This document shows, piece after piece, positions 1-64,000 of a stretch of 64,000 nt of DNA. Numbering within the stretch: the first letter of the stretch is position 1; each line of letters begins with the position of its first letter. The stretch is from Halorutilales archaeon Cl-col2-1 (GTDB lineage Archaea; Halobacteriota; Halobacteria; Halobacteriales; Afararchaeaceae). The translations under genes were made by a program, and so were the position numbers. The stretch lies in contig CP169074.1 in the NCBI GenBank assembly GCA_041891055.1, forward strand, positions 1,600,001 through 1,664,000, given 5' to 3'. Below the pieces are notes generated by a model, which saw only the letters and a program-made list of their open reading frames with translations, was not told the DNA's origin and did no database searches.

Positions 1-935
1 ACCCTCTCCGACTCTATCTCGGTGCCTGCAGCCACAGTCTCGGGATCGTCCCCGGGTACTGCGACTACACAGCCTCCCCCACCCGCACCCGTGATCTTCG
101 CCCCCTCGGCTCCCGAGTCACGTGCCGCCCAGACCATCCTCGAAAGCGACGAGCTTCCGACCCCGAGTGCCTCTAGGAGACCGTGGTTGAGGTTCATGAG
201 ATCGCCCGTCTCTTCGATGTCTCCTCTCTTCACAGCGTCGACACCCTCGCGCGTGAGGTCGCCTATGCTCTCGACTACTCTCGCGGCGACGTCACTCTCC
301 TCCCTGAGACGTCTGACTCCCTCTACCATCTCCCCTGTCGGCGCGCTGTCTCCGTCATAGCCCACGACTAGCTCCGTCTCCGAGAACTCCTCTGTGTCGA
401 GGCTTCTGAGCTCGTCGTCGGGCTCGACGTAGGTCACTCCCCCGACCGCACTCGTGAAGGTGTCGGCGGGGGAAGCCGCACCCTGTACCTCCTTTTCGAC
501 CTCGTGTCCTATCTCGGCTATCCTCTCGGGGTCGAGTTCGACACCGAGTTCGCGCGTCACGGCGTCTACGGTAGCTACGACGACTGCGGCACTCGACCCT
601 AAGCCTGCTCCTATCGGAAGCTCCGACTCTATCTCGATTTCGAGTCTCGCGTCTGACTCGACCTCCTCGCGCGCTCTGTCGACTGCTGTCTCTATGTACT
701 CGAAGCCGTCAGTCTCTCCGGTTAGAATAGTCCTTTCGCCGTCGTACTCCGCGCGTATCTCGGATACCGGTAGCCCGGTGTCGGCGTCGGCGTGTATACT
801 GTCCCTCGTGTTGTCTGTCGTCCCGGCGGCTACGGTAACTCGTCTGTCTATGGCGCACACTACAGCGGGCTCGCCGTAGACTACGGCGTGCTCGCCGAAC
901 AGGAAGACCTTCCCCGGCGCGCTCGAAGTTTCCAT
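1..935 (-). CDS. mvk: Mevalonate kinase (3' end runs off the window)
   Basis: Not in ORF track. Manual translation from ATG at 935 gives METSSAPGKVFLFGEHAVVYGEPA; GHMP motifs PIGAGLGSSAA and GAKITGAGGGG; follows rps2 as is usual in euryarchaea. Confidence 0.95.
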   Translation of the reverse strand, partial: METSSAPGKVFLFGEHAVVYGEPAVVCAIDRRVTVAAGTTDNTRDSIHADADTGLPVSEIRAEYDGERTILTGETDGFEYIETAVDRAREEVESDARLEIEIESELPIGAGLGSSAAVVVATVDAVTRELGVELDPERIAEIGHEVEKEVQGAASPADTFTSAVGGVTYVEPDDELRSLDTEEFSETELVVGYDGDSAPTGEMVEGVRRLREESDVAARVVESIGDLTREGVDAVKRGDIEETGDLMNLNHGLLEALGVGSSSLSRMVWAARDSGAEGAKITGAGGGGCVVAVPGDDPETVAAGTEIESER

Positions 936-945
936 CTCCTCTACT

Positions 946-1725
946 CTACAGCTCTGTCTCGAAGTCTTCGAGCGTGTAGTCGGTCTCTGCTCCTCTCATG
1001 TCGAGTATCTCGTCAGCGAGTAGCCAGTAGACAGTTGCGAGTGCCTTACGTCCCTTGTTGTTGGTGGGTATGACGAGGTCGACGTTGTTGGTGGCATTGT
1101 TGGTATCACACATCGCTATGACGGGGATACCGACCGTGACAGCCTCCTTGACAGCCTGAGAGTCGCCAATCGGGTCTGTGACGACGACGACCTCGGGCTC
1201 TATGTAGCCCTCGTAGTCGGGGTTCGTGAGCGTGCCGGGTATGAAACGTCCAGCGCGAACCCTCGCTCCCGTGGCGTCGGCGAAGACCTCGGCGGGATGC
1301 TGTCCGTACTCACGTGACGAGGTCACGAGTATGTTACCCGGCTCGTAGTTGTCAAGGAAGCTCGCCGCGGTTCGTATCCTGTCGTCGGTCTTCTTCGCGT
1401 CTATGACATAGAGTCCGTCCTCTCTGACACGGTGGATGAACCTCTCCATGTCGCTCGTCTTCTGCTGTGTTCCTATGTGGACACCAGCAGCGAGGTAGTC
1501 GTCGACGGGTATGAGTAGCTCTCCCTCCTCTATGTCCTCTACCTGTGAGTCGGTGACTCCGCCAACTTCTTCTTCCTCTGTCTCAGCTTCTGTCTCTGTC
1601 TCTGTGTCTGTGTCTGCGTCTACGTCTGCTTCCTCGAAATCCCCTACGTCCTCCACGCCGGTCTCTTCTGCGTCAACGTCGACTTCTTCGTTCGTTTCGC
1701 CGTTGTCTTCCTGTTCTGTCTCCAT
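946..1725 (-). CDS. rps2: 30S ribosomal protein S2 (uS2) with acidic N-terminal extension
   Basis: [36 protein letters not shown]; start taken at ATG 1725. Confidence 0.97.
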
Positions 1726-1738
1726 GGTTGATCTTATC

Positions 1739-2956
1739 TTAGTAGTTGAGCTGTTTCTCAATCCTTATGAGTTCGTTTAGCTTAGCTGTGCGTTCTCCTC
1801 CGACGGCTCCCGTCTTTATGAACGAGGTTCCCATTCCGACGCTGAGATGTGCTATCGTCGCGTCCTCTGTCTCGCCGCTTCTGTGGGACATCACCGTCTC
1901 GTATCCGTTCCTATGAGCGGTCTCGACTGCGTCGTCCGTGAGACTCAGGCTGCCTATCTGGTTCGGCTTTATCAGAATCGAGTTCGCCGCGCCCTCGTTG
2001 ATACCTCTTTCGAGTCTCTCTACGTTCGTCACGAAGAGGTCGTCTCCACAGACGAGTACGTCGGTGTCGGATACTCGTTGGGTGAGTTCGGCAAATCCAT
2101 CGAAGTCGTCCTCCTCTAAGGGGTCTTCGACGTAGACGAGGTCGTGGTCACGTATCACAGACTCGACGTACTCTATCTGTTCGTCGGGACTCCTCTCGGT
2201 GTCTGAGTAGACGTATGTTCCTGCGTCCTCGTCCCAGATCTCGCTCGCCGCCATGTCGAGTCCTACACGTACCTCGAAGTCGGGGTCTACTCTGTCTATC
2301 GACTCTTCGAGTATCTCGAAAGCCTCGGAGTCGTCCACCGAGGGTGCCCACGCTCCCTCGTCACCCTTTCCTGCTGGTACTCCCCTCTCTTCGAGGACGT
2401 CTCCTATCGCAGAATGTATCTCAGCGTTCGTGAAAGCCGCCTCCTCGAAAGACGGTGCTCCGACGGGTGCGACCAAGAACTCCTGTATGTCGGTCGCCTC
2501 CTGAGCGTGCTCTCCCCCGCCTATCACATTTCCGAGGGGAGTCGGAAGCGACTGCCTCATGCTCCCTCCGACGTTGTGGTGAAGGGGTATTCCGACTGAG
2601 TTCGCCGCCGCCTTTGCTGTCGCCATCGATATAGCGACTGCGGAGTTGGCTCCAATTCCCGAGAAGTTGTGGGTTCCGTCGACTTCTTCGAGTACCGAGT
2701 CGACCTTTCTCTGGTTCGATGCGTCGACTCCCATAAGCTCGTCTATGGCTTCCTGTGCTTCGTCTACCGCCTCCTCGACGGGAAGCTCGACTGCCTCGTA
2801 CTCCCCCGTCGATGCTCCCGAGGGCGCGGCACCTCTTCCGACTCCGTTCCGGGTCGTAACCTCGGCTTCGACTGTCGGATTTCCGCGTGAGTCGAGTATC
2901 TTCGTGAGTTCGACTTCTTCTATGACGGTCTCGGTCTCTGTCGAGGTCAGGCTCAA
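1739..2956 (-). CDS. eno: Enolase
   Basis: [44 protein letters not shown]. Probable TTG start overlapping the rpoK stop (TTGA); the ORF-track extension to 3331 overlaps rpoK/rpoN. Confidence 0.95.
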
Positions 2957-3144
2957 GCCGACCCCCTCCTGACTGTGATCGGAAGCACACCGTTCTCTAG
3001 CTCCCTCTCGGCTATCAGAACAGGGTCGGAAGTCCCCGTATCTATGAGGGGCGGCGCTCCCTTCGATATCTGGAGGGCTCTCGCTCCGATTATCCTCGCC
3101 CTCTCGTATCTCGTGTACTCGTTCTGTGTCTTTATATCCGTCAT
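2953..3144 (-). CDS. rpoK: RNA polymerase subunit Rpo6/K
   Basis: [18 protein letters not shown] motif. Confidence 0.96.
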
Positions 3145-3156
3145 GGATTAGATTAC

Positions 3157-3348
3157 TTACTGGTACGGAGCCACGTCGTCGACGAGGTCTTCGTGGCTTA
3201 CAAGCATCCTTCTGCAGCAGTACCTGTCGACACCGAGTTCGTCGAGAACCTCCTCGGGGTCTTCTCCCTCGGACGTCCTCTCCTCGAACTCCTCGTAATG
3301 CTCCGACACGGGCTTGCCGCACGTGAAACATCTAACGGGGATCATCAT
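3157..3348 (-). CDS. rpoN: RNA polymerase subunit Rpo10/N
   Basis: [11 protein letters not shown]...RYCCRRML. Confidence 0.97.
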
Positions 3349-3362
3349 GGCTTATCACCTCT

Positions 3363-3773
3363 CTATCTGTACGACTTCTGGTAACGTGCTCTCGCTCCGG
3401 GTCCTCCGAACTTCTTCGCCTCCTTCTGTCTAGAGTCGTTTATGAGGAGAGACCGGTCGAACTCCATGTAGGCGTCTCTGAGTTCGGCGTCTCCGGTCCA
3501 GTCTACGAGTCCACGTGCGATAGCTGTCCTGACGGCGTCGGCGTGTGCTGAGACTCCGCCTCCCTCGACCTGTATGTCTATGTTGACTTTTCCTCTGAGA
3601 TCCTTCTCGGGGATACGGAAGGGCTCCTCCATCTTGAGACGCGCGCTCTCGGGCTCGAATAGCTCTATGGGCTCCGAGTTGACTCTCACGCGTCCGTTCC
3701 CCTCCTTAACCGTCGCGCGTGCGACAGCCGTCTTCTTCTTACCCGATGTGTTTACTGTGTCTGAGTCTACCAT
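3363..3773 (-). CDS. rps9: 30S ribosomal protein S9
   Basis: [10 protein letters not shown]...[17 protein letters not shown]. Confidence 0.97.
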
Positions 3774-4228
3774 GTTACGTTAGCACCAAGCTTCTTGCTT
3801 ATCTCGCCGAGTCTGATGACCCTCGCCTTACCGAGGTTATCAGCGTCGGCGTCCTCTACGGTCTCGAACTCGACGTCGTCTCCGGCGTACTCCCTCGGGA
3901 CGTCTATGTAGAAACGCAGGTTCGACATCGCCTCACGTCCCCTCTTCTTCTTGTGGGGAACCATTCCCCTGACCGTCCTCCTCGCTAAGCCGTCGGGTCT
4001 CTTGGGATGGTCGGGACCCTGGTCGCTCCTCGCCGATGTCTTCTTCCTGTATCTTTCCACTGTCTCGTCAGTGTCACCTGAGACGACTATCCCCTCGGCG
4101 TTGACGACTGCTACCCTCTCTCCGTCTAGGAGTTTCGACGCGACGGTACTCGCGAGCCTTCCGAGAACCGCGTTCTTTCCGTCTATGACCGTACACTCGT
4201 CTGGACTGAACTCTGCTTCTGCCTTCAT
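3767..4228 (-). CDS. rpl13: 50S ribosomal protein L13
   Basis: [27 protein letters not shown]. Confidence 0.96.
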
Positions 4229-4231
4229 GTT

Positions 4232-4588
4232 TCACCTCAGTATCCTTACGTTAGAGCCCTCGGGATTCTCCTCTATGTACTCATCGAGGAGTACGGTGTC
4301 ACCGTCGGCTCTGTCTATCTTGTCACGCGCCGACGACGAGAAGTCGAAGGCTGCGACCTTTACGCTCTTAGAGAGTACACCGCTTCCGAGAACCTTACCC
4401 GGAACTACTACTGCTTCGTCGTCCTCGGCGGCGTACCTCTCTATCTTTCCCAGGTTGACCTCGGAGTGGCTGCGGCGCGGCTTCTCGAGACGCGACGCTA
4501 CCTCCTCCCAGACACCTGCGTCCTCTTCTCGTGCGTACCTCCTCAGATCGTCGATGAGGCTTACGAGTCTTGGATTCTGTTTTTCCAT
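4232..4588 (-). CDS. rpl18e: 50S ribosomal protein L18e
   Basis: [32 protein letters not shown]. Confidence 0.96.
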
Positions 4589-4621
4589 GTTTTCCTCTTT
4601 TGTGTTGTGTTTAAGCGTGAA

Positions 4622-4706
4622 TGCGGGGAGCCGGATTTGAACCGGCGAACCCCTACGGGACAGCGCCCTGAACGCTGCGCCGTTGGCCTAACTTGGCGAT
4701 CCCCGC
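4622..4706 (-). tRNA. tRNA-Leu(CAG)
   Basis: Reverse complement GCGGGGATCGCCAAG...CAGCG-TTCAGGG-CGCTG...long variable arm...GGTTCAAATCCGGCTCCCCGCA. Confidence 0.95.
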
Positions 4707-4748
4707 ACTACGTTTATTCAGTTCTACGTCGTTGCGTTGTTGTGTTGT

Positions 4749-5507
4749 CTATGGGGCTATACTACTCTGAAGCTCGTCGGCACGGCTCGACAGTGAGTCG
4801 GCGGCGTACTCGACTATCTCCTCGACACTGTGTGAGCCGTCTGTCTCAATCTGGAAGACGTACGAGTTGGGAACGTCCTCGACTCCGACGCCCTCTCCGA
4901 ACGCCTCCGTGATGTCGTTGTCGTACTCCTCCATGTCGACGAGCTCCCCGTCGTCAGTCTCGACTACTCCGCGGACTATCTTCTCGTCCTGAGGCTCGTC
5001 TGTCAGTCTCTTGAGCCTCGTGTATCCCACGGCGGTTCCTCCTTGGTTTTTGGCGTGTTCGGTTCCCTTTCCGAGCCTCGCTTTACACTCGGCGGTGAAC
5101 GCCTGACCCGGCTTGAGCTTGATTATGGGAATACCTCCCGTCACGGGCTCAACCTCGGGATCCTCGGAGTCGAGGTCGGACGAGTAGACTGTGACGTCCT
5201 CGTCGTCCGCCTCGATGTCCACGGTGAGGGAAACCTCACACTGAGCACAGCCCTCGCCCTCGCACGAACATTCGTCGGGGAGGTTGTATGACTCCAGATC
5301 CGTCGTCAGAGGAACCAGTCCGAGACGCAGCGATATGATCTCGTCGAACATCACCGACGTATTCTCGTACATGTCGACGTCGTCTATCGACATCGTCGGA
5401 ACGCCCGAGAGTATCGTACGTCTGATACCGTTCGCGAAAGCCGGCGACACGTCTCTCACGAGAAGACGTGCCTTCTGGTCGGACTTGTCTATGTACTCCG
5501 TCTCCAT
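4749..5507 (-). CDS. rpoD: RNA polymerase subunit Rpo3/D
   Basis: FANGIRRTILSGVPTMSID, ENTSVMFDE, RLGLVPL, GTEHAK; alternative start at 5525. Confidence 0.96.
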   Translation of the reverse strand: METEYIDKSDQKARLLVRDVSPAFANGIRRTILSGVPTMSIDDVDMYENTSVMFDEIISLRLGLVPLTTDLESYNLPDECSCEGEGCAQCEVSLTVDIEADDEDVTVYSSDLDSEDPEVEPVTGGIPIIKLKPGQAFTAECKARLGKGTEHAKNQGGTAVGYTRLKRLTDEPQDEKIVRGVVETDDGELVDMEEYDNDITEAFGEGVGVEDVPNSYVFQIETDGSHSVEEIVEYAADSLSSRADELQSSIAP

Positions 5508-5514
5508 GCTGTTG

Positions 5515-5916
5515 TTATAGTCCACGTCTTCCCTTGGGACCCTTACAGCCGTCGTGGGGAATCGGGGTGACGTCCTCTATACGTCCTATTTCGAGTCCAG
5601 CACGAGCGAGTGCCCTTATAGCCGCCTGCGCTCCGGGTCCGGGGTTGGTGTTCATGTTGCCACCAGGGGCACGTATACGGACGTGGACGCCCTCTATCCC
5701 CTTCTCCTGTGCGGCGTTTGCGACTTCCTCAGCCATCTGCATCGCGGCGTAGGGTGTCGACTCGTTGCGGCTCTGCTTCACGACTGAACCTCCGCTACTC
5801 TTAGCGAGCGTCTCAGCACCAGTCACGTCTGTGAGTGTGATGATGCTGTTGTTCATGCTCGCGTGTATATGTGCGACTCCCCATCTCGATCCGTTGTGTT
5901 CCTCAGATTCGCTCAT
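5515..5916 (-). CDS. rps11: 30S ribosomal protein S11
   Basis: [27 protein letters not shown]. Confidence 0.97.
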
Positions 5917-6449
5917 TCTTGTTCACCTGCTCTTTCGGGATGTAGGTCGTCGGAGAGAGGCGAGTTGCCGTAGAACTCGATCTCCGACTCCTCGTCCACC
6001 TCTACCTTGTAGCTCGGTATTGTGACTCTCTTTCCGTCGACGGCTATGTGTCCGTGGGCGATGAACTGTCTCGCCTGGTCTACGGTGTTGGCGAGACCTT
6101 TTCTGTGAACCTGTGTCTGGAGACGTCTTTCGAGTATGTCGGTAACATCGAGTCCGAGTATGTCGTCGACGCCGCCCTCCGACCTCAGGATTCCGAGCCT
6201 GCGGAGTCTCTCGACGAGCTGGTCACGCGCGGTCTCGACCTGCTGTGACGCCGTGCCCTCGGCGGTCTCTCCGAGTATACGTCGTGCCTCACGTCTGTGG
6301 TCACGTAGCTCCGACTGGGCGTCCCACAGCTCTCTCTTGTTCTTGAGACCGTACTCGTCGACGAGCCTGTGTTCGTCGCTTATCCTCTCGCCCTGGAAGG
6401 GATGGTTGGGCGTCTCGTAGTCCTTCGTGTTCTTACCCGGGTATCCCAT
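5913..6449 (-). CDS. rps4: 30S ribosomal protein S4
   Basis: [28 protein letters not shown]. Confidence 0.97.
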
Positions 6450-6955
6450 TATTCTTCACCTCCTTCCTCGGCGGCTTCCTCCTGAAGCTCAGAGACCTTG
6501 ACTTCGACCTCTCCGCCGGTACGTCCCGTCGACTTCGTGCGCTGTCCACGTACCTTCTTGCCCTTCCTGTGTCGTATTCCCTTGTACGACTCGATCTTCT
6601 GCATCCTGCTTATGTCCTCCTCGTGGACTATTTCGAGGTCTCCTCCTATAACGTGTCTGTCCTCTCCCGTGTAACGATCCTTCTCGCGGTTGAGCATCCA
6701 GTCGGGAGCTATCTCGTCGAAGTTCCTAACTGCATCCTTGACCGCCTCTATCTCGTCGTCTTCTAGCTTACCCAGGATACTCCTCGGGTCGACATCTATC
6801 TCGTGCGCTACAGTCTTTGCGGCTCGTCTACCTACTCCGTCCATCTCTAAGAGAGCGGTCTCGACGCTCTTAGTACCGTCGAGATCGGTTCTCCCGACAC
6901 GTACGAAGTACTGGATGTCCTCGTCTTCTTGTTCTTGGTCTTCCTCAGCACTCAT
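6449..6955 (-). CDS. rps13: 30S ribosomal protein S13
   Basis: [23 protein letters not shown]. Confidence 0.97.
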
Positions 6956-7005
6956 GTTGTGTTACGTTGCTTTGTTGTTGTCTTGTTTTCTTCAGCGCTT
7001 TTCGA

Positions 7006-7088
7006 CGTCGGGAGAGGGATTCGAACCCCCGCGGCGAGAACGCCACAGGATTAGCAATCCTGCGCCTTAACCACTCGGCCATCCCGAC
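7006..7088 (-). tRNA. tRNA-Ser(GCT)
   Basis: Reverse complement GTCGGGATGGCCGAGTGGTTAAGGCG-CAGGA-TTGCTAA-TCCTG...GGTTCGAATCCCTCTCCCGACG. Confidence 0.95.
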
Positions 7089-7194
7089 TCGAAGCTTGGG
7101 TTTGTCTTTTGGCTGATTTGCTTTCTATACGTCGCCCATCCGGACTCGGGGCATACACCCCTACATTCAAACGTGTTAGTAGAGTACGTTCTCG

Positions 7195-7205
7195 TTAATA
7201 TAAAG
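7195..7205 (-). promoter_or_regulatory. Probable TATA box of the tRNA-Ser/S13 operon
   Basis: CTTTATATTAA on the minus strand in an AT-rich patch upstream of the operon. Confidence 0.55.
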
Positions 7206-7251
7206 ACAACGGTTCTAACCCCCCTAGACAAAGGTTACCGTGGTCTTCGTC

Positions 7252-7965
7252 TCAGAGATCGCCCTTCTCGACGACCTCTGTCTCGGCGTTTCCGTCGGTT
7301 ATCTTGTTGACAAGGTCGTAGAAGTCGTTCTGCATACCAGCGGGGAACTCGACGACTGCTATCCAAGAGCCGTCGGAACGCCACTCCTCGTCCTTCAGGT
7401 CACCGAACTCCCTGAGCTGACCCTGTGCCGCGCCCGCGTACTCCGCCGGAATCCTAGTCGCCACGGTAATCTCCTCGAAACGTATCGGTATCACGGGACG
7501 CAGTGCGTCGACCGCCTCGTCGACCTGTGACGACGCGGGCTCCATCGGGTCGACGTCGAAGCCCGCTTGGTCGAGAGCCCTGTCTATCCTGTCGGGCGGA
7601 TGAGGTGTGTTCTTCTCCTGAGGATTGATAGCGTTTCTCGCTATCGTGTTGATTATCTGTTTCCTCTTGTCCTCCTTCATCTGTTCGCGCTGCTCCGCCG
7701 TGATCTGTATCTCTCCCTGTCTCACGACCTCAGGAATTATCTCGAGAGGCTGGGTCGTCCCGAAGACCTCTTCGAGAGCCTCCTCGGGGGGACGGTCGCC
7801 GCGTGACGCGTTCTCGAAGACGTCCTCAACGGCTATGACGTCTTCCAGATCGCCGTCGAACTCGCCTCTCTTTATAGAGAGCGCGGCGTCGGGGTCTACG
7901 AGAACCTCGAAACGCTCGCCGTGTGACTCGTAACGTACCGTGACGGCTTCGTCGAGGGAGATCAT
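7252..7965 (-). CDS. Ribosome maturation protein SBDS/Sdo1
   Basis: GERFEVLVDP, GEIQITAEQR, NAINPQ...PHPPDRI. Confidence 0.95.
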   Translation of the reverse strand: MISLDEAVTVRYESHGERFEVLVDPDAALSIKRGEFDGDLEDVIAVEDVFENASRGDRPPEEALEEVFGTTQPLEIIPEVVRQGEIQITAEQREQMKEDKRKQIINTIARNAINPQEKNTPHPPDRIDRALDQAGFDVDPMEPASSQVDEAVDALRPVIPIRFEEITVATRIPAEYAGAAQGQLREFGDLKDEEWRSDGSWIAVVEFPAGMQNDFYDLVNKITDGNAETEVVEKGDL

Positions 7966-7967
7966 TC

Positions 7968-8684
7968 TTACAGGTGCTCGCTTATCTCGTCGTTCGAGAG
8001 TTCGGTGTAGTTCTCGGTCTCTGTCTCTATCACTGCGACCTCGAAGTTCTCGACCTTGGTCTCCTCGTCGTCGGGTCTCGACTCAGCGGCGGCGTCGAGT
8101 GCTAAGCCTACCGCGTCGTCGAGGCTCATGTCGTCTTCGTAGGTCTCCTCTAGGTAGTCTATGATGTCGTTCGAGTCGGAGCCTATCGCTGTCGCCTTCC
8201 ACTCGTAGAAGCTTCCGCTCGGGTCGGTCTCGAAGACACGCGGCTCGCCGTCCTCTATGCCTCCGGCTATCAGGGCGACACCGAAGGGACGCACGCCACC
8301 GCGCTGTGTGAACTCCTGTATCTCGTCGGAGAGATGACGAACCGCTGTCTCGACACCTATCGGCTCCTTGTAAGAAGCCCTGTTGACCTGGGACTCCTCA
8401 CGTAGCTTGTCTATGAGCTTACGCGCGTCGGTGACGTGTCCCGCGCTCGCCGCTCCTATGTGTGAGTCTATCTTGAAGATCTTCTCTATCGTCTCCGACT
8501 CCATCAGAGACGATCCGACGCGTTTGAACGCCGCGAGGACAACACCCTCAGGTACTGCGACTCCGACGCTCGCGGTTCCTCTCTTGACCGCCTCGCGTGC
8601 GTACTCAACCTGGTAGAGACGCCCGTCGGGGCTGAATATAGTTATTCCTCTGTCGTATGCCTGCTGCTGTGAGTTTGGTTGCAA
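7968..8684 (-). CDS. psmA: Proteasome alpha subunit
   Basis: YDRGITIFSPDGRLYQVEYAREAVKRG; TTG start preceded by SD-like GGAAGTGAT. Confidence 0.96.
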   Translation of the reverse strand: MQPNSQQQAYDRGITIFSPDGRLYQVEYAREAVKRGTASVGVAVPEGVVLAAFKRVGSSLMESETIEKIFKIDSHIGAASAGHVTDARKLIDKLREESQVNRASYKEPIGVETAVRHLSDEIQEFTQRGGVRPFGVALIAGGIEDGEPRVFETDPSGSFYEWKATAIGSDSNDIIDYLEETYEDDMSLDDAVGLALDAAAESRPDDEETKVENFEVAVIETETENYTELSNDEISEHL

Positions 8685-8707
8685 GTTAAGATCACTTCCT
8701 GTTTGTC

Positions 8708-9187
8708 TTACTTAAAATCATGTACAGTGGCACCTATAAATACTGTGCCCTCTTCGTCGGTCTCCTCGGCTTCGAAGTCGAGACGGTCTCGGCTCTTCCA
8801 CGCGACTCTCGTGACGCCGTCGTCTTCGACTTCGACCCTCTCCCAGTCGGGCTTCGAGAACTTCTCTCTGCCAGAGTTGAGAGTTCCGCTCACTCCCACG
8901 ACTCTCACTCCGACGTCCTCTCCTTCGACAGACGTCACACACGCGAGTGCGCTACGGATCTCGTCGACTCTGTCGTGGGCGCATCTCACGACGCCGACGG
9001 GCGGGTCGTACTCGATCAGCTCGGCGCGCGCCTCGCTCGACACTATGTCGCCGAAGAGGTTCTGTGACTCGAACCAGATCTGTCTCTCAAGACTCTTCTC
9101 GTCGACTTTCCCTGAGTTGGGAAGTGTTTCGACCTCGAAGAAGACGTATCTGTGTCTGGGTTCGAGCGACTTCGGGAGACGTTTCAT
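8708..9187 (-). CDS. rnp2: RNase P protein Pop5/Rpp14
   Basis: LPKSLEPRHRYVFF, LFGD, VVGVSGTL; position between rnp3 and psmA. Confidence 0.9.
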   Translation of the reverse strand: MKRLPKSLEPRHRYVFFEVETLPNSGKVDEKSLERQIWFESQNLFGDIVSSEARAELIEYDPPVGVVRCAHDRVDEIRSALACVTSVEGEDVGVRVVGVSGTLNSGREKFSKPDWERVEVEDDGVTRVAWKSRDRLDFEAEETDEEGTVFIGATVHDFK

Positions 9188-9855
9188 AGAACCTCGACCA
9201 CCTCGTCGTCTTCGCTCTCGACTATACTACTCGGCGTCTCAACGGTACCCTCGTGTATCTCGTCGTCGTCGAAGCCCACCATCTCACACAGAGCTTCGAC
9301 TTCGCGCGCGCCCTTGAGTTCGAGGTGTGAGAAGGGGTCGGCTGAGACGACGAAGGGTGCGGAGTACTTCCTGACGAGCTTGAGGAGGAGCTTCATGTCC
9401 CTGAGTTCGTGGACACGTCTTCCTCCCGACTCTCTCAAGACGTTCCGAAGGCTGAACTCGAGAGCGACATCATTCTCGGCGGCTTGCTTCACTAAGACGT
9501 GGTTGAAACCCCTGTGTCTTCCCTCGTGTGGGTGAGACAGGACGTCTACCCTATCCGAGGACACCGCGGCTCTGTTTATCGCCTCATCGCCGCCGTGGAC
9601 ACAGACACAGTCGTACTCGTCGCCCGCGTAGCCGCCGAGGTAGCCGTGTAGCTCGTCGGGTGTCTCGGCGCGTATCTCGACTCCTTTATACACGTCTACG
9701 TCTACGTCGGAACTCACGTTCGGACTCACGTCGTCGGGGAGGGAGTCGGAGTGGTTCCTCACGACTACCGAAGAGTAGCCCGCACAGTCGGCAGTGAGAG
9801 CCATCCTTTCGAGAGTCGTGGGAGCCTCGGGAGCGACGTGGACGAACTCGAACAT
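9184..9855 (-). CDS. rnp3: RNase P protein Rpp30
   Basis: VHGGDEAINRAAV, VDVLSHP, NHVLVKQAAENDVALEF. Confidence 0.92.
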   Translation of the reverse strand: MFEFVHVAPEAPTTLERMALTADCAGYSSVVVRNHSDSLPDDVSPNVSSDVDVDVYKGVEIRAETPDELHGYLGGYAGDEYDCVCVHGGDEAINRAAVSSDRVDVLSHPHEGRHRGFNHVLVKQAAENDVALEFSLRNVLRESGGRRVHELRDMKLLLKLVRKYSAPFVVSADPFSHLELKGAREVEALCEMVGFDDDEIHEGTVETPSSIVESEDDEVVEVL

Positions 9856-9943
9856 CTAACCTTCCTAGGACATCAGACGTGGTTAAGCTTCTCATTCTCA
9901 CAAATATCGCAGAAGGTTTAGACGCTCTCCCCCAACTCAGAGT

Positions 9944-10504
9944 ATGTACATAGGACGTTTCGTGATAGTCGCGCCCGAGTTCGGAGCATACCGAGTCTCT
10001 TCGAGGTCTTTCCCCGACCGCGTAGTAAGGGAGTCCGAGGACGTCGACGGTCTCTCTGTCGTCCCCGAGGAACAGTATGACAACCCCTATGTCTCGTACA
10101 ACTGTCTCAGGAAGACCGAGAACTCGACGGTGATAGGAAACGGGACACACGTCGACCCGATAGCCGAGAAGATCGGGATGGGATACCCCGCAAGGGACGC
10201 CCTCTCGCTCGCTCTCCTGTCTCTCGACTTCGAGAAGGACGACTACGACACACCGCGCGTCGCGGGTGTAGTGGGTGACGACGCCGACTCTTACATAGGA
10301 ATAGTAACCAAGGACTCGCTCGTCGTTGAGAAGGTCGAAGAGCCCACACTCGTCGCTACATACGAGGAACAGAAGCCGACGACTCTGGAGTTCTCAGCTG
10401 ACGACGCCGACGACGCCGCCGAGAAGGCATACGGTCTCGACTACGAACATCCCGTCGCGGCGTGTGCTGTCTACGACGGAGAGACGGCGATCTACAACGG
10501 CTGA
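9944..10504 (+). CDS. purO: Archaeal IMP cyclohydrolase
   Basis: MYIGRF, YRVSSRSFPDR, NPYVSYNC, EKDDYDTPRVAG. Confidence 0.95.
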   Translation: MYIGRFVIVAPEFGAYRVSSRSFPDRVVRESEDVDGLSVVPEEQYDNPYVSYNCLRKTENSTVIGNGTHVDPIAEKIGMGYPARDALSLALLSLDFEKDDYDTPRVAGVVGDDADSYIGIVTKDSLVVEKVEEPTLVATYEEQKPTTLEFSADDADDAAEKAYGLDYEHPVAACAVYDGETAIYNG

Positions 10505-10520
10505 ATAACTAACTCTAACT

Positions 10521-11471
10521 TCACTCTTCTTCCCAGAACTCCGATCCCTTCTTTAGCTTCTCGACCCAGGTGTCCTCGTCGCGCGCGAGGAGTACGACGT
10601 TCGACCTCGGAACCTCCTTGAGTACGTCGTATCCCTCCATTCTCTCCTGAACCTCGCGCGCGAACTCCTTGACCTCGGAGTGCTCGGGCATAGCCTCCCT
10701 GTTGACCCTGTCTCGCGAGTGTCCGACGTGCATGTAGCCTTTGAGTTCGACGTAGTCGGGTGACGCCTTCTCGAAGATCTCTGCATACCCCTCAGCGTCG
10801 TCGTTGACTCCGCCTATGACCGTGGTACGTATCACAGTCCGTCCGTCCTTCTCCGAGAGTACGTCGAGTGTCTCGTGTAGCTTCTCCCACGCGTTGTCTT
10901 CGACGGGACGTACTACCTCGTCGAATGTCTCCTCGTCGGCGGCGTCGACGCTGATGTAGGTCTGTGTCGGCTCACATCTCTCTATCATCTCGGGGTTGGT
11001 GCCGTTCGAGACGAGGAAGGTCGTGATACCCCGGTCGTGGAACTCGTCGATGAGCTCAGGGAGATAGGGGTAGAGTGTAGGCTCGCCGTCGAGCGATATG
11101 GCGACGTGTCTCGGGTTCATCGCCTTCTCGAAGGTCTCGTCTGAGACGTCGCCGTTGCCCTTGTACCCCCCGAGGAGTTTCCTCTGGAGATCGATGCTCG
11201 CGTCGACGACTGCCTCGGGGTCGTCCCACTCCGCCTCGACCTCGTACGAGTGTCCCTCGTGGTCGCGCCAGCAGAAGACGCATCTCTCGTTACACGTCAC
11301 GACGGGTGTCATCTGTATACACCGGTGGGACTCGATCCCGTAGAAGGCGTGCTTGTAGCACTTACCCTCGCCCTTTATGGCGTTCTTCGTCCAGCCACAC
11401 GTCTGGCACGCCGTGTGGTTCTCCATGTGGTAGTCGGGGGTTCCGACCTGTGATGTGTCGTCTTTGCTCAT
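10521..11471 (-). CDS. taw1: 4-demethylwyosine synthase Taw1/TYW1 (radical SAM)
   Basis: CYKHAFYGIESHRCIQMTP, CNERCVFCWR, HVAISLDGEPTLYP. Confidence 0.95.
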   Translation of the reverse strand: MSKDDTSQVGTPDYHMENHTACQTCGWTKNAIKGEGKCYKHAFYGIESHRCIQMTPVVTCNERCVFCWRDHEGHSYEVEAEWDDPEAVVDASIDLQRKLLGGYKGNGDVSDETFEKAMNPRHVAISLDGEPTLYPYLPELIDEFHDRGITTFLVSNGTNPEMIERCEPTQTYISVDAADEETFDEVVRPVEDNAWEKLHETLDVLSEKDGRTVIRTTVIGGVNDDAEGYAEIFEKASPDYVELKGYMHVGHSRDRVNREAMPEHSEVKEFAREVQERMEGYDVLKEVPRSNVVLLARDEDTWVEKLKKGSEFWEEE

Positions 11472-11520
11472 GTTATTTATCGGCTATACCGGTTCGTGAC
11501 TAATTACACCGTCGCTCCTA

Positions 11521-12678
11521 CTACGTCGCGTCAGCCTCGGCTTCTGACTCCATCCCCGCGCTCACGCTCACCAGGAGACTAGACGCCGCGGCTACGAGGC
11601 TCACTCCCGATAGGTAGACGAACATCCCCTGTACACCGACGGCGTCGAAGAGAGTCCCCGCGAAGACCTGTCCGACGCTCGCTCCGAGTCCGAAGACCGA
11701 CGCCCAGAGGAGTGTCTGTCCGGTCGACTGGAGCGTCTCGGGAGACAGCCTGTCGGCGAGGTTTACCGCGGCGAGGTAGAACGACGCGAAGCTGAACCCC
11801 GAGAGAATCTGTGCGAGAAGCACGGCGGGAACTGCGTCGGTGAAGCCGTAGACTGCGTACTTCGCGGCGTAGGCGAGAGCACCTATCACGAGGAAGTACC
11901 TGTAGGCGAGACCGAACCGGAGAGCGTAGACGAAGACTCCCGCCTCTACGACGGTGGTTATCAGCCACGAGACCCCCGTTAAGAAGTCGCCCGCGCCTAT
12001 CGCTCTCATGTAGACGGAGAAGAAGCTGTTTCCCGAGAGGAGTACGACGCCTATCAGGAAAGAGGTCAGAAGGAGTGCGGCGAAGTCGGTCTTTCTCACG
12101 AGACGCAGAGCATCTGAACTTACATCCGCGAGACGGCTTCCGTCGTTCGCTGGGAGACCCTTTCCGACTACGACAAGAAGAGCCATGCCGACGAAGTAGA
12201 CGTAGAAGATCACCGACGAGCCGAGACGTGGTATGACGCCTCCGAGTATCAGACTCCCGACTCCGAACGCCACGCTTCCGTACGCCCTGACCTGTCCGTA
12301 TTCGAGACCCGAGTCGAGAACTGACGAGTCGGCTATCGGGACTATCGGCGCGCGGAAGAAGGCGTAGAAAGCCGTGCCGACGCTTATAACGACGAACGCG
12401 TTCGGCAGAGAGTCGGCGAGGGGATAGACTAGGACGAACGCCCCCGTCATAGCCGAAGCCACCATCAGAATCTCCCTTCTCGCGCCCTTCCAGTCGGCGA
12501 TTATTCCCCAGAGAGGCTGTGAAACTAAGCCGACTATCGGCGGAAGAGCACCTATTACCCCCATCTCGAACCCCGTGAGACCCGTCTCCTCTAGAAAGAC
12601 GTTCCGGAAGGTAGCAAACCCGCTAAACGAGACGAAGTAGACGAAGTAGAACATCTTGAAACGTGTCGAGTCTCTCAT
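11521..12678 (-). CDS. MFS transporter
   Basis: About 12 hydrophobic segments; QPLWGIIADW, YGQVRAYGSVAF (MFS_1-like). Confidence 0.85.
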   Translation of the reverse strand: MRDSTRFKMFYFVYFVSFSGFATFRNVFLEETGLTGFEMGVIGALPPIVGLVSQPLWGIIADWKGARREILMVASAMTGAFVLVYPLADSLPNAFVVISVGTAFYAFFRAPIVPIADSSVLDSGLEYGQVRAYGSVAFGVGSLILGGVIPRLGSSVIFYVYFVGMALLVVVGKGLPANDGSRLADVSSDALRLVRKTDFAALLLTSFLIGVVLLSGNSFFSVYMRAIGAGDFLTGVSWLITTVVEAGVFVYALRFGLAYRYFLVIGALAYAAKYAVYGFTDAVPAVLLAQILSGFSFASFYLAAVNLADRLSPETLQSTGQTLLWASVFGLGASVGQVFAGTLFDAVGVQGMFVYLSGVSLVAAASSLLVSVSAGMESEAEADAT

Positions 12679-12748
12679 GTGGGTTTTATTTATGAGGTGG
12701 CTTCTGCCACAAAAATGCTTTATGACTCCTTCTTATATACTGAGGACG

Positions 12749-13846
12749 ATGTCCTGGTACGCCTTATCCAACCTCGATGACGCCCTTGACGCCGCGGAGG
12801 AGTTCCTACTGCCGTTCGACCTCAGGAAGTGGCTCAAGCTCGCGCTCGTAGCCTTCTTCGTCGGAGGTGGAGGCGGCTTCTCGACACCCAACACGTCGAA
12901 CATACCCTCCGAAGGCACCTCGCCCGGTGTGGGAACGGGCGGCGGTCTTCCTACGGGAGAGTTCGCCGACTTAACCCCGATAATAATAGTGGTTGTCGCG
13001 CTTATACTCGGGATTGTACTCTTCTTCGGTGTCATAGGCGGAGTGATGGAGTTCGTCTTCTACGACTCGGTCGTGAGGCGAGAGGTCAGGCTCAAGGAGT
13101 ACTTCTCCGACCGTCTCGGCAAGGGTCTCCGTCTCTTCGGCTTCCGTTTCGGTCTCTCGCTGATCTTCCTGCTTCCGTTCATAGCCGTAATCGCGTCTTT
13201 CTTCTTAGTGGGAGCCGTCGGACTCGCGGGGATATTCCTCCTCATACCTTTCTTCCTCGTCGGCTCTCTCGTGACGGGAGTGATACGGATACTCCTACGT
13301 GACGCCGTCGTCCCCGTGATGATAGCCGACGACGTCGGCGTGATACAGGGATGGCGGAACATCTGGTCCACTCTCAAGTCGGAGTGGAAGCAGTACGGCG
13401 TCTACGTCGTAGCGAGATGGCTCCTCAGCCTGGGTCTCGGAATAGGGGTGGCTATAATCTTCCTACTCGCCCTCGCGGTCATACTAATACCCGTCGGGCT
13501 ACTCGTCCTGCCTGTCTTCCTCCTCGGACTCGATCTCGGGGGGATTGCCCTTGTTATACTCGTCCCCGTCGGACTACTCGCCTTCCTTGCGTCCCTCGTC
13601 GCCTACGGTCTTATACGTGTCCCCGTCGAGACCTACCTGCGTTACTACGCTCTACTCGTCTTAGGCGACGCCAACCAAGAGTACGACCTGATACCCGATA
13701 TGAGACACGAAGACGGAGAAGGAGACGGTGGTGACGACGTCGACGGAGACGGCGACAGTAACGACGGTGGCGACGCCGATAGCCAGGAGAATGAAGACGA
13801 TTACGACGAAGACACCGGTACGGGAGTGACCTCCTCCCCGTCGTAA
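12749..13846 (+). CDS. Conserved haloarchaeal multi-pass membrane protein; present C-terminus supplied by the IS end
   Basis: MSWYAL...WLKLALVAFFVGGG, PVETYLRYYALLVLG; last codons VTSSPS* lie within the IS right end. Confidence 0.85.
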   Translation: MSWYALSNLDDALDAAEEFLLPFDLRKWLKLALVAFFVGGGGGFSTPNTSNIPSEGTSPGVGTGGGLPTGEFADLTPIIIVVVALILGIVLFFGVIGGVMEFVFYDSVVRREVRLKEYFSDRLGKGLRLFGFRFGLSLIFLLPFIAVIASFFLVGAVGLAGIFLLIPFFLVGSLVTGVIRILLRDAVVPVMIADDVGVIQGWRNIWSTLKSEWKQYGVYVVARWLLSLGLGIGVAIIFLLALAVILIPVGLLVLPVFLLGLDLGGIALVILVPVGLLAFLASLVAYGLIRVPVETYLRYYALLVLGDANQEYDLIPDMRHEDGEGDGGDDVDGDGDSNDGGDADSQENEDDYDEDTGTGVTSSPS

Positions 13847-13990
13847 ACGACGGGGCTTCCCGAACCGCACCGCAGCGTTGGGATATTTGCCGGTCTACGG
13901 TCAGATCTGTTCTTGTGGGGCTACTCTCCCCGTCGATGTGTCGAACAGGCGAACCGATGGCTGGGCCAGACAGCCGTTACTCCTATCCAC
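13806..13990 (-). ncRNA. Predicted TnpB omega-RNA (sotRNA-like) overlapping the tnpB 3' end, with guide from flanking host DNA
   Basis: Inferred from established IS605 architecture; scaffold ends at TCAC (13826), guide TCCCGTACCGGTGTCTTCGT follows; 5' boundary approximate. Confidence 0.6.
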
Positions 13991-15151
13991 AGAGGGATTC
14001 GGAGTTACCGTCTTTCGCATATTCTCAGCCGCATTACAGTCACTATTCGCAACCAGTTCACACTCATCGCAGACGTACAACCCACGTTCAACACGGTTCG
14101 AATCGGCTTTCATGCCACACTCACAGCACGTTATCGACGTAGCCAGTTCGTACTCATCGACCCGCTCAACCTCAATCCCACGTTCTTCAGCTTTGTACTC
14201 GATGTGACTGAGCAGAGTTTCAAACGCCCAGTCATGGAGGCGCTTGTTGCCGTGCCTGCCCCAGTCTTCATCCTCGCGGATGCTTTTCGGATGGCCAACT
14301 GCTATCGTGCCAACATCACGGGCAGCACACTGCTCAACAATGTCTTTCGAGAGAGCGTGCAGGAAATGCTCTTGTCGCCGGGATTTCTTGCGGCGTGCCC
14401 ATTCAGCATGGTTGCTGGGGCCGTTCTCACCTTCCGTGTCGTACTCTTCCTGCCGGAAGTAGTGTGCGTCTTCTTTCAATGTGTTGCCCGGATACAACAG
14501 CGTGTGGTCACCGACAGAGACAGCCGCCGTATTGCAGATACCGAGGTCAACACCTGCCGTCTTTTCACCAGCCGAGTCCTCTGCATCAATGCTGACTTTG
14601 CAGACGAAGTGCAGTTCCCACTGCTCGCCGTTCCAGACGATGCGGATCTGCTGTACGTCTTCTACATTGGTGAGGGATACGTCCGAGCCGGTGTCATATT
14701 CGCAGAGAACAAAGTCGGCCCACCCGTCTTTCAGGTTCTTGCCTTTCGACAGTCGAACCTGCTGGTGTTTCGTATCGAGTTTGAAGCCGTCTTCTTTGAA
14801 CGTGACCGTGCTACGTGGTCGTTCATCGCCGTCTTTGCGGTAGCCCGGTGGGTTAGCGTCTGGATTGTCTTGTTCGAACCACGACTGGAAAGCGCCAGCC
14901 AATTCTTCGACGATTGCCTGACTTGACTGCGAGTTCAAATCTTTCCAGCACTGTTGGTTCTTCATGTAGGACTTGAGCGGTCCCTCGTCCGGAATTTCTC
15001 CGGTGTGATCCCAGATGCGGCCAGCGATCCACCGAGCAACGTTCCAGATTTTGCTGCCGGAACGACTGAGTGAATCGAGGTCACGCACGACACCCTCACG
15101 GTCGTTGGTGAGTGTTGCCGTAATGGTGCGTGTCGTGACCAGATTCACCAT
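13901..15151 (-). CDS. tnpB: RNA-guided endonuclease TnpB
   Basis: PPGYRK, RuvC-I AGVDLG, zinc ribbon CCECG...CDEC, RuvC-III NSDCNAAENM; start taken at MVNLVTTRT. Confidence 0.95.
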   Translation of the reverse strand: MVNLVTTRTITATLTNDREGVVRDLDSLSRSGSKIWNVARWIAGRIWDHTGEIPDEGPLKSYMKNQQCWKDLNSQSSQAIVEELAGAFQSWFEQDNPDANPPGYRKDGDERPRSTVTFKEDGFKLDTKHQQVRLSKGKNLKDGWADFVLCEYDTGSDVSLTNVEDVQQIRIVWNGEQWELHFVCKVSIDAEDSAGEKTAGVDLGICNTAAVSVGDHTLLYPGNTLKEDAHYFRQEEYDTEGENGPSNHAEWARRKKSRRQEHFLHALSKDIVEQCAARDVGTIAVGHPKSIREDEDWGRHGNKRLHDWAFETLLSHIEYKAEERGIEVERVDEYELATSITCCECGMKADSNRVERGLYVCDECELVANSDCNAAENMRKTVTPNPSVDRSNGCLAQPSVRLFDTSTGRVAPQEQI

Positions 15152-15259
15152 ACATAGACTATGACAGTAGAGTGAGTTAATGGCTGTGACTTGGCGTGGA
15201 ATATCCAGCCAGTAGAAACAGTGTCGGAATCTCACCGAAGTTGACGCGATCCACTCCCG

Positions 15260-15364
15260 TCCCGAGAACTTACGTTCTCGTGTGCACGCGAATCTTCCGA
15301 TTCGCGAACGTCCTCAGAAATCGAAGATTTCTGATGTGCGAACGAGAGCTTGCTCTCGTTAACG
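15260..15364 (+). repeat. Two tandem double-hairpin units (51 + 54 bp) inside the IS left-end stem
   Basis: CGAGAAC/GTTCTCG, CGCGAATC/GATTCGCG, TCAGAAATC/GATTTCTGA, AACGAGAG/CTCTCGTT; each unit CG|T...AACG. Confidence 0.9.
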
Positions 15365-15456
15365 CCCTGTTCGGTTCTCGGTTCCGACTAAGCGTCGGAA
15401 CGCTCGTCCCTCACGGAAAGGGCGGGATTCTCTCGCTGTGTCAAGATAGACGTCGA

Positions 15457-17304
15457 CTAGCCCACGAATCTCGGGTTGTTCGAGAGTAGCCGCGGCGTGT
15501 AGAGGCTCTTTCTCGGCATCTCTCCGATCTTCTCGTCTATCTCGTCTCTGAGTTCCTCGACGGACATCTCCGTTTCGTCGTCTCCCCTGACGCGGAACTC
15601 GATCTCTTCGCCCTCGATCTCTCTGTCTCCGACTACTGCGACGTAAGGTACCCAGTCCTGTTCGGCGGTTCTTATCCTCTTTCCGACGCTCTCGTCCCTG
15701 TCGTCTATGTCGACACGTACCCCGTCGAGTTCGTCGGCGAGGCTCTCACAGTACTCGGTGTGTTCCTCGCCCACGGGTATGAAACGCACCTGTGTCGGCG
15801 AGAGCCAGACGGGCATACGTGGGGTTTCGAGTCCGTCGGCGTTTTCGAGTATGGCACCGAAGGCGCGTTCGACGCTTCCCGTAGGACTGTAATGGAGGAG
15901 TATCGGCTCTTTCTCCTCGTTCTCGTCGTAGTACTCTATGTCGAACCTGTCGGCGGACTCGACGTCGATCTGTACCGTCGGGTTCTCCATCGGACGTCCG
16001 AGAGAGTCTATCGCCGCGAGGTCTATCTTGACACTCCAGTAATGTTTCCTCTCGGGTATTATCTCGACTAAGACGGGCTCTCCTATCTCGTCTACGAGTC
16101 CCTCCACCCAGTCGCGGTGTTCGTCGTAGTACTCCCTCGTCGCCCTCAGGACGCCGACGTAGTCGAGACCCAGGTCGTCGCCAGTCTCGAAGCCGAGGAG
16201 AGCCTGTTTCGCGAACTCGTCCTGTGCCTCCTCGATGTCGCCACACGCCGTGTGCATGTCGGGCATCGTGAACGCACGGAGACGTTTGAGTCCCGTGAGT
16301 TCGCCTCTCTGTTCACGTCTGAACGAGTAGGTCGACATCTCGTATATACGGAGAGGCAGGTCGTTCGAGGTGATATGCATGTCCCTCATTATCGAGAACT
16401 GACCGAAGCACGCCGCGAACCTCAGCATCATCTTTCTACTCCCCGACTCGAACCTGTACTGACGCTCGCCGAACTTCTCGGAGTGTTCGCTTATACAGTC
16501 GGAGCCGAGGTCGTACATGATCGGCGTCTCGACGGGCATTCCGCCGTAGTCGACGACGAGGTCGTTGACGTACTCTATCAGCGAGTCACGGACACATTTG
16601 CCCTTCGGGTACCATCTCAGGTTTCCGGGGTCGCTGAGTTCGTCGTAGTCGACGTACTCCTTCTGTTTCATAGTCTCGACGTGGGGTGGCTCCTCTCCGG
16701 CTCCCGCCTCGATCCCCTCGACCTCGTCCTCTATGAGGCTCACCATCTCGTCGGACGCTTCTGACATCGACTTGAACCCGACGGGGTCGTGTTCTTCGCC
16801 CTCGGGAGTCAGTACGACGAAGTCGCTCTCCTCTTCTTCTTCCTCTTCGTTGTCTTCGGCTTCGGGCTCGGGCTCTATCTCTGTGGGCTCTATCTCACGT
16901 GAGAGCTCCGACATCGGATGTCCCTTACACGATATCTCGAACGCCTTGTACCAGCCGAAGGGCGCTCTCTTGACCTCGTAGCCTACATCGACGAGACGTT
17001 CCTCGATACGTCTGAGAACGTCGACGGCTGTATCGGGATCACCGAGGTCGCTCGAAAGGTGCGCGTAGGGATAGACCATCACGTTCTCGACTTCGAGCTC
17101 GTCGGCTACGTCACGTATCTCGTCCTCCGCCTGTTCTATCACGCTGTCTATGTCCTCGGAGTCGCCCGACTCGACGGCTATGAACGCCGTGAGAGCCTCG
17201 TCGAGACGTCCCTCGGGCTCTATCTCGGACTCGTCCTCGGCGACAGGAGTCTCCTGTTTCGCCTCGTACTTGATGTAGTCCGAATGTATCAGCAGTAGCT
17301 TCAT
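15457..17304 (-). CDS. thrS: Threonine--tRNA ligase (archaeal type with N-terminal editing domain)
   Basis: YPYAHLSS, APFGWYKAF, LRFAACFGQF, GLKRLRAFTMPDMH. Confidence 0.97.
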   Translation of the reverse strand: MKLLLIHSDYIKYEAKQETPVAEDESEIEPEGRLDEALTAFIAVESGDSEDIDSVIEQAEDEIRDVADELEVENVMVYPYAHLSSDLGDPDTAVDVLRRIEERLVDVGYEVKRAPFGWYKAFEISCKGHPMSELSREIEPTEIEPEPEAEDNEEEEEEESDFVVLTPEGEEHDPVGFKSMSEASDEMVSLIEDEVEGIEAGAGEEPPHVETMKQKEYVDYDELSDPGNLRWYPKGKCVRDSLIEYVNDLVVDYGGMPVETPIMYDLGSDCISEHSEKFGERQYRFESGSRKMMLRFAACFGQFSIMRDMHITSNDLPLRIYEMSTYSFRREQRGELTGLKRLRAFTMPDMHTACGDIEEAQDEFAKQALLGFETGDDLGLDYVGVLRATREYYDEHRDWVEGLVDEIGEPVLVEIIPERKHYWSVKIDLAAIDSLGRPMENPTVQIDVESADRFDIEYYDENEEKEPILLHYSPTGSVERAFGAILENADGLETPRMPVWLSPTQVRFIPVGEEHTEYCESLADELDGVRVDIDDRDESVGKRIRTAEQDWVPYVAVVGDREIEGEEIEFRVRGDDETEMSVEELRDEIDEKIGEMPRKSLYTPRLLSNNPRFVG

Positions 17305-17358
17305 AACTCAAGGTTCGACGGACGAGTTAAGTAGCTTCCGTATCCGTCTACTTGTTCC

Positions 17359-18384
17359 TCACCCGGTCTCCTCCTCTAAGACGTCGAGTATCTCGCCGGG
17401 ACCGTGTCTCACGACGTCCGATGCAGGCGCAGTTTCGCTTGCCTCCTCTATGGCGCGTTCGGCTTCCTCCTCTCCCAGACCCGACGTGTTGAGAGAGACT
17501 GCGTCGACGGTTCCCGTAAGGGCTACCTTCTCGTAGGTCTCGGCGACCTCCCCGAGACCGGCTATCTCGAAGTTCTCGTATCCCTTCACTCTCTGTCTCC
17601 CCGCCTCGTGGCACAGTACGAGAGAGTCGGGCATCGAGCCGTGTAGTATCGACGCCGTCACTCCCGAGTAGGCGGGATGAAGTATGCTTCCCTGACCCTC
17701 GACGAAGACGAAGTCCGAGTTGCCCCTCTCGACGACAGTCTCCTCGACGGCTCCCGCCGCGAAGTCGCTCACTACGCGGTCGATGGGATGTCCGCCGCCC
17801 TCTATCATGATCCCCGTCTGTCCCGTAGGTGCGAACTCGGCTTCGTATCCCCTCTCGCGCGCCTCCCCGACTAACTCGACCGCGGTCGTCATCTTTCCCG
17901 TCGAACAGTCTGTTCCGACGGTGAGGACTACGTGAGCCTCGACCTCTCCCGCGACGCCCTCGGCGACAGCCTCGAACTCCGTCTTCCTGACGTCTTCTAT
18001 CTCGGCGTCGTTCTCGTCGGCGAGACGCGAGAACTCGTCGTCCTCACTCAGGAAGTAATGGAGACCAGAGACGACGTCGACTCCGTTTTCGAGTGCGCCA
18101 CGTACGTCGGGTCGCCACGTCTCGTCGAAGCCGCCGCCTATGGGTGCTATGCCTATGTAGAGAGCGTCGATCCCGTGGTCTTCGAGGACGTCTTGGGTCG
18201 ACCCGTAGATATCGACACCCAGACGTGTCTCACCCGACTTCTCGCGGTCGAGGACAGCCACCACCTCGGAGTCGGAGTAACGTATCAGACCGACGGCTGT
18301 CTTCGCGCCGTCTGGGAATCCGCCGTGGGCGAGCACGGCTATTCTCTCGTTTCGGCTTCCGTCTGTGTCTCCGTTATCCCTCAT
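17359..18384 (-). CDS. DUF1611-family P-loop protein (DgcN-like)
   Basis: AKTAVGLIRY, TVGTDCSTGKMTT, PTGQTGIMI, VEGQGSILHPAYSGV. Confidence 0.88.
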   Translation of the reverse strand: MRDNGDTDGSRNERIAVLAHGGFPDGAKTAVGLIRYSDSEVVAVLDREKSGETRLGVDIYGSTQDVLEDHGIDALYIGIAPIGGGFDETWRPDVRGALENGVDVVSGLHYFLSEDDEFSRLADENDAEIEDVRKTEFEAVAEGVAGEVEAHVVLTVGTDCSTGKMTTAVELVGEARERGYEAEFAPTGQTGIMIEGGGHPIDRVVSDFAAGAVEETVVERGNSDFVFVEGQGSILHPAYSGVTASILHGSMPDSLVLCHEAGRQRVKGYENFEIAGLGEVAETYEKVALTGTVDAVSLNTSGLGEEEAERAIEEASETAPASDVVRHGPGEILDVLEEETG

Positions 18385-18676
18385 CGTTGTTGGTGTCTCT
18401 CGCTTTCTCCGATGCCCTTTCATCTTCCTCCCCCTCTTCCTCTCTGAATCTCCTCAGAGCTTCGTTCCACGACTCGGACTCGACGAGTTCGGACTCATGT
18501 TCTGTCTTGATGCCTACGTATCCGCATCTCTCACAGACGTACGACTGTCTTCCGTCGGCGTCCTCAGAAATCTTTGATTTCTCGTGTCTCGGAATCTCTG
18601 ATTCTTTCGTAACGTCGAGGACGTACTCGACGAGGTCGCCTCCGCACCTAGGACAGTTCCTCTCGGTATCTGACAT
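18374..18676 (-). CDS. Small CPxCG zinc-finger protein with an 18-aa palindrome-derived insertion
   Basis: CPRCGG...CERCGY; ESWNEALRRF tail. Confidence 0.8.
   Translation of the reverse strand: MSDTERNCPRCGGDLVEYVLDVTKESEIPRHEKSKISEDADGRQSYVCERCGYVGIKTEHESELVESESWNEALRRFREEEGEEDERASEKARDTNNDEG
18561..18614 (+). repeat. 54-bp double-hairpin unit, in frame
   Basis: CG|TCCTCAGAAATCTTTGATTTCT...GGAATCTCTGATTC...TAACG. Confidence 0.85.
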
Positions 18677-18678
18677 CT

Positions 18679-19656
18679 CTATCTCGGGCTGAACCTTACC
18701 TGCCTCGCGTTCTTCTCCGATCCCTCGACTGTGGTCTCGTCGTCTACCTCACAGACCTCGCCGACCGCCTCCGCGAGTCTGTCCACGTACTCCTCGGCTC
18801 TCTCGTCCCCTCCGAACCCGACTATCTCGCCGTCGGGGAAGACGAGTATCACAGTCTCTCCCGCCTCGACGCGGAGTTCGGGGGTTTCCTCGGGGTCGTA
18901 CTCCGCTTCGACGGGGACGTCCTCGTTGGGCTCGTGCACCGAGAAGAAGACGAGTTCGAGGTCGAGCAAGTCTCCCGTTAGATTGAGCTTGCGCTCGTAT
19001 ATCTCTACTCCGTCGAGCTCCGTCTCGGTCTTTCTCTCTGCCTCTGCTTCGGTATCTTCTGAAAACGGTGGTGACGAAGACGTAGCAACCCAGAACTCGC
19101 CCTCGGGGGTCTCGACGGGTGTCCGTGTGAGGTTGTCGACGCCGTCCGACGACATCGGGTTGTCGTTGTATCCGAGTCTCCAGTCCCACTGCTCGTAGGG
19201 AAGCCTGTCGACGTCCTTCTCCGACTTCTCGACGACAGCGTACGCCGTGTCGCCGTCGACCTCCCAGCCACCCTCGACGGCGTACCCTCTCTGCCTGAGG
19301 TACTCGTTGAGCCCCAGGACGCCGTCGTAACGTGGCTTCCAAGCCATTCCGTTCTCCTCAAATCCTCTCACCACGGCGTCGAAAGCCTCCGCCTCTGACG
19401 AAGACTCCGACGAGTAGACAGATCCCTCTACTGACGCCTCGACCGTGTAGACGTCGCCGTTGACAGTTACGTCCACATCGACGTCGGCACCCGCCCTCGA
19501 CGTCTCGGCTCCGACAGCTTCGACGAACTCGACGAACCCGACATCGGCACCCAGTAGCTCCTCGGCGTCTTCGAGGAGGTCGTCTATGCCGTACCTGAAC
19601 CCTGTCACGAAGACACGCCGTTTTTCGCCGCCTACGTCTATCTCTTTGAGAGTCAC
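18679..19656 (-). CDS. Hypothetical acidic protein with a C-terminal TBP-like repeat
   Basis: Long ORF with host-like codon usage, GTG start; AEYDPEETPELRV...ILVFPDGEIVGFG resembles TBP EYEPEQFPGL...LLFGSGKLVITG. Confidence 0.65.
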   Translation of the reverse strand: MTLKEIDVGGEKRRVFVTGFRYGIDDLLEDAEELLGADVGFVEFVEAVGAETSRAGADVDVDVTVNGDVYTVEASVEGSVYSSESSSEAEAFDAVVRGFEENGMAWKPRYDGVLGLNEYLRQRGYAVEGGWEVDGDTAYAVVEKSEKDVDRLPYEQWDWRLGYNDNPMSSDGVDNLTRTPVETPEGEFWVATSSSPPFSEDTEAEAERKTETELDGVEIYERKLNLTGDLLDLELVFFSVHEPNEDVPVEAEYDPEETPELRVEAGETVILVFPDGEIVGFGGDERAEEYVDRLAEAVGEVCEVDDETTVEGSEKNARQVRFSPR

Positions 19657-19756
19657 TGGCGGAGATACGTCTTTGTCAGATAAAAATCTGAAGGTTGGGT
19701 GTCTCCGTGGAAAAGAGAGATACCGACTGAGATGAGTTAGATCCGGATACCCATCC

Positions 19757-20689
19757 TTATCCTCTTTCTGACAGTCTGCCGTACGTCCATCTCCCTAGCT
19801 TGTAAGCCACGAAGACGGGAACCGCGACCACGACGAGGTAGATGAGGAACTGGATCGTCCGGAAGAGTATCTCGACGCCTCCTGTGACTGTTGTGATAAG
19901 TATACTAACGATGTTGTCGACTGTCTGCCGCACCTCGTTTCTGAACCTGTCGCCGATGTCGTCGGGGACTATCTCGGGCTGTCTCCTCTCCCTCACCTCT
20001 ATCCTCACCGTGGCGTACTCACTCCTCTGGCGTTTCTGTGCAAGATCCGACCTGTATCTACTCATCTTCTCCTTGACTTCGAGCTCCTTATCGGTGACCT
20101 CCATCAGAAGATCGAGCTTCTCCGCGGTCGCGTTCATCTCGGAAATCTCCGACCGCGTCGACTCGTACTCCCGAAGTGTCCGGTTGAGTATGTCGAGCTC
20201 GGTCGTTTCCCTCTCAATCGAGAGCCTGTAGCTCCTAACTTCGTATTCCTCGACCTCGAACTCGTCTCTCGTACTTTCGACGAACTCCTCGAAGTTCTCA
20301 GACGGCACTCTCGCTGTCATACGCGCGGTGAGATAGAGATTCGACCGTCTCCGTGAGCTCTCCTCAACGTATCCTCCTGACCCCTGTGTGAGATCTCTCA
20401 GCCTCGAGACATCGTCGTCCAAGCTCTCCGACTCGATGCTCATATCCGCCTCTTGAACCTCGACGTACTCGCCCGCGCTCGCTCCCGCGTCCTCACCCAC
20501 CCCTACCGTCTCAGGAGCACCTCCAAATCCCGTCTGTTGTGACGGACTCCCACCGGTCATCCCGAATCCGAAGAGGACTGTCGAAACGGCTCCGACTACC
20601 AGAGCTAAGACGAGAACAACTGAGACTAAGACTGAGACGGCGGCGATCCTATTTTCGGACAGCCAGTGTCTGACTTCGTTGAGGTTCAT
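19757..20689 (-). CDS. DUF4349-like membrane-anchored coiled-coil protein
   Basis: N-terminal TM, GGYVEES, ARVPSENFEEF, coiled coil, YATVRIE, C-terminal TM. Confidence 0.75.
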   Translation of the reverse strand: MNLNEVRHWLSENRIAAVSVLVSVVLVLALVVGAVSTVLFGFGMTGGSPSQQTGFGGAPETVGVGEDAGASAGEYVEVQEADMSIESESLDDDVSRLRDLTQGSGGYVEESSRRRSNLYLTARMTARVPSENFEEFVESTRDEFEVEEYEVRSYRLSIERETTELDILNRTLREYESTRSEISEMNATAEKLDLLMEVTDKELEVKEKMSRYRSDLAQKRQRSEYATVRIEVRERRQPEIVPDDIGDRFRNEVRQTVDNIVSILITTVTGGVEILFRTIQFLIYLVVVAVPVFVAYKLGRWTYGRLSERG

Positions 20690-20733
20690 ACGACCGAGTT
20701 ACCCAGAGACGAATCAAGTAACTTTGGGTGGTT

Positions 20734-21957
20734 TTAGACAGATAGATTCTCGATGCCTTTCTCGTACTCGGTGAGGTTGTCGTAGCCGTCGTCTCTCACG
20801 ACGACGAGATCCTCGACCCTCACGCCTCCGATGTCCTGGTAGTAGAGCCCCGGCTCGACAGAGACGACGTGCCCCGCTTCCAACTCGCCCCCTCCCGACG
20901 ACAGGCGCGGCATCTCGTGTATGTCGAGACCGACGCCGTGTCCCGTCGAATGTATGAATCCCTCCTCAGCACCCTGTCTCTCGGTGTCGTAACCCACCTC
21001 CTCGTACGACTCACAGACTGCGTCGTGTACCTCTTCTCCTGTCACCCCTGCGCCCTCGTCGAGTACGTCGAACGCCGCCTCCTGTGCCCTCACAGTCGCC
21101 TCGTACATCTCGCGTACCTCGTCGGTCGGCTCGCCCTTGACAAATGTCCTCGTCATGTCGGCGTGGTACTTGAGACGTCTCGGAAATATGTCGACTATTA
21201 CGGGCTCACCCTCTCTTATCACGCCCGAACCCCTCGAATGCGGGTCAGCTGTTTCCTCTCCCGAGGCGACTATAGACTCGTCGAGGTCACATCCCGCCCT
21301 TATGAGGTCGACCTCTATCTCTGTCCTCACCTTCTCGGAGGTCAGAGCCTCTCCGTCTGTTAATCTTTGATTAACAGGCTCATCAATCTTCGATTGATGA
21401 ACGTCGTGAACGAGTCTTCCGTCCTTGACCTCGGCTTCCCTCAGGAGTCTCTCGGCGACCTCCATCGCGTTCTCGTTCGCTCTCTGTGCCGCCTTTATCT
21501 TCCTTATCTCCTCGTCGGTCTTTACCGCCCTCGTCCCCTCTATCCCGTCGTCTACCGCGGTGACCTCGAATCCCCTCTCACGGAGAGCCTCGGCGGAGTA
21601 AAGGAAGAAGTCACGCGGTACACATACCGACTCGACGCCGTACTCTTCGAGGAACGACGCCGCGACCTCTATCTCGGCGTCCTCGCTCCCTCTTATGTCC
21701 CCTGTGGTGTACTCGGCTGTCGACCTCACCTCGTCGGCGAGTGACTCCTTCTTAGCGCGGCTATACTCCAAGGGTGAGACGAGTAGAACGGTCTCGTCTT
21801 GCGTCCTCAGAAGGCTGAAGGGATCGGGTGCCTCGAACCCCGAGACGTAGTACATGTCGCTGTCGTCCGACGAGTCGGTGCGGAGGTAGGCGTCACAGAC
21901 CTCGGTCTCGACGGCTTCGTCTATGCTTGCAGTCCTCCCACTATCTCGGTCTGTCAT
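20734..21957 (-). CDS. Xaa-Pro aminopeptidase (M24) with a 16-aa palindrome-derived insertion
   Basis: DPHSRG, VDIFPR, YHADMTRTF, HSTGHGVGLDIHE, SVEPGLY, GVRVED. Confidence 0.93.
   Translation of the reverse strand: MTDRDSGRTASIDEAVETEVCDAYLRTDSSDDSDMYYVSGFEAPDPFSLLRTQDETVLLVSPLEYSRAKKESLADEVRSTAEYTTGDIRGSEDAEIEVAASFLEEYGVESVCVPRDFFLYSAEALRERGFEVTAVDDGIEGTRAVKTDEEIRKIKAAQRANENAMEVAERLLREAEVKDGRLVHDVHQSKIDEPVNQRLTDGEALTSEKVRTEIEVDLIRAGCDLDESIVASGEETADPHSRGSGVIREGEPVIVDIFPRRLKYHADMTRTFVKGEPTDEVREMYEATVRAQEAAFDVLDEGAGVTGEEVHDAVCESYEEVGYDTERQGAEEGFIHSTGHGVGLDIHEMPRLSSGGGELEAGHVVSVEPGLYYQDIGGVRVEDLVVVRDDGYDNLTEYEKGIENLSV
21356..21403 (+). repeat. 48-bp double-hairpin unit, in frame
   Basis: CG|T-CTGTTAATC-TTT-GATTAACAG-GCT-CATCAATC-TTC-GATTGATG-AACG; two perfect stems. 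Confidence 0.93.
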
Positions 21958-22034
21958 GCTACGGAGTTCCGCGTCTTCGGAGTTAATCTTACTGTTACCG
22001 TCATTAATTTGGTTCCGACACGTCTACTCAGTGT

Positions 22035-23009
22035 ATGGCAGAGTTCCCCACCCGACGTATGAGAAGGCTGAGACGCGACGGAGTACGAGAGATGGTAGCC
22101 GAGAACTCGGTCTCGACTGACGACCTCGTGGCTCCCCTCTTCGTCGACGCGACGACTGACGAGCCCTTCGAGATACCCTCGATGCCCGGAATATACCGTC
22201 ATCCCCTTGACGACGTCCGGGAGAAGGCACGTGAGATAGACGAACTCGGCATACCCGCTGTGATACTCTTCGGTGTCCCCGAGTCGAAGGACGCCGAGGG
22301 ATCGCGTGCTTACGCAGAAGACGGAGTCGTACAGGAGGCGGTGAGATGTATCAAGGACGAGACCGACCTTCTCGTGGTGACAGATGTCTGTATGTGTGAG
22401 TACACCCACCACGGACACTGCGGGGTGATCGACGACGAGGAGGAGACGGTCGACAACGACGCCACACTTCCCTACCTGTCGAGAATCGCTGTCTCACACG
22501 CCGAGGCGGGAGCCGACATAGTCGCCCCGAGCAGTATGACGGACGGGATGGTCACAGAAATACGTCAGGGACTCGACGACGCGGGCTACACAGAGGTAGG
22601 CATACTGTCGTACGCAGTCAAGTACGCTAGCTCCTTCTACGGACCCTTCCGTGACGCCGCCGACTCGGCACCTGACTTCGGTCACAGGCGCGACTACCAG
22701 ATGAACCCCGCCAACTCACGTGTCGCAGCCGAGGAGGCGAGTCTCGACGTCGAGGAGGGTGCCGACATGCTGATGGTAAAGCCCGCCCTCCCCTACTTGG
22801 ACGTAGTCTCAGACGTGAGAGACAGCTTCGACCTTCCCGTCGCTGCTTACAACGTCTCGGGAGAGTACGCGATGCTCAAGGCTGCGGATCAAAACGGCTG
22901 GTTAGACGCGCGTGAGACCGCAATGGAGTCGCTCTTATCGATAAAGAGGGCGGGCGCCGACCTCATAATAACCTACTTCGCCGAGGAGATCGCGCGCGAC
23001 CTCGACTAG
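22035..23009 (+). CDS. hemB: Porphobilinogen synthase
   Basis: [44 protein letters not shown]. Confidence 0.97.
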
Positions 23010-23039
23010 GTTTAAGTTGGAGGCGTTGTTATACGGCGT

Positions 23040-23402
23040 ATGGCATCGAACAAGGACAAGACGGTCTCCTTCCGCGTCTCTGAGGAGACCTTCGAGACTC
23101 TCTCTGAGATCTCCGAGAGGCGTGATACTACACTCTCTGACATATTCCGTCAGTACGTCGACAGCCTCGTGAGCCACGACGGTGACGTGTCTGTGGTTCC
23201 CGACGACTCCGTAATCGAGGAGGTCGACGACGACTTCCCGCCTAAGGTCAAGGTCTCGAAGGAGGTTCTGAGGGAGAACGAACGTCTCGAACTCGAAAAC
23301 CGACATCTCAGGGAGCGTCTCGAGGAGTACGAGGAGTACGTCGAGAAGCTGAGAGAGAGACACGACGGCGAACACGTCCGTCTCGGAAAGGTCGACAACT
23401 GA
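23040..23402 (+). CDS. Ribbon-helix-helix (CopG-like) protein with C-terminal coiled coil
   Basis: NKDKTVSFRVSE...TLSDIFRQYVD; ERLELENRHLRERLEEY. Confidence 0.8.
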   Translation: MASNKDKTVSFRVSEETFETLSEISERRDTTLSDIFRQYVDSLVSHDGDVSVVPDDSVIEEVDDDFPPKVKVSKEVLRENERLELENRHLRERLEEYEEYVEKLRERHDGEHVRLGKVDN

Positions 23403-23427
23403 AGACAAGAAAGAGAACCAACTACAG

Positions 23428-25074
23428 CTACCGACCGTCGAACTCCTCTCTGAAGCTGTTTATGTTCTCGTCGGACCCCGCTACTATCAGCCTGTCTCCC
23501 TCCTGTATACGTGTGTCGGGCTGAACCCTCGTCATTACCTCGCCGTCCCTATCTATGGCGACGACGGTACATCCCGTCTTCCTTCCGACGTGTGCGTCTT
23601 CGAGAGTCTTTCCTTCGAGCCTCGGAGCCTCTGTACGTACTATCTTTATCTGTTTTCCGGGAGACATTATCTCCTCGCCGATTATGTCGAGTGCAACCAC
23701 TCTACCACTCACGGTCGGCAGGGCGAGGACGTAGTCGGCACCCGACCTGTAGAGCTTCGTCTGGCTCTCCGACCTGTTAGCTCGGACTATTATCTCCACG
23801 TCGGGGTTTATCTCTCGTGCTATGAGGGTCGTGAATATCGCCGAGGTGTCGTCGGGAAGTGCGACTATCAGAGCCGCAGCGTCTTCTATTCCCGCCTCTC
23901 TCAGAGCCTCCTCGTCGGCGGCGTCGCCTACTACGTCGACGTTCTCTCCGTCGTTGACGTCTATGACCGTGGTGTCGATACCCGAGTTCTCGGCGTGTCT
24001 CCTCACTGTCGAGCCCACCTCGCCGAGACCCGCTATCACGACGTTCTCCCTCGTCCGTCTGTGGCGTCTCGCCTCCGCGAGAGTAATCTTTCGGAGGTGT
24101 TTCAGCTCGTCCTCGGTTCCCGCGACGAGGAGGACGGTGTTACTGTCTATCCGTGTGTCGTGTGAGGGCGAGTGGATGAAGCTACCGTTTACCCACGCAC
24201 CTATCAGGCTCGCACCCGTCGTCTCACGTATTCCGCTCTCTGAGAGTCTCTGACCTACCAGACTGCTCTCGGAGTGTACGGGTATCTCGACCACGAGGAA
24301 GTCGTCTCCTATCTCTATGCTCTCTCCGAGCTCCGAGGTCACCGCCGTCGTCGCCTTGTCGGCGAGGCTCCTCCCGACTATGTGTCTCGGCGAGAGTGCC
24401 TCGTCGGAGCCCGCGTATCTCAGATACCTCGACTTCTGGGGATCTGTGGCGAGGCTGACTACGTGTGTGTCCTCCGAAGCCTCGCGTACTGAGAGGGCTA
24501 TGCTTGCGTTGACGTCGTTGTCAGCGTCGAGAACGACCGATCTCGCGTCTTCTATACTGACGTCTCTGAGTGTCTGAGTCGACTCGGGGTCTCCACGTAC
24601 CACGGAATACCCCGACTCGTAGAGGTCGATAGCGCGGTTCTCGTCACAGATCAGTATGACGTACTCTATCCCACGCGACTCCAACTCGTCGATGAGTGTC
24701 TCGCCGAGCGACTCGAACTCACAGATCACGACGTGGTCTTCGAGATCCCCAGCCGAAGTCGGAACCTGTGTCTCTATCGCCTCCTCTATCCACGGCACGA
24801 CGAAGAGAGGGAGTGCCATGAATATCAGGACGACACCCGTAAGCTGCATCGCGACCATCAGCGTCAGCATAACCGGGGAGCTCCAGGGCGCGTCCTCTCC
24901 GTACCCCGTCGTCGTGAAGGTCTCTACGACTACCTGGAACGAGTGTACTAGACTCCTCTCCCTCCCCTCGAAGGTAGACATACCCCAGCTATATATGACC
25001 GAGTAGAAGACGGCTATCGCGCCTATTCCGAGTATGTAGAGTACCGCTTTTCTCCTCTTGGATTCGACTGGCAT
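23428..25074 (-). CDS. Potassium channel protein with TrkA-N/TrkA-C (RCK) domains
   Basis: Pore TTTGYGED; GLGEVG Rossmann motif; two RCK pairs. Confidence 0.9.
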   Translation of the reverse strand: MPVESKRRKAVLYILGIGAIAVFYSVIYSWGMSTFEGRERSLVHSFQVVVETFTTTGYGEDAPWSSPVMLTLMVAMQLTGVVLIFMALPLFVVPWIEEAIETQVPTSAGDLEDHVVICEFESLGETLIDELESRGIEYVILICDENRAIDLYESGYSVVRGDPESTQTLRDVSIEDARSVVLDADNDVNASIALSVREASEDTHVVSLATDPQKSRYLRYAGSDEALSPRHIVGRSLADKATTAVTSELGESIEIGDDFLVVEIPVHSESSLVGQRLSESGIRETTGASLIGAWVNGSFIHSPSHDTRIDSNTVLLVAGTEDELKHLRKITLAEARRHRRTRENVVIAGLGEVGSTVRRHAENSGIDTTVIDVNDGENVDVVGDAADEEALREAGIEDAAALIVALPDDTSAIFTTLIAREINPDVEIIVRANRSESQTKLYRSGADYVLALPTVSGRVVALDIIGEEIMSPGKQIKIVRTEAPRLEGKTLEDAHVGRKTGCTVVAIDRDGEVMTRVQPDTRIQEGDRLIVAGSDENINSFREEFDGR

Positions 25075-25083
25075 ATTATTATC

Positions 25084-25494
25084 TCATCTGAAGACCGTGT
25101 CGGCTGTCGCGGCTCCCACGACGCTGAATATAGCACTTATCATGACTGCTTTGACCCCTGTCGTGACGTCGGCGCTGAAGGTCTGGGGGGCTGAGACGAC
25201 GACTGCGATTATTCCGACTGAGAGGTACGACACAGCCACGAGAGAGATGAAACGCAGGGGTATGCCGAAGAAGCTCTTCTCAATGTCGGGGTCTCTCGTC
25301 TCGTCAGCCTCATAGAGGGCGGTGTATCCGATTCCGAGGACTATCAAGACAGTCGCAGCGAGATGGAGAGACGAGACGTTCCCCGCCATGTTCCAGATCT
25401 CCTCAGCCATCACGAAAGGACCTCCGAGTATGATACCTCCGACTGTCTGCTGGGCTGTGTCGGCTAAGACGTACCTCGTCTTTCCCCTTCTCAT
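25084..25494 (-). CDS. DUF2391-like membrane protein
   Basis: DTAQQTVGG, PFVMAEEIW, GIPLRFISL, FSVVGAATAD. Confidence 0.75.
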   Translation of the reverse strand: MRRGKTRYVLADTAQQTVGGIILGGPFVMAEEIWNMAGNVSSLHLAATVLIVLGIGYTALYEADETRDPDIEKSFFGIPLRFISLVAVSYLSVGIIAVVVSAPQTFSADVTTGVKAVMISAIFSVVGAATADTVFR

Positions 25495-25506
25495 GTCTTT
25501 ATTACT

Positions 25507-26367
25507 TTAGCGTCCCGCGAGACCCACTACGTGGTCTATCTCCTCAAGCAGTATCTCCTCGACAGCCAGACGCACTCCGTTCTGACTCCCCGGAAGGACG
25601 AAGACGGGCGTGTCGTCGGAGACACCCGCGAAAGCCCTTGACATTATCGATGAGGTTCCTATCTCCTCCGTGCTCAGACGTCTGAAAAGCTCTCCGAATC
25701 CCGGGAGCTTCTTGTCGATCAGGGGCTCGACCGCCTCGACTGTGACGTCGTCGGGGGTTATTCCGGTTCCTCCTGTTGTGACCACGGCGTCGACCTCTCC
25801 GACGAGATCCTTGACCCTGTGTCTTATCTCGACGAGGTCGTCCGACACGACCCCGTACTCCGTCACCGTGTGCCCCTCGTCGGTCACCAGACGTCTGACT
25901 GTGTCGCCGCTCGGGTCGTCGTTCTCGTCTCTGGTTGAACTCACTGTCAGAACCCCGAAGTCGAGGCTTTCCTTCTCAGAGTCGTGGTCGTGATCGTGGC
26001 TGTGACTGTGACTGTGACCGTGGCTGTCCCCGTCCCCGCAGTCGCCTCTTTTCTCCCCCCACGCCATGAAGACGAGAGCCGTGAGACGTGACTCCGACGT
26101 GTTCCTCACGCCGTGTCTCTCGCCCGCCTCGGCGACTACCCCCTCTCCTTCACCCAGAGACAGCACCTCGTCACCTACCGTGAACTCCCCCTCACCCTCG
26201 ACGACGTAGTATAGCTTGTCGGAGTCGTCGTGTACGTGGGGCTCCTGTTCCTGACCCGGCTCGAAGCAGTAGAAGTCCGAGAATCCCCCCTCGGCGTCTA
26301 ATAGGCTGACCTTCTCGTACTTCTCCGGCGAGAACTCAGTTACTTCGGAGACGTCAAATCTTCTCAT
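25507..26367 (-). CDS. moaB: Cupin domain fused to MoaB/MogA molybdopterin adenylyltransferase
   Basis: N-terminal PHVH...YYVVEGEG...RHGVRN; His-rich linker; C-terminal LTVSSTR, TTGGTGITPDDVT, LPGFGELFR, LPGS. Confidence 0.85.
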   Translation of the reverse strand: MRRFDVSEVTEFSPEKYEKVSLLDAEGGFSDFYCFEPGQEQEPHVHDDSDKLYYVVEGEGEFTVGDEVLSLGEGEGVVAEAGERHGVRNTSESRLTALVFMAWGEKRGDCGDGDSHGHSHSHSHDHDHDSEKESLDFGVLTVSSTRDENDDPSGDTVRRLVTDEGHTVTEYGVVSDDLVEIRHRVKDLVGEVDAVVTTGGTGITPDDVTVEAVEPLIDKKLPGFGELFRRLSTEEIGTSSIMSRAFAGVSDDTPVFVLPGSQNGVRLAVEEILLEEIDHVVGLAGR

Positions 26368-26388
26368 ACCCGAAGAGACACGGGTCGT

Positions 26389-27156
26389 TCACTTATCGCT
26401 TTCCGTGGACGTGGATCTGGATGTCGACGTGAGCCAGTAGGAGACAGTCGAGAAGTCGTCGCTGATCTCGAGTATAGTGTCGTCAACGTCACGTATCCCC
26501 TCGGCTATCTTGGTCGGGGTTATCCGGTAGAGACCGAACGGGAAGAAGAAGTCGTTCTTCGTCTCTTCGAGCGACAGACCCGCGTCACCGAGGAGACTTT
26601 TCACCTCGTCCTCCGAGTAGAGCCTGCTACCCATGGGGAGGAAACGGTTGTAGATTACGCGCGCGCTTCCCTCCATGAATGTGTCGAAGAGAACCTTCGA
26701 GCGCGACACACGTCTCATTTCGGAGAGGAAATCGATGGGCGTGTCGGCGAGATGGAAGAAACGCATAGCTATCACGACGTCGAACGAGTCGTCGGGGAAC
26801 GGTAGCTCTCCCGCGTCTCCCCTCAGGAAGTCGACCGAGTCGTAGACCCCTGCTTGTTTCGCCTTCTTGACTCCCTTCTCCATCATCGGCTTGCTTATGT
26901 CCATTCCCACTACATCAGCGTCTCTGCGTGCGAGTTCGACGGTGAAACGTCCCGTGCCACACGCTATCTCAAGCACCGAAAGATCTTCGAGACTGTCGCT
27001 GTCCGTAGACCCCGACTCGGCAGCCTGAACGTCTCCGAGGAGGTCGAAGACGGCTTCCTTCTCGCCTTCATCTATGAGAGCACCGCCCTTCGAGAACCTC
27101 CAGTCGTCGTACTCCTCGGCGGTGTCTTCCTTTTGGTACCACTCTCTTCCCTTCAC
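26389..27156 (-). CDS. Class I SAM-dependent methyltransferase
   Basis: LEIACGTGRF, GDAGELPFPDDSFD. Confidence 0.92.
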   Translation of the reverse strand: MKGREWYQKEDTAEEYDDWRFSKGGALIDEGEKEAVFDLLGDVQAAESGSTDSDSLEDLSVLEIACGTGRFTVELARRDADVVGMDISKPMMEKGVKKAKQAGVYDSVDFLRGDAGELPFPDDSFDVVIAMRFFHLADTPIDFLSEMRRVSRSKVLFDTFMEGSARVIYNRFLPMGSRLYSEDEVKSLLGDAGLSLEETKNDFFFPFGLYRITPTKIAEGIRDVDDTILEISDDFSTVSYWLTSTSRSTSTESDK

Positions 27157-27280
27157 GTTTGTGTTTGTTCGAATATACGGTCAGTCATATTAAGCTTCAG
27201 GTTTGGTTCCTACCCCTCCGCGAAACTATTAAGTGGGGTGAGACGTAAATTACGGCGAACTATAAGGCACGGACGGAACA

Positions 27281-27784
27281 GTGATAAGCATTAACTCCGA
27301 GAAACGAAAGGGGCGGAGCACTAACGCACAGACGAGTATAGACTTCCTGTCAGGCATAACCATATTTCTGATTACACTCATATTCGTCCTCGGCTTTATG
27401 ACCGACACGATGGCTCCCGTGACGACATCCACCGATGAGACGGAGGTAATCGCCGATAGGGCATCTACGCTTTTCGTATCCTCGGTAACGGATGACGACG
27501 GCACCCTTGACAGTACGGACGCGAGCGGCTTCTTCAGTCAGGATACGACTGAGATGAAGAAGAGCCTTGGACTCGATCCGGGACTCTATGACTATAACAT
27601 AACAGTCAATGACACCGGGACTTCGGACGTCAACGACGAGGTCTTCGGTAACTCGACCCCTGACACCGCGTCGGTCTCTACGAGGACACGTGTCATTTAC
27701 GCTGACGAGACGGTCACAATAGACGGTACCGATGTCGAAGAGGGCAACACGACTGTGATCGAGATAACCGTATGGAGGGGATAG
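27281..27784 (+). CDS. Pilin-like protein (class III signal peptide-like)
   Basis: Basic N-terminus, AQ-TSIDF, hydrophobic helix, ends ITVW. Confidence 0.75.
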   Translation: MISINSEKRKGRSTNAQTSIDFLSGITIFLITLIFVLGFMTDTMAPVTTSTDETEVIADRASTLFVSSVTDDDGTLDSTDASGFFSQDTTEMKKSLGLDPGLYDYNITVNDTGTSDVNDEVFGNSTPDTASVSTRTRVIYADETVTIDGTDVEEGNTTVIEITVWRG

Positions 27785-27785
27785 G

Positions 27786-28505
27786 TTGAGGCGAAACACC
27801 GACGACACGGATCGAGAGGCTCAGATGCATACCCTCGAAGGCTTCGCCGCAGCATTCCTCATAGTTCTGTCTGTCCTTTATGCTATCAACTCCGTCGCAG
27901 TCACACCCACGTCGACAGCGACCGCGTCGGGGGGTGACGCGTCCCTCGACGCCCTTGTTGGCGACAGCCTGAGACACGGTAAGGTGAGCGGTGATCTTAG
28001 ACGCGCCGTTCTCGGATTCGACACTAGCGCGACGCCGCCGAGGTTCAACGGGAGCACCCCTACTGTCTATGGGTATACAGGGACGTCGAACCTGTCGCAC
28101 ATCCACGGTGACTTCAACACGACTCTTGAACGTATAGGCGACAGGGGCGTCGTCTATAACGTAGACCTACGTTTCGAGTCGAACGACACAGCCCGAATAG
28201 ACGAACGCAGGGGATGTGAGTATCTCGGAAACCATACTCAGACGTTACCCGGCGAAAAGCAGGGTATGGCGAGATGTAGCCTCATAGACAACGGCAATCC
28301 GGGTAAGGGCGCTGTGACGTCGTACGATACCCTCGTACTCTACGAGGACGACCTCGTCAACGGCACCGTGCCTCTCGCCAACGCGACGCGCGAGGGATAT
28401 CCGATACCCAACGTCGACGTCTCGGAGTCTGACGCGAGGTTCGACCGTGGAAACGTCTCTGACATATACAACATAGTGGAGGTGCGTCTCACAGCATGGA
28501 GATAG
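27786..28505 (+). CDS. Pilin-like protein
   Basis: REAQ-MHTLEG plus TM helix; ends YNIVEVRLTAW. Confidence 0.75.
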   Translation: MRRNTDDTDREAQMHTLEGFAAAFLIVLSVLYAINSVAVTPTSTATASGGDASLDALVGDSLRHGKVSGDLRRAVLGFDTSATPPRFNGSTPTVYGYTGTSNLSHIHGDFNTTLERIGDRGVVYNVDLRFESNDTARIDERRGCEYLGNHTQTLPGEKQGMARCSLIDNGNPGKGAVTSYDTLVLYEDDLVNGTVPLANATREGYPIPNVDVSESDARFDRGNVSDIYNIVEVRLTAWR

Positions 28506-30772
28506 ACCGACGCGAGAAAGCACAGGTCATCATAGTCGCGGGCTTCCTCGTCGCTCTCGGAATAATTGGCGTGACGGTGATGCTCAACTCGGCTGCGTAC
28601 ACACAGAACTCGATCGCCGACTCACGCTCTTCCCCGTCGCCCTCGCTGTCACAGAGCACAGTCGAGTACGAGGAGACTGTCGAGTCGGGAGCGCGTGACA
28701 TCATGGGCGCGATTAACCAGAGAAGCATCCACGAGAACTGGACTAATGCTGAGGTCAGGGACGAGTACAACAGGTCGATGAGAAACTACACGAGGAAGGT
28801 TCAGAGAATCTACGCTCCGAGACGTACCGCTGTTGACGTAGAGTACTCGGTGAGCCAGGCGTCGACTCCGGCTCTGAGACTGGGGCAGAAGAAACCCGAG
28901 AACTTCTCGGAACCTATCAGACGTGATCCCCTCAATGCTTCTCTCGTGATTGATACATCGGGATCGATGGAGGATAATGATCCTAATGACACAAGAGTAG
29001 ATGCTTCGAAAGATTTCGTGGGTGCTCTGAACTCGTCTAGGGATAATATCTCTGTCTTGGACTTCGATCAGGATACATACGAAGTGCCTTCGAGTTATAG
29101 ACAGAATAGTAGTAATCATCTCGGTGTGAGTAATGCTACTTATTTCAAGTCTTTACCAGACGATGAAAATATAAATGAAACTATTGATAAGATGTCCGAG
29201 GATGACGGAAGTACATATATAGGCGGAGGTATACGGGGCTCACTTCGGGAATTTGATGCCAACAGTAGCTCCTCCGCTGAAAATGTCACTATCATACTGA
29301 CAGACGGTCAAAATGAGTACGGATGGGTGAATTACGAAGCCAAGAGTATCTCGGATGATATTGATGGGGCTTATGATAAATGCAGAAATGACTGGGCGTT
29401 TATCGATGAGGAACCTCCTAGCTCAGAGGAAATAGATGAATGTGATAATTCTCTGTTTAGGGATGTTAACCTTAATAATAGAACTAAATATTGGGCTAGA
29501 GAGGCAAACAGAACAGATACTACTGTGCATACTGTTGGTCTGGGTGACTCGGTTAATGGGACTTTATTAAAATACATAGCGACGGAGACGGGCGGTAATT
29601 ATAATCACGCCGATAACGCCGATGAACTCACTGATATTTTTAGAGATATAGCCGAGGAAATAACCAGTCCCGACAAACTCATCGCCGACAATATAACACA
29701 GATCCACAGTATGCGATACAACGTCACTGAGTTCAACGATGATACCGGAAACTTCAGCCTTCTAGTCCAGAACCAGTCGACACCTCATAACAGAACTATC
29801 TGGCGTATGGATGTTGAGAACCCCGGCTACTATGGGGACGACAAGAACCCTGAAATTAGGATCAGTCACCAGAATGAATCTACCAATACTAAAGAGGTTC
29901 TGGAGAACCACACCTACAACGGCACGCCCGTAGAGATTGGTGTCACCAACAACTCGATAAACTCGACGCCAAGAAACCTCCACTCCGACCTACTATACGC
30001 TTCTGATCCCGAGAACACGACCTATCGGATTCTGATAAAGGGCGGCAACAATGCCAAGGGAACCTACGACATACAGGTTGACTCCCACTCGACTTCGAAG
30101 GTCTGTGGATCGAAGACTTTCTGTTCGAACGCGTCGGTCTACACGGTCGGCGCGTTACAGAACGTCCGTCTCAACCTATCGTACTCCGACTCGTCGCTTC
30201 GCCACACAAACACGATCTCGGCGGGTGCTCCGGCTATGACGATGATCAGTTATCCGAGCGTCTTCAACCCCGACGAGGACATACCGCCTAACCTCATCAA
30301 CGGCACGAACGTCTCCGACCCCGACAAGATCAACATCACTCACATGAGTGCGAACGACGACAGGTACGCCAACCTAACAGAGAACAGGTCGGACGACTTC
30401 GACCACGGACATGATCTCCGCGTGGGTTCCCAGACATCGGGTATACAGAAGGCATGGGACAGGCACGAGGTCGAACTGAGGTACAACCTCACAGGCTCTG
30501 AGCCGATGGAGATTGTTCCCGTCTACGAGTCGAACGCGAGTGAGATCGACCCTACTACTGACCACACAGTTCCGCCTACGTCGGGTGAGATAAAAACCGA
30601 GAGCTACACTCTCTCCGACGTGGAGTCAGAGGCGATAAACTCGACAGACAATGGCGACCTATTCATAGTCTTCCGGGACACCGATCCGAGTATACATGAC
30701 GACACTAACAACACCCTGAAGGTTTACTATCAGCGCGTGAAGTCGATAAAGACCTACGGAGGCGGGTCGTGA
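28496..30772 (+). CDS. Large pilin-like adhesin with inserted vWA domain
   Basis: KAQ-VIIVAG plus TM; MIDAS motifs VIDTSGS, STYIGGG, ILTDG, TVGLG, IATETGGNY. Confidence 0.8.
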   Translation: MEIDRREKAQVIIVAGFLVALGIIGVTVMLNSAAYTQNSIADSRSSPSPSLSQSTVEYEETVESGARDIMGAINQRSIHENWTNAEVRDEYNRSMRNYTRKVQRIYAPRRTAVDVEYSVSQASTPALRLGQKKPENFSEPIRRDPLNASLVIDTSGSMEDNDPNDTRVDASKDFVGALNSSRDNISVLDFDQDTYEVPSSYRQNSSNHLGVSNATYFKSLPDDENINETIDKMSEDDGSTYIGGGIRGSLREFDANSSSSAENVTIILTDGQNEYGWVNYEAKSISDDIDGAYDKCRNDWAFIDEEPPSSEEIDECDNSLFRDVNLNNRTKYWAREANRTDTTVHTVGLGDSVNGTLLKYIATETGGNYNHADNADELTDIFRDIAEEITSPDKLIADNITQIHSMRYNVTEFNDDTGNFSLLVQNQSTPHNRTIWRMDVENPGYYGDDKNPEIRISHQNESTNTKEVLENHTYNGTPVEIGVTNNSINSTPRNLHSDLLYASDPENTTYRILIKGGNNAKGTYDIQVDSHSTSKVCGSKTFCSNASVYTVGALQNVRLNLSYSDSSLRHTNTISAGAPAMTMISYPSVFNPDEDIPPNLINGTNVSDPDKINITHMSANDDRYANLTENRSDDFDHGHDLRVGSQTSGIQKAWDRHEVELRYNLTGSEPMEIVPVYESNASEIDPTTDHTVPPTSGEIKTESYTLSDVESEAINSTDNGDLFIVFRDTDPSIHDDTNNTLKVYYQRVKSIKTYGGGS

Positions 30773-31245
30773 TGAGACGCGAGTCGACAGTTTCGGTCTC
30801 AGAAGACGACGAGGCACTCTCGACCGTCACGGGATACGTTCTCCATCTCGGCGTGGCGATCACCGTAATCGGAATAATGCTTATGAACATGCACGGCACG
30901 ATGGGGTATATCCGTGAGTCTACGACTGAAAAAAACCTGCGTATGGCAGGCGAGAGTATAGCCGAGAGGATCGTCGAGGCTGACACGCTGTCTAACAGAG
31001 GGTCTAATCCAGAGGGGAGTCTCGAACTCCGTCTCCCAAACGTGGGCGAGACTTATACTGTCGAGATCGAGCCTGATCCGGGTGTCGACGGCACCGGAGA
31101 GATAAAACTCGATTCGGGTGTTCGGGCTGCGACTGTCACCGTTGAGTACAACACAGTCACACAGACTGACTCGGCGGAGTTCGGAAGCGGCTCCGAAGTA
31201 ACCCTGCATTACACAGAAGAAGAGATAGAACTGAGGGAGGGGTAA
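30769..31245 (+). CDS. Pilin-like protein
   Basis: EALSTVTGYVL plus TM helix; GTGA overlap with the upstream gene. Confidence 0.72.
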   Translation: MMRRESTVSVSEDDEALSTVTGYVLHLGVAITVIGIMLMNMHGTMGYIRESTTEKNLRMAGESIAERIVEADTLSNRGSNPEGSLELRLPNVGETYTVEIEPDPGVDGTGEIKLDSGVRAATVTVEYNTVTQTDSAEFGSGSEVTLHYTEEEIELREG

Positions 31246-31246
31246 G

Positions 31247-32092
31247 ATGCGCGCTATGACGACCCGAAGCCGTAACGGTAACGACGAACGCGGAGTCTCG
31301 GAGGTCGTTGGCTTCGTGATAGTCTTAGGAATAGTCACGACCTCGATAGGTCTCGTCTATCTTAATGGCGTCCCCGCTCTCGGTGACCAGAGGGACGCCG
31401 CGGAGTCGGAGAACAGCCTGCGTTCTTTCGCGCTCGTTAAGGACAGTCTCGACTCCGTATCTCGGACAGACGGTGTCTCTAGCCGTGACACACAGGTCAG
31501 ACTAAACGGCGGTGCTCTTTCTGTCAACAGCGGAGCCGGGTCACAGACGTGGGTCAACGTCTCCATAATCAACGGCTCCGACCACAACATCTGTGACCCC
31601 GAAGTCTGTAACACGACCGTCGGATACGTCGCCTATTCGACTGACTCGGGGACGGTCGTATACGAGAACGGCGCTCTCATACGTGAGGCTTCGGCATCAG
31701 ACGCCAGCGTGATGATTGAGGAGCCCGACTGGAGGATCTCGACCGACCGTACCGTCGTCCCCGCTATCGATGTCAACGGCTCGGGGTCTGTCGGCGGAGA
31801 AGGGGTCTTCGCCGTCACATCGGAGAACGCGGGGATGGACTGGACTCTCGGTGACAGTGTCCGCGGCGGCGACTCCGACCACAATATTTCTAGTGTCAAG
31901 GTGACCGTCAGAACACCCAACAATGATCGCCTCGACGCGTGGAAGACGTACCTCGAAGGCTTCGAGAGTCTCGAAGACGTGGACTACGGAACAGCGTCGG
32001 ATTACGTCTGGGTTGAGGTCGATCCTTCGCCCGATTATGTCGGTACAGCTATACACACGAGAGCTAGACTCAACACCTCAGTCTCAAGATAG
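31247..32092 (+). CDS. Archaeal pilin/archaellin-like protein
   Basis: ERG-VSEVVGFVIVLGI class III signal; VYENGALIR. Confidence 0.8.
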   Translation: MRAMTTRSRNGNDERGVSEVVGFVIVLGIVTTSIGLVYLNGVPALGDQRDAAESENSLRSFALVKDSLDSVSRTDGVSSRDTQVRLNGGALSVNSGAGSQTWVNVSIINGSDHNICDPEVCNTTVGYVAYSTDSGTVVYENGALIREASASDASVMIEEPDWRISTDRTVVPAIDVNGSGSVGGEGVFAVTSENAGMDWTLGDSVRGGDSDHNISSVKVTVRTPNNDRLDAWKTYLEGFESLEDVDYGTASDYVWVEVDPSPDYVGTAIHTRARLNTSVSR

Positions 32093-32098
32093 ACAGAC

Positions 32099-33838
32099 AT
32101 GAGAAGAAAGAAAACTCATTCGAGAGAAGGACTCGCCCAGTCCGAAGTCGTGGGAGTCATCCTCCTCTTCGGCATCACGATGACCGGAATCGGCATAATC
32201 ACTGTCACGGGTTTCCCTTCACTCGACTCGGCGAGAGATGATGTCGGCTTTTCGAGGGCACAGAACGAGATGATGCGTCTCGACTCACACGCGACAGCAG
32301 TCGCCTCAGGATCGGGTACTAAGACGGTGCGCCTGAACTTACAGGAAGGGAGTCTCAACACCGTCGAGAAATCCACACGTGTCGACATTAACATCACCAA
32401 CACGACGAAAAATCTCAACCGGAGTTTCGATCTCAACTCGGTCAGATACACGATGGGAGACAGGGAGGTTTGGTTCGAGGCGGGTGGTATCTTCCGTAAG
32501 ACGTCGGCGGACGCCAATGCCACGATGGTCTCCGCGCCCGACTTCGGGTTCTCACGTAACTCTCTCACGGTTTCGCTCGTCAACGTGAGTACTGCCGATC
32601 TGGCGACTGCTGGAGGTCAGCAGACATTCACAGTCTCGCGCGAGTCGAAGGTCGATAGACCGTACCGTGACACGAGTCCGATACGGAACGGGACTGTCTA
32701 CGTCAATGTTACGACTCCCAACTCCGAGGCGTGGGAGAGATACTTCGAGAATAGACACAAGCAAGTCGTCGTAGTCGAAAGTAACCACGATGCTAATCCG
32801 GGTTGGGTCAAGGTCAGACACGTTGATGTCGTGTCTACGACTCCCATATACTTCCGTCAGGCGATTCTGTCTAGTGGTAAATGGCTGGTGTTAGACAACT
32901 CGACAGTAGATACTGTCAGTGGGGATAATACGGCAGATATCGAGATTACAGAGGAAATTGAGTTCAAGAAGGGGTCAGTTGTTAACGGAACTGTCAAGTC
33001 GAATTTAAGTAGTGGGTCAGCGGCTATAGATTGTTTGGGATCGTGTGGCAAAGATGATATGATACGCGGAGACGCACTTGCAAGAAACACTATAGAGGCG
33101 AGCCATGACTCTAACGACAACAGCAATATCTATGTTCCGCCTGAGTACGAGATAAATGATTCGGCAGATGTACATGTCGACGTTCCCGAGCCGGTTAATG
33201 ATATTATAAACAAAAAATTGGGCTCATATGAGGGAAATACGCCACTCTCTGACTTTGCAACTGGTGGTGGAGACATAGACGTCCCGCCGGGGAACTACGT
33301 AGTTGATGGGTCTAATGATATAGACTGGAATAGTGAGACTATAAACTTCAACACAGATGAGGGAGACATAAATATAGCAATCCAGAATGGCTCTAACACC
33401 AAGTTTAGTATAAGTAAGTCCGAGATAAACGTAAACGGAAGAGGTGATGTAAGGATATTCCGTGGATGCGCGAACGGAATGACTGGATTCAATCTAGATG
33501 GCGTAGAAATGAATGTCAGAAACAACAACTCACGCCACTTCCAAGTTTATGTCTATCCTGACAAACAGTGTTCTGGAACCGGTCCTAAGCTCGAAATAAT
33601 CGACTCGACCTTCTACGGTGCTATATACGCCCCGAATAATGATAGAATATCTCTTGGGCAGCAAAACCAAGGGGTAGAGTTTTATGGTGCCATCATAGGA
33701 GAACGCACTGAGTTAATAGACACGGAACTCCATTACGACAGAGACAATATGGTCTTCCCGATCCGACTAAGAGAGACCGACGATCCCACTCGCGCCCATC
33801 TCCACGTCACGAAGAGCGACGTGAACGTCTCGGGCTGA
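32099..33838 (+). CDS. Large pilin-like protein with C-terminal beta-rich adhesin domain
   Basis: AQ-SEVVGVILLFGI; EAGGIFR, MVSAP; FYGAIYAP/FYGAIIG beta-helix-like motifs. Confidence 0.78.
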   Translation: MRRKKTHSREGLAQSEVVGVILLFGITMTGIGIITVTGFPSLDSARDDVGFSRAQNEMMRLDSHATAVASGSGTKTVRLNLQEGSLNTVEKSTRVDINITNTTKNLNRSFDLNSVRYTMGDREVWFEAGGIFRKTSADANATMVSAPDFGFSRNSLTVSLVNVSTADLATAGGQQTFTVSRESKVDRPYRDTSPIRNGTVYVNVTTPNSEAWERYFENRHKQVVVVESNHDANPGWVKVRHVDVVSTTPIYFRQAILSSGKWLVLDNSTVDTVSGDNTADIEITEEIEFKKGSVVNGTVKSNLSSGSAAIDCLGSCGKDDMIRGDALARNTIEASHDSNDNSNIYVPPEYEINDSADVHVDVPEPVNDIINKKLGSYEGNTPLSDFATGGGDIDVPPGNYVVDGSNDIDWNSETINFNTDEGDINIAIQNGSNTKFSISKSEINVNGRGDVRIFRGCANGMTGFNLDGVEMNVRNNNSRHFQVYVYPDKQCSGTGPKLEIIDSTFYGAIYAPNNDRISLGQQNQGVEFYGAIIGERTELIDTELHYDRDNMVFPIRLRETDDPTRAHLHVTKSDVNVSG

Positions 33839-34042
33839 CTACTTATCCTCTAGCTCGAAGGCGATAGTGACCTCTGTCTGGTACTCGGGATCTTCGGATC
33901 TCGCTATCTCCATTCCCTGTGACTCGACCTCGACCCAGTGGATGTCGTGTAGTGTCGCCTCTGCCCTCTCTACGGCGTCCATCGCGGCGTCCTCCCACGA
34001 CTCGCTGCTGCTTCCGATCACGGTGATCTTTTTGAATACCAT
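33839..34042 (-). CDS. Dodecin (flavin-binding)
   Basis: MVFKKITVIGSSSESWEDAA...YQTEVTIAFEL. Confidence 0.93.
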   Translation of the reverse strand: MVFKKITVIGSSSESWEDAAMDAVERAEATLHDIHWVEVESQGMEIARSEDPEYQTEVTIAFELEDK

Positions 34043-34085
34043 ACTCCGGATAAGAAGAATCAGAACTTCTTAAATCTTGTCGCCG

Positions 34086-34177
34086 TCTGAAAATCTCCGA
34101 TTTTCATGCTCATCAATCGAAGATTGATGAACGTTTGCAAATCTTTGATTTGCAAGCACGTCAATCGAAGATTAACG
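34086..34177 (+). repeat. Two tandem double-hairpin units (48 + 44 bp), intergenic
   Basis: TGAAAATC-TCC-GATTTTCA, CATCAATC-GAA-GATTGATG, TTGCAAATC-TTT-GATTTGCAA, AATC-GAA-GATT; CG|T...AACG ends. Confidence 0.92.
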
Positions 34178-34187
34178 TACGGTCTGT

Positions 34188-35465
34188 CTATATCTCGTCG
34201 AACCCGACGTACTCCTGAAGAGCCTCGGGAACCTCGACGGTGCCGTCCTCCGTCTGGTAGTACTCCAGGATCGCTATGATGACTCGCGGAATTGCGAGAC
34301 CGCTTCCGTTGAGCGTATGTATATGTTCGAGGTCGAGATGTGGCTCGGGTCTATACTTGAGTTCGGCGCGTCTCGCCTGGAAGTCCTCGAAGTTCGAGAC
34401 CGACGAGACTTCGAGCCATCGCTCGTGTGCGGGTGCCCAGACCTCCAGGTCGTAACACTTCGCCGCGGCGAAAGACAGGTCGCCCGTGCAGAGTTCGAGG
34501 ACGCGGTACGGAAGTCCGAGCTCCTGAAGAACCCTCTCGGCGTCGCCCAGGAGTGTTTCGTGTTCGTCGTAGCTCTCGTCGGGCTCAGCGAACTTCACCA
34601 ACTCGACCTTGTCGAACTGGTGGACGCGCGCGATCCCCCGCGTCTCTGTGCCGTGTTTGCCCGCCTCTCTCCTGAAACACGCCGAGACCGCCTGGTGGTA
34701 TATCGGAAGCTCGTCGGCACTGAGGTACTCGCCCTTGTACATATTCGTGACCGGAACTTCCGCAGTCGGAATCAGCCAGAGATCCTCGTCCTCGACGCCG
34801 TAGGCGTCGCCCTCCTCTATGAACTTGGGGTACTGTCCCGTCCCCTTCATCGCGTCTGTGTCGACCAGAACGGGCGGATAGACCTCCTCGTACTCGTCGT
34901 CGTGGAGGTCGCGCATGAACTCGACGAGACCGTGGTGGAGTTTTGCGCCCTTTCCGCGCATGAAGAAGAAGCCCGAACCCGATATACGTGAAGCCCTCTC
35001 GAAGTCTATGAGACCTTTCTCCTCGGCTAAGACGTCGTGGGGTTCGATCTCGAAGCCGTGGTCACGTCTGTCGTCCCATCCCCACCGTCGAACCTCGACG
35101 TTGTCGTCCTCGTCTTCGCCGACTGGTACCGAGTCGTGTGGGACGTTCGGGACACGTAGGAGCATCTCGTCGCGTTCCTCCTTGAGCCTCTCCGCCTCCT
35201 CCTCGACCTCCTCTATCTCCTCCTTGAGTTCCTGGCTCCTCTGTATCGCTTCCTCCGCCTCGTCGTCCTTTCCCTCCTGTTTGAGCTCTGCGATCCTCTG
35301 GCTCGTCTGGTTCCTCTCGTGCCTCAGGTCGTCGCCCTTCTGTTTGAGTTCGCGCCATCTCTCGTCACGTTCGAGTATTCCGTCTATGTCGGCGTCGGAG
35401 CCACGTCTCTCCATCGCCTCCTTGACCTCGTCGGGGTTCTCGCGTAAGTAGTCGGGATCGAGCAT
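34188..35465 (-). CDS. serS: Serine--tRNA ligase
   Basis: LIPTAEVP, CFRREAG, RVHQFDKVE, EVSSVSN, HTLNGSGLA. Confidence 0.97.
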   Translation of the reverse strand: MLDPDYLRENPDEVKEAMERRGSDADIDGILERDERWRELKQKGDDLRHERNQTSQRIAELKQEGKDDEAEEAIQRSQELKEEIEEVEEEAERLKEERDEMLLRVPNVPHDSVPVGEDEDDNVEVRRWGWDDRRDHGFEIEPHDVLAEEKGLIDFERASRISGSGFFFMRGKGAKLHHGLVEFMRDLHDDEYEEVYPPVLVDTDAMKGTGQYPKFIEEGDAYGVEDEDLWLIPTAEVPVTNMYKGEYLSADELPIYHQAVSACFRREAGKHGTETRGIARVHQFDKVELVKFAEPDESYDEHETLLGDAERVLQELGLPYRVLELCTGDLSFAAAKCYDLEVWAPAHERWLEVSSVSNFEDFQARRAELKYRPEPHLDLEHIHTLNGSGLAIPRVIIAILEYYQTEDGTVEVPEALQEYVGFDEI

Positions 35466-35571
35466 TGTCTTCTTACAGTCGGTTTAGTGGGTTTCCGTCT
35501 TAACTCTTCATCTATGTCTATGTAAGTCGACAAGCCGAAACACGGTTGTTCCTTTCTCTCTTATCTGATCC

Positions 35572-36606
35572 ATGGAAAAGGTCGAGGGACGTATTCTACG
35601 AGTACTGAGCGACACAGACGAGGTCGATGTCATAGAGGGCACTGTCCATATCGAGGACGGCGTAATCACCGAGGTAACCGAGGAGCCGGTAGAGTCCGAC
35701 GACATCGTTATGCCGGCTTTCGTCAACGCACACACCCACATAGGCGACTCGGTTGCGAAGGAAGCCGGAAGGGGTCTCTCGCTCGACGAGAGGGTCGCGC
35801 CGCCCGACGGACTCAAACACCGCATACTCCGCGACGTTACACAGGAGGAGAAGACTGATGCTATGACGAAGACAGTCGAGTTCATGCGCGACTCGGGTAC
35901 AGGAGCCTTCGTCGACTTCAGGGAAGGCGGAGCTGAGGGAGTCGAGAGTCTCCGGCGCGCAGCCGAAGGAACGGGTGTCGAGGCTGTAGCGATGGGGCGT
36001 GGCGACCCTTCCGTCTTAGACGTCGCCGACGGCTACGGTGCGAGCGGCACAAGAGACGGAGACTTCGCCGAACCGAGAAGCGAGGCGCGCAGTCGCGGGA
36101 AGCCCTTCGGGATACACGCCGGAGAGCGCGACGCTGACGACATAGACGACGCGTTCGACCTCGATCCCGACTTCCTCGTCCATATGGTACACGCCCGTGA
36201 CGTCGACCTCAGAAGACTCGAAGACGACGAGATACCCGTCGCTGTCTGTCCGCGGTCGAACCTCGTGACTGACGTGGGTCTGCCTCCCGTCGAGGATCTC
36301 GTCGAACACACCGACGTCGCCCTCGGTACCGACAACGTGATGCTCAACTCGCCGTCTGTCTGGAGGGAGATGGAGTTCACGTCGAAGCTCTACGACGTCT
36401 CCGACGACGAGGTTCTGCGGATGGCGACTGTCAACGGTGGTAAGCTCTTAGGCAGGGACGACCTCGGAGTAATCGAGGAGGGCGCCGAGGCGCGTCTCAC
36501 TGTTCTCGGTACGTCGGGCGAACTCGACGGCGTGAGGGACGTCTTAGCGGGAGTCGTGAGAAGAGCCGGAGCCGTCGACGTCAGACGCGTAGTCGTGCCG
36601 TCGTAG
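35572..36606 (+). CDS. Amidohydrolase/nucleoside deaminase family protein
   Basis: NAHTHIGDS, IHAGE, VHMVH, CPRSN, LGTDN. Confidence 0.9.
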   Translation: MEKVEGRILRVLSDTDEVDVIEGTVHIEDGVITEVTEEPVESDDIVMPAFVNAHTHIGDSVAKEAGRGLSLDERVAPPDGLKHRILRDVTQEEKTDAMTKTVEFMRDSGTGAFVDFREGGAEGVESLRRAAEGTGVEAVAMGRGDPSVLDVADGYGASGTRDGDFAEPRSEARSRGKPFGIHAGERDADDIDDAFDLDPDFLVHMVHARDVDLRRLEDDEIPVAVCPRSNLVTDVGLPPVEDLVEHTDVALGTDNVMLNSPSVWREMEFTSKLYDVSDDEVLRMATVNGGKLLGRDDLGVIEEGAEARLTVLGTSGELDGVRDVLAGVVRRAGAVDVRRVVVPS

Positions 36607-36620
36607 AACTGGAGTCAGAG

Positions 36621-36902
36621 TCAGTATCTGATACGGAAGCCGTCGAACTCTCCGGTTGGTTCCTCCCAGTCTACCTCGACCCCTTCGACTTCCGCCGCGG
36701 GGCTACCCTCGTGACACCACTCGACTGTCTCCTCGACTGCGCCGCGTTCTCCCTCGAAGACAGCCTCGACGCGTCCGTCGTCTAAGTTCCTGACCCAGCC
36801 CTCGACGCCGTTCTCGCGCGCCGTGTCACGCGTGTTGGCGCGGTAGTAGACTCCCTGTACCTTCCCCGAGACGAAGACGTGGGCTCTGATTTCTTCCGCC
36901 AT
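36621..36902 (-). CDS. acyP: Acylphosphatase
   Basis: VSGKVQGVYYR, GWVRNLDDGRVEA. Confidence 0.95.
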   Translation of the reverse strand: MAEEIRAHVFVSGKVQGVYYRANTRDTARENGVEGWVRNLDDGRVEAVFEGERGAVEETVEWCHEGSPAAEVEGVEVDWEEPTGEFDGFRIRY

Positions 36903-36913
36903 AGTTCTCAGCC

Positions 36914-37948
36914 TCAACTCTCGTTTTCTTCTTCTTTAAGCCTGGCGTCTATACAGACGTTGTATTCGTAGGGTGCGTACGAGCGCACGTTGACCTCGTC
37001 GAGAACCTCGATCTCGTATCCTCCGTCGCTCGCCGCCTCACGTATCTCGTCGACCGCGCCCTCGAAGAGGTCGTCCTCGTGTCTCATGTCGTAGTAATGG
37101 ATCACACAGCCGTCGCCCGCCGCCTCTACAGCCTCGTCGAGGAAGTCGTTGGCTGAGTGTGGCAGGTTCATTATGATCCTGTCGAAGCCGCCGAGACGCC
37201 GGGCTACCTCGCGTGCGTCTCCTTCGACGACGCTGATTCGGTCTCCGACCCCATTTCTCTCGGCGTTCTGTCTCAGGTACTCGACTGCATCGGGGTTGAC
37301 GTCGACAGCCGTGACCTCAGCACCCCTCTTAGCCGCGGGAACTGAGTAGGGACCTACGCCTGCGAACATGTCGAGAACTCTTTCTCCTTCCTCTATCTGT
37401 GACACGACCCTCTGACGCTCGTTGGCGAGACGTGGAGTGAAGTAGACCTCCGATACGTTGACCCTGAGCTCTACGCCGTACTCACGGTGGACTGTCTCTG
37501 TCGTCTCGTCGCCGTAGACGTGTCTGAGATCACGTAGCCTCTCCCTTCCCTTTACCTTCGACTCGACAGCGAGAGCCGTCTTTATGTTGTTGTCCGCCTC
37601 GACGACCGCCTCGCCCACCTTTTCCGTGACTGTGTCGACTTCGCCGTCTTCCTTCTCCTCTATGAGAGCTATATCCCCGACAGTCTCGAAGGTCGGTGAG
37701 TAGCCGAGTATGTCCTCGGGGGATACGAGACTCTCGCGCTCCTCGAACTCTGCCTCACACATCTCGGCGTCGAGGCTCTCGGGAACCACGTCCCTCGACT
37801 CGACGGGTATGTAGAGACTTCCGTCCTCAGTTCTGAGCCTGAGATCTCCGTCCACTGCGTCGGCTTCGCCGAGGGTCTGGCGCGTTGTCTCGCCCTTCTC
37901 GACGTCGACCTTCACGCACGCCGACGTCCGGGTTATGTCTTCTGACAT
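36914..37948 (-). CDS. trm5: tRNA m1G37 methyltransferase Trm5 family
   Basis: VGDIA, VYFTPRLANER, LDMFAGVGPY, IMNLP. Confidence 0.88.
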   Translation of the reverse strand: MSEDITRTSACVKVDVEKGETTRQTLGEADAVDGDLRLRTEDGSLYIPVESRDVVPESLDAEMCEAEFEERESLVSPEDILGYSPTFETVGDIALIEEKEDGEVDTVTEKVGEAVVEADNNIKTALAVESKVKGRERLRDLRHVYGDETTETVHREYGVELRVNVSEVYFTPRLANERQRVVSQIEEGERVLDMFAGVGPYSVPAAKRGAEVTAVDVNPDAVEYLRQNAERNGVGDRISVVEGDAREVARRLGGFDRIIMNLPHSANDFLDEAVEAAGDGCVIHYYDMRHEDDLFEGAVDEIREAASDGGYEIEVLDEVNVRSYAPYEYNVCIDARLKEEENES

Positions 37949-38057
37949 CAGTCTTCGTAAGGGTTTATACGTCGGTGGATGTATAATGCGTTACGAGTCG
38001 AGCCGAATATCCGGTAATACTATCCGTCAGCCCGACGTCTCTGGAGTTATACACAAC

Positions 38058-39413
38058 ATGGTAACAGTATCTACTGTCGTGCTTCTTGGAGTTGGAGCCA
38101 TGGTAGTTCTCATGGTTCTGAGTGCCTTCTTCTCATCCAGCGAGATAGCCATGTTCTCGCTTGAGAGACACAAGATAGAGTCGATGGAGGACTCGGATGA
38201 CAAGAGGGCAGCCGTCTTAAGCGAGCTACGTTCCAATCCCCACCGTCTCCTCGTGACTATACTCGTCGGGAACAACGTCGTCAACATAGCTATGTCGAGT
38301 ATAGCGACGGTTCTCTTCGGGATATACTTCACCAACAGCGGCTTAGCCGTCACCGCGGCGACCGTAGTGGTGAGTTTCTTCGTCCTCATACTCGGCGAGA
38401 GCGCTCCGAAGTCTTACGCTGTCGAGAACGCCGAGTCGTGGGCGCTCAGAATATCACGTCCACTTAGACTCTCACAGAAGGTGATGTTTCCTGCTATACT
38501 CTTCTTCGACTATCTCACACGGGTAGTCAACAAGATCACGGGAGGACGTTCGGACATAGAGACGTCATATATCACGCGTGACGAGATAAAGGGAATACTC
38601 CGTACGGGTGAACGTCAGGGTGCGATAGAGGAAGACGAGAGACGTATGCTCCAGAGGGTTCTCAACTTCAGGAACACAATAGCCAAGGAGGTTATGACAC
38701 CCCGCCTCGACATAGTCGCTGTCGACGACGAGACCTCACTCGACGAGATACTCGAAATATGTATCGAGAACCACTACACTCGTCTCCCAGTCTACCACGA
38801 CACACTCGACCATATCGAGGGGATTGTCGACCTGCGTGACGTACTCAGGGCGAGACAGACGGGCGAGACCCTCGATGACATAATACAGCCGACGCTTCAC
38901 GTCCCCGAGACGAAGGAGATAGATGAACTCCTCACCGAGATGAGGGTCGAGCGCATACGTCTCTCGGTCGTCATAGACGAGTTCGGCTCGACACAGGGAA
39001 TAGTCTCGATAGAGGACATGGTCGAGGAGGTTGTCGGCGAGATATTCGAGACACAGCAGGAGGAGCCGCCGATAGAGGAGGTCGACCAGAACACTCTCGT
39101 CGTCAAGGGAGAGGTCAACATAGACGAGGTCAATGAGACACTCGGTGTCGACCTACCTGAGGAAGGTGAGTTCGAGACGGTCGCGGGGTTCATCTACAAC
39201 CGGATGGGACGTCTCGTAGACGACGGAGAGACGATAGACCACGACGGGGTCAGACTCACCATAGAGGAGACGGAGGGAACTAGGATTCTCCGTGTCAGGG
39301 TTGAGAAGACCGAGTCGGGGATCGACGACACTACTCAAGAACCCGGAACTGACCAGATGTCTGACGCGGGGACAGCCGACGACGAACCTGAGTCCGAGGG
39401 TGATACTGAATGA
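38058..39413 (+). CDS. CNNM/HlyC/CorC-family (DUF21 + CBS) membrane protein
   Basis: SAFFSSSEIA, LVGNNVVNI, GESAPKS, EVMTPR, IDEFG; start could be ATG 37986. Confidence 0.92.
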   Translation: MVTVSTVVLLGVGAMVVLMVLSAFFSSSEIAMFSLERHKIESMEDSDDKRAAVLSELRSNPHRLLVTILVGNNVVNIAMSSIATVLFGIYFTNSGLAVTAATVVVSFFVLILGESAPKSYAVENAESWALRISRPLRLSQKVMFPAILFFDYLTRVVNKITGGRSDIETSYITRDEIKGILRTGERQGAIEEDERRMLQRVLNFRNTIAKEVMTPRLDIVAVDDETSLDEILEICIENHYTRLPVYHDTLDHIEGIVDLRDVLRARQTGETLDDIIQPTLHVPETKEIDELLTEMRVERIRLSVVIDEFGSTQGIVSIEDMVEEVVGEIFETQQEEPPIEEVDQNTLVVKGEVNIDEVNETLGVDLPEEGEFETVAGFIYNRMGRLVDDGETIDHDGVRLTIEETEGTRILRVRVEKTESGIDDTTQEPGTDQMSDAGTADDEPESEGDTE

Positions 39414-41023
39414 TCGTAGGGGTAGACGCCGGAGGTACGAACGTAGACGCCGTAGGACTCGACCCCGACGAAGGCGTCGTGACTACCTCGAAGACTAGCC
39501 TCGATCCCTCGAACCCCTCGAAGTCGGTTCGTGACTCCGTCTCGGGTCTCGAAGTAGACGGTAACGACGTCGAACGCGTGGTCGTCGCCACTACACTCGT
39601 CCTCAACTCCGCGTTACAGGACAGGCTCCCCGACGTCACGAACGTCGTGGTTCCCGGTCCAGGTCTCTCGCCAAGGCTTGCATTCCACGGCGACGAGAAC
39701 ATAGTAGCGAGGGGGGCAGTCGATCACAGGGGACGTCTGACCGAGGACGCGCGTCTCGGGGAGTCTCCGTCGAACTCCGTCGTGGCTGTGACTTCGAAGT
39801 TCTCACCACGGAACCCCGAGGTCGAGGAGACTATCGCCGACGGAATTGACGCCGACTTCATAGCACTCGGGAACGAGTCGGGTGGAAAGCTCGGATTCCC
39901 CGAGCGTGCGGCGACGACCGTCTTCAACGCGAAGTCGAAGACAGTCTTCGAGAGATTCGAGTACGACATAGGTGAGGCGCTCGCGGATGTGGGGGTCGAC
40001 GCCCCTGTCTACTACCTCAAGGGTGACGGTGCTATGCTCTCGGAGGACGCCGCGCTCTCGAACCCTTCTCACACTGTCAGAAGCGGATCAGCGGCGAGCG
40101 CGCTCGGACTCGGGTCACTCTCGGGTAGACGTGACGCCATCTGTGTCGACATAGGAGGCACGACGACTGACATAACTGTCCTCGACGACGGCTTTCCGAT
40201 CACAGAGGAGGGATACACTGTTAACGGTCTGAGTACCTACTACGACGGCGTCGACTCGGTTAACCTCCCCCTGGGTGGTGACACGGCTGTCGACGACGAC
40301 GGTCTGACGGAACACCGCAGGGGCTCCGCGGCGGCTTTCGGGGGATCGACTCCGACCCCCACCGATGCCTTGCACGTCACGCGTGAGATGGCACAGGGCG
40401 ATGTGACCTCGGCTGAGACAGCCTTCGACTCTGTCAGTGTCTCGGCTGACGAGGTGATAGACGAAGCAGTCTCACGTATAGCAGACGAGGTCGGGAGTCT
40501 CGCGCGCGACTACGCGAAGGACACAGTCGTCGCAGGAGGAGTCTTAGCGCCGTACCTCGCTCCCCGTATAGGCGAGGCGGTCGACCCGGAGGTCGAGGTC
40601 GTAGTCCCCGACAACGCCGAGGTATCGGGTGCCGCAGGCTGTGCAGCGGCACGTGTGAGTGTCAAGACAGACGTACATATCGACACCGTCCAGAACGTCA
40701 CCACAGTCACGGCTCTCGGCTCCACGAAGAGAGAGACGAGCTACGACGACCTCGGAGACGACCACCTCAGACGGATCGCGTGTGACGAGGCTCTCAGAGC
40801 GGCTGAGGACGCGGGAGCGCGCCGTAGCTACGACTACGGCAACGGAGTCGATGACACAGACACAGACCACGCCGAGGTCGAGGTTCTCAACGCGAGGATC
40901 TTCAACGTCGTCGAGAACAGCCGTGTCGCGGGACAGATAGCCGACGCCACCGCACAAGTCGTCCCAGACCTGAGCTACAGGCACGGATCGGATAACGAAA
41001 ACAGAGACAGAGACGAAGCATGA
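39410..41023 (+). CDS. Hydantoinase/oxoprolinase A family ATPase
   Basis: GVDAGGTNVDAV, VATTLVLN, ERAATTVFNA, VDIGGTTTDI, PTPTDAL. Confidence 0.85.
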   Translation: MIVGVDAGGTNVDAVGLDPDEGVVTTSKTSLDPSNPSKSVRDSVSGLEVDGNDVERVVVATTLVLNSALQDRLPDVTNVVVPGPGLSPRLAFHGDENIVARGAVDHRGRLTEDARLGESPSNSVVAVTSKFSPRNPEVEETIADGIDADFIALGNESGGKLGFPERAATTVFNAKSKTVFERFEYDIGEALADVGVDAPVYYLKGDGAMLSEDAALSNPSHTVRSGSAASALGLGSLSGRRDAICVDIGGTTTDITVLDDGFPITEEGYTVNGLSTYYDGVDSVNLPLGGDTAVDDDGLTEHRRGSAAAFGGSTPTPTDALHVTREMAQGDVTSAETAFDSVSVSADEVIDEAVSRIADEVGSLARDYAKDTVVAGGVLAPYLAPRIGEAVDPEVEVVVPDNAEVSGAAGCAAARVSVKTDVHIDTVQNVTTVTALGSTKRETSYDDLGDDHLRRIACDEALRAAEDAGARRSYDYGNGVDDTDTDHAEVEVLNARIFNVVENSRVAGQIADATAQVVPDLSYRHGSDNENRDRDEA

Positions 41024-42084
41024 CACTCGGACTAGTCTACGACGACGACTACCTACTCCACGAACACACGCCGACGCATCCCGAGAGACGTGAGCGTCTC
41101 GCCTACACGATGGATCAGCTTGAGGAGGAGGGTGTCTTCGATCTCCCCGAAGTCGAACTCGTCGATCCCGATCCCGCGTCGTACGAAGACCTCCTGCGTG
41201 TCCACGACGAGGAGTATCTCGAAAGCCTGAGGTCGATGTCTGACTCCGGAGAGGGTTCGTTGAGCCCTGACACACATGTCTCCGAACACACGTGGCACTC
41301 GGCACGTCTCTCAGCGGGTGGCGTAAAGCTCGGGGGCGAGTTAGTCGTAGACGGCGACTACGACACCTCGTTCGTGATGTCACGTCCCGGGGGACACCAC
41401 GCTTTCCCCGACAGAGGACACGGCTTCTGTTTCATAAACAACACCGCCGTGATGGTGAAGTATCTACAGGAGGTCAAGGACGTCGGCAAGGTTCTGATCT
41501 GGGACTGGGACGCCCACCACTTCGACGGCACACAGGAGATATTCTACGACGACCCCTCGGTTCTCGCAGTCTCGACACACCAGGACGGCAGGACGCTCTT
41601 CCCCGGCACGGGGTACGCACATGAGGTCGGAAAGGGCGAAGGCGAGGGATACACCGTCAACGTGCCTCTACCTCCGAAGACGGGCGACGACGGCTACCTC
41701 AGAGTCGTCGACGAGGTGTTCGAGCCGATAGCACGTGAGTTCGACCCCGATCTACTCTTCATAGAGGCGGGTCAGGACAACCATTTCACCGATCCCATCA
41801 CGGATCTTGGCGTCACTGCGAGTGGCTACGCGACTCTGATGGACAGGGCGGTCGAGACAGCCGACGAAGTATGTGACGGCGGTGTAGTCGCGTCGCTCTC
41901 GGGGGGATACGGAATAGAAGGAGGTCTTCCGTATACCAACCTCGCAGTCATAGGATCTCTCGCAGGTCTCGACATCTCACAGATACGTGAACCCTCGATC
42001 TACGATCCTCCGACGGAGTCGCCCGATGTCTCTGATGTCTTAGAAGAGGTAAAGGATATACAGTCGGAGTACTGGGATTTCTAG
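41020..42084 (+). CDS. Histone deacetylase family protein
   Basis: HPERRERL, RPGGHHA, GFCFINN, DWDAHHFDGTQ, AGQD. Confidence 0.93.
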   Translation: MTLGLVYDDDYLLHEHTPTHPERRERLAYTMDQLEEEGVFDLPEVELVDPDPASYEDLLRVHDEEYLESLRSMSDSGEGSLSPDTHVSEHTWHSARLSAGGVKLGGELVVDGDYDTSFVMSRPGGHHAFPDRGHGFCFINNTAVMVKYLQEVKDVGKVLIWDWDAHHFDGTQEIFYDDPSVLAVSTHQDGRTLFPGTGYAHEVGKGEGEGYTVNVPLPPKTGDDGYLRVVDEVFEPIAREFDPDLLFIEAGQDNHFTDPITDLGVTASGYATLMDRAVETADEVCDGGVVASLSGGYGIEGGLPYTNLAVIGSLAGLDISQIREPSIYDPPTESPDVSDVLEEVKDIQSEYWDF

Positions 42085-42087
42085 GCT

Positions 42088-42573
42088 CTAGTCGACTATA
42101 CCTTCGAGTATGTCCTCTCGCGTCACAATTCCGACGAAGTTGCCGTCGTTGTCGAGGACGGGAAGACGGTTGATGCTGTAATTCACCATGAGATGAGACG
42201 CATCTTCGACTGTGTCGTCCGCCGACGCCGTCTTGACGTCACGTGTCATGACGTCCCTCACGGGCATCTCACCTATATCTTCGAGTTCCTCCTCGATTAT
42301 GTCGTGTCTCTCTAGCCACTCTCTGAGAGGGAACGCTCTGAGGGGGAGCTCTATCGCCTCAAAGGGTGACGGAAGCCAGATGTTCTTCTCCTCCTCCTTC
42401 GTGTCTATGAGATCGAGAAGGTCAGCTTCGCTCACCACTCCGAGGACGACGTTGTCCTCTACGACGGGCATCCCGCTCACGTCGTTCTCGCGCAGACTCT
42501 TAGCCACCTCGCTCACTGTCTCGTCGGGCGAAGCCGTAACGACGTCGGTCTCCATCACCTCGCTGACCTTCAT
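42088..42573 (-). CDS. CBS-pair protein
   Basis: Two CBS repeats (VSGMPVV; INRLPVL...GIVTREDI). Confidence 0.92.
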   Translation of the reverse strand: MKVSEVMETDVVTASPDETVSEVAKSLRENDVSGMPVVEDNVVLGVVSEADLLDLIDTKEEEKNIWLPSPFEAIELPLRAFPLREWLERHDIIEEELEDIGEMPVRDVMTRDVKTASADDTVEDASHLMVNYSINRLPVLDNDGNFVGIVTREDILEGIVD

Positions 42574-42579
42574 TCTGAG

Positions 42580-43668
42580 TCAGTCAACCCTCTCGGCGTC
42601 GTCACGTACCTCGACTTCGTCGTTTGTCGAGCCGTCCGCGTCTGTCTCCATATCCGTGCCTGCACCCGTCTCTACGTCAGCGCCCTCGTCTTCCTCCTCG
42701 GTACGTGCGGCGACGAGTGCGCCCTTGGAGACGCTGTACAGGGGATCCTCTGCCTGCCTCACCCTGCTGATCGAGAAGGGTATGTCGGCGTTCGAGAGGC
42801 TCTCCTCGAAGAGCTCCTCGAATCCGCGCGGGCTCGACGTTCCTCCCGTGACGACGACGGGGACGTCAAGACCTTCCTCAATGTCCTCCTCGTCGACCTC
42901 CTCCTGTATGTTCTCGATTATGTAGTCTATGAGGTTGTTGTAGTAGATAGAGAGAGCGCCCTCGACCCCGCCGACGTCTGTTCTGAAGTCGAGCTTGAAG
43001 TCGTCTTCCTTTATAGAGGTGACCTTGTCGACGGGTGTTCCTGTCGCACTCGCCGCCTCTTCGTCTATCCAGTCGCCACCTCTCGCTATCGAGAACTTCA
43101 TCACGGGGACTGCGTAGTACGCGAGACAGACGTTCGTCATTCCCGCGCCGAAGCTTATACCTAATCCGGTGAAGTTGTGGTCGGCTAGCTCGGAGTAGAT
43201 CACAGCCATTCCCTCGTTGATCGGCTCGGGGTCGTATCCTATGTCACCGAGGAGTGATTCGAGAGTTTTCTGGTGATACAGAGTCGATATGTCGGAGTCT
43301 ATGGGATCGGCGGGGGTAGAGTAGTAGAGACGTTCGTTGTGTCTCCTCGGCTCGCCGACGACCTGTTCGGTTATGAGCTTGATCATTGGGATAGCCGACT
43401 TCTCGTCGCTCGAAAGTATTCCGTGCTGCATCGGCCGGCGCGTCTCCTCGTTAAATATATTAGCGAAGTTGAGGGCGTCGTCGCCGACTACGTAGACCTG
43501 GTCGTCCTTCCTAATGTGGAGAACATCACTTCTCGACAGCATCCGCTCCGCCATGTCGCTGTGCTCTATCTCGACGAAGGAGTTTCTCTGCTGTACGAAA
43601 GCCGTCTCGTCTCCGTCCTGGCGGGACGAGATAATGTTCATCGTCCCGACGTCCAATCCTTTTGCCAT
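42580..43668 (-). CDS. volA: Haloarchaeal actin homolog (volactin-like)
   Basis: [28 protein letters not shown] actin-fold motifs; N-terminus matches recalled volactin. Confidence 0.82.
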
Positions 43669-43710
43669 GCTCCCAAGATACGTCTCGGGATTAATAAAAG
43701 TAACTTACAA

Positions 43711-44613
43711 TTAAGTCAGCCATCTCCTGATTTTGTCGACGAGTCCCCCGGAGTCTGTTTTTACTCCTCCCACTCCCTCCGATCCTGACTCCGCGTCTCC
43801 CTGGTTACGGAGCTGTCTGAGAGCCTCCGTCTGGTCGTCGGTGCTCCCACCTTTCGCCTCCTTTGTCTCACCTCCCTTGAGATTCTTGAGTCCCGAGACA
43901 GCCTCGTCGACAGCGGAACCCGACGCTCTCGTCTCCTCGGCGTCGACGTCAAACCCCTGTCCGCTTATCTCCGTGTCAACATCGAGGCTGAGACGTTTGG
44001 TCTCCTTCTTTTCGACTCCTCCCCACGATATCTCGGTCGTACTCATTGCCTCCTCTATGTCGCTCTCGACGTCTTCTTGTGAGACCTTGGGTCTCGTATC
44101 CGTCTCAGTCTCCGACTCTTCGGATCGTTCGCCTACCCCACGTGCCTTTTCGAGATGGTGGGCTATCAGAGCCGCTCCAGTCGACGACACCACGAGCGCG
44201 AGACCGACTGCGTAGACCGAGACAACACGCGCAGTCACAGACTGATCGACGTTGAAATTCGAAGGATAAGACGAGGCGAACATCACGACACCCACGACAC
44301 AGACAGCGGTTCCCGTGACTGCGGCGTATACGGCGCGTTTTCTCACAGGCAGGAGAACCGCTACTCCGAGCATCACTAAGGGAAGGCCCACGATAGCCAT
44401 GCTGATCGATGTCTCACGCAATGTCCAGTAGAGATCGGAGCCGACCTCGGTCGCGGTGCTCGGAAGAAAGATCACTAGACTCAGAAGACCTAGGGCTATT
44501 CCGCCGAGGAATATTCCGAAGCCTGCGTAGACATCGGTCTTGGCGTCGGGCTCGCCTATGTAACGCAGGTACCAGTCGAAGAGGACGTTGTCGGGAAGAT
44601 CGTCTCTGTCCAT
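43711..44613 (-). CDS. Haloarchaeal 4-TM membrane protein with acidic tail
   Basis: YLRYIGEPD, four TM segments, C-terminal amphipathic LVDKIRRWL. Confidence 0.75.
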   Translation of the reverse strand: MDRDDLPDNVLFDWYLRYIGEPDAKTDVYAGFGIFLGGIALGLLSLVIFLPSTATEVGSDLYWTLRETSISMAIVGLPLVMLGVAVLLPVRKRAVYAAVTGTAVCVVGVVMFASSYPSNFNVDQSVTARVVSVYAVGLALVVSSTGAALIAHHLEKARGVGERSEESETETDTRPKVSQEDVESDIEEAMSTTEISWGGVEKKETKRLSLDVDTEISGQGFDVDAEETRASGSAVDEAVSGLKNLKGGETKEAKGGSTDDQTEALRQLRNQGDAESGSEGVGGVKTDSGGLVDKIRRWLT

Positions 44614-44711
44614 CTGTTAGATGGAGTCTATTGCTCTGGGCGATTATTAATAGTTACGGCGGTGTGGGTCGAAATCAGTCGATTCTTGTTACTCCCCGAC
44701 GACTTAACTCC

Positions 44712-45659
44712 GTGTCACTCGTCTCTGCGTTCACGACTGCGATAGCCCCCATACTCGGTATCACGGGAGTGGGGTATCTCCTCGGAACCAGGTTTGACAT
44801 AGAAGTCGAGTCTGTAAATACTGTGGCGCTCTACTTCTTCGTTCCCGCTCTCGTCTTCCACAGCCTCGTGACTACCGACCTCGGGGGTCGTGCGGTCGCC
44901 AGCCTCTCTGTCGGAGTCGTAGCCTATGTCTTCGCAATGATGACTCTCGGCTTCGGCGCGTCGAAGATACTCGGCGAGCCGCGGTCGATCGCGAGCGTCG
45001 TCGTGCTTTCGAGTGCCTTCCCCAACTCGGGATTCATAGGCGTCCCTCTCTCTGAGTTCGCTTTCGGCGAGGTAGGACGCACTACGGCGGTTCTCTTCCT
45101 CACCGTCCAGAACCTTCTAGTCTATACACTCGGTGTCTATGTCGCTTCGTCGGGAACCGCCGACACCCGAGAGAGCCTGATCGAGATTCTGCGTCTCCCT
45201 CTAATATATGCGGTCGTCGCCGCAGTCGTCGTGAGGTACCTCGGCGTACTCCCGTCCGACTCGGTGATGGAGACGGTACGTCTCGTCGGCGACGCCTCGA
45301 TACCCCTGATGCTCACAGTCCTCGGCGTCCAGCTAGTCGACGTAGACCTCGGTAGAACGTCGCCCTCACGTATAGCCCTCCCGACGGCTCTCAAGCTACT
45401 CGTCGCACCCGCTGTCGGCTTAGTCATCGCTCTGGGGGTCGGCTTCGAAGACAGTAGGGTCGCCGATGTCTTCGTCCTCGAATCCGCGACTCCCGCAGCT
45501 ATAATACCTCTCGCTCTCACGATAGCCTACTCCGACTCCGGCGAGACTGACGGCGTTTCTCTGTCCGAGTACATGAGTACAGTGATACTCGTCACCACAG
45601 TCGGGAGCATCGTGACACTCACTCTAATCATAGCCTTCCTCAAGTCGGGTCTACTCTGA
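44712..45659 (+). CDS. AEC-family (malate permease-like) transporter
   Basis: PALVF, FPNSGFIGVPL, GDASIPLML, KLLVAP; GTG start inferred. Confidence 0.9.
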   Translation: MSLVSAFTTAIAPILGITGVGYLLGTRFDIEVESVNTVALYFFVPALVFHSLVTTDLGGRAVASLSVGVVAYVFAMMTLGFGASKILGEPRSIASVVVLSSAFPNSGFIGVPLSEFAFGEVGRTTAVLFLTVQNLLVYTLGVYVASSGTADTRESLIEILRLPLIYAVVAAVVVRYLGVLPSDSVMETVRLVGDASIPLMLTVLGVQLVDVDLGRTSPSRIALPTALKLLVAPAVGLVIALGVGFEDSRVADVFVLESATPAAIIPLALTIAYSDSGETDGVSLSEYMSTVILVTTVGSIVTLTLIIAFLKSGLL

Positions 45660-45732
45660 GACAAAGGAACAGTATTATACTCGTCCTACACTATTACCGA
45701 CACATGACAGACCAGATCAGAGGGGATACAGA

Positions 45733-46707
45733 ATGAGCGAAATAGTAGGGACTACAGCGGGATACTTCCCGCGACCCGACTACGTCATAGAGACCCTCAA
45801 GGAGCACGAAGGACACCAGAAGGAAGGACTCGATCCCGAGGTCGAGAGACAACTCGAAGAGACATTCGACAGAGGAAGAAAGGATGTCATCGAGGTACAG
45901 GAGGATGCCGGACTCGAACTCGTGACTGAGGGACAGTTAGCGTGGGACGACATACTCGCCTTCCCCGCGACACGTATCGACGGTATCGACATGAAGGGCA
46001 TCATACGGTTCTACGACAACAACCGTTACTACCGCCGTCCTATGGTCGAGGACGAACTCGGACACTCGCAGGGTCTCACAGTCGACGAGTACGAACACGC
46101 AGTCGAGATAGCCGACTCTGAGGCGAAGGCTGTGATGGCAGGAGCCTACTCGCTCGGGGATCTCTCCGACGACGACTACTACGGAGACGAGGACGATTAC
46201 CTCGCGGGATTCGCCGACGTAGTCAACGCCGAACTCGAAGCACTCGTCGACGCGGGTGCCGAGACTATACAGCTCGACGAGCCGTCTCTCATAAACGCCA
46301 CCGACGACGACGAGATCCAGAAGGCTGTCGAGACGGTCGAGAGATCCGTCGAGGGGATCGACGCCGACGTGATAGTCAACACCTACTTCGGAGACATAGC
46401 CGACGTCTACCCCGACCTTCTCGATGCAGTCGACGGGATAGGAATAGACGTAGTCGCTGGAGAAGAAAACATAGACGCAGTCAACGAGTACGGAGCCCCT
46501 GAGAGTCTCCAGATCGGCTGTATGAACTCACGTAACACACGTCTCGAGTCAGTCGAGGAACTCGTCTCGTCTGTCGAAGATGTCTTAGACGCCGGATCGC
46601 CCGAGACCGCCTACGTCGCGCCGAGCGCGGGGCTCGACTTCCTCCCGTGGGTCGTTATGGAGGACAAGGTCGAACGTCTCGGAGAAGCAACACAGGAGGT
46701 AAGATAA
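45733..46707 (+). CDS. Split cobalamin-independent methionine synthase, N-terminal-like subunit
   Basis: [34 protein letters not shown]; lacks Zn ligands. Confidence 0.85.
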
Positions 46708-47687
46708 TGTACGACGACAAGCTCTTTCCAACTACAGTAATCGGAAGCTATCCCAAGCCCAAGTGGCTCAACGCAGTGAACAGACTACACGAGGACGACG
46801 ACTTCTCCGACGAACGTCTTCAGGAGGCAGAAGATGATGCCGTCCGTGTAGTCATAGACGAACACGAGGACGCCGGAATCGACGTCCTGAGCGACGGAGA
46901 GATGCGACGTGAGGAGATGGTTGAGTTCTTCGCAGAGGAGATTCCCGGATTCGAGTTCAACGGTCCCGTACGTGTCTGGGGTAACAACTACTACGACAAG
47001 CCGAGCGTAGTCGACGACCTCGGAGAGCCGGGTCCTATGCTCGTAGACGAGTACGAGTTCGCGCGTGACGTCACGAGTGAGCTCCACGCCGTCAAGGTTC
47101 CGATCACAGGACCCTACACGATGACCGACTGGGCTTTCAACGAGGTCTACGAACGTGACGAGCTCGTGATGAAGCTCGCCGACATAATGAACGACGAGCT
47201 CAAGAGACTCGCAGACGCGGGCGCGGAGTACATACAGATAGACGAGCCCGCTCTCTCGACACGTCCCGAGGACATCGACCTCGTCAGAGAGGCAACCGCG
47301 GAGGTCGTCGACGGTCTCGACGTCGAGAAGACCTTCATGCATGTCTGTTACGGCGACTTCTCGACGATCTACCCCGACATGCTCGACTTCGAGATCGACC
47401 AGTTCGCACTTGAGTTCGCCAACAACGACTTCGAGTTCGTCGAGACTCTCAAGGAACACGAGTTCACGAAGGAGCTCGGATTCGGCTGTCTCGACGTCCA
47501 CGACGCATCGGTCGAGTCAGTCGAGGAGATAAAACAGAACATAGAGAAGGGTCTCGAAGTCGTGCCGCCCGAGGATCTCTGGGTCAACCCCGACTGTGGA
47601 GTCAAGCTGCTTCCGAGAGACGTAGCCTACCAGAAGATGAAGAACATGGTCGACGCCGCCGACGAGCTCCGAGAGGAGTACGAATAA
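46707..47687 (+). CDS. metE: Split cobalamin-independent methionine synthase, catalytic subunit
   Basis: [27 protein letters not shown] and NPDCG Zn ligands; TAATG overlap. Confidence 0.92.
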
Positions 47688-47696
47688 ATAGTTAAG

Positions 47697-48017
47697 CTAC
47701 CCCTTCTTGAATCCGATGTAGGTTCCCGCGGCGAATCCGCCGCCTATCGGAACCGCACTCGCGAGACTCGTGACATAGCCCGTGGCTTCTCCGGCGTTTG
47801 TCGCTCCCGTCGAGGTCAGGTTAGCGGTTCCGTCGGCGAGTGCGTCCCAGTTGACCGACAGGACGCCTTTCGTCTCTAAGAAACGGAAGAGGGCGAGCTC
47901 TGCACCTATTATGATCGCTATCAGCTTCGCTATCTTCTTTGTCGCATAGCCTATCACGAAGCCGAGTATACCCCCGCCTCCGAACTCCAGACCCATCTGG
48001 AAAGGATCGAGCTCCAT
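47697..48017 (-). CDS. FUN14-family membrane protein
   Basis: GGILGFVIGYATKKIAK, GVLSVNWD, GFKKG. Confidence 0.85.
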   Translation of the reverse strand: MELDPFQMGLEFGGGGILGFVIGYATKKIAKLIAIIIGAELALFRFLETKGVLSVNWDALADGTANLTSTGATNAGEATGYVTSLASAVPIGGGFAAGTYIGFKKG

Positions 48018-48068
48018 AACTCGGCTTCGTACCGCGTCTTTAAACTACTTTCTCATGGACATACGTCT

Positions 48069-48719
48069 ATGACGAGCTTCACCGACGACGAGATAGACTC
48101 CTTTCACCGTCTCGTGAGATCGAGACGTGACATACGGCGTTTTCGGAGCGATGAGGTTCCCGACGACGTCTTGGAGAGGATGCTCGATGCCGCCCACCAC
48201 GCCCCGAGCGTGGGCTTCTCACAGCCGTGGGACTTCGTTCTCGTCGAGGACGACGACAAGAAGTCAGAGATAAAGGACGTCGCCGAGCGTGCCATAAACG
48301 CAGCCGAGGAGGCGTACCGAGAACCCAGAAAGTCGGAGTTCGGGCGTCTCAAGCTTGAAGGCATAGAGGAGTCCCCCGTCAATATCTGTGTGACGTGTGA
48401 CCCGACGAGGGACGCTCCCCACGTCCTAGGAAGGAACTCGATGAGACGTGCCGACGTCTACTCGACGTGTCTCGCCGTCCAGAACCTCTGGCTCGCCGCA
48501 CGTGCTGAGGGAGTCGGAGTCGGCTGGGTTAGCTTCCTGTACCCCCACGAAGTCAGGGAGATACTCGGTATACCCCACCACGTCGAGCCGATCGCGTATC
48601 TGTGTGTCGGATACCCCGAGGAGTTCCCCGACGAGCCGACGTTACAGAAGGAGGGATGGCGAGAGAGGATCGACCTCGAAGACCTCGTCCACAGAGGGTC
48701 GTGGGACACGACCGACTGA
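48069..48719 (+). CDS. bluB: 5,6-dimethylbenzimidazole synthase
   Basis: RRDIRRF, APSVGFSQPWDF, LKLEGI, QNLWLAARAEGVGVGWVS. Confidence 0.93.
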   Translation: MTSFTDDEIDSFHRLVRSRRDIRRFRSDEVPDDVLERMLDAAHHAPSVGFSQPWDFVLVEDDDKKSEIKDVAERAINAAEEAYREPRKSEFGRLKLEGIEESPVNICVTCDPTRDAPHVLGRNSMRRADVYSTCLAVQNLWLAARAEGVGVGWVSFLYPHEVREILGIPHHVEPIAYLCVGYPEEFPDEPTLQKEGWRERIDLEDLVHRGSWDTTD

Positions 48720-48987
48720 CGACACAGACGCCGGTACAGACACAGACAAAGGAGATTAATACCTCGGCGTCGTACTCTCCTGTGCGCGTCATAAATCCCT
48801 CCGTTGACTACGCACTCGCGCTGGATGAGACGGGGAGAACCCTGACGTGCGATATGCCCCGCACGAGGGTTCACCGGAGCCGACAGAGGACTACCAGAGG
48901 ATGAAGCTTCGGAGTTAGTGTACGGGGCTATACCTTACTAACTTTTCCCAGTCTTAATGTTTCACTGCTAACTATACCGACTACGGA

Positions 48988-50094
48988 ATGGGACTTCAGG
49001 AAGAGATACAGGAGATAGAGGAGGAGATCGAGAACACTCCCTACAACAAGTCGACAGAGAAACACATAGGACGTCTCAAGGCTAAGCTCTCGAAGCTCAA
49101 GGACGAGCTCGCACAGAGGGAGTCGGGGAGCGGCGGCGGTGGGGGATACAACATACCCAAGACGGGAGACGCGAGGGTCGTTCTCGTCGGATTCCCGAGT
49201 GTCGGAAAGTCGACTCTCATCAACCAGATCACGAACGCAGAGAGTGAGACGGGGTCTTACGGCTTCACTACGTTGGAGGTCGTCCCGGGTATGCTCAAGT
49301 ACAGGAACACCGACATACAGATACTCGATGTCCCGGGTCTGATAGAGGGTGCGAGCGAGGGACGTGGCGGAGGAAAGGAGATTCTGAGCGTCGTGAGATC
49401 CGCCGACCTCCTCGTCTTCATGGTTGATGTCTTCGAGCCCGAACAGTACAAGACACTCCACGACGAGCTATACGAACACGGAATACGTATAGACGCCTCG
49501 CCTCCGCGTGTCAAGATAAACAGGAAGGACAGGGGAGGCATAGACGTGAGGAAGTTCGACGACGTCGAGATAGACGACGAACTCGTCGAGAGTGTCTGTG
49601 AACAGCACGGCATAGTCAACGCGTCTGTCGTCATAAGGGAAGACGTCACAGTCGACGAACTCAACGACGCCATCCTCGACAACCGTGTCTACGTCGACTC
49701 CGCCGTCACCGTCAACAAGATGGATCTCGCCGACCCATCGACTGTCGAGAGGACACGTGAGAAGCTCTCGGAGTACGGGGTCGAAGACGCCGTCGGGATA
49801 AGCGCGAAGGAAGGCAAAGGACTTGATGCGTTCAAGGAGATGGTTTTCGAGTCGCTCGATCTCATCAGGGTCTACATGAAGCCACAGGGCGGCGACCCCG
49901 ACTACGACGAGCCGATGGTTGTCAGAGAGGGTGCTACCGTCGGTGACCTCGCCTCGAAGATACACGGCGAAGCCGAGGAGCGTTTCCGTTACGCCAAGGT
50001 CTGGGGAGACAGTGCCAAACACGACGGTCAGCAGGTCGGCGAGGATCACGTCCTCAGCGACGAGGACGTCCTCTCAGTTATAATGAAGAAGTAA
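48988..50094 (+). CDS. DRG/Rbg-family OBG GTPase with TGS domain
   Basis: HIGRLKAKL, GFPSVGKST, FTTL, DVPG, NKMD, VWG.SAKH.GQ.VG. Confidence 0.94.
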   Translation: MGLQEEIQEIEEEIENTPYNKSTEKHIGRLKAKLSKLKDELAQRESGSGGGGGYNIPKTGDARVVLVGFPSVGKSTLINQITNAESETGSYGFTTLEVVPGMLKYRNTDIQILDVPGLIEGASEGRGGGKEILSVVRSADLLVFMVDVFEPEQYKTLHDELYEHGIRIDASPPRVKINRKDRGGIDVRKFDDVEIDDELVESVCEQHGIVNASVVIREDVTVDELNDAILDNRVYVDSAVTVNKMDLADPSTVERTREKLSEYGVEDAVGISAKEGKGLDAFKEMVFESLDLIRVYMKPQGGDPDYDEPMVVREGATVGDLASKIHGEAEERFRYAKVWGDSAKHDGQQVGEDHVLSDEDVLSVIMKK

Positions 50095-50121
50095 AAAAGT
50101 AAGCTGTCTGACTACGCTGTA

Positions 50122-51000
50122 CTACAGAAGGCCCGCCTTCTGGAGGAGCATGAGGTCGTCGGTGTCGAGTGTCTCGCCCTCCTTGAACTTCTCGTAGACC
50201 TCGCGCGCCTGTTCCTTCGCGACTTCCTTTTCCTTCTCCTTCTCGGATTTCTTCTCTTTCTCCTCCTTCTTGTCGAGCTCACGGAGGCGTTTCTGAACCT
50301 TCACGAAGTTCTCGTGGTGCTCGTCGGCGGCTTCCTGAGCCTCGACGAAGCTCTCGTGCATTTCGTCGGCTTCCTCACGCACCTCGTCAGCCTTCCTGTA
50401 CGCCTCTATCATCTTGTCGTGGTGCTCCTGGGCGTCGTCGGCGGCTTCGAGAACCTTCTCGTGAGCCTCACTCGCCTTCTCACGTGCTTCCTCGGCTTCC
50501 TCACGTATCTCGTCTATGTCGCCTGTGTCCTCCAGCTTCTCCTTCTTCTTGTTGTACTTCTCGCGGAGGTTCTCTATCTTGTCTATGAGCTCGCTCTCCT
50601 CGTCGGACTCGAGAACCTCTGTCTGCTGTCTGAACTCAAGCTTCTCTATCTTGTCCTTGAGCTCCTCGAGAGACTCGTCGTCGTCCATGTCGAGCTCCTC
50701 CTTCTTCTCCTCAACCTCGTCGAAGAGCTCGTTAGCCTTCTCGTTGAGCTCGTTCCTCTTGTCCTTGTACTCCTGAACCTTCTCGTTGAGATCGTCTCTC
50801 TTCTCACGGTGCTCCTGAGCCTTGTCGACAAGGTCACGAGCCTTCTCGTTGAGCTCGTTCCTCTTTGAGGCTCTCTCACTCGCAGTCGAGTTGAGCTCGT
50901 TCCTGCGGTCTCTCAGCTTACCCGCGAGCTTGATCAAGTCTCCCTTGTTCTTGTTCTGAATCTCTTCTTCGTCTACTTCGATTGTTTCTATCTCAGACAT
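50122..51000 (-). CDS. Conserved archaeal coiled-coil protein (COG1340-like)
   Basis: KRNELN/KRDDLN repeats, LEFRQQT, KFKEGETLDTDDLMLLQKAG. Confidence 0.88.
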   Translation of the reverse strand: MSEIETIEVDEEEIQNKNKGDLIKLAGKLRDRRNELNSTASERASKRNELNEKARDLVDKAQEHREKRDDLNEKVQEYKDKRNELNEKANELFDEVEEKKEELDMDDDESLEELKDKIEKLEFRQQTEVLESDEESELIDKIENLREKYNKKKEKLEDTGDIDEIREEAEEAREKASEAHEKVLEAADDAQEHHDKMIEAYRKADEVREEADEMHESFVEAQEAADEHHENFVKVQKRLRELDKKEEKEKKSEKEKEKEVAKEQAREVYEKFKEGETLDTDDLMLLQKAGLL

Positions 51001-51316
51001 GTCTGATCACTCTGTTCTTATATGTTTGTCTGCGGTACACATCGGCGTAGCTGTTCGTGTCTGTGCTCGTACGTAACGTGTGGGTAGAACAGTCTCCCCT
51101 CAGTCTGGTCTGTATCCGCGTCAGCTCCAGTTATACGAGAACGTGTCGTGTTCATCTATCTATGCGCCGAACGTGTTCCGTTCTACACCAGTATAAACGT
51201 CTTGTGACTTTAAAAGTTTCGCATACTAATAGTGTGAAAAGAGTTGCCATGAGGACTGTTATTACCTCACACATCCACTCGAAAAGAGATATACTGTCTC
51301 GGAACTACGTTACGGT

Positions 51317-51736
51317 GTGTCGAGACTCACGAAGAGGGCTTTTCGCGTCTTAGTCCTCGAACTCGTCGTAGCTCTCGTCTTCGTAGCCGTCTTCGTCGGA
51401 GCACCCGGATTAGTCGCAGACAGACTCGGCGAGCACGCCGAGATACGTGTCGTGAACCGGGACACCGTCCCCCACAGTATCGATATCTCTGTCGAGACAG
51501 CCTCCGAAACCGTGATCTTCGATAGGTCTTACACGGTCTCCTCAAAGTCGTCTGAACACACCGCAGACACGAGAGTAGGACCGGGTAGCTACGTCCTCAC
51601 CGTCGAGTCGGACGTCTCGGAACGCGTCACACGTAACTTCGAGGTCGACTGTAACCCGACCGTAGTAACCATAGTAGTTTCCGAATCACAGAGTACGAGA
51701 GACAGAACCGATGTCCGTCTGACTCGAGCCTGCTAA
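51317..51736 (+). CDS. Hypothetical membrane-anchored Ig-like protein
   Basis: N-terminal TM then beta-rich region (PGSYVLTV); GTG start. Confidence 0.6.
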   Translation: MSRLTKRAFRVLVLELVVALVFVAVFVGAPGLVADRLGEHAEIRVVNRDTVPHSIDISVETASETVIFDRSYTVSSKSSEHTADTRVGPGSYVLTVESDVSERVTRNFEVDCNPTVVTIVVSESQSTRDRTDVRLTRAC

Positions 51737-52989
51737 AGTATGTAGGGAGCCGCGGCTCCCACTCCACCTCCGAGTGCCGCCGTGAAGTTGACACCCGTGT
51801 TGTCCATAAGACGCCCTTCGACTGTCGCTCCGAGTACCGAGTCGATGTGTGCACCTACGACGCCGCCGACTACGACGAATCCAGCCGTCTCTACGGGAAC
51901 TACGCCGAGAGCCGACGAGAAATACGCGACCAAGACGCTCGCTGCGACAGTCACCACCTCTCCCTGAACTGTCACACCGCCGTCAGTGCCCGGGGGAACC
52001 TTCTCGAACGTGGTTATCAGACGTGGTGTCTCGTGAACTGAGCCGATCTCACTCGAAAGCGTGTCGGCGGTCGCGGTCGCTAAGCTTCCCGCGAAGACGA
52101 GTTTCGATATCTCCGCGGTTGGGGATCCGAGGTCGAGACCGAGAGCAACGACGGCTACGAGACCCACGGCAGAGTTAGCTAGAACGTTAGTAGCTCCTCG
52201 CGCCCCGCCATTCTCCTCCGCGACGCCGAGATCTATCTTGTCGTTGTATCTGTACCTCGTAGACGCCGCTCCGAGGACGAAGAAGAGCATAAGCACGCCG
52301 AGCCATCCGAAGCCTCCGACCACCGAGGTAACGAAGCCAACGACTGTTCCCATAAGTGCCCCTGTGACGCTCGCGGCTCCCATATAGTACGAGACTACTC
52401 CGAAGGCTGTGACTACGACGAAGGCAACCCCAAGATCCGTTCCCGCAATCTCGGTTTCGAGACTGTGTGTGACCCAGACCGCTGCGGCTGAGCTTACCGC
52501 CATGTACGATGTGTTGCCTCTACTGAGTCTCCGTTTGCCCTCCGACAGACCGAATCCGACCGTCGCCGCTACGAGAACCCCCACGGACACTACGAAGAAA
52601 GCCTCCGAAGTAGATACTCGGATAGGCGAGACGACGACTCCCCAGACGCCCGCTCCGACCCCCGCAGTTACGAAGGCTACGGGAGACCAGACGCTCTTTC
52701 TCCCCAGAGACCGAACCGCGAAGTCGCCGGCTACGACTCCGAGTATAGAGGCGGTGACTCCGATCCGAGTCAGACCTAGGAAGTAGGACAGAAGGGCTAT
52801 TCCGAACGCGGCGAATCCGAGGGACATGATGTCGTCGGTTACTTGGGTTTCCCAAGACGGAGACCTCGACGCGAAGCCCGCGAAGCCTATGAGAGCGAAC
52901 GGAAGGAGAGACAGCTTTCCAAGATAAGGTGATACGAGTCCCAAGACCCCGATAACAGCGTACAGTCGTGTCTTGGGAGGCAAGCGCAT
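51733..52989 (-). CDS. DUF92/TMEM19 membrane protein
   Basis: RGATNVLAN, ATATADTLSSEIG, PGTDGGVT, DSVLGAT. Confidence 0.92.
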   Translation of the reverse strand: MRLPPKTRLYAVIGVLGLVSPYLGKLSLLPFALIGFAGFASRSPSWETQVTDDIMSLGFAAFGIALLSYFLGLTRIGVTASILGVVAGDFAVRSLGRKSVWSPVAFVTAGVGAGVWGVVVSPIRVSTSEAFFVVSVGVLVAATVGFGLSEGKRRLSRGNTSYMAVSSAAAVWVTHSLETEIAGTDLGVAFVVVTAFGVVSYYMGAASVTGALMGTVVGFVTSVVGGFGWLGVLMLFFVLGAASTRYRYNDKIDLGVAEENGGARGATNVLANSAVGLVAVVALGLDLGSPTAEISKLVFAGSLATATADTLSSEIGSVHETPRLITTFEKVPPGTDGGVTVQGEVVTVAASVLVAYFSSALGVVPVETAGFVVVGGVVGAHIDSVLGATVEGRLMDNTGVNFTAALGGGVGAAAPYIL

Positions 52990-53026
52990 GTAGAAGCTAT
53001 ATAAGCCGTCGCACTTTATAATTCCG

Positions 53027-53686
53027 ATGAACGTGTACTTCTACGACCGTCTCCTCGAACGTAAGGTCAGAAGACGTGGTACCCCCGACCACGTAGCCGT
53101 AGTCACGTCCGGCTCCGACTTACTCGACGGTGGCTTCGAGACGGTATCCGACCTCCTATGCTGGTTCTCCGAACTCGAGGTCGAACGAGTCAGTCTCTAC
53201 GTTAGTTTAGCCGATTCCGACGACCCCGCCGAGATATACGACGGCATTTCACGTCTCGACATTCCAGGCGTCGGTGTCGATGCAGTCGGGGACAGTCACG
53301 GTCACGGGGACGGAACTTCGACCCACAGACCCATAGACATAGAGGAAGCCGGTGGGTCGGAGGACGAGACCCGAGTCAAGGTCTCAGTCGGACTCGGCGG
53401 ACGCAACGAGTTCGTCGGTGCACTCAGACAGATGGCGCGCGAGGTAGAGGACGACGAACTCGATCCCGATGACGTAGACGAGGAGACCATAGAGAGACAT
53501 CTCGTCTTCAAGGGTGAGCCCGACATGATGATAACCGGAAACGACCGACTCTCCGACTTCATGATCTGGCAGTCGGTCTACACAGAGCTATACTTCGCCG
53601 ACTTCTCGTGGGACTCGCTCAGGAAACGTGACCTTCTACGTGCATTCAGGGAGTTTCAGGACAGGGAGAGACGGTTCGGAAAGTGA
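53027..53686 (+). CDS. Divergent cis-prenyltransferase (UppS-like) family protein
   Basis: PDHVAVV, GGRNEF, EPD, RLSDFMIWQSVYTELYF, RERRFGK; lacks the DGNRR catalytic motif. Confidence 0.85.
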   Translation: MNVYFYDRLLERKVRRRGTPDHVAVVTSGSDLLDGGFETVSDLLCWFSELEVERVSLYVSLADSDDPAEIYDGISRLDIPGVGVDAVGDSHGHGDGTSTHRPIDIEEAGGSEDETRVKVSVGLGGRNEFVGALRQMAREVEDDELDPDDVDEETIERHLVFKGEPDMMITGNDRLSDFMIWQSVYTELYFADFSWDSLRKRDLLRAFREFQDRERRFGK

Positions 53687-53702
53687 TCATGATCAAGCAA
53701 AC

Positions 53703-54611
53703 TCAAGGGAACTCCCTCAGGCTCTTGTGTATGTCGAGACCCGCCTTCGCGCCCTTTCCGACACCTATCGGGATCTGGTTGTTCTCGTCTGTGACGTCTC
53801 CGACGGCGTAGAGACCGTCGATGTCTGTCTTAGCGTCGTCGTCGATCACAGCATAGCCCGAGTCGTTGAGTTCGGCTCCGAGGCTCTCGAGTATCCCGTT
53901 GTTGACCCTACCGCCTAGCATCGCGAAGCCTCTGTCGAACTTCCGCGACTCGCCGTCTTCGAAGACGAGACGTTCGAGGTGTTCGTCTCCCTCCGCACAA
54001 GCTATCTCCTTCTCGACGACGTCTATCCCGTTCGCCTCGATCTTCTCGGAGTACTCTTCGCTCAACTCGGGAGTCTCGCCGTTCGTGAGGAATGTGACGT
54101 CGTCAGTGAAGTTGAGGAGAATGAGTGCAACGACTGCGGCGTGGTCGTCGTCGCCTAAGACGAAGACGTCCTCGTCTATACATAGATGGGCATCACAGTG
54201 GAGACAGTAATGCACCTCGTGTCCGTTGAAACGTCCGAGTCCCGGAACCTGGGGAAAGACGTCCATCATTCCCGTCGCGACGACGAGTGCACGCGAAGTA
54301 TAGACGTCACCGCTGTCCGTCTCGACGTGGAAGACGCCGTCTTCCTTCGTCGCGTCGACAGTCTTGTCGTGGACGAACTCGCCTCCGTGTTTCTTCACCT
54401 GGTCTATGCCGACCGACTGTAAGTCGTCGCCCGTGTTGTCGTCGGTCACTCCTATGTAGTTGTGGACGTGGCGTACCTGGTTTATACGTCCGCCACCCTT
54501 GTCTATCACTAACGTCGGATGGTTGAGACGTGACGTGTAGAGTGCGGCTGAGAGTCCGGCGACTCCTGCGCCTATCACGATGTTGTCGTAGTCAGGATCA
54601 GTCTTCTGCAT
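53703..54611 (-). CDS. Thioredoxin reductase-like FAD/NAD(P) oxidoreductase
   Basis: IGAGVAGLSAA, VATG, YCLHCD, GLYAVGD. Confidence 0.9.
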   Translation of the reverse strand: MQKTDPDYDNIVIGAGVAGLSAALYTSRLNHPTLVIDKGGGRINQVRHVHNYIGVTDDNTGDDLQSVGIDQVKKHGGEFVHDKTVDATKEDGVFHVETDSGDVYTSRALVVATGMMDVFPQVPGLGRFNGHEVHYCLHCDAHLCIDEDVFVLGDDDHAAVVALILLNFTDDVTFLTNGETPELSEEYSEKIEANGIDVVEKEIACAEGDEHLERLVFEDGESRKFDRGFAMLGGRVNNGILESLGAELNDSGYAVIDDDAKTDIDGLYAVGDVTDENNQIPIGVGKGAKAGLDIHKSLREFP

Positions 54612-54682
54612 CTGTGTTATACTTGAAGCGTCGTAAAGTTACAGTTACTGTTTTAGATCCGACCGGGTAACGCGAACCCCAC

Positions 54683-55555
54683 TCAGATATAACTCCATAT
54701 TCCGAGTTTATACAGCAGAATTCCTACGCCGATAATGACTCCGACTAATCCGGGGTAGAACAGCGACTTGTACGACGACTTGAACTTCTTCTCTATCTCC
54801 TCTTCTCCGTGGTTTGAAAGTATGAAGAGGTCACCGCCGCATTCTGTCAGTTTCGTGGTAGTCCCTTCTCTGTCATCCTCCATGCGTGCGCTCCCTTTCG
54901 TATCCGCACATCCGAGCGCGTAGACTGCTTCCCCCGGCTCGATCACCCCCTCCATGTACCGACGTGTACCGTGTTTGGTTCCGATGTCGACGGCGTTCAG
55001 AGGAGTGTCCGTATCCTCGTATAGACCGTGTTTCTCATGTAACTCACGTATGTTCGTAGGGGTTTCCTCTGAAGGGTCAAGCTCGTACTCCTTGGGGAAA
55101 GACCTAAACTCGATCAGTGCGTCGTCCATCCGAATACCCTGGTTCGCGCTTATGCCCGTTGTCTGAGTCCACTTTCCCGCCGTATCTGTCCTCGAAATAG
55201 ATTCGACGGTTATCTCCCCCGTGTCGTCCTCTATAACGAACTCTGCAACCTCGATACCACGTGCCACTTCGCGCCACGTCGACCTGTCGCCCCGCTCGTC
55301 CCACTCCTCTATCTTCCAAGCGGTTGCGAGAGCTTCACGTTCGGTAACGGGGGCTCTGATCGTTTCAGAACAGTCTGACTCGACCGCGGTTCCCTCGACT
55401 TCTACTGTCTCGGGCGGATCGACTACACCCACGTCTACCGTCCTGACCGACTCCATGTATCTGTAGATCCCCCGCCGTTTCCAGCCCTTGTACATCCCAA
55501 CTATTCCAACTGTGATAACAAGAGAAGTCGTGATGTATGTGATCTCATTTATCAC
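54683..55555 (-). CDS. Membrane protein with GIDE-like central domain
   Basis: N- and C-terminal TMs; VEVEGTA, RRYMEGVIEPGEAVYALG; AT-richer flanks. Confidence 0.65.
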   Translation of the reverse strand: MINEITYITTSLVITVGIVGMYKGWKRRGIYRYMESVRTVDVGVVDPPETVEVEGTAVESDCSETIRAPVTEREALATAWKIEEWDERGDRSTWREVARGIEVAEFVIEDDTGEITVESISRTDTAGKWTQTTGISANQGIRMDDALIEFRSFPKEYELDPSEETPTNIRELHEKHGLYEDTDTPLNAVDIGTKHGTRRYMEGVIEPGEAVYALGCADTKGSARMEDDREGTTTKLTECGGDLFILSNHGEEEIEKKFKSSYKSLFYPGLVGVIIGVGILLYKLGIWSYI

Positions 55556-55671
55556 GTCATCGGTTTTGATATACAGGAGTTAAGAATTTTCCCGTAATGG
55601 AGTAGTTATGGTTCGGATATTCTATAGATATAGAAGAGGTAAGTGACGGAGGTTAAGTTCAGACTGCTTAA

Positions 55672-56190
55672 GTCAACAACCCCGCCCTACTTCGCTCGGG
55701 GCTTGCGCCCACTCGCTCGTGGAGGGCGTATGCTGAGGCTCCCTCAGCATGCTCGTGAATCTTCGATTCACGAACGGGGCTTGTCCGTGTTCTCTCCCTC
55801 GACCGCAGTACCGTTCCGTACTGCGTGGGCGGTCGAACCGCGCTCAGGGTCATTGTTCCGGACTTCGGGGCGCGTTCGGAAATCTCCGATTTCCGAGCCA
55901 TCCAGATCAAAGATCTGGAGACGTTGACTGGTGCCCATCCATCCGAACAACTGTTGGCTCGGATGGATGTGCTTATAGGTAATCTCCGAAGTCCAATAAG
56001 TGTACGGCTTCCTCCCCGCCCTACTGCGCTTCTTGTCCGCGTAAGCGGACTGCGGTGTGTTGAAAATCGGAGATTTTCATACGTATGCGAATCTCTGATT
56101 CGCAACACTCCTTGAGGACGTCCCGAGATCTCCGATCTCGCGGGCTCAGAAATCTCAGATTTCTGAACGGGGACTCCGCCTGCACAAGGT
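55672..56190 (-). mobile_element. Non-autonomous IS200/IS605 derivative (PATE-like) retaining left end, omega-RNA-like region and right end
   Basis: Right end ACGGACAAGCCCCG...GGGCGGGGTTGTTGAC; left-end hairpin CCCCGCCCT...GAGGACG/GGG; no real ORF; four hairpin units nested inside. Confidence 0.75.
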
Positions 56191-56249
56191 TGAAGTCGAA
56201 CCGTCGATGAGACTATTTCTATTCACGAGTCCGCAAAATCAGAGATTTA

Positions 56250-56270
56250 TGGGCCAGCGCGGATTTGAAC
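56250..56270 (-). repeat. 21-bp direct repeat of the tRNA-Ile 3' end
   Basis: TGGGCCAGCGCGGATTTGAAC identical at 56250-56270 and 56390-56410. Confidence 0.95.
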
Positions 56271-56389
56271 TACGGTCACTTAGGTTCCCTAATTCAAATC
56301 CGCTTGTCCCATTCGTTTCCTCACTGCGTTCGGTCTCTCATGGGCCATTCGTAAATCGAAGATTTATGAGTCCGCAAAACCGAAGGTTT

Positions 56390-56463
56390 TGGGCCAGCGC
56401 GGATTTGAACCGCGGACCTCCCGGTTATCAGCCGAGCGCTCAACCTAGCTAAGCTACTGGCCC
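56390..56463 (-). tRNA. tRNA-Ile(GAT)
   Basis: Reverse complement GGGCCAGTAGCTTAG...CTCGG-CTGATAA-CCGGG...GGTTCAAATCCGCGCTGGCCCA. Confidence 0.96.
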
Positions 56464-56517
56464 TCAGGTCGAAGTTTGGACGACTCTCGTTTTAAGCTTT
56501 CTTTTTCCGCTCCTATC

Positions 56518-56910
56518 CTAATACGTCTCGACGTGGACATAGCCTTGCTGAGCCTTCCGCCTGAAGTACGACTGGACGACCCTTCTGAGGGGTGGACGTG
56601 TGAAAGGCAGTAGGAAGACGAAACCGACTCCGTCGGTGATCAGTCCCGGCGTCGCAAGGAGTGCCGCGCCAGCGATTATGAGGGCGCCGTCGGTGAGTTC
56701 GTCCGACGGAGATGCTCCCTGCTGGAGCCTGTGCTGTATCCGTCTCACAGTCTGTACTCCTTGAGAACGTGCGAGGTAGGCTCCTACTACCCCTGTGAGT
56801 ATCACGACGCCGAGTGTCTCAACCGGACCAATGACGTCGGCTATCCGTAGTAGGAGAAGCAGGTCGACAAACGGTATCACCGTAAAGACCAGCAGGAGAC
56901 GTCCGAGCAT
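56518..56910 (-). CDS. fxsA: FxsA family membrane protein
   Basis: GAYLARSQG, LLATPGLITDGVG, PFTR. Confidence 0.9.
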   Translation of the reverse strand: MLGRLLLVFTVIPFVDLLLLLRIADVIGPVETLGVVILTGVVGAYLARSQGVQTVRRIQHRLQQGASPSDELTDGALIIAGAALLATPGLITDGVGFVFLLPFTRPPLRRVVQSYFRRKAQQGYVHVETY

Positions 56911-57060
56911 ATATGATACACGGCTCTCATGTAGAAGAGGTTTGTGGCTGTGGCTGTCGCCGTCGTCGTCAAGAAATTTTAAATAGTCGGCATCTCTAAG
57001 TACGACATAGTTCTGAGTTTTGATGAGACAGACTACCCAGCTAAGGAGAGACGAGATATA

Positions 57061-57774
57061 ATGATGAACCCTAACAGTAACAGAACAGACAGAGACACAC
57101 CTACAGTCACCCCGAGCGGAATCGAGCTAGACGCGCCCGCTAACAGGGCGGGAATAGACGAGGAAGATGTCGCCGAGGGAACCACAACGATAGGACTCAC
57201 GACAGAAGACGCCGTCGTGCTTGCGACCGAGAGACGTGCGAGCATGGGCAACATCGTCGCGAGCAAGACAGCGAAGAAGATCTACCAGGTCACCGACTCG
57301 GCAGGTCTCACGATAAGCGGAGGAGTCGGAGACGGTCAGAGTCTCGCTAAGACTCTCAAGATCGAGTCGAACCTCTACGAGACACGTAGGGACAAGTCGA
57401 TATCCATGAAGGCGCTCGCGAGCATGGCGGGCAACATAATGAGGTCGATCCGTTTCTTCGTCGTCCCCATACTCGGAGGCGTCGACGACGACGGTCCCCA
57501 CGTATTCACACTCGATCCCGCGGGAGGAGTCATGGAGGAGAACTACGCCACGACGGGCAGCGGCTCTGTGATCGCGTACGGAGTCTTAGAGGACAAGTTC
57601 ACCGAGGATCTCTCGGTCGATGAGGCAAAGAGCCTCGCAGTCAGGTCACTCCAGAGTGCGATGGAGAGAGACACCGCGAGTGGAAACGGAATTCTTCTGT
57701 CTACTATAACCCCTGACGAGGGATTCGAGATGGTCGACGACGACGAGATAGAAGAGATAATAGAGGAGCTGTAG
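57061..57774 (+). CDS. psmB: Proteasome beta subunit
   Basis: Propeptide then G-TTTIG, ERRASMG, GSGS, ERDTASGNG. Confidence 0.96.
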   Translation: MMNPNSNRTDRDTPTVTPSGIELDAPANRAGIDEEDVAEGTTTIGLTTEDAVVLATERRASMGNIVASKTAKKIYQVTDSAGLTISGGVGDGQSLAKTLKIESNLYETRRDKSISMKALASMAGNIMRSIRFFVVPILGGVDDDGPHVFTLDPAGGVMEENYATTGSGSVIAYGVLEDKFTEDLSVDEAKSLAVRSLQSAMERDTASGNGILLSTITPDEGFEMVDDDEIEEIIEEL

Positions 57775-57804
57775 ACCGGCTTTTTCTCTCCCCGCCGTAC
57801 AAAC

Positions 57805-59718
57805 ATGAACACCCAAGACGAGCTCGAAGATATCAAGAGACAGATCGAGACAGAGTTACCAGCAGGCGTCGGTGTAAGCAACGTCGAGTACGAGGGTCCA
57901 GAGCTCGTGATCTACACGAGCGACCCGAAGAAGTTCGCACACGACGGCGACCTAGTCCGCCAGTTGGCTAGGAAGCTCAGGAAACGCATTACTGTACGTC
58001 CCGACCCCAGCGTCCTCATGGAGCCCGAGACGACACGTGACGAGATAGAGGAGGTAGTCCCCGACGAGGCGGGCATCACTGACTACGAGTTCAACCCCGA
58101 CCTCGGAGAGATCACTATAAAGGCGAAGAAGCCGGGTCTCGTGATAGGAAAGAACGGATCGACACTACGTGAGATCACGCGCGCGACGGGATGGACTCCC
58201 GATGTCGTCAGGACGCCTCCGATAGAGTCGAGGACTGTGAGGGACATACGCCGTTACCTCAGACACGAGAGCGACGAGAGGAAGGAGTTCCTGCGCAAGA
58301 CGGGCAAGAGGATACACAGGGACACGACTACCGACGAGGACGAGGAGTGGGTACGTGTCACCTCGCTCGGATGCTGCCGTGAGGTCGGAAGGGCGTCTTT
58401 CATACTCTCGACTCCCGAGACACGTGTTCTCATCGACTGCGGTGATAAGCCAGGTACCGACGAGAGCCCACATCTCGAAGTCCCCGAGGCGAACCCCCTC
58501 AACCAGTTAGACGCGGTAGTTCTGACACACGCACATCTCGACCACTCCGCCCTGATACCCCTCCTCTTCAAGTACGGCTACGACGGTCCCGTCTACATGA
58601 CACCCCCGACGCGTGACCTGATGGGTCTTCTCCAGCAGGACTACCTCGACGTCGCCGCGAAGGAGGGCAGGACGCCGCCCTACACGAGTGAGATGGCTAG
58701 GGAGGCGATAAAACACAGTATCACTCTCGAATACGGTGATGTCACCGACATAGCTCCCGACATCAAGCTCACCTTCCACAACGCGGGACATATACTCGGG
58801 AGCGCTATAGCACATTTCCACATAGGCGACGGACTTTACAACGTCGGCTTCTCGGGCGACATACATTACAAGGACACTCGTCTCTTCAACGGCGCCGTCA
58901 ACGACTTCCCACGCCTCGAAACCCTCTTCCTCGAGTCGACCTACGGAGGCAGGAACGACACACAGCCTTCGAGGGACGAGGCGGAGAGAAAGCTCAAAAA
59001 TGTCATAAAGAGGACAGCCGAGAGAGGAGGAAAGACTCTGATACCCGCGTTCTCGGTCGGAAGGTCACAGGAGCTGATGGTCGTCTTGGAGGAGGCTATG
59101 CGGAACGGAGAGATACCCGAGATGCCCGTCTACCTCGACGGAATGATCTGGGAGGCGACAGCGATACATACCGCACACCCCGAGTACCTCAACGACGATC
59201 TCAGGAACCGTATCTTCCACGAGGACGAGAACCCGTTCCTCGCCGACTACTTCGAGCAGGTCGACGAGGGAACCGAGCAGAGACAGGAGATACGTGACGG
59301 CGGTCCCTCGGTAGTCCTCGCTACGAACGGAATGATGGCGGGTGGTCCCGTGATGGAGCATCTCCAGTTCCTCGCGCCCGACGACGAGAACTCGCTCGTC
59401 TTCGTCGGATACCAGGCTGAGGGTACGACGGGAAGTAGCATACAGTCGGGGCGTAACGAGGTACGTGTCTCGGGAGGCGACGGAAGATCCGAGACGGTCA
59501 AGATAAACTTAGAAGTCACCACAGTAGAGGGATTCTCGGGACACGCCGACAGGGAAGGTCTCGTCAAGTTCGTCGAGACGATGAATCCGCGTCCCGAGAA
59601 GATATTCACCGTCCACGGCGACGAGTCGAACACGAAGGATCTCGCGTCGTCGCTGTATCAGAAGTTCAACATGAGAACCATATCGCCGATGAACCTCGAG
59701 ACCTACAGGTTCATATAG
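57805..59718 (+). CDS. fttA: KH + beta-CASP ribonuclease aCPSF1/FttA
   Basis: [42 protein letters not shown]. Confidence 0.96.
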
Positions 59719-59722
59719 AAAA

Positions 59723-60199
59723 ATGAAGCTCTCCGAGGACACCGTAGAAGAAGTCAGACGCGAGGTCGTCGACGACGCCGACGAGATAACGCGTCTCATA
59801 AACTTCGCGCGCCGAAAACTCGGCGAGGTCTTCGACCAGGAAGTCAGAGACGTCACCGAGGACGAGGTCATAGACGAGTTCGAGACGGTTCTTGAGGACG
59901 AAGATCTCGCGGTCAACCTCGCCGCACTCGTGAGACTCGGAGAGGGTCTCGAAGTCGAGAACGACTACGACGGCTTCATAGTAGACGAAATTATAGGTAG
60001 AAGAATCGCTTCTATGATAGCGGGCGACGACCCACACAGGACACTCGCCGAGTCGACCTTCCATTACATCGACGTATACACGGCAGAGGTGGTGGACGAG
60101 GACGGAAGATCCGCGGGACACGACGACGTACTCGCGGGGATAGCCGCGGGGATACAGACACGTCTTCCGGGATGGGACTGGGACTCTACTGAGACTTAG
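59723..60199 (+). CDS. Conserved haloarchaeal hypothetical protein
   Basis: Acidic ORF directly after aCPSF1; ESTFHYID, QTRLPGWDW. Confidence 0.75.
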   Translation: MKLSEDTVEEVRREVVDDADEITRLINFARRKLGEVFDQEVRDVTEDEVIDEFETVLEDEDLAVNLAALVRLGEGLEVENDYDGFIVDEIIGRRIASMIAGDDPHRTLAESTFHYIDVYTAEVVDEDGRSAGHDDVLAGIAAGIQTRLPGWDWDSTET

Positions 60200-60884
60200 C
60201 TCCCTCGACGGTCTGTCTCAGAGCCTCGACGCCCTCGTCGTAGACGGCGTCTCCGACTACGACTGTATCAGCGTACTCCGCCATCTCCTCCGCCTTCTCG
60301 TACGAGTCTATTCCTCCGCCGTAGAAGAGCGCGGCGTCTTCGAGAGCCTCCGAGACTTCCTCGACTACGTCAGGATCGCCGTATGTCCCCGAGTACTCGA
60401 CGTATATGATAGGTAGGTTAAACGCCTTCTCGCCGACGACTGCGTAAGAAGCGACGTTGTCGGCATCTATATCGGTGTAGGAGTTGGTTAGCTCAGCCAC
60501 CGCGCTGTCGGGGTTGAGAACGATGTAGCCCTCCATCGCTGTCCGATCCCACCGTATCTCGTCCCTCTGATCCTTAACCCACTCCTTGTGGGCACCCGTG
60601 ACCCAGAGGACATCTCCCGCGTTGAGAACCGTCGGAACGAAGACCCAGTCGACGTCGTGTACCACAGCGGAGGGGTTCGAGGGTTCGAGAGTCAGAGGAA
60701 CTTCCTTCTCCCTCAGAACCTCTGTGAGTGTGTGTATCTTCTCCTCTGTGATTCTCTGTGTACCTCCGACCATTATAGCGTCGGTGCCCGAGTCACAGAC
60801 CTCGACTACGTCTTCCCTGCTGATATCCTTGTCTGGGTCTAGCTTCGTGATGTGATCCCAGTCGTTCCAGTCGCCGAAGTTCAT
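60186..60884 (-). CDS. pcrB: Geranylgeranylglyceryl phosphate synthase (PcrB group)
   Basis: HITKLDPDK, GTDAIMVGG, EGYIVLNPDS, YVEYSG, FYGGGI. Confidence 0.94.
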   Translation of the reverse strand: MNFGDWNDWDHITKLDPDKDISREDVVEVCDSGTDAIMVGGTQRITEEKIHTLTEVLREKEVPLTLEPSNPSAVVHDVDWVFVPTVLNAGDVLWVTGAHKEWVKDQRDEIRWDRTAMEGYIVLNPDSAVAELTNSYTDIDADNVASYAVVGEKAFNLPIIYVEYSGTYGDPDVVEEVSEALEDAALFYGGGIDSYEKAEEMAEYADTVVVGDAVYDEGVEALRQTVEGAKSQ

Positions 60885-60928
60885 GGGTCTGAGTCAGTCT
60901 CCGAGATAAAAAGAGTTGACTATATAAT

Positions 60929-61162
60929 TCACTCGTCGAAGATCTTCCTGTCGACGAACCAGAAGATACACGCTCCTATAAACTGGGTTATAATGAGGTT
61001 GATCTGGACGGGGAGGCTGAGAAGGTCTAACACAGTCATAGGCAGCATCATCACGAGAGTAGAGAGCTGCCACCTGCCGTGGTAGATGAGGTATCTCTTC
61101 TCCTCACCGTCGGCAACTGGCAGGCGGCTCAGCAGCGGAAACGACCTGTCGGAAGTAGACAT
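60929..61162 (-). CDS. Small 2-TM membrane protein
   Basis: RYLIYHGRWQLST...IGACIFWFVDRKIF; fills the gap between tRNA-Thr and pcrB. Confidence 0.7.
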   Translation of the reverse strand: MSTSDRSFPLLSRLPVADGEEKRYLIYHGRWQLSTLVMMLPMTVLDLLSLPVQINLIITQFIGACIFWFVDRKIFDE

Positions 61163-61166
61163 TGAC

Positions 61167-61241
61167 AGCCTCGGGAGGGATTTGAACCCTCGACATAGTC
61201 CTTACAAGGGACTCGCTCTGGCCAGTCTGAGCTACCGAGGC
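61167..61241 (-). tRNA. tRNA-Thr(TGT)
   Basis: Reverse complement GCCTCGGTAGCTCAG...AGTCC-CTTGTAA-GGACT...GGTTCAAATCCCTCCCGAGGCT. Confidence 0.96.
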
Positions 61242-61323
61242 ACTCAGTCCTTCTACTACATTACGAAGTTCGTCCACTACGGCTTTAAGCTTTTTCTTCG
61301 TGTCTCGGTTCGACCCCACTCTA

Positions 61324-62526
61324 TCAGTCCACGAGAGCCTCTACGGCGGGAAGCTTCTCCCCCGACAGGAAAGACGTAGCCGCGCCACCGCCCGACGATA
61401 TGTGGTCGAAGCCCTTGACGTCAAGTGCGTCTATCGCCGCCGAGGTGTCACCGCCCCCCGCGACCGAGAAACCCGCCTCGGAGGCTCCTTCGAGTACCGC
61501 TTTTGTCCCTCTTGAGAACTCCTCCCTCTCGTAGACCCCCGGCGGACCGTTTACGACGACAGTCCCGGCTTCCTGGAGTATCTGGGAGTACTGTGCCATA
61601 GTCTCTACGCCTATGTCGAGAGCCTGTGACTCGACTGGTAGCTCGTCGACCCCGACCTCGACCCTCTCGCCGTCTCTCTCTACTGCGACGTCCCTCGGAA
61701 TCTCTACGCTGTCGCCGAACTCGTCGAGTATCTCCTTCGCGTCGTCGACGAGTTCCCAGTGTCCCTCGTCACGCAGGAACTCCTCTGTCTCGTCTCCGAC
61801 GTCGACGCCCCGAGCGATGAGGAAGATGTTGCCCGCGATACCTGATATAAGAACCCTCTCAGCGCGGTCTTTCGACAGGACGTTGTGCGTGACGTCTACG
61901 GTGTCGACCGGCTTTCCGCCGCCGAGCGCGAAGACTCTCGGCTTCTCCGACTCGGTCACGCCTCCGAGTACACGTAGCTCCTTCTCCATCAGATCTCCGG
62001 CATACGACGCGAGACGACGCGGGAAGCCCACGAGAGAAGGCTGTGACCGGTGTGCGGCTGAGAAAGCGTCGTTGACGTAGGCATCGAAGAGGGGTGCGAG
62101 CCTCTCTACTTCGTGTGTCTTCGCCGCCCTCTCGGGCTCCATCGTCATGTACTCCTCCGAGTAGAAACGCACGTTTTCGAGGAGGAGGATCTCCCCTTCG
62201 TCCACCTCCTTGACGGCTTCACGTGCACCCTCTCCGAATATCCCGTCGACGTATCCCACCTCCCTCTCGCTTGATACGAGTCTTCCGAGCCTCTCGGCGT
62301 GTCTTTCGAGGGTGGTGAAGTCGTCCTTGCCCGGGCGCGACTGGTGGGCTAAGAGGACGAGGGCAGAGTCGGAGAGACGTCTTATGCTGTCGAGATGTCC
62401 GCGGAGCCTCTTGTCGTCGAGTATACGTCCCGTCGCGGGGTCTATCGGCGAGTTGAAGTCGACGCGCATCAGCACGCGTTTCCCCGCGGATTCGAGGTCG
62501 TCGAGAGAGGACGGAGATGTATTCAT
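61324..62526 (-). CDS. pgk: Phosphoglycerate kinase
   Basis: RVDFNSP, AHQSRPG, LLENVRF, NDAFSAAHR, GGGDT, HISSGGGA. Confidence 0.97.
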   Translation of the reverse strand: MNTSPSSLDDLESAGKRVLMRVDFNSPIDPATGRILDDKRLRGHLDSIRRLSDSALVLLAHQSRPGKDDFTTLERHAERLGRLVSSEREVGYVDGIFGEGAREAVKEVDEGEILLLENVRFYSEEYMTMEPERAAKTHEVERLAPLFDAYVNDAFSAAHRSQPSLVGFPRRLASYAGDLMEKELRVLGGVTESEKPRVFALGGGKPVDTVDVTHNVLSKDRAERVLISGIAGNIFLIARGVDVGDETEEFLRDEGHWELVDDAKEILDEFGDSVEIPRDVAVERDGERVEVGVDELPVESQALDIGVETMAQYSQILQEAGTVVVNGPPGVYEREEFSRGTKAVLEGASEAGFSVAGGGDTSAAIDALDVKGFDHISSGGGAATSFLSGEKLPAVEALVD

Positions 62527-62601
62527 TGTCTTATCGTATCTCTTAGTCTGATTATACCTTATGGTAGTTTTTTATCCGTCGCGTCCGTGTCTCGAACCAC
62601 A

Positions 62602-63366
62602 ATGTCGCTGTCGAGAGAGATACGTAACGGCTTCATAGCTGGACTCGCGCTTCTCGCGCCGCTCGCCGTGACCTACTTCGTCCTCAGGTTCATATTTGGG
62701 AAGATCACGGGCTTCATCGAGCCTCTCATAGAGATAATCGGTCTGACTCAGTACACAGCCAACCAGGAGATAGTTGCACAGATAGTCGGTGCTCTCATCG
62801 TCTTCGTCTTCGTGACCCTCGTCGGATCTGTGGCGAAGAAGGGGGTCGGTCAGACAGTCTTCGCCGAGTTCGAACATCTCGTACAGCGTATCCCGGTGGT
62901 CAGTCCGATCTACTCTAGTGTGCGTCAGGTCTCGGACGCCCTCATGGAAAGGGATACGAGGTACGACAGCGTCGTAGTCGTTGAGTGGCCCCGTAAGGGC
63001 GTCTACACGATGGGATTCGTCACCAATGACAGCCCCGAAGAGATTGAGAGGGTGGTCGACATTCGTGAGCGTGAGAGTCCGGAGACGGACGAGTCGGACG
63101 GCGATCGAGACGCGACCGACGAGGACGTCTATAATGTCTTCATACCCATGAGCCCCAACCCCACGGCGGGCTTCCTGTCTATGGTACCCGAGTCACGTCT
63201 CACCGAGGTTGACATATCCGTTGAGAAGGGTCTTAGGATGGTTCTCACGACGGGAATGACTGGCGACGGTGACCACGACCACAACCACCACGACAGCCAG
63301 ACTCAGACTGATGATCTCTCCGACCTCGGCGTTTCGTCCGACGAGACACAGTCCGAAAGGAGTTAA
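62602..63366 (+). CDS. DUF502 membrane protein
   Basis: FIAGL...PLAVT, RIPVVSPIYSS, VEWPRKG, PMSPNPTAG. Confidence 0.9.
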   Translation: MSLSREIRNGFIAGLALLAPLAVTYFVLRFIFGKITGFIEPLIEIIGLTQYTANQEIVAQIVGALIVFVFVTLVGSVAKKGVGQTVFAEFEHLVQRIPVVSPIYSSVRQVSDALMERDTRYDSVVVVEWPRKGVYTMGFVTNDSPEEIERVVDIRERESPETDESDGDRDATDEDVYNVFIPMSPNPTAGFLSMVPESRLTEVDISVEKGLRMVLTTGMTGDGDHDHNHHDSQTQTDDLSDLGVSSDETQSERS

Positions 63367-63397
63367 GTTAAGGAGACTCGGTAACAAGGGTCAGAGT

Positions 63398-63823
63398 ATG
63401 GAAGTCACGGATATCACGCGTAAGATACGGTTCGGACACGTAACTCTGATACTCGGCTTCGTGGGTGCTGCGATCTCTTACTCTCAGACAGCGCCGACAG
63501 AGCTCAACGAGTCGACCGTGAGTCTCTCTGTCTTCGCGTGGACTCTCATAGCGACGTGGGTGAGTGTCGAGTTCTACAAGGGGAAGCTCGTCGAGGAGAA
63601 GGAGGATCTCAAGAGATGGAACGAGGACTGGCGCGCGACCGTGATAGATTACAGGAACGAGAACCAGGAGCTTCAGGCTGAGAACGAGGAGCTACGTGAC
63701 ACTATAAAGGAGATTACGCGAGAGAACCACGAGCTAAAACAGAGGCTTGAGGATCAGGACGCCGTCGGAGCCGACTCCGAAGACGGCACGTCGGAGTCGG
63801 ACGACGCCGAGGCTATCGAATGA
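63398..63823 (+). CDS. Hypothetical 2-TM protein with coiled coil
   Basis: Two hydrophobic segments then ENQELQAENEELR heptads. Confidence 0.65.
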   Translation: MEVTDITRKIRFGHVTLILGFVGAAISYSQTAPTELNESTVSLSVFAWTLIATWVSVEFYKGKLVEEKEDLKRWNEDWRATVIDYRNENQELQAENEELRDTIKEITRENHELKQRLEDQDAVGADSEDGTSESDDAEAIE

Positions 63824-63880
63824 GAATAATCTGATAAAGGAACAGACATCGGAACTCGAACTCGAAAATTTAGTCTTATT

Positions 63881-64000
63881 CTAAGAGACGTTGAAGCCTT
63901 CTTCCTTGAGAAGATCCTCGACCCTTCCCTCGTGGTTGCCCTGAAGCTCTATCGAGCCGTCCTCGACAGTACCGCCGCACGCTAACTGCTTCTTGAGCTT
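63881..64000 (-). CDS. sui1: Translation initiation factor aIF1/SUI1 (3' part only)
   Basis: Manual translation [39 protein letters not shown]. Confidence 0.92.

Follow-up and report, generated by a model that had tools for sequence, protein, structure and literature searches.

The genome of Halorutilales archaeon Cl-col2-1 carries a family of ~48-base two-hairpin elements that is copied into CpG sites throughout this haloarchaeal genome, and we are highly confident that what inserts at CpG here is a mobile element encoding no gene. A sequence-only reading of the window (the whole stretch of 64,000 nucleotides analyzed here) had listed about 11 double-hairpin loci; all 11 read as two adjacent hairpins, perfect or near-perfect, with loops of 3 (rarely 4) nucleotides closed by C..G. 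The window contains 16 copies of the core pattern AATC-N3-GATT, whereas 100 dinucleotide shuffles average 0.55 and none reaches 16; genome-wide there are 194, with a perfect stem that grows from the 4-bp core to at least 7 bp in 150 cases. On chromosome C1 we counted 184 pairs of adjacent hairpins, where three shuffles gave 8, 7, and 5; of pairs built on ATC-N3-GAT there were 83, and a mononucleotide shuffle yielded 1. A chance origin of the family is excluded. The pairs on C1 group into 129 arrays of two to eight hairpins each; the units originally described, whose canonical form is 47–54 bp long, belong to these arrays.

The canonical unit is 49 bp long in 25 of 48 cases and 48 bp in 13. On its reference strand it reads GTTC-R-NN-AATC-loop-GATT-NN-Y-G(A/T)GC, then 1–2 bases, a second hairpin of 7–9 bp, and finally (G/A)AC. 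In the first hairpin the sequence itself is fairly conserved (GTTC-R-NN-AATC ... GATT-NN-Y-GAGC; 2–3 positions are compensated), and wide variation is confined to the second, for which 48 units show 16 inner-stem types; this corrects the earlier description of a family conserved in structure and not in sequence. In effect, the unit joins two hairpins of opposite orientation, each bearing a tag (CGTC or CGTT) that points outward. The loops carry the sign of an inverted dimer—pyrimidine-rich in the first hairpin (33 to ~13) and purine-rich in the second (35 to 11)—and the GNA type proposed for them is borne out across the arrays, where (G/A)NA or its complement makes up 233 of the 256 3-nt loops closed by C..G (25% expected by chance). 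Folded as single-stranded DNA, both strands give −12.9 to −14.5 kcal/mol, with z-scores of −4.2 to −7.6. The stems do stay paired while differing between copies: in eight of the nine canonical units, 96.9% of cells pair, a value that none of 500 shuffles attains (79.5% in shuffles; the structure was derived from the same sequences), and double changes occur in 8 of 16 pairs, with slid controls at 21–46%. The unit at 15311–15364, with its swapped hairpin order, was misaligned by MAFFT and therefore omitted from this set.

The insertion site is CpG, usually (G/A)AC|G. Of 48 units, 46 have a left flank ending in C and 38 end in AC followed by G, so that removal leaves a single CG, as predicted. 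The unit terminus, (G/A)AC, is the same as the target and recreates it, which explains the head-to-tail arrays. It also explains why CG or CGTC stands on both sides of several insertions (CGTC at the M24 peptidase and aminotransferase sites), a feature that, together with the DDE transposases present in this genome, might suggest a conventional MITE whose transposase duplicates the CG dinucleotide. We consider this very improbable: the flanking repeat arises because the last bases of the unit are those of its target, the insertion at C1:1843458 has no repeat at all, and terminal inverted repeats are absent beyond the AATC core common to both hairpins.

Nine units of the window fit the form CG|T-hairpin-GC-hairpin-AACG, eight on the minus strand and one reversed. 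Two lie in an IS605-type insertion sequence (13825–15444, minus strand) that has tnpB only (ORF 13901–15235; Pfam OrfB_IS605 and Cas12f1-like TNB; NCBIfam guided_TnpB, 170 bits): the first (15260–15310) follows CACTCCCG| within the left-end palindrome, with its canonical first hairpin on the minus strand, and the second (15311–15364) has its non-AATC hairpin first. An intergenic 54-bp unit with an imperfect second hairpin is located at 18561–18614, and a 48-bp unit (21356–21403) adds 16 codons in frame to an M24 (Xaa-Pro) peptidase gene (20734–21957, minus strand; Pfam Peptidase_M24, 4e-48, and alignment). A tandem pair lies between convergent genes (34086–34133 and 34134–34177, the latter with one mismatch in its second hairpin), and a further unit (55729–55776) falls within a 1.56-kb segment specific to this genome. 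The remaining two are the plus-strand unit at 55873–55921, in opposite orientation, and a canonical unit at 56121–56169. Three other features have no assigned strand. The double hairpin at 56058–56107 has a TACGTA linker and lacks the GTTC/GAGC frame; it is a separate subfamily, found also at C1:1509916 and in the congener G001. A variant pair at 56341–56389, present in G001 too, starts directly past the 3' end of a tRNA-Ile gene (56390–56463, minus strand), and a single hairpin at 56225–56250 adjoins a partial copy of that 3' end and differs from its G001 orthologue by a compensated stem change.

Comparison with G001, at about 93% DNA identity, shows mobility. The units of the window are all missing from the matching sites of that genome, in agreement with the empty sites and the non-autonomous element that had been predicted. 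The M24 gene has a 48-bp gain in our genome, whereas G001 and four orthologues from other families show a clean empty site; metagenomes likewise carry the empty allele, on a 12.3-kb contig in each of runs X2 and X3 (one study). The tandem pair (92 bp, 34088–34179) is replaced by 1 bp, and a copy of the tnpB insertion sequence on G001:C16 joins window position 15262 to 15363 without the two units; G001 also has the exact empty site of the 13825–15444 insertion sequence itself, without a duplication, and the left-end palindrome of a PATE copy in G001 is uninterrupted. At 18561–18614 the site holds 5 bp in G001 versus 59 bp here, and the junction is not clean because the site itself has diverged. 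Outside the window, gains in our genome are seen at C1:1774564 (+48), C1:1843458 (+48, with no duplication), and C1:246246 (+49), and a gain in G001 at C1:1726875 (+48); at C1:914990 the two genomes have different units at the same site. Unit presence thus differs between the congeners in both directions. Units common to both differ by single substitutions that break pairing, and no loop flips were seen in the seven stretches compared, so that the "active stem diversification" once suggested is not supported; the one compensated change between the two genomes looks like copying from a neighboring copy.

Units lie in frame within genes, essential ones among them: those for the M24 peptidase, an aminotransferase, SAM synthetase, and a Hel308-type helicase; the copies persisting there are stop-free, with a length that is a multiple of three. 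Others follow tRNA 3' ends or interrupt the left-end hairpin of tnpB insertion sequences, where three of the five exact CACTCCCG| matches lying in a recognizable left end are occupied. Many copies are found after genes and tRNAs, and between genes that run in tandem the reference strand is the sense one by 11 to 1 (by crude ORF calls, with several pairs sharing an array), as might be expected of immobile host hairpins—terminators, RNA-stability elements, or protein-binding sites—kept by selection. As an origin for the family this is already contradicted, and we rate it as extremely improbable, for the congeners differ in presence at every window site and in array content at one, housekeeping genes carry copies in frame, and fixed copies decay through pairing-breaking mutations; individual copies may nonetheless have a secondary role.

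How the element moves is less certain. We tentatively favor, at somewhat under even confidence for the statement as a whole, a gene-less miniature element that would move as folded single-stranded DNA, cut and joined at GAC|G beside the hairpin foot by a Y1 (HUH) transposase acting in trans, with compensated stem variants presumably arising during copying and not in place. No RAYT gene is present (best NF047646 score in the genome 25–26 bits, against a cut-off of 80), and one canonical IS200-type TnpA (C1:979011–979418) is the sole Y1 enzyme and the only candidate identified. The absence of terminal inverted repeats and of a duplication at C1:1843458 is consistent with an IS200/IS605-like route, as are the left-end-hairpin insertions, the shared orientation of units and tnpB (13 to 1 for units <700 bp away and outside genes), a six-hairpin array directly following the only tnpA, and the presence of TnpA in G001, G093, G165, and G219, all with raised counts. 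Each of the last three has another reading: transcription could equally be the cause of the co-orientation, and some tnpB copies are paralogues, perhaps duplicated together with their units; the array sits inside a left-end palindrome as other copies do (GC-rich outside, its interior filled by AATC-type hairpins), and its adjacency says little; and TnpA is common in haloarchaea with few units, so co-occurrence does not discriminate.

Other observations run against TnpA. In the window family of tnpB insertion sequences, the hairpins are GC-rich (TCCCGCCC-TGAA-GGGCGGGA), the right end is of the CCCCGTCG type, and T(A/G)TC is the target, versus AATC hairpins and (G/A)ACG for the units. The orientation of units does not track the two arms of GC skew on either side of the single orc1/cdc6 origin (1.52 Mb). 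Within a unit, one hairpin is inverted with respect to the other, unlike the hairpins of IS200/IS605 ends, which share one orientation. The same element may instead be moved by an enzyme not yet recognized, which we regard as a real though doubtful possibility. The mismatch in hairpins and target and the lack of a RAYT favor it, as does G040, in which 25 pattern hits were counted and TnpA was not found, although that genome is just 76% complete. No candidate gene for such an enzyme was found here; the sole non-tnpB ORF between two arrays encodes a Cas4-like protein, and those arrays belong to a neighboring insertion sequence and tRNA. An unrecognized enzyme has likewise been suggested for bacterial CGTC-tagged REPs and Haloquadratum SMRs, neither of which has a dedicated transposase: in the sections cited, the former have no associated transposase gene (Di Nocera 2013, PMC3733652), and mobilization of the latter is called "enigmatic", with strain-specific insertions and almost no intact tnpA (Dyall-Smith 2011, PMC3119063). 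The units could also be "terminal-only" PATEs, IS605-type remnants whose core was deleted between two near-terminal palindromes, since 52-bp forms, perhaps mobile, are described in Haloquadratum (Dyall-Smith 2011, PMC3119063), and ours are similar in size, lack inverted terminal repeats, and often lie beside tnpB. This already weakened reading is unlikely in our judgment: resident insertion-sequence ends are unlike unit ends, the units are inserted into those ends instead of forming them, a real internally deleted PATE in G001 is 410 bp and keeps its ends, and the genome yielded no full-length element bearing AATC-type ends.

Among known systems, REP/REPIN elements with their RAYTs share high-copy hairpins, inverted dimers, and BIME-like arrays with our units, and are thought to move as single-stranded DNA via a Y1 HUH enzyme from a single gene. 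Our units differ in having no GTAG tag, no RAYT, and copies inside genes, and their two hairpins have different stems, unable to pair together as REPIN arms do. Rickettsia palindromic elements, reportedly described by Ogata and colleagues in 2000 as selfish palindromic DNA in frame within genes that still function (summarized in PMC3733652), are a further likeness; they are longer (about 100–150 bp), their host is an obligate intracellular bacterium, and they are not known to form tandem arrays or to target insertion-sequence ends.

The CGTC-tagged REP superfamily, including Rickettsia RPE-4/RPE-6 and Neisseria dRS3, is, with the Haloquadratum elements, among the closest known systems: in the parts of the source cited, these are short hairpins whose stems measure 8–9 bp and which have a CGTC-type tag left unpaired at one end, forming inverted dimers sometimes 1–2 bp apart, with stems and loops heterogeneous within a family, copies in genes adding 20–30 residues, and no associated transposase gene (PMC3733652). 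Their loops are 4–5 nt, versus 3 nt in our units (274 array hairpins have 3-nt loops); one of our two tags is CGTT, the CCA-type tail was not identified, and clusters are common here but rare there (PMC3733652). The same sections list families from bacteria only (five phyla), mention no archaeal one, and give no data on targets or empty sites. The SMR-A and PATE elements of Haloquadratum walsbyi are, like the units, haloarchaeal, transposase-free, and inserted without target duplication, SMR-A within near-terminal palindromes of IS605-type elements, and terminal-only PATEs are likewise about 50 bp (PMC3119063). By description, SMR-A is set apart by its length (about 110 bp) and prominent inverted terminal repeats, and PATE ends match resident IS605 ends as unit ends do not; in-frame gene indels are mentioned there for short tandem repeats only (PMC3119063). 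As far as these sections go, the Haloquadratum SMR/PATE elements and the bacterial CGTC-tagged REPs/RPEs are close precedents, and the family is less novel than was first supposed.

At each of the 11 loci singled out by the sequence-only reading, a pair of hairpins lies side by side, their stems 7-11 bp long and their 3-nt loops closed by C..G. The excess over dinucleotide-shuffled sequence that this reading implied is confirmed—the window has 16 copies of AATC-N3-GATT where 0.55 would be expected, a count that no shuffle in 100 reaches. Across the 2.06-Mb genome of Cl-col2-1 there are 194 such hairpins, of which the main chromosome (C1) has 174 and contig C2 the other 20; neither of the small contigs has any. 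This set was selected by its 4-bp core alone, leaving stem extension beyond the core unselected; a perfect stem of at least 7 bp is nevertheless present in 150 of the 194, and one of 8-9 bp in 124. A generic hairpin scan of C1 (stem of at least 7 bp, loop of 3-4 nt, at most one mismatch) recovered 184 adjacent pairs, compared with 8, 7, and 5 in three dinucleotide shuffles. The hairpins fall into 129 arrays—94 doubles (a few of them chance pairs within genes), 11 triples, 18 of four, one of five, four of six, and one of eight. Searched against Rfam at gathering thresholds, the window returned tRNAs only.

Taking as reference the strand with a G.T pair in the outer stem of the first hairpin, the canonical unit reads C, then GTTC-R-NN-AATC-loop-GATT-NN-Y-G(A/T)GC, a linker of C or CA following the GAGC, a second hairpin of 7-9 bp, (G/A)AC, and then G. 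In the 48 strict units used for anatomy counts, length is 49 bp in 25, 48 bp in 13, and 47-54 bp in 5, with the end not placed in another 5; no inverted terminal repeats are found at unit ends. The first hairpin has 13 variants, with changes confined to 2-3 compensated positions, and the second has 16 inner-stem types. First-hairpin loops are mainly TYY (33 vs about 13) and second-hairpin loops mainly RRA or GTA (35 vs 11), while 4-nt loops occur in two first and six second hairpins. This loop polarity implies that the unit joins two tagged hairpins of a single kind in inverted orientation, their CGTC and CGTT tags facing outward; GACG, the complement of CGTC, lies immediately 3' of the second hairpin in 18 of the 48. 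Loops of 3 nt are present in 274 array hairpins, and the proposed GNA-type loops are borne out, as (G/A)NA or its complement accounts for 233 of the 256 that are closed by C..G, where chance would give a quarter.

The sequence-only reading also described outer stems that differ between copies yet remain paired. Covariation is indeed seen in eight of its nine canonical units (the ninth, with swapped hairpin order, was left out): 96.9% of pairing cells are paired, against 79.5% after shuffling and with 0 of 500 shuffles reaching that value, slid controls give 21-46%, and 8 of 16 pairs have changed on both sides—figures for a structure read from the very sequences tested. Folded as single strands of DNA, the two strands are equally stable, with energies of -12.9 to -14.5 kcal/mol (z -4.2 to -7.6). 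The idea of active stem diversification finds no support; units common to Cl-col2-1 and its congener differ by single pair-breaking substitutions, and no flipped loops are seen among the seven stretches compared. A single compensated change, at 56225-56250, looks like copying from a neighbour, because the congener's copy becomes identical to the adjacent hairpin.

The congener, another species in the genus, shares synteny with the window, at an identity of about 86-97% (elsewhere given as about 93%), and every unit in the window is absent from its matching site, as expected of mobile elements with empty orthologous sites. In place of the unit-bearing stretches at 18559-18617, 21353-21403 (in an M24 peptidase gene), and 34088-34179, the congener has 5 bp, 3 bp, and 1 bp, respectively. 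The whole tnpB insertion sequence at 13825-15444 is missing with an exact junction, and the copy that the congener carries at another locus joins 15262 directly to 15363, without the two units. A 1.56-kb segment at 54659-56220 is likewise specific to Cl-col2-1, with 61 bp in the congener. Five regions beyond the window were also compared, and gains are seen in both lineages: 48 bp at C1:1774564, 48 bp at C1:1843458, 49 bp at C1:246246, and about 99 bp at C1:1837302-1837389 in Cl-col2-1, and 48 bp at C1:1726875 in the congener, with C1:914990 holding different units in the two species at one site. Both alleles of the M24 site are found in independent metagenome contigs—one contig of run X1 has the filled site, and a 12.3-kb contig, recovered in both X2 and X3 (two runs of a single study), has TCT in place of 21353-21403, the same as the congener. 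The family is real and recently active, a set of REP/RPE-like mobile elements of Halobacteria.

Two kinds of length difference between the congeners are separate observations. The 54659-56220 segment adjoins a partial copy of a tRNA-Ile 3' end (about 56250-56300) and contains a GIDE-domain ORF (54686-55579) together with repeat pieces that recur on C2 and in the congener; it is possibly a small integrated element, or else a repeat mosaic. Indels of 12-18 bp at 18372, 26414, 60096, 60192, 63339, and other positions are copy-number changes of short tandem repeats and have no relation to the hairpin family.

Insertion takes place at CpG, as had been deduced from the window. Of the 48 strict units, 46 have C as the last base of the left flank (GAC in 21), and 38 end in AC with G as the next base, placing the unit within a CpG. 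The unit end recreates the target (G/A)AC^G (the caret marks the insertion point), which explains the head-to-tail arrays. CGTC flanks both sides at the M24 site and at a second site within an aminotransferase gene. No repeated bases surround the insertion at C1:1843458, and the apparent 2-4-nt repeat at insertions is the unit's own end; there is no target duplication.

Several units lie within genes. The M24 peptidase gains 16 residues from the unit at 21356-21403, and exactly those residues are missing from the congener's protein (96% identical) and from four orthologues of other families. The aminotransferase is interrupted by a 48-bp unit in Cl-col2-1 only; the archaeal SAM synthetase has a 54-bp unit, or 18 extra residues, in both congeners, absent in five other families; a Hel308-type helicase has three hairpins in each congener, its version in the second species being longer by another 16 residues; and an integrase-like ORF has gained about 99 bp in Cl-col2-1. 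Open reading frames for PolB, a phosphodiesterase, thioredoxin, and tnpB also span units and were left out of the count of proven insertions. A hairpin pair in argininosuccinate synthase (C1:1850689) was removed from the in-gene list; it is not family-like and is kept in the congener. At C1:641649-646685, a 1679-residue open frame for a family B DNA polymerase, with Hint/intein and LAGLIDADG matches, has a hairpin pair near residue 1171, possibly within an intein. Unit length is not inherently a multiple of three, its mode being 49, so the in-frame copies are probably survivors of selection. The SAM synthetase, helicase, peptidase, and aminotransferase are essential archaeal enzymes that tolerate 16-18 residues encoded by selfish DNA—in-gene units therefore matter for annotation and for the interpretation of 'lineage-specific inserts' in archaeal proteins.

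The units also invade the hairpins of other mobile DNA. Within the window, the ORF at 13901-15235 encodes TnpB, one of 28 TnpB-like matches in the genome, and this insertion-sequence family has a left-end hairpin, TCCCGCCC-TGAA-GGGCGGGA, that is intact at C1:429335 and C3:7273. Immediately after CACTCCCG, two units are found at C1:1615252 (in the window), one at C1:937422, and an array spanning about 400 bp at C1:915288; a fuzzy search for left ends gave mostly chance matches, and of the 27 listed we used the five exact CACTCCCG matches in recognisable left ends. Units enter the ends of TnpB/IS605 elements at a single fixed site, which may restrict how far those elements spread. Among non-genic units no more than 700 bp from a tnpB, 13 have the orientation of that gene and 1 the opposite, counts that are not independent because some tnpB copies are paralogues. 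Two further observations concern the same insertion sequences. At 15365-15444 and C1:937480-937550, a 47-nt insert with a GTTCCGAC...GTCGGAAC hairpin of its own interrupts the TGAA loop of the left-end hairpin. The C1:429335 and C3:7273 copies do not have this small hairpin insert, which is distinct from the units and, like them, nested in the left-end hairpin. In the congener, positions 1174-1583 of contig C24 hold a true PATE, a tnpB insertion sequence reduced to 410 bp by internal deletion; Cl-col2-1 has the exact empty site, between C1:166264 and 166265.

Transfer RNA genes are another neighbourhood of the family. One first-hairpin variant recurs in five other genomes, including Halorutilus salinus F3-133 and four Halobacteria metagenome-assembled genomes (MAGs), and 6 of its 12 copies there lie directly 3' of a tRNA end; hairpins directly follow the 3' end of the window's tRNA-Ile in the same way. 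Four MAG loci (L091, L094, L096, and L099) have runs of tRNA 3'-end fragments in both orientations beside units, which suggests repeated integration and excision at tRNA genes of related genomes. ARAGORN additionally places a tRNA-Leu(CAG) at 4621-4707, while Rfam at its gathering threshold gives only the other three tRNAs of the window.

The sole Y1 transposase of Cl-col2-1 is a canonical IS200-type TnpA at C1:979038-979397 (159.5 bits on NF033573), its gene spanning C1:979011-979418, next to which a six-hairpin array fills a left-end palindrome, the same palindrome as in tnpB-only copies. A RAYT gene flanked by units had been anticipated; none was found in this genome, where the RAYT model NF047646 scores at most 25-26 bits (25.1-26.1) against a cut-off of 80, and the best match is the IS200-type TnpA itself. 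A Cas4-like ORF between two arrays (C1:937562-938530, 323 residues, with weak Cas4 and PD-(D/E)XK matches below curated cut-offs) was considered as an enzyme candidate and set aside, as its left array belongs to an adjacent insertion sequence, at that element's left end, and a tRNA comes directly after its right array.

We propose that the unit would move in a folded, single-stranded form, with a Y1 HUH enzyme acting in trans to cut and join it at GAC^G next to the hairpin foot. That enzyme could be the resident TnpA, a reading we hold tentatively and at somewhat under an even chance. A different enzyme is the less probable answer, though a serious one, and it is favoured by the mismatch in ends: the tnpB insertion sequences have GC-rich hairpins with a CCCCGTCG-type right end and the target T(A/G)TC^ (three junctions), against AATC-type hairpins and (G/A)AC^G for the units. 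Unit orientation along C1 may also weigh against the resident TnpA: it runs in blocks, and these do not track the pair of GC-skew arms that flank the genome's one orc1/cdc6 gene, at 1.52 Mb. A broader reading, which we think unlikely, is of an archaeal hairpin element with its own single-strand DNA enzyme, inserting at the foot of any hairpin followed by C^G. It would prey on other mobile DNA because that is its insertion site, splitting the transposase-binding left-end hairpins of TnpB/IS605 elements and perhaps disabling them, and it would pile upon itself and follow tRNA genes, and the streamlined 2-Mb genome would tolerate it in frame within essential genes.

A pattern of two ATC-N3-GAT cores with a spacing of 12-22 bp was searched for in 401 genomes of the order. 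Cl-col2-1 has 83 sites and the congener 59, followed by 32, 25, and 20; most genomes have 0-10, a background that is partly Ile-x-Asp codons, and the reversed-pattern control gives 0-4. Real low-copy look-alikes exist in other families, for example in genome G151, where the pairs were rejected as IS605 ends—their neighbours are AdoHcy hydrolase, an amidohydrolase, and T2SS-F, with no tnpB. A viral contig scan with one common first-hairpin variant matched no stretches.

Tiny, gene-less mobile hairpin repeats are well studied in bacteria (REP/RAYT, RPE), and the present family works like CGTC REPs, REPs, SMR-A, and PATEs but appears to be a member of none. The REP/REPIN-like label given to it at first is apt for high-copy hairpins in pairs and arrays: REPs are 20-40-bp imperfect palindromes in inverted pairs or arrays, matched here by 129 arrays and 184 adjacent pairs. 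It fails on the tag and the enzyme, since REPs end in an unpaired GTAG and the units in GTTC and (G/A)AC^G (that is, CGTC/CGTT tags), and the RAYT gene that repeats flank in those systems is missing here. DDE-mobilised MITEs differ in having terminal inverted repeats that match those of a resident transposon and a fixed-length target duplication.

Closer are the CGTC-tagged REPs of bacteria, including RPE-4/6 and dRS3, described in PMC3733652 as having copies within genes and no known transposase. They share with our units an unpaired CGTC-type end tag (here AC plus G in 38 of 48, GACG in 18, and CGTT(C) at the first hairpin) and an 8-9-bp stem (124 of 194 AATC-core hairpins). They lack a dedicated adjacent transposase; here one array does follow the sole tnpA, though inside the left-end palindrome of that insertion sequence, where tnpB-only copies carry arrays too. 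Their loops, however, are 4-5 nt rather than 3 nt (274 array hairpins), and their consensus tail CCA at the untagged end has as counterpart only the C or CA after GAGC, unassignable as a tail. The other close precedent is in Haloquadratum, with its SMR-A repeats and 52-bp terminal-only PATEs, as PMC3119063 describes them. SMR-A repeats likewise insert in near-terminal palindromes of IS605-type elements without duplication, but are about 110 bp long with prominent inverted terminal repeats, unlike units of 47-54 bp without them. PATEs resemble the units in having no inverted terminal repeats and no target duplication; in contrast, they keep near-terminal palindromes like those of the resident IS605-type transposon and the target of the parent insertion sequence, whereas here both differ (AATC-type vs GC-rich, (G/A)AC^G vs T(A/G)TC^).

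The family is set apart from CGTC REPs by loop length and perhaps tail, from REPs by GTAG and RAYT, from SMR-A by size and terminal repeats, and from PATEs by insertion-sequence-like ends. Its separation from the Haloquadratum SMRs, HqIRS42/43/55 among them, and PATEs relies on published descriptions, not sequences, and those sequences may bear on novelty. No paper examined after full-text literature searches describes this family in Halobacteria, and the main text of the Halorutilus salinus genome paper has no occurrence of repeat, palindrom, transpos, or MITE. To our knowledge, nobody knows the mover of the CGTC-tagged class or of the Haloquadratum SMRs. This genus is an unusually clean system—a 2-Mb genome, 99% complete, with one TnpA gene, no RAYT, and some 130 arrays, and a congener at about 93% identity with gains on both sides and base-exact empty sites—which makes the enzyme question testable; the main value of the family is as such a system for finding the mover of these elements.
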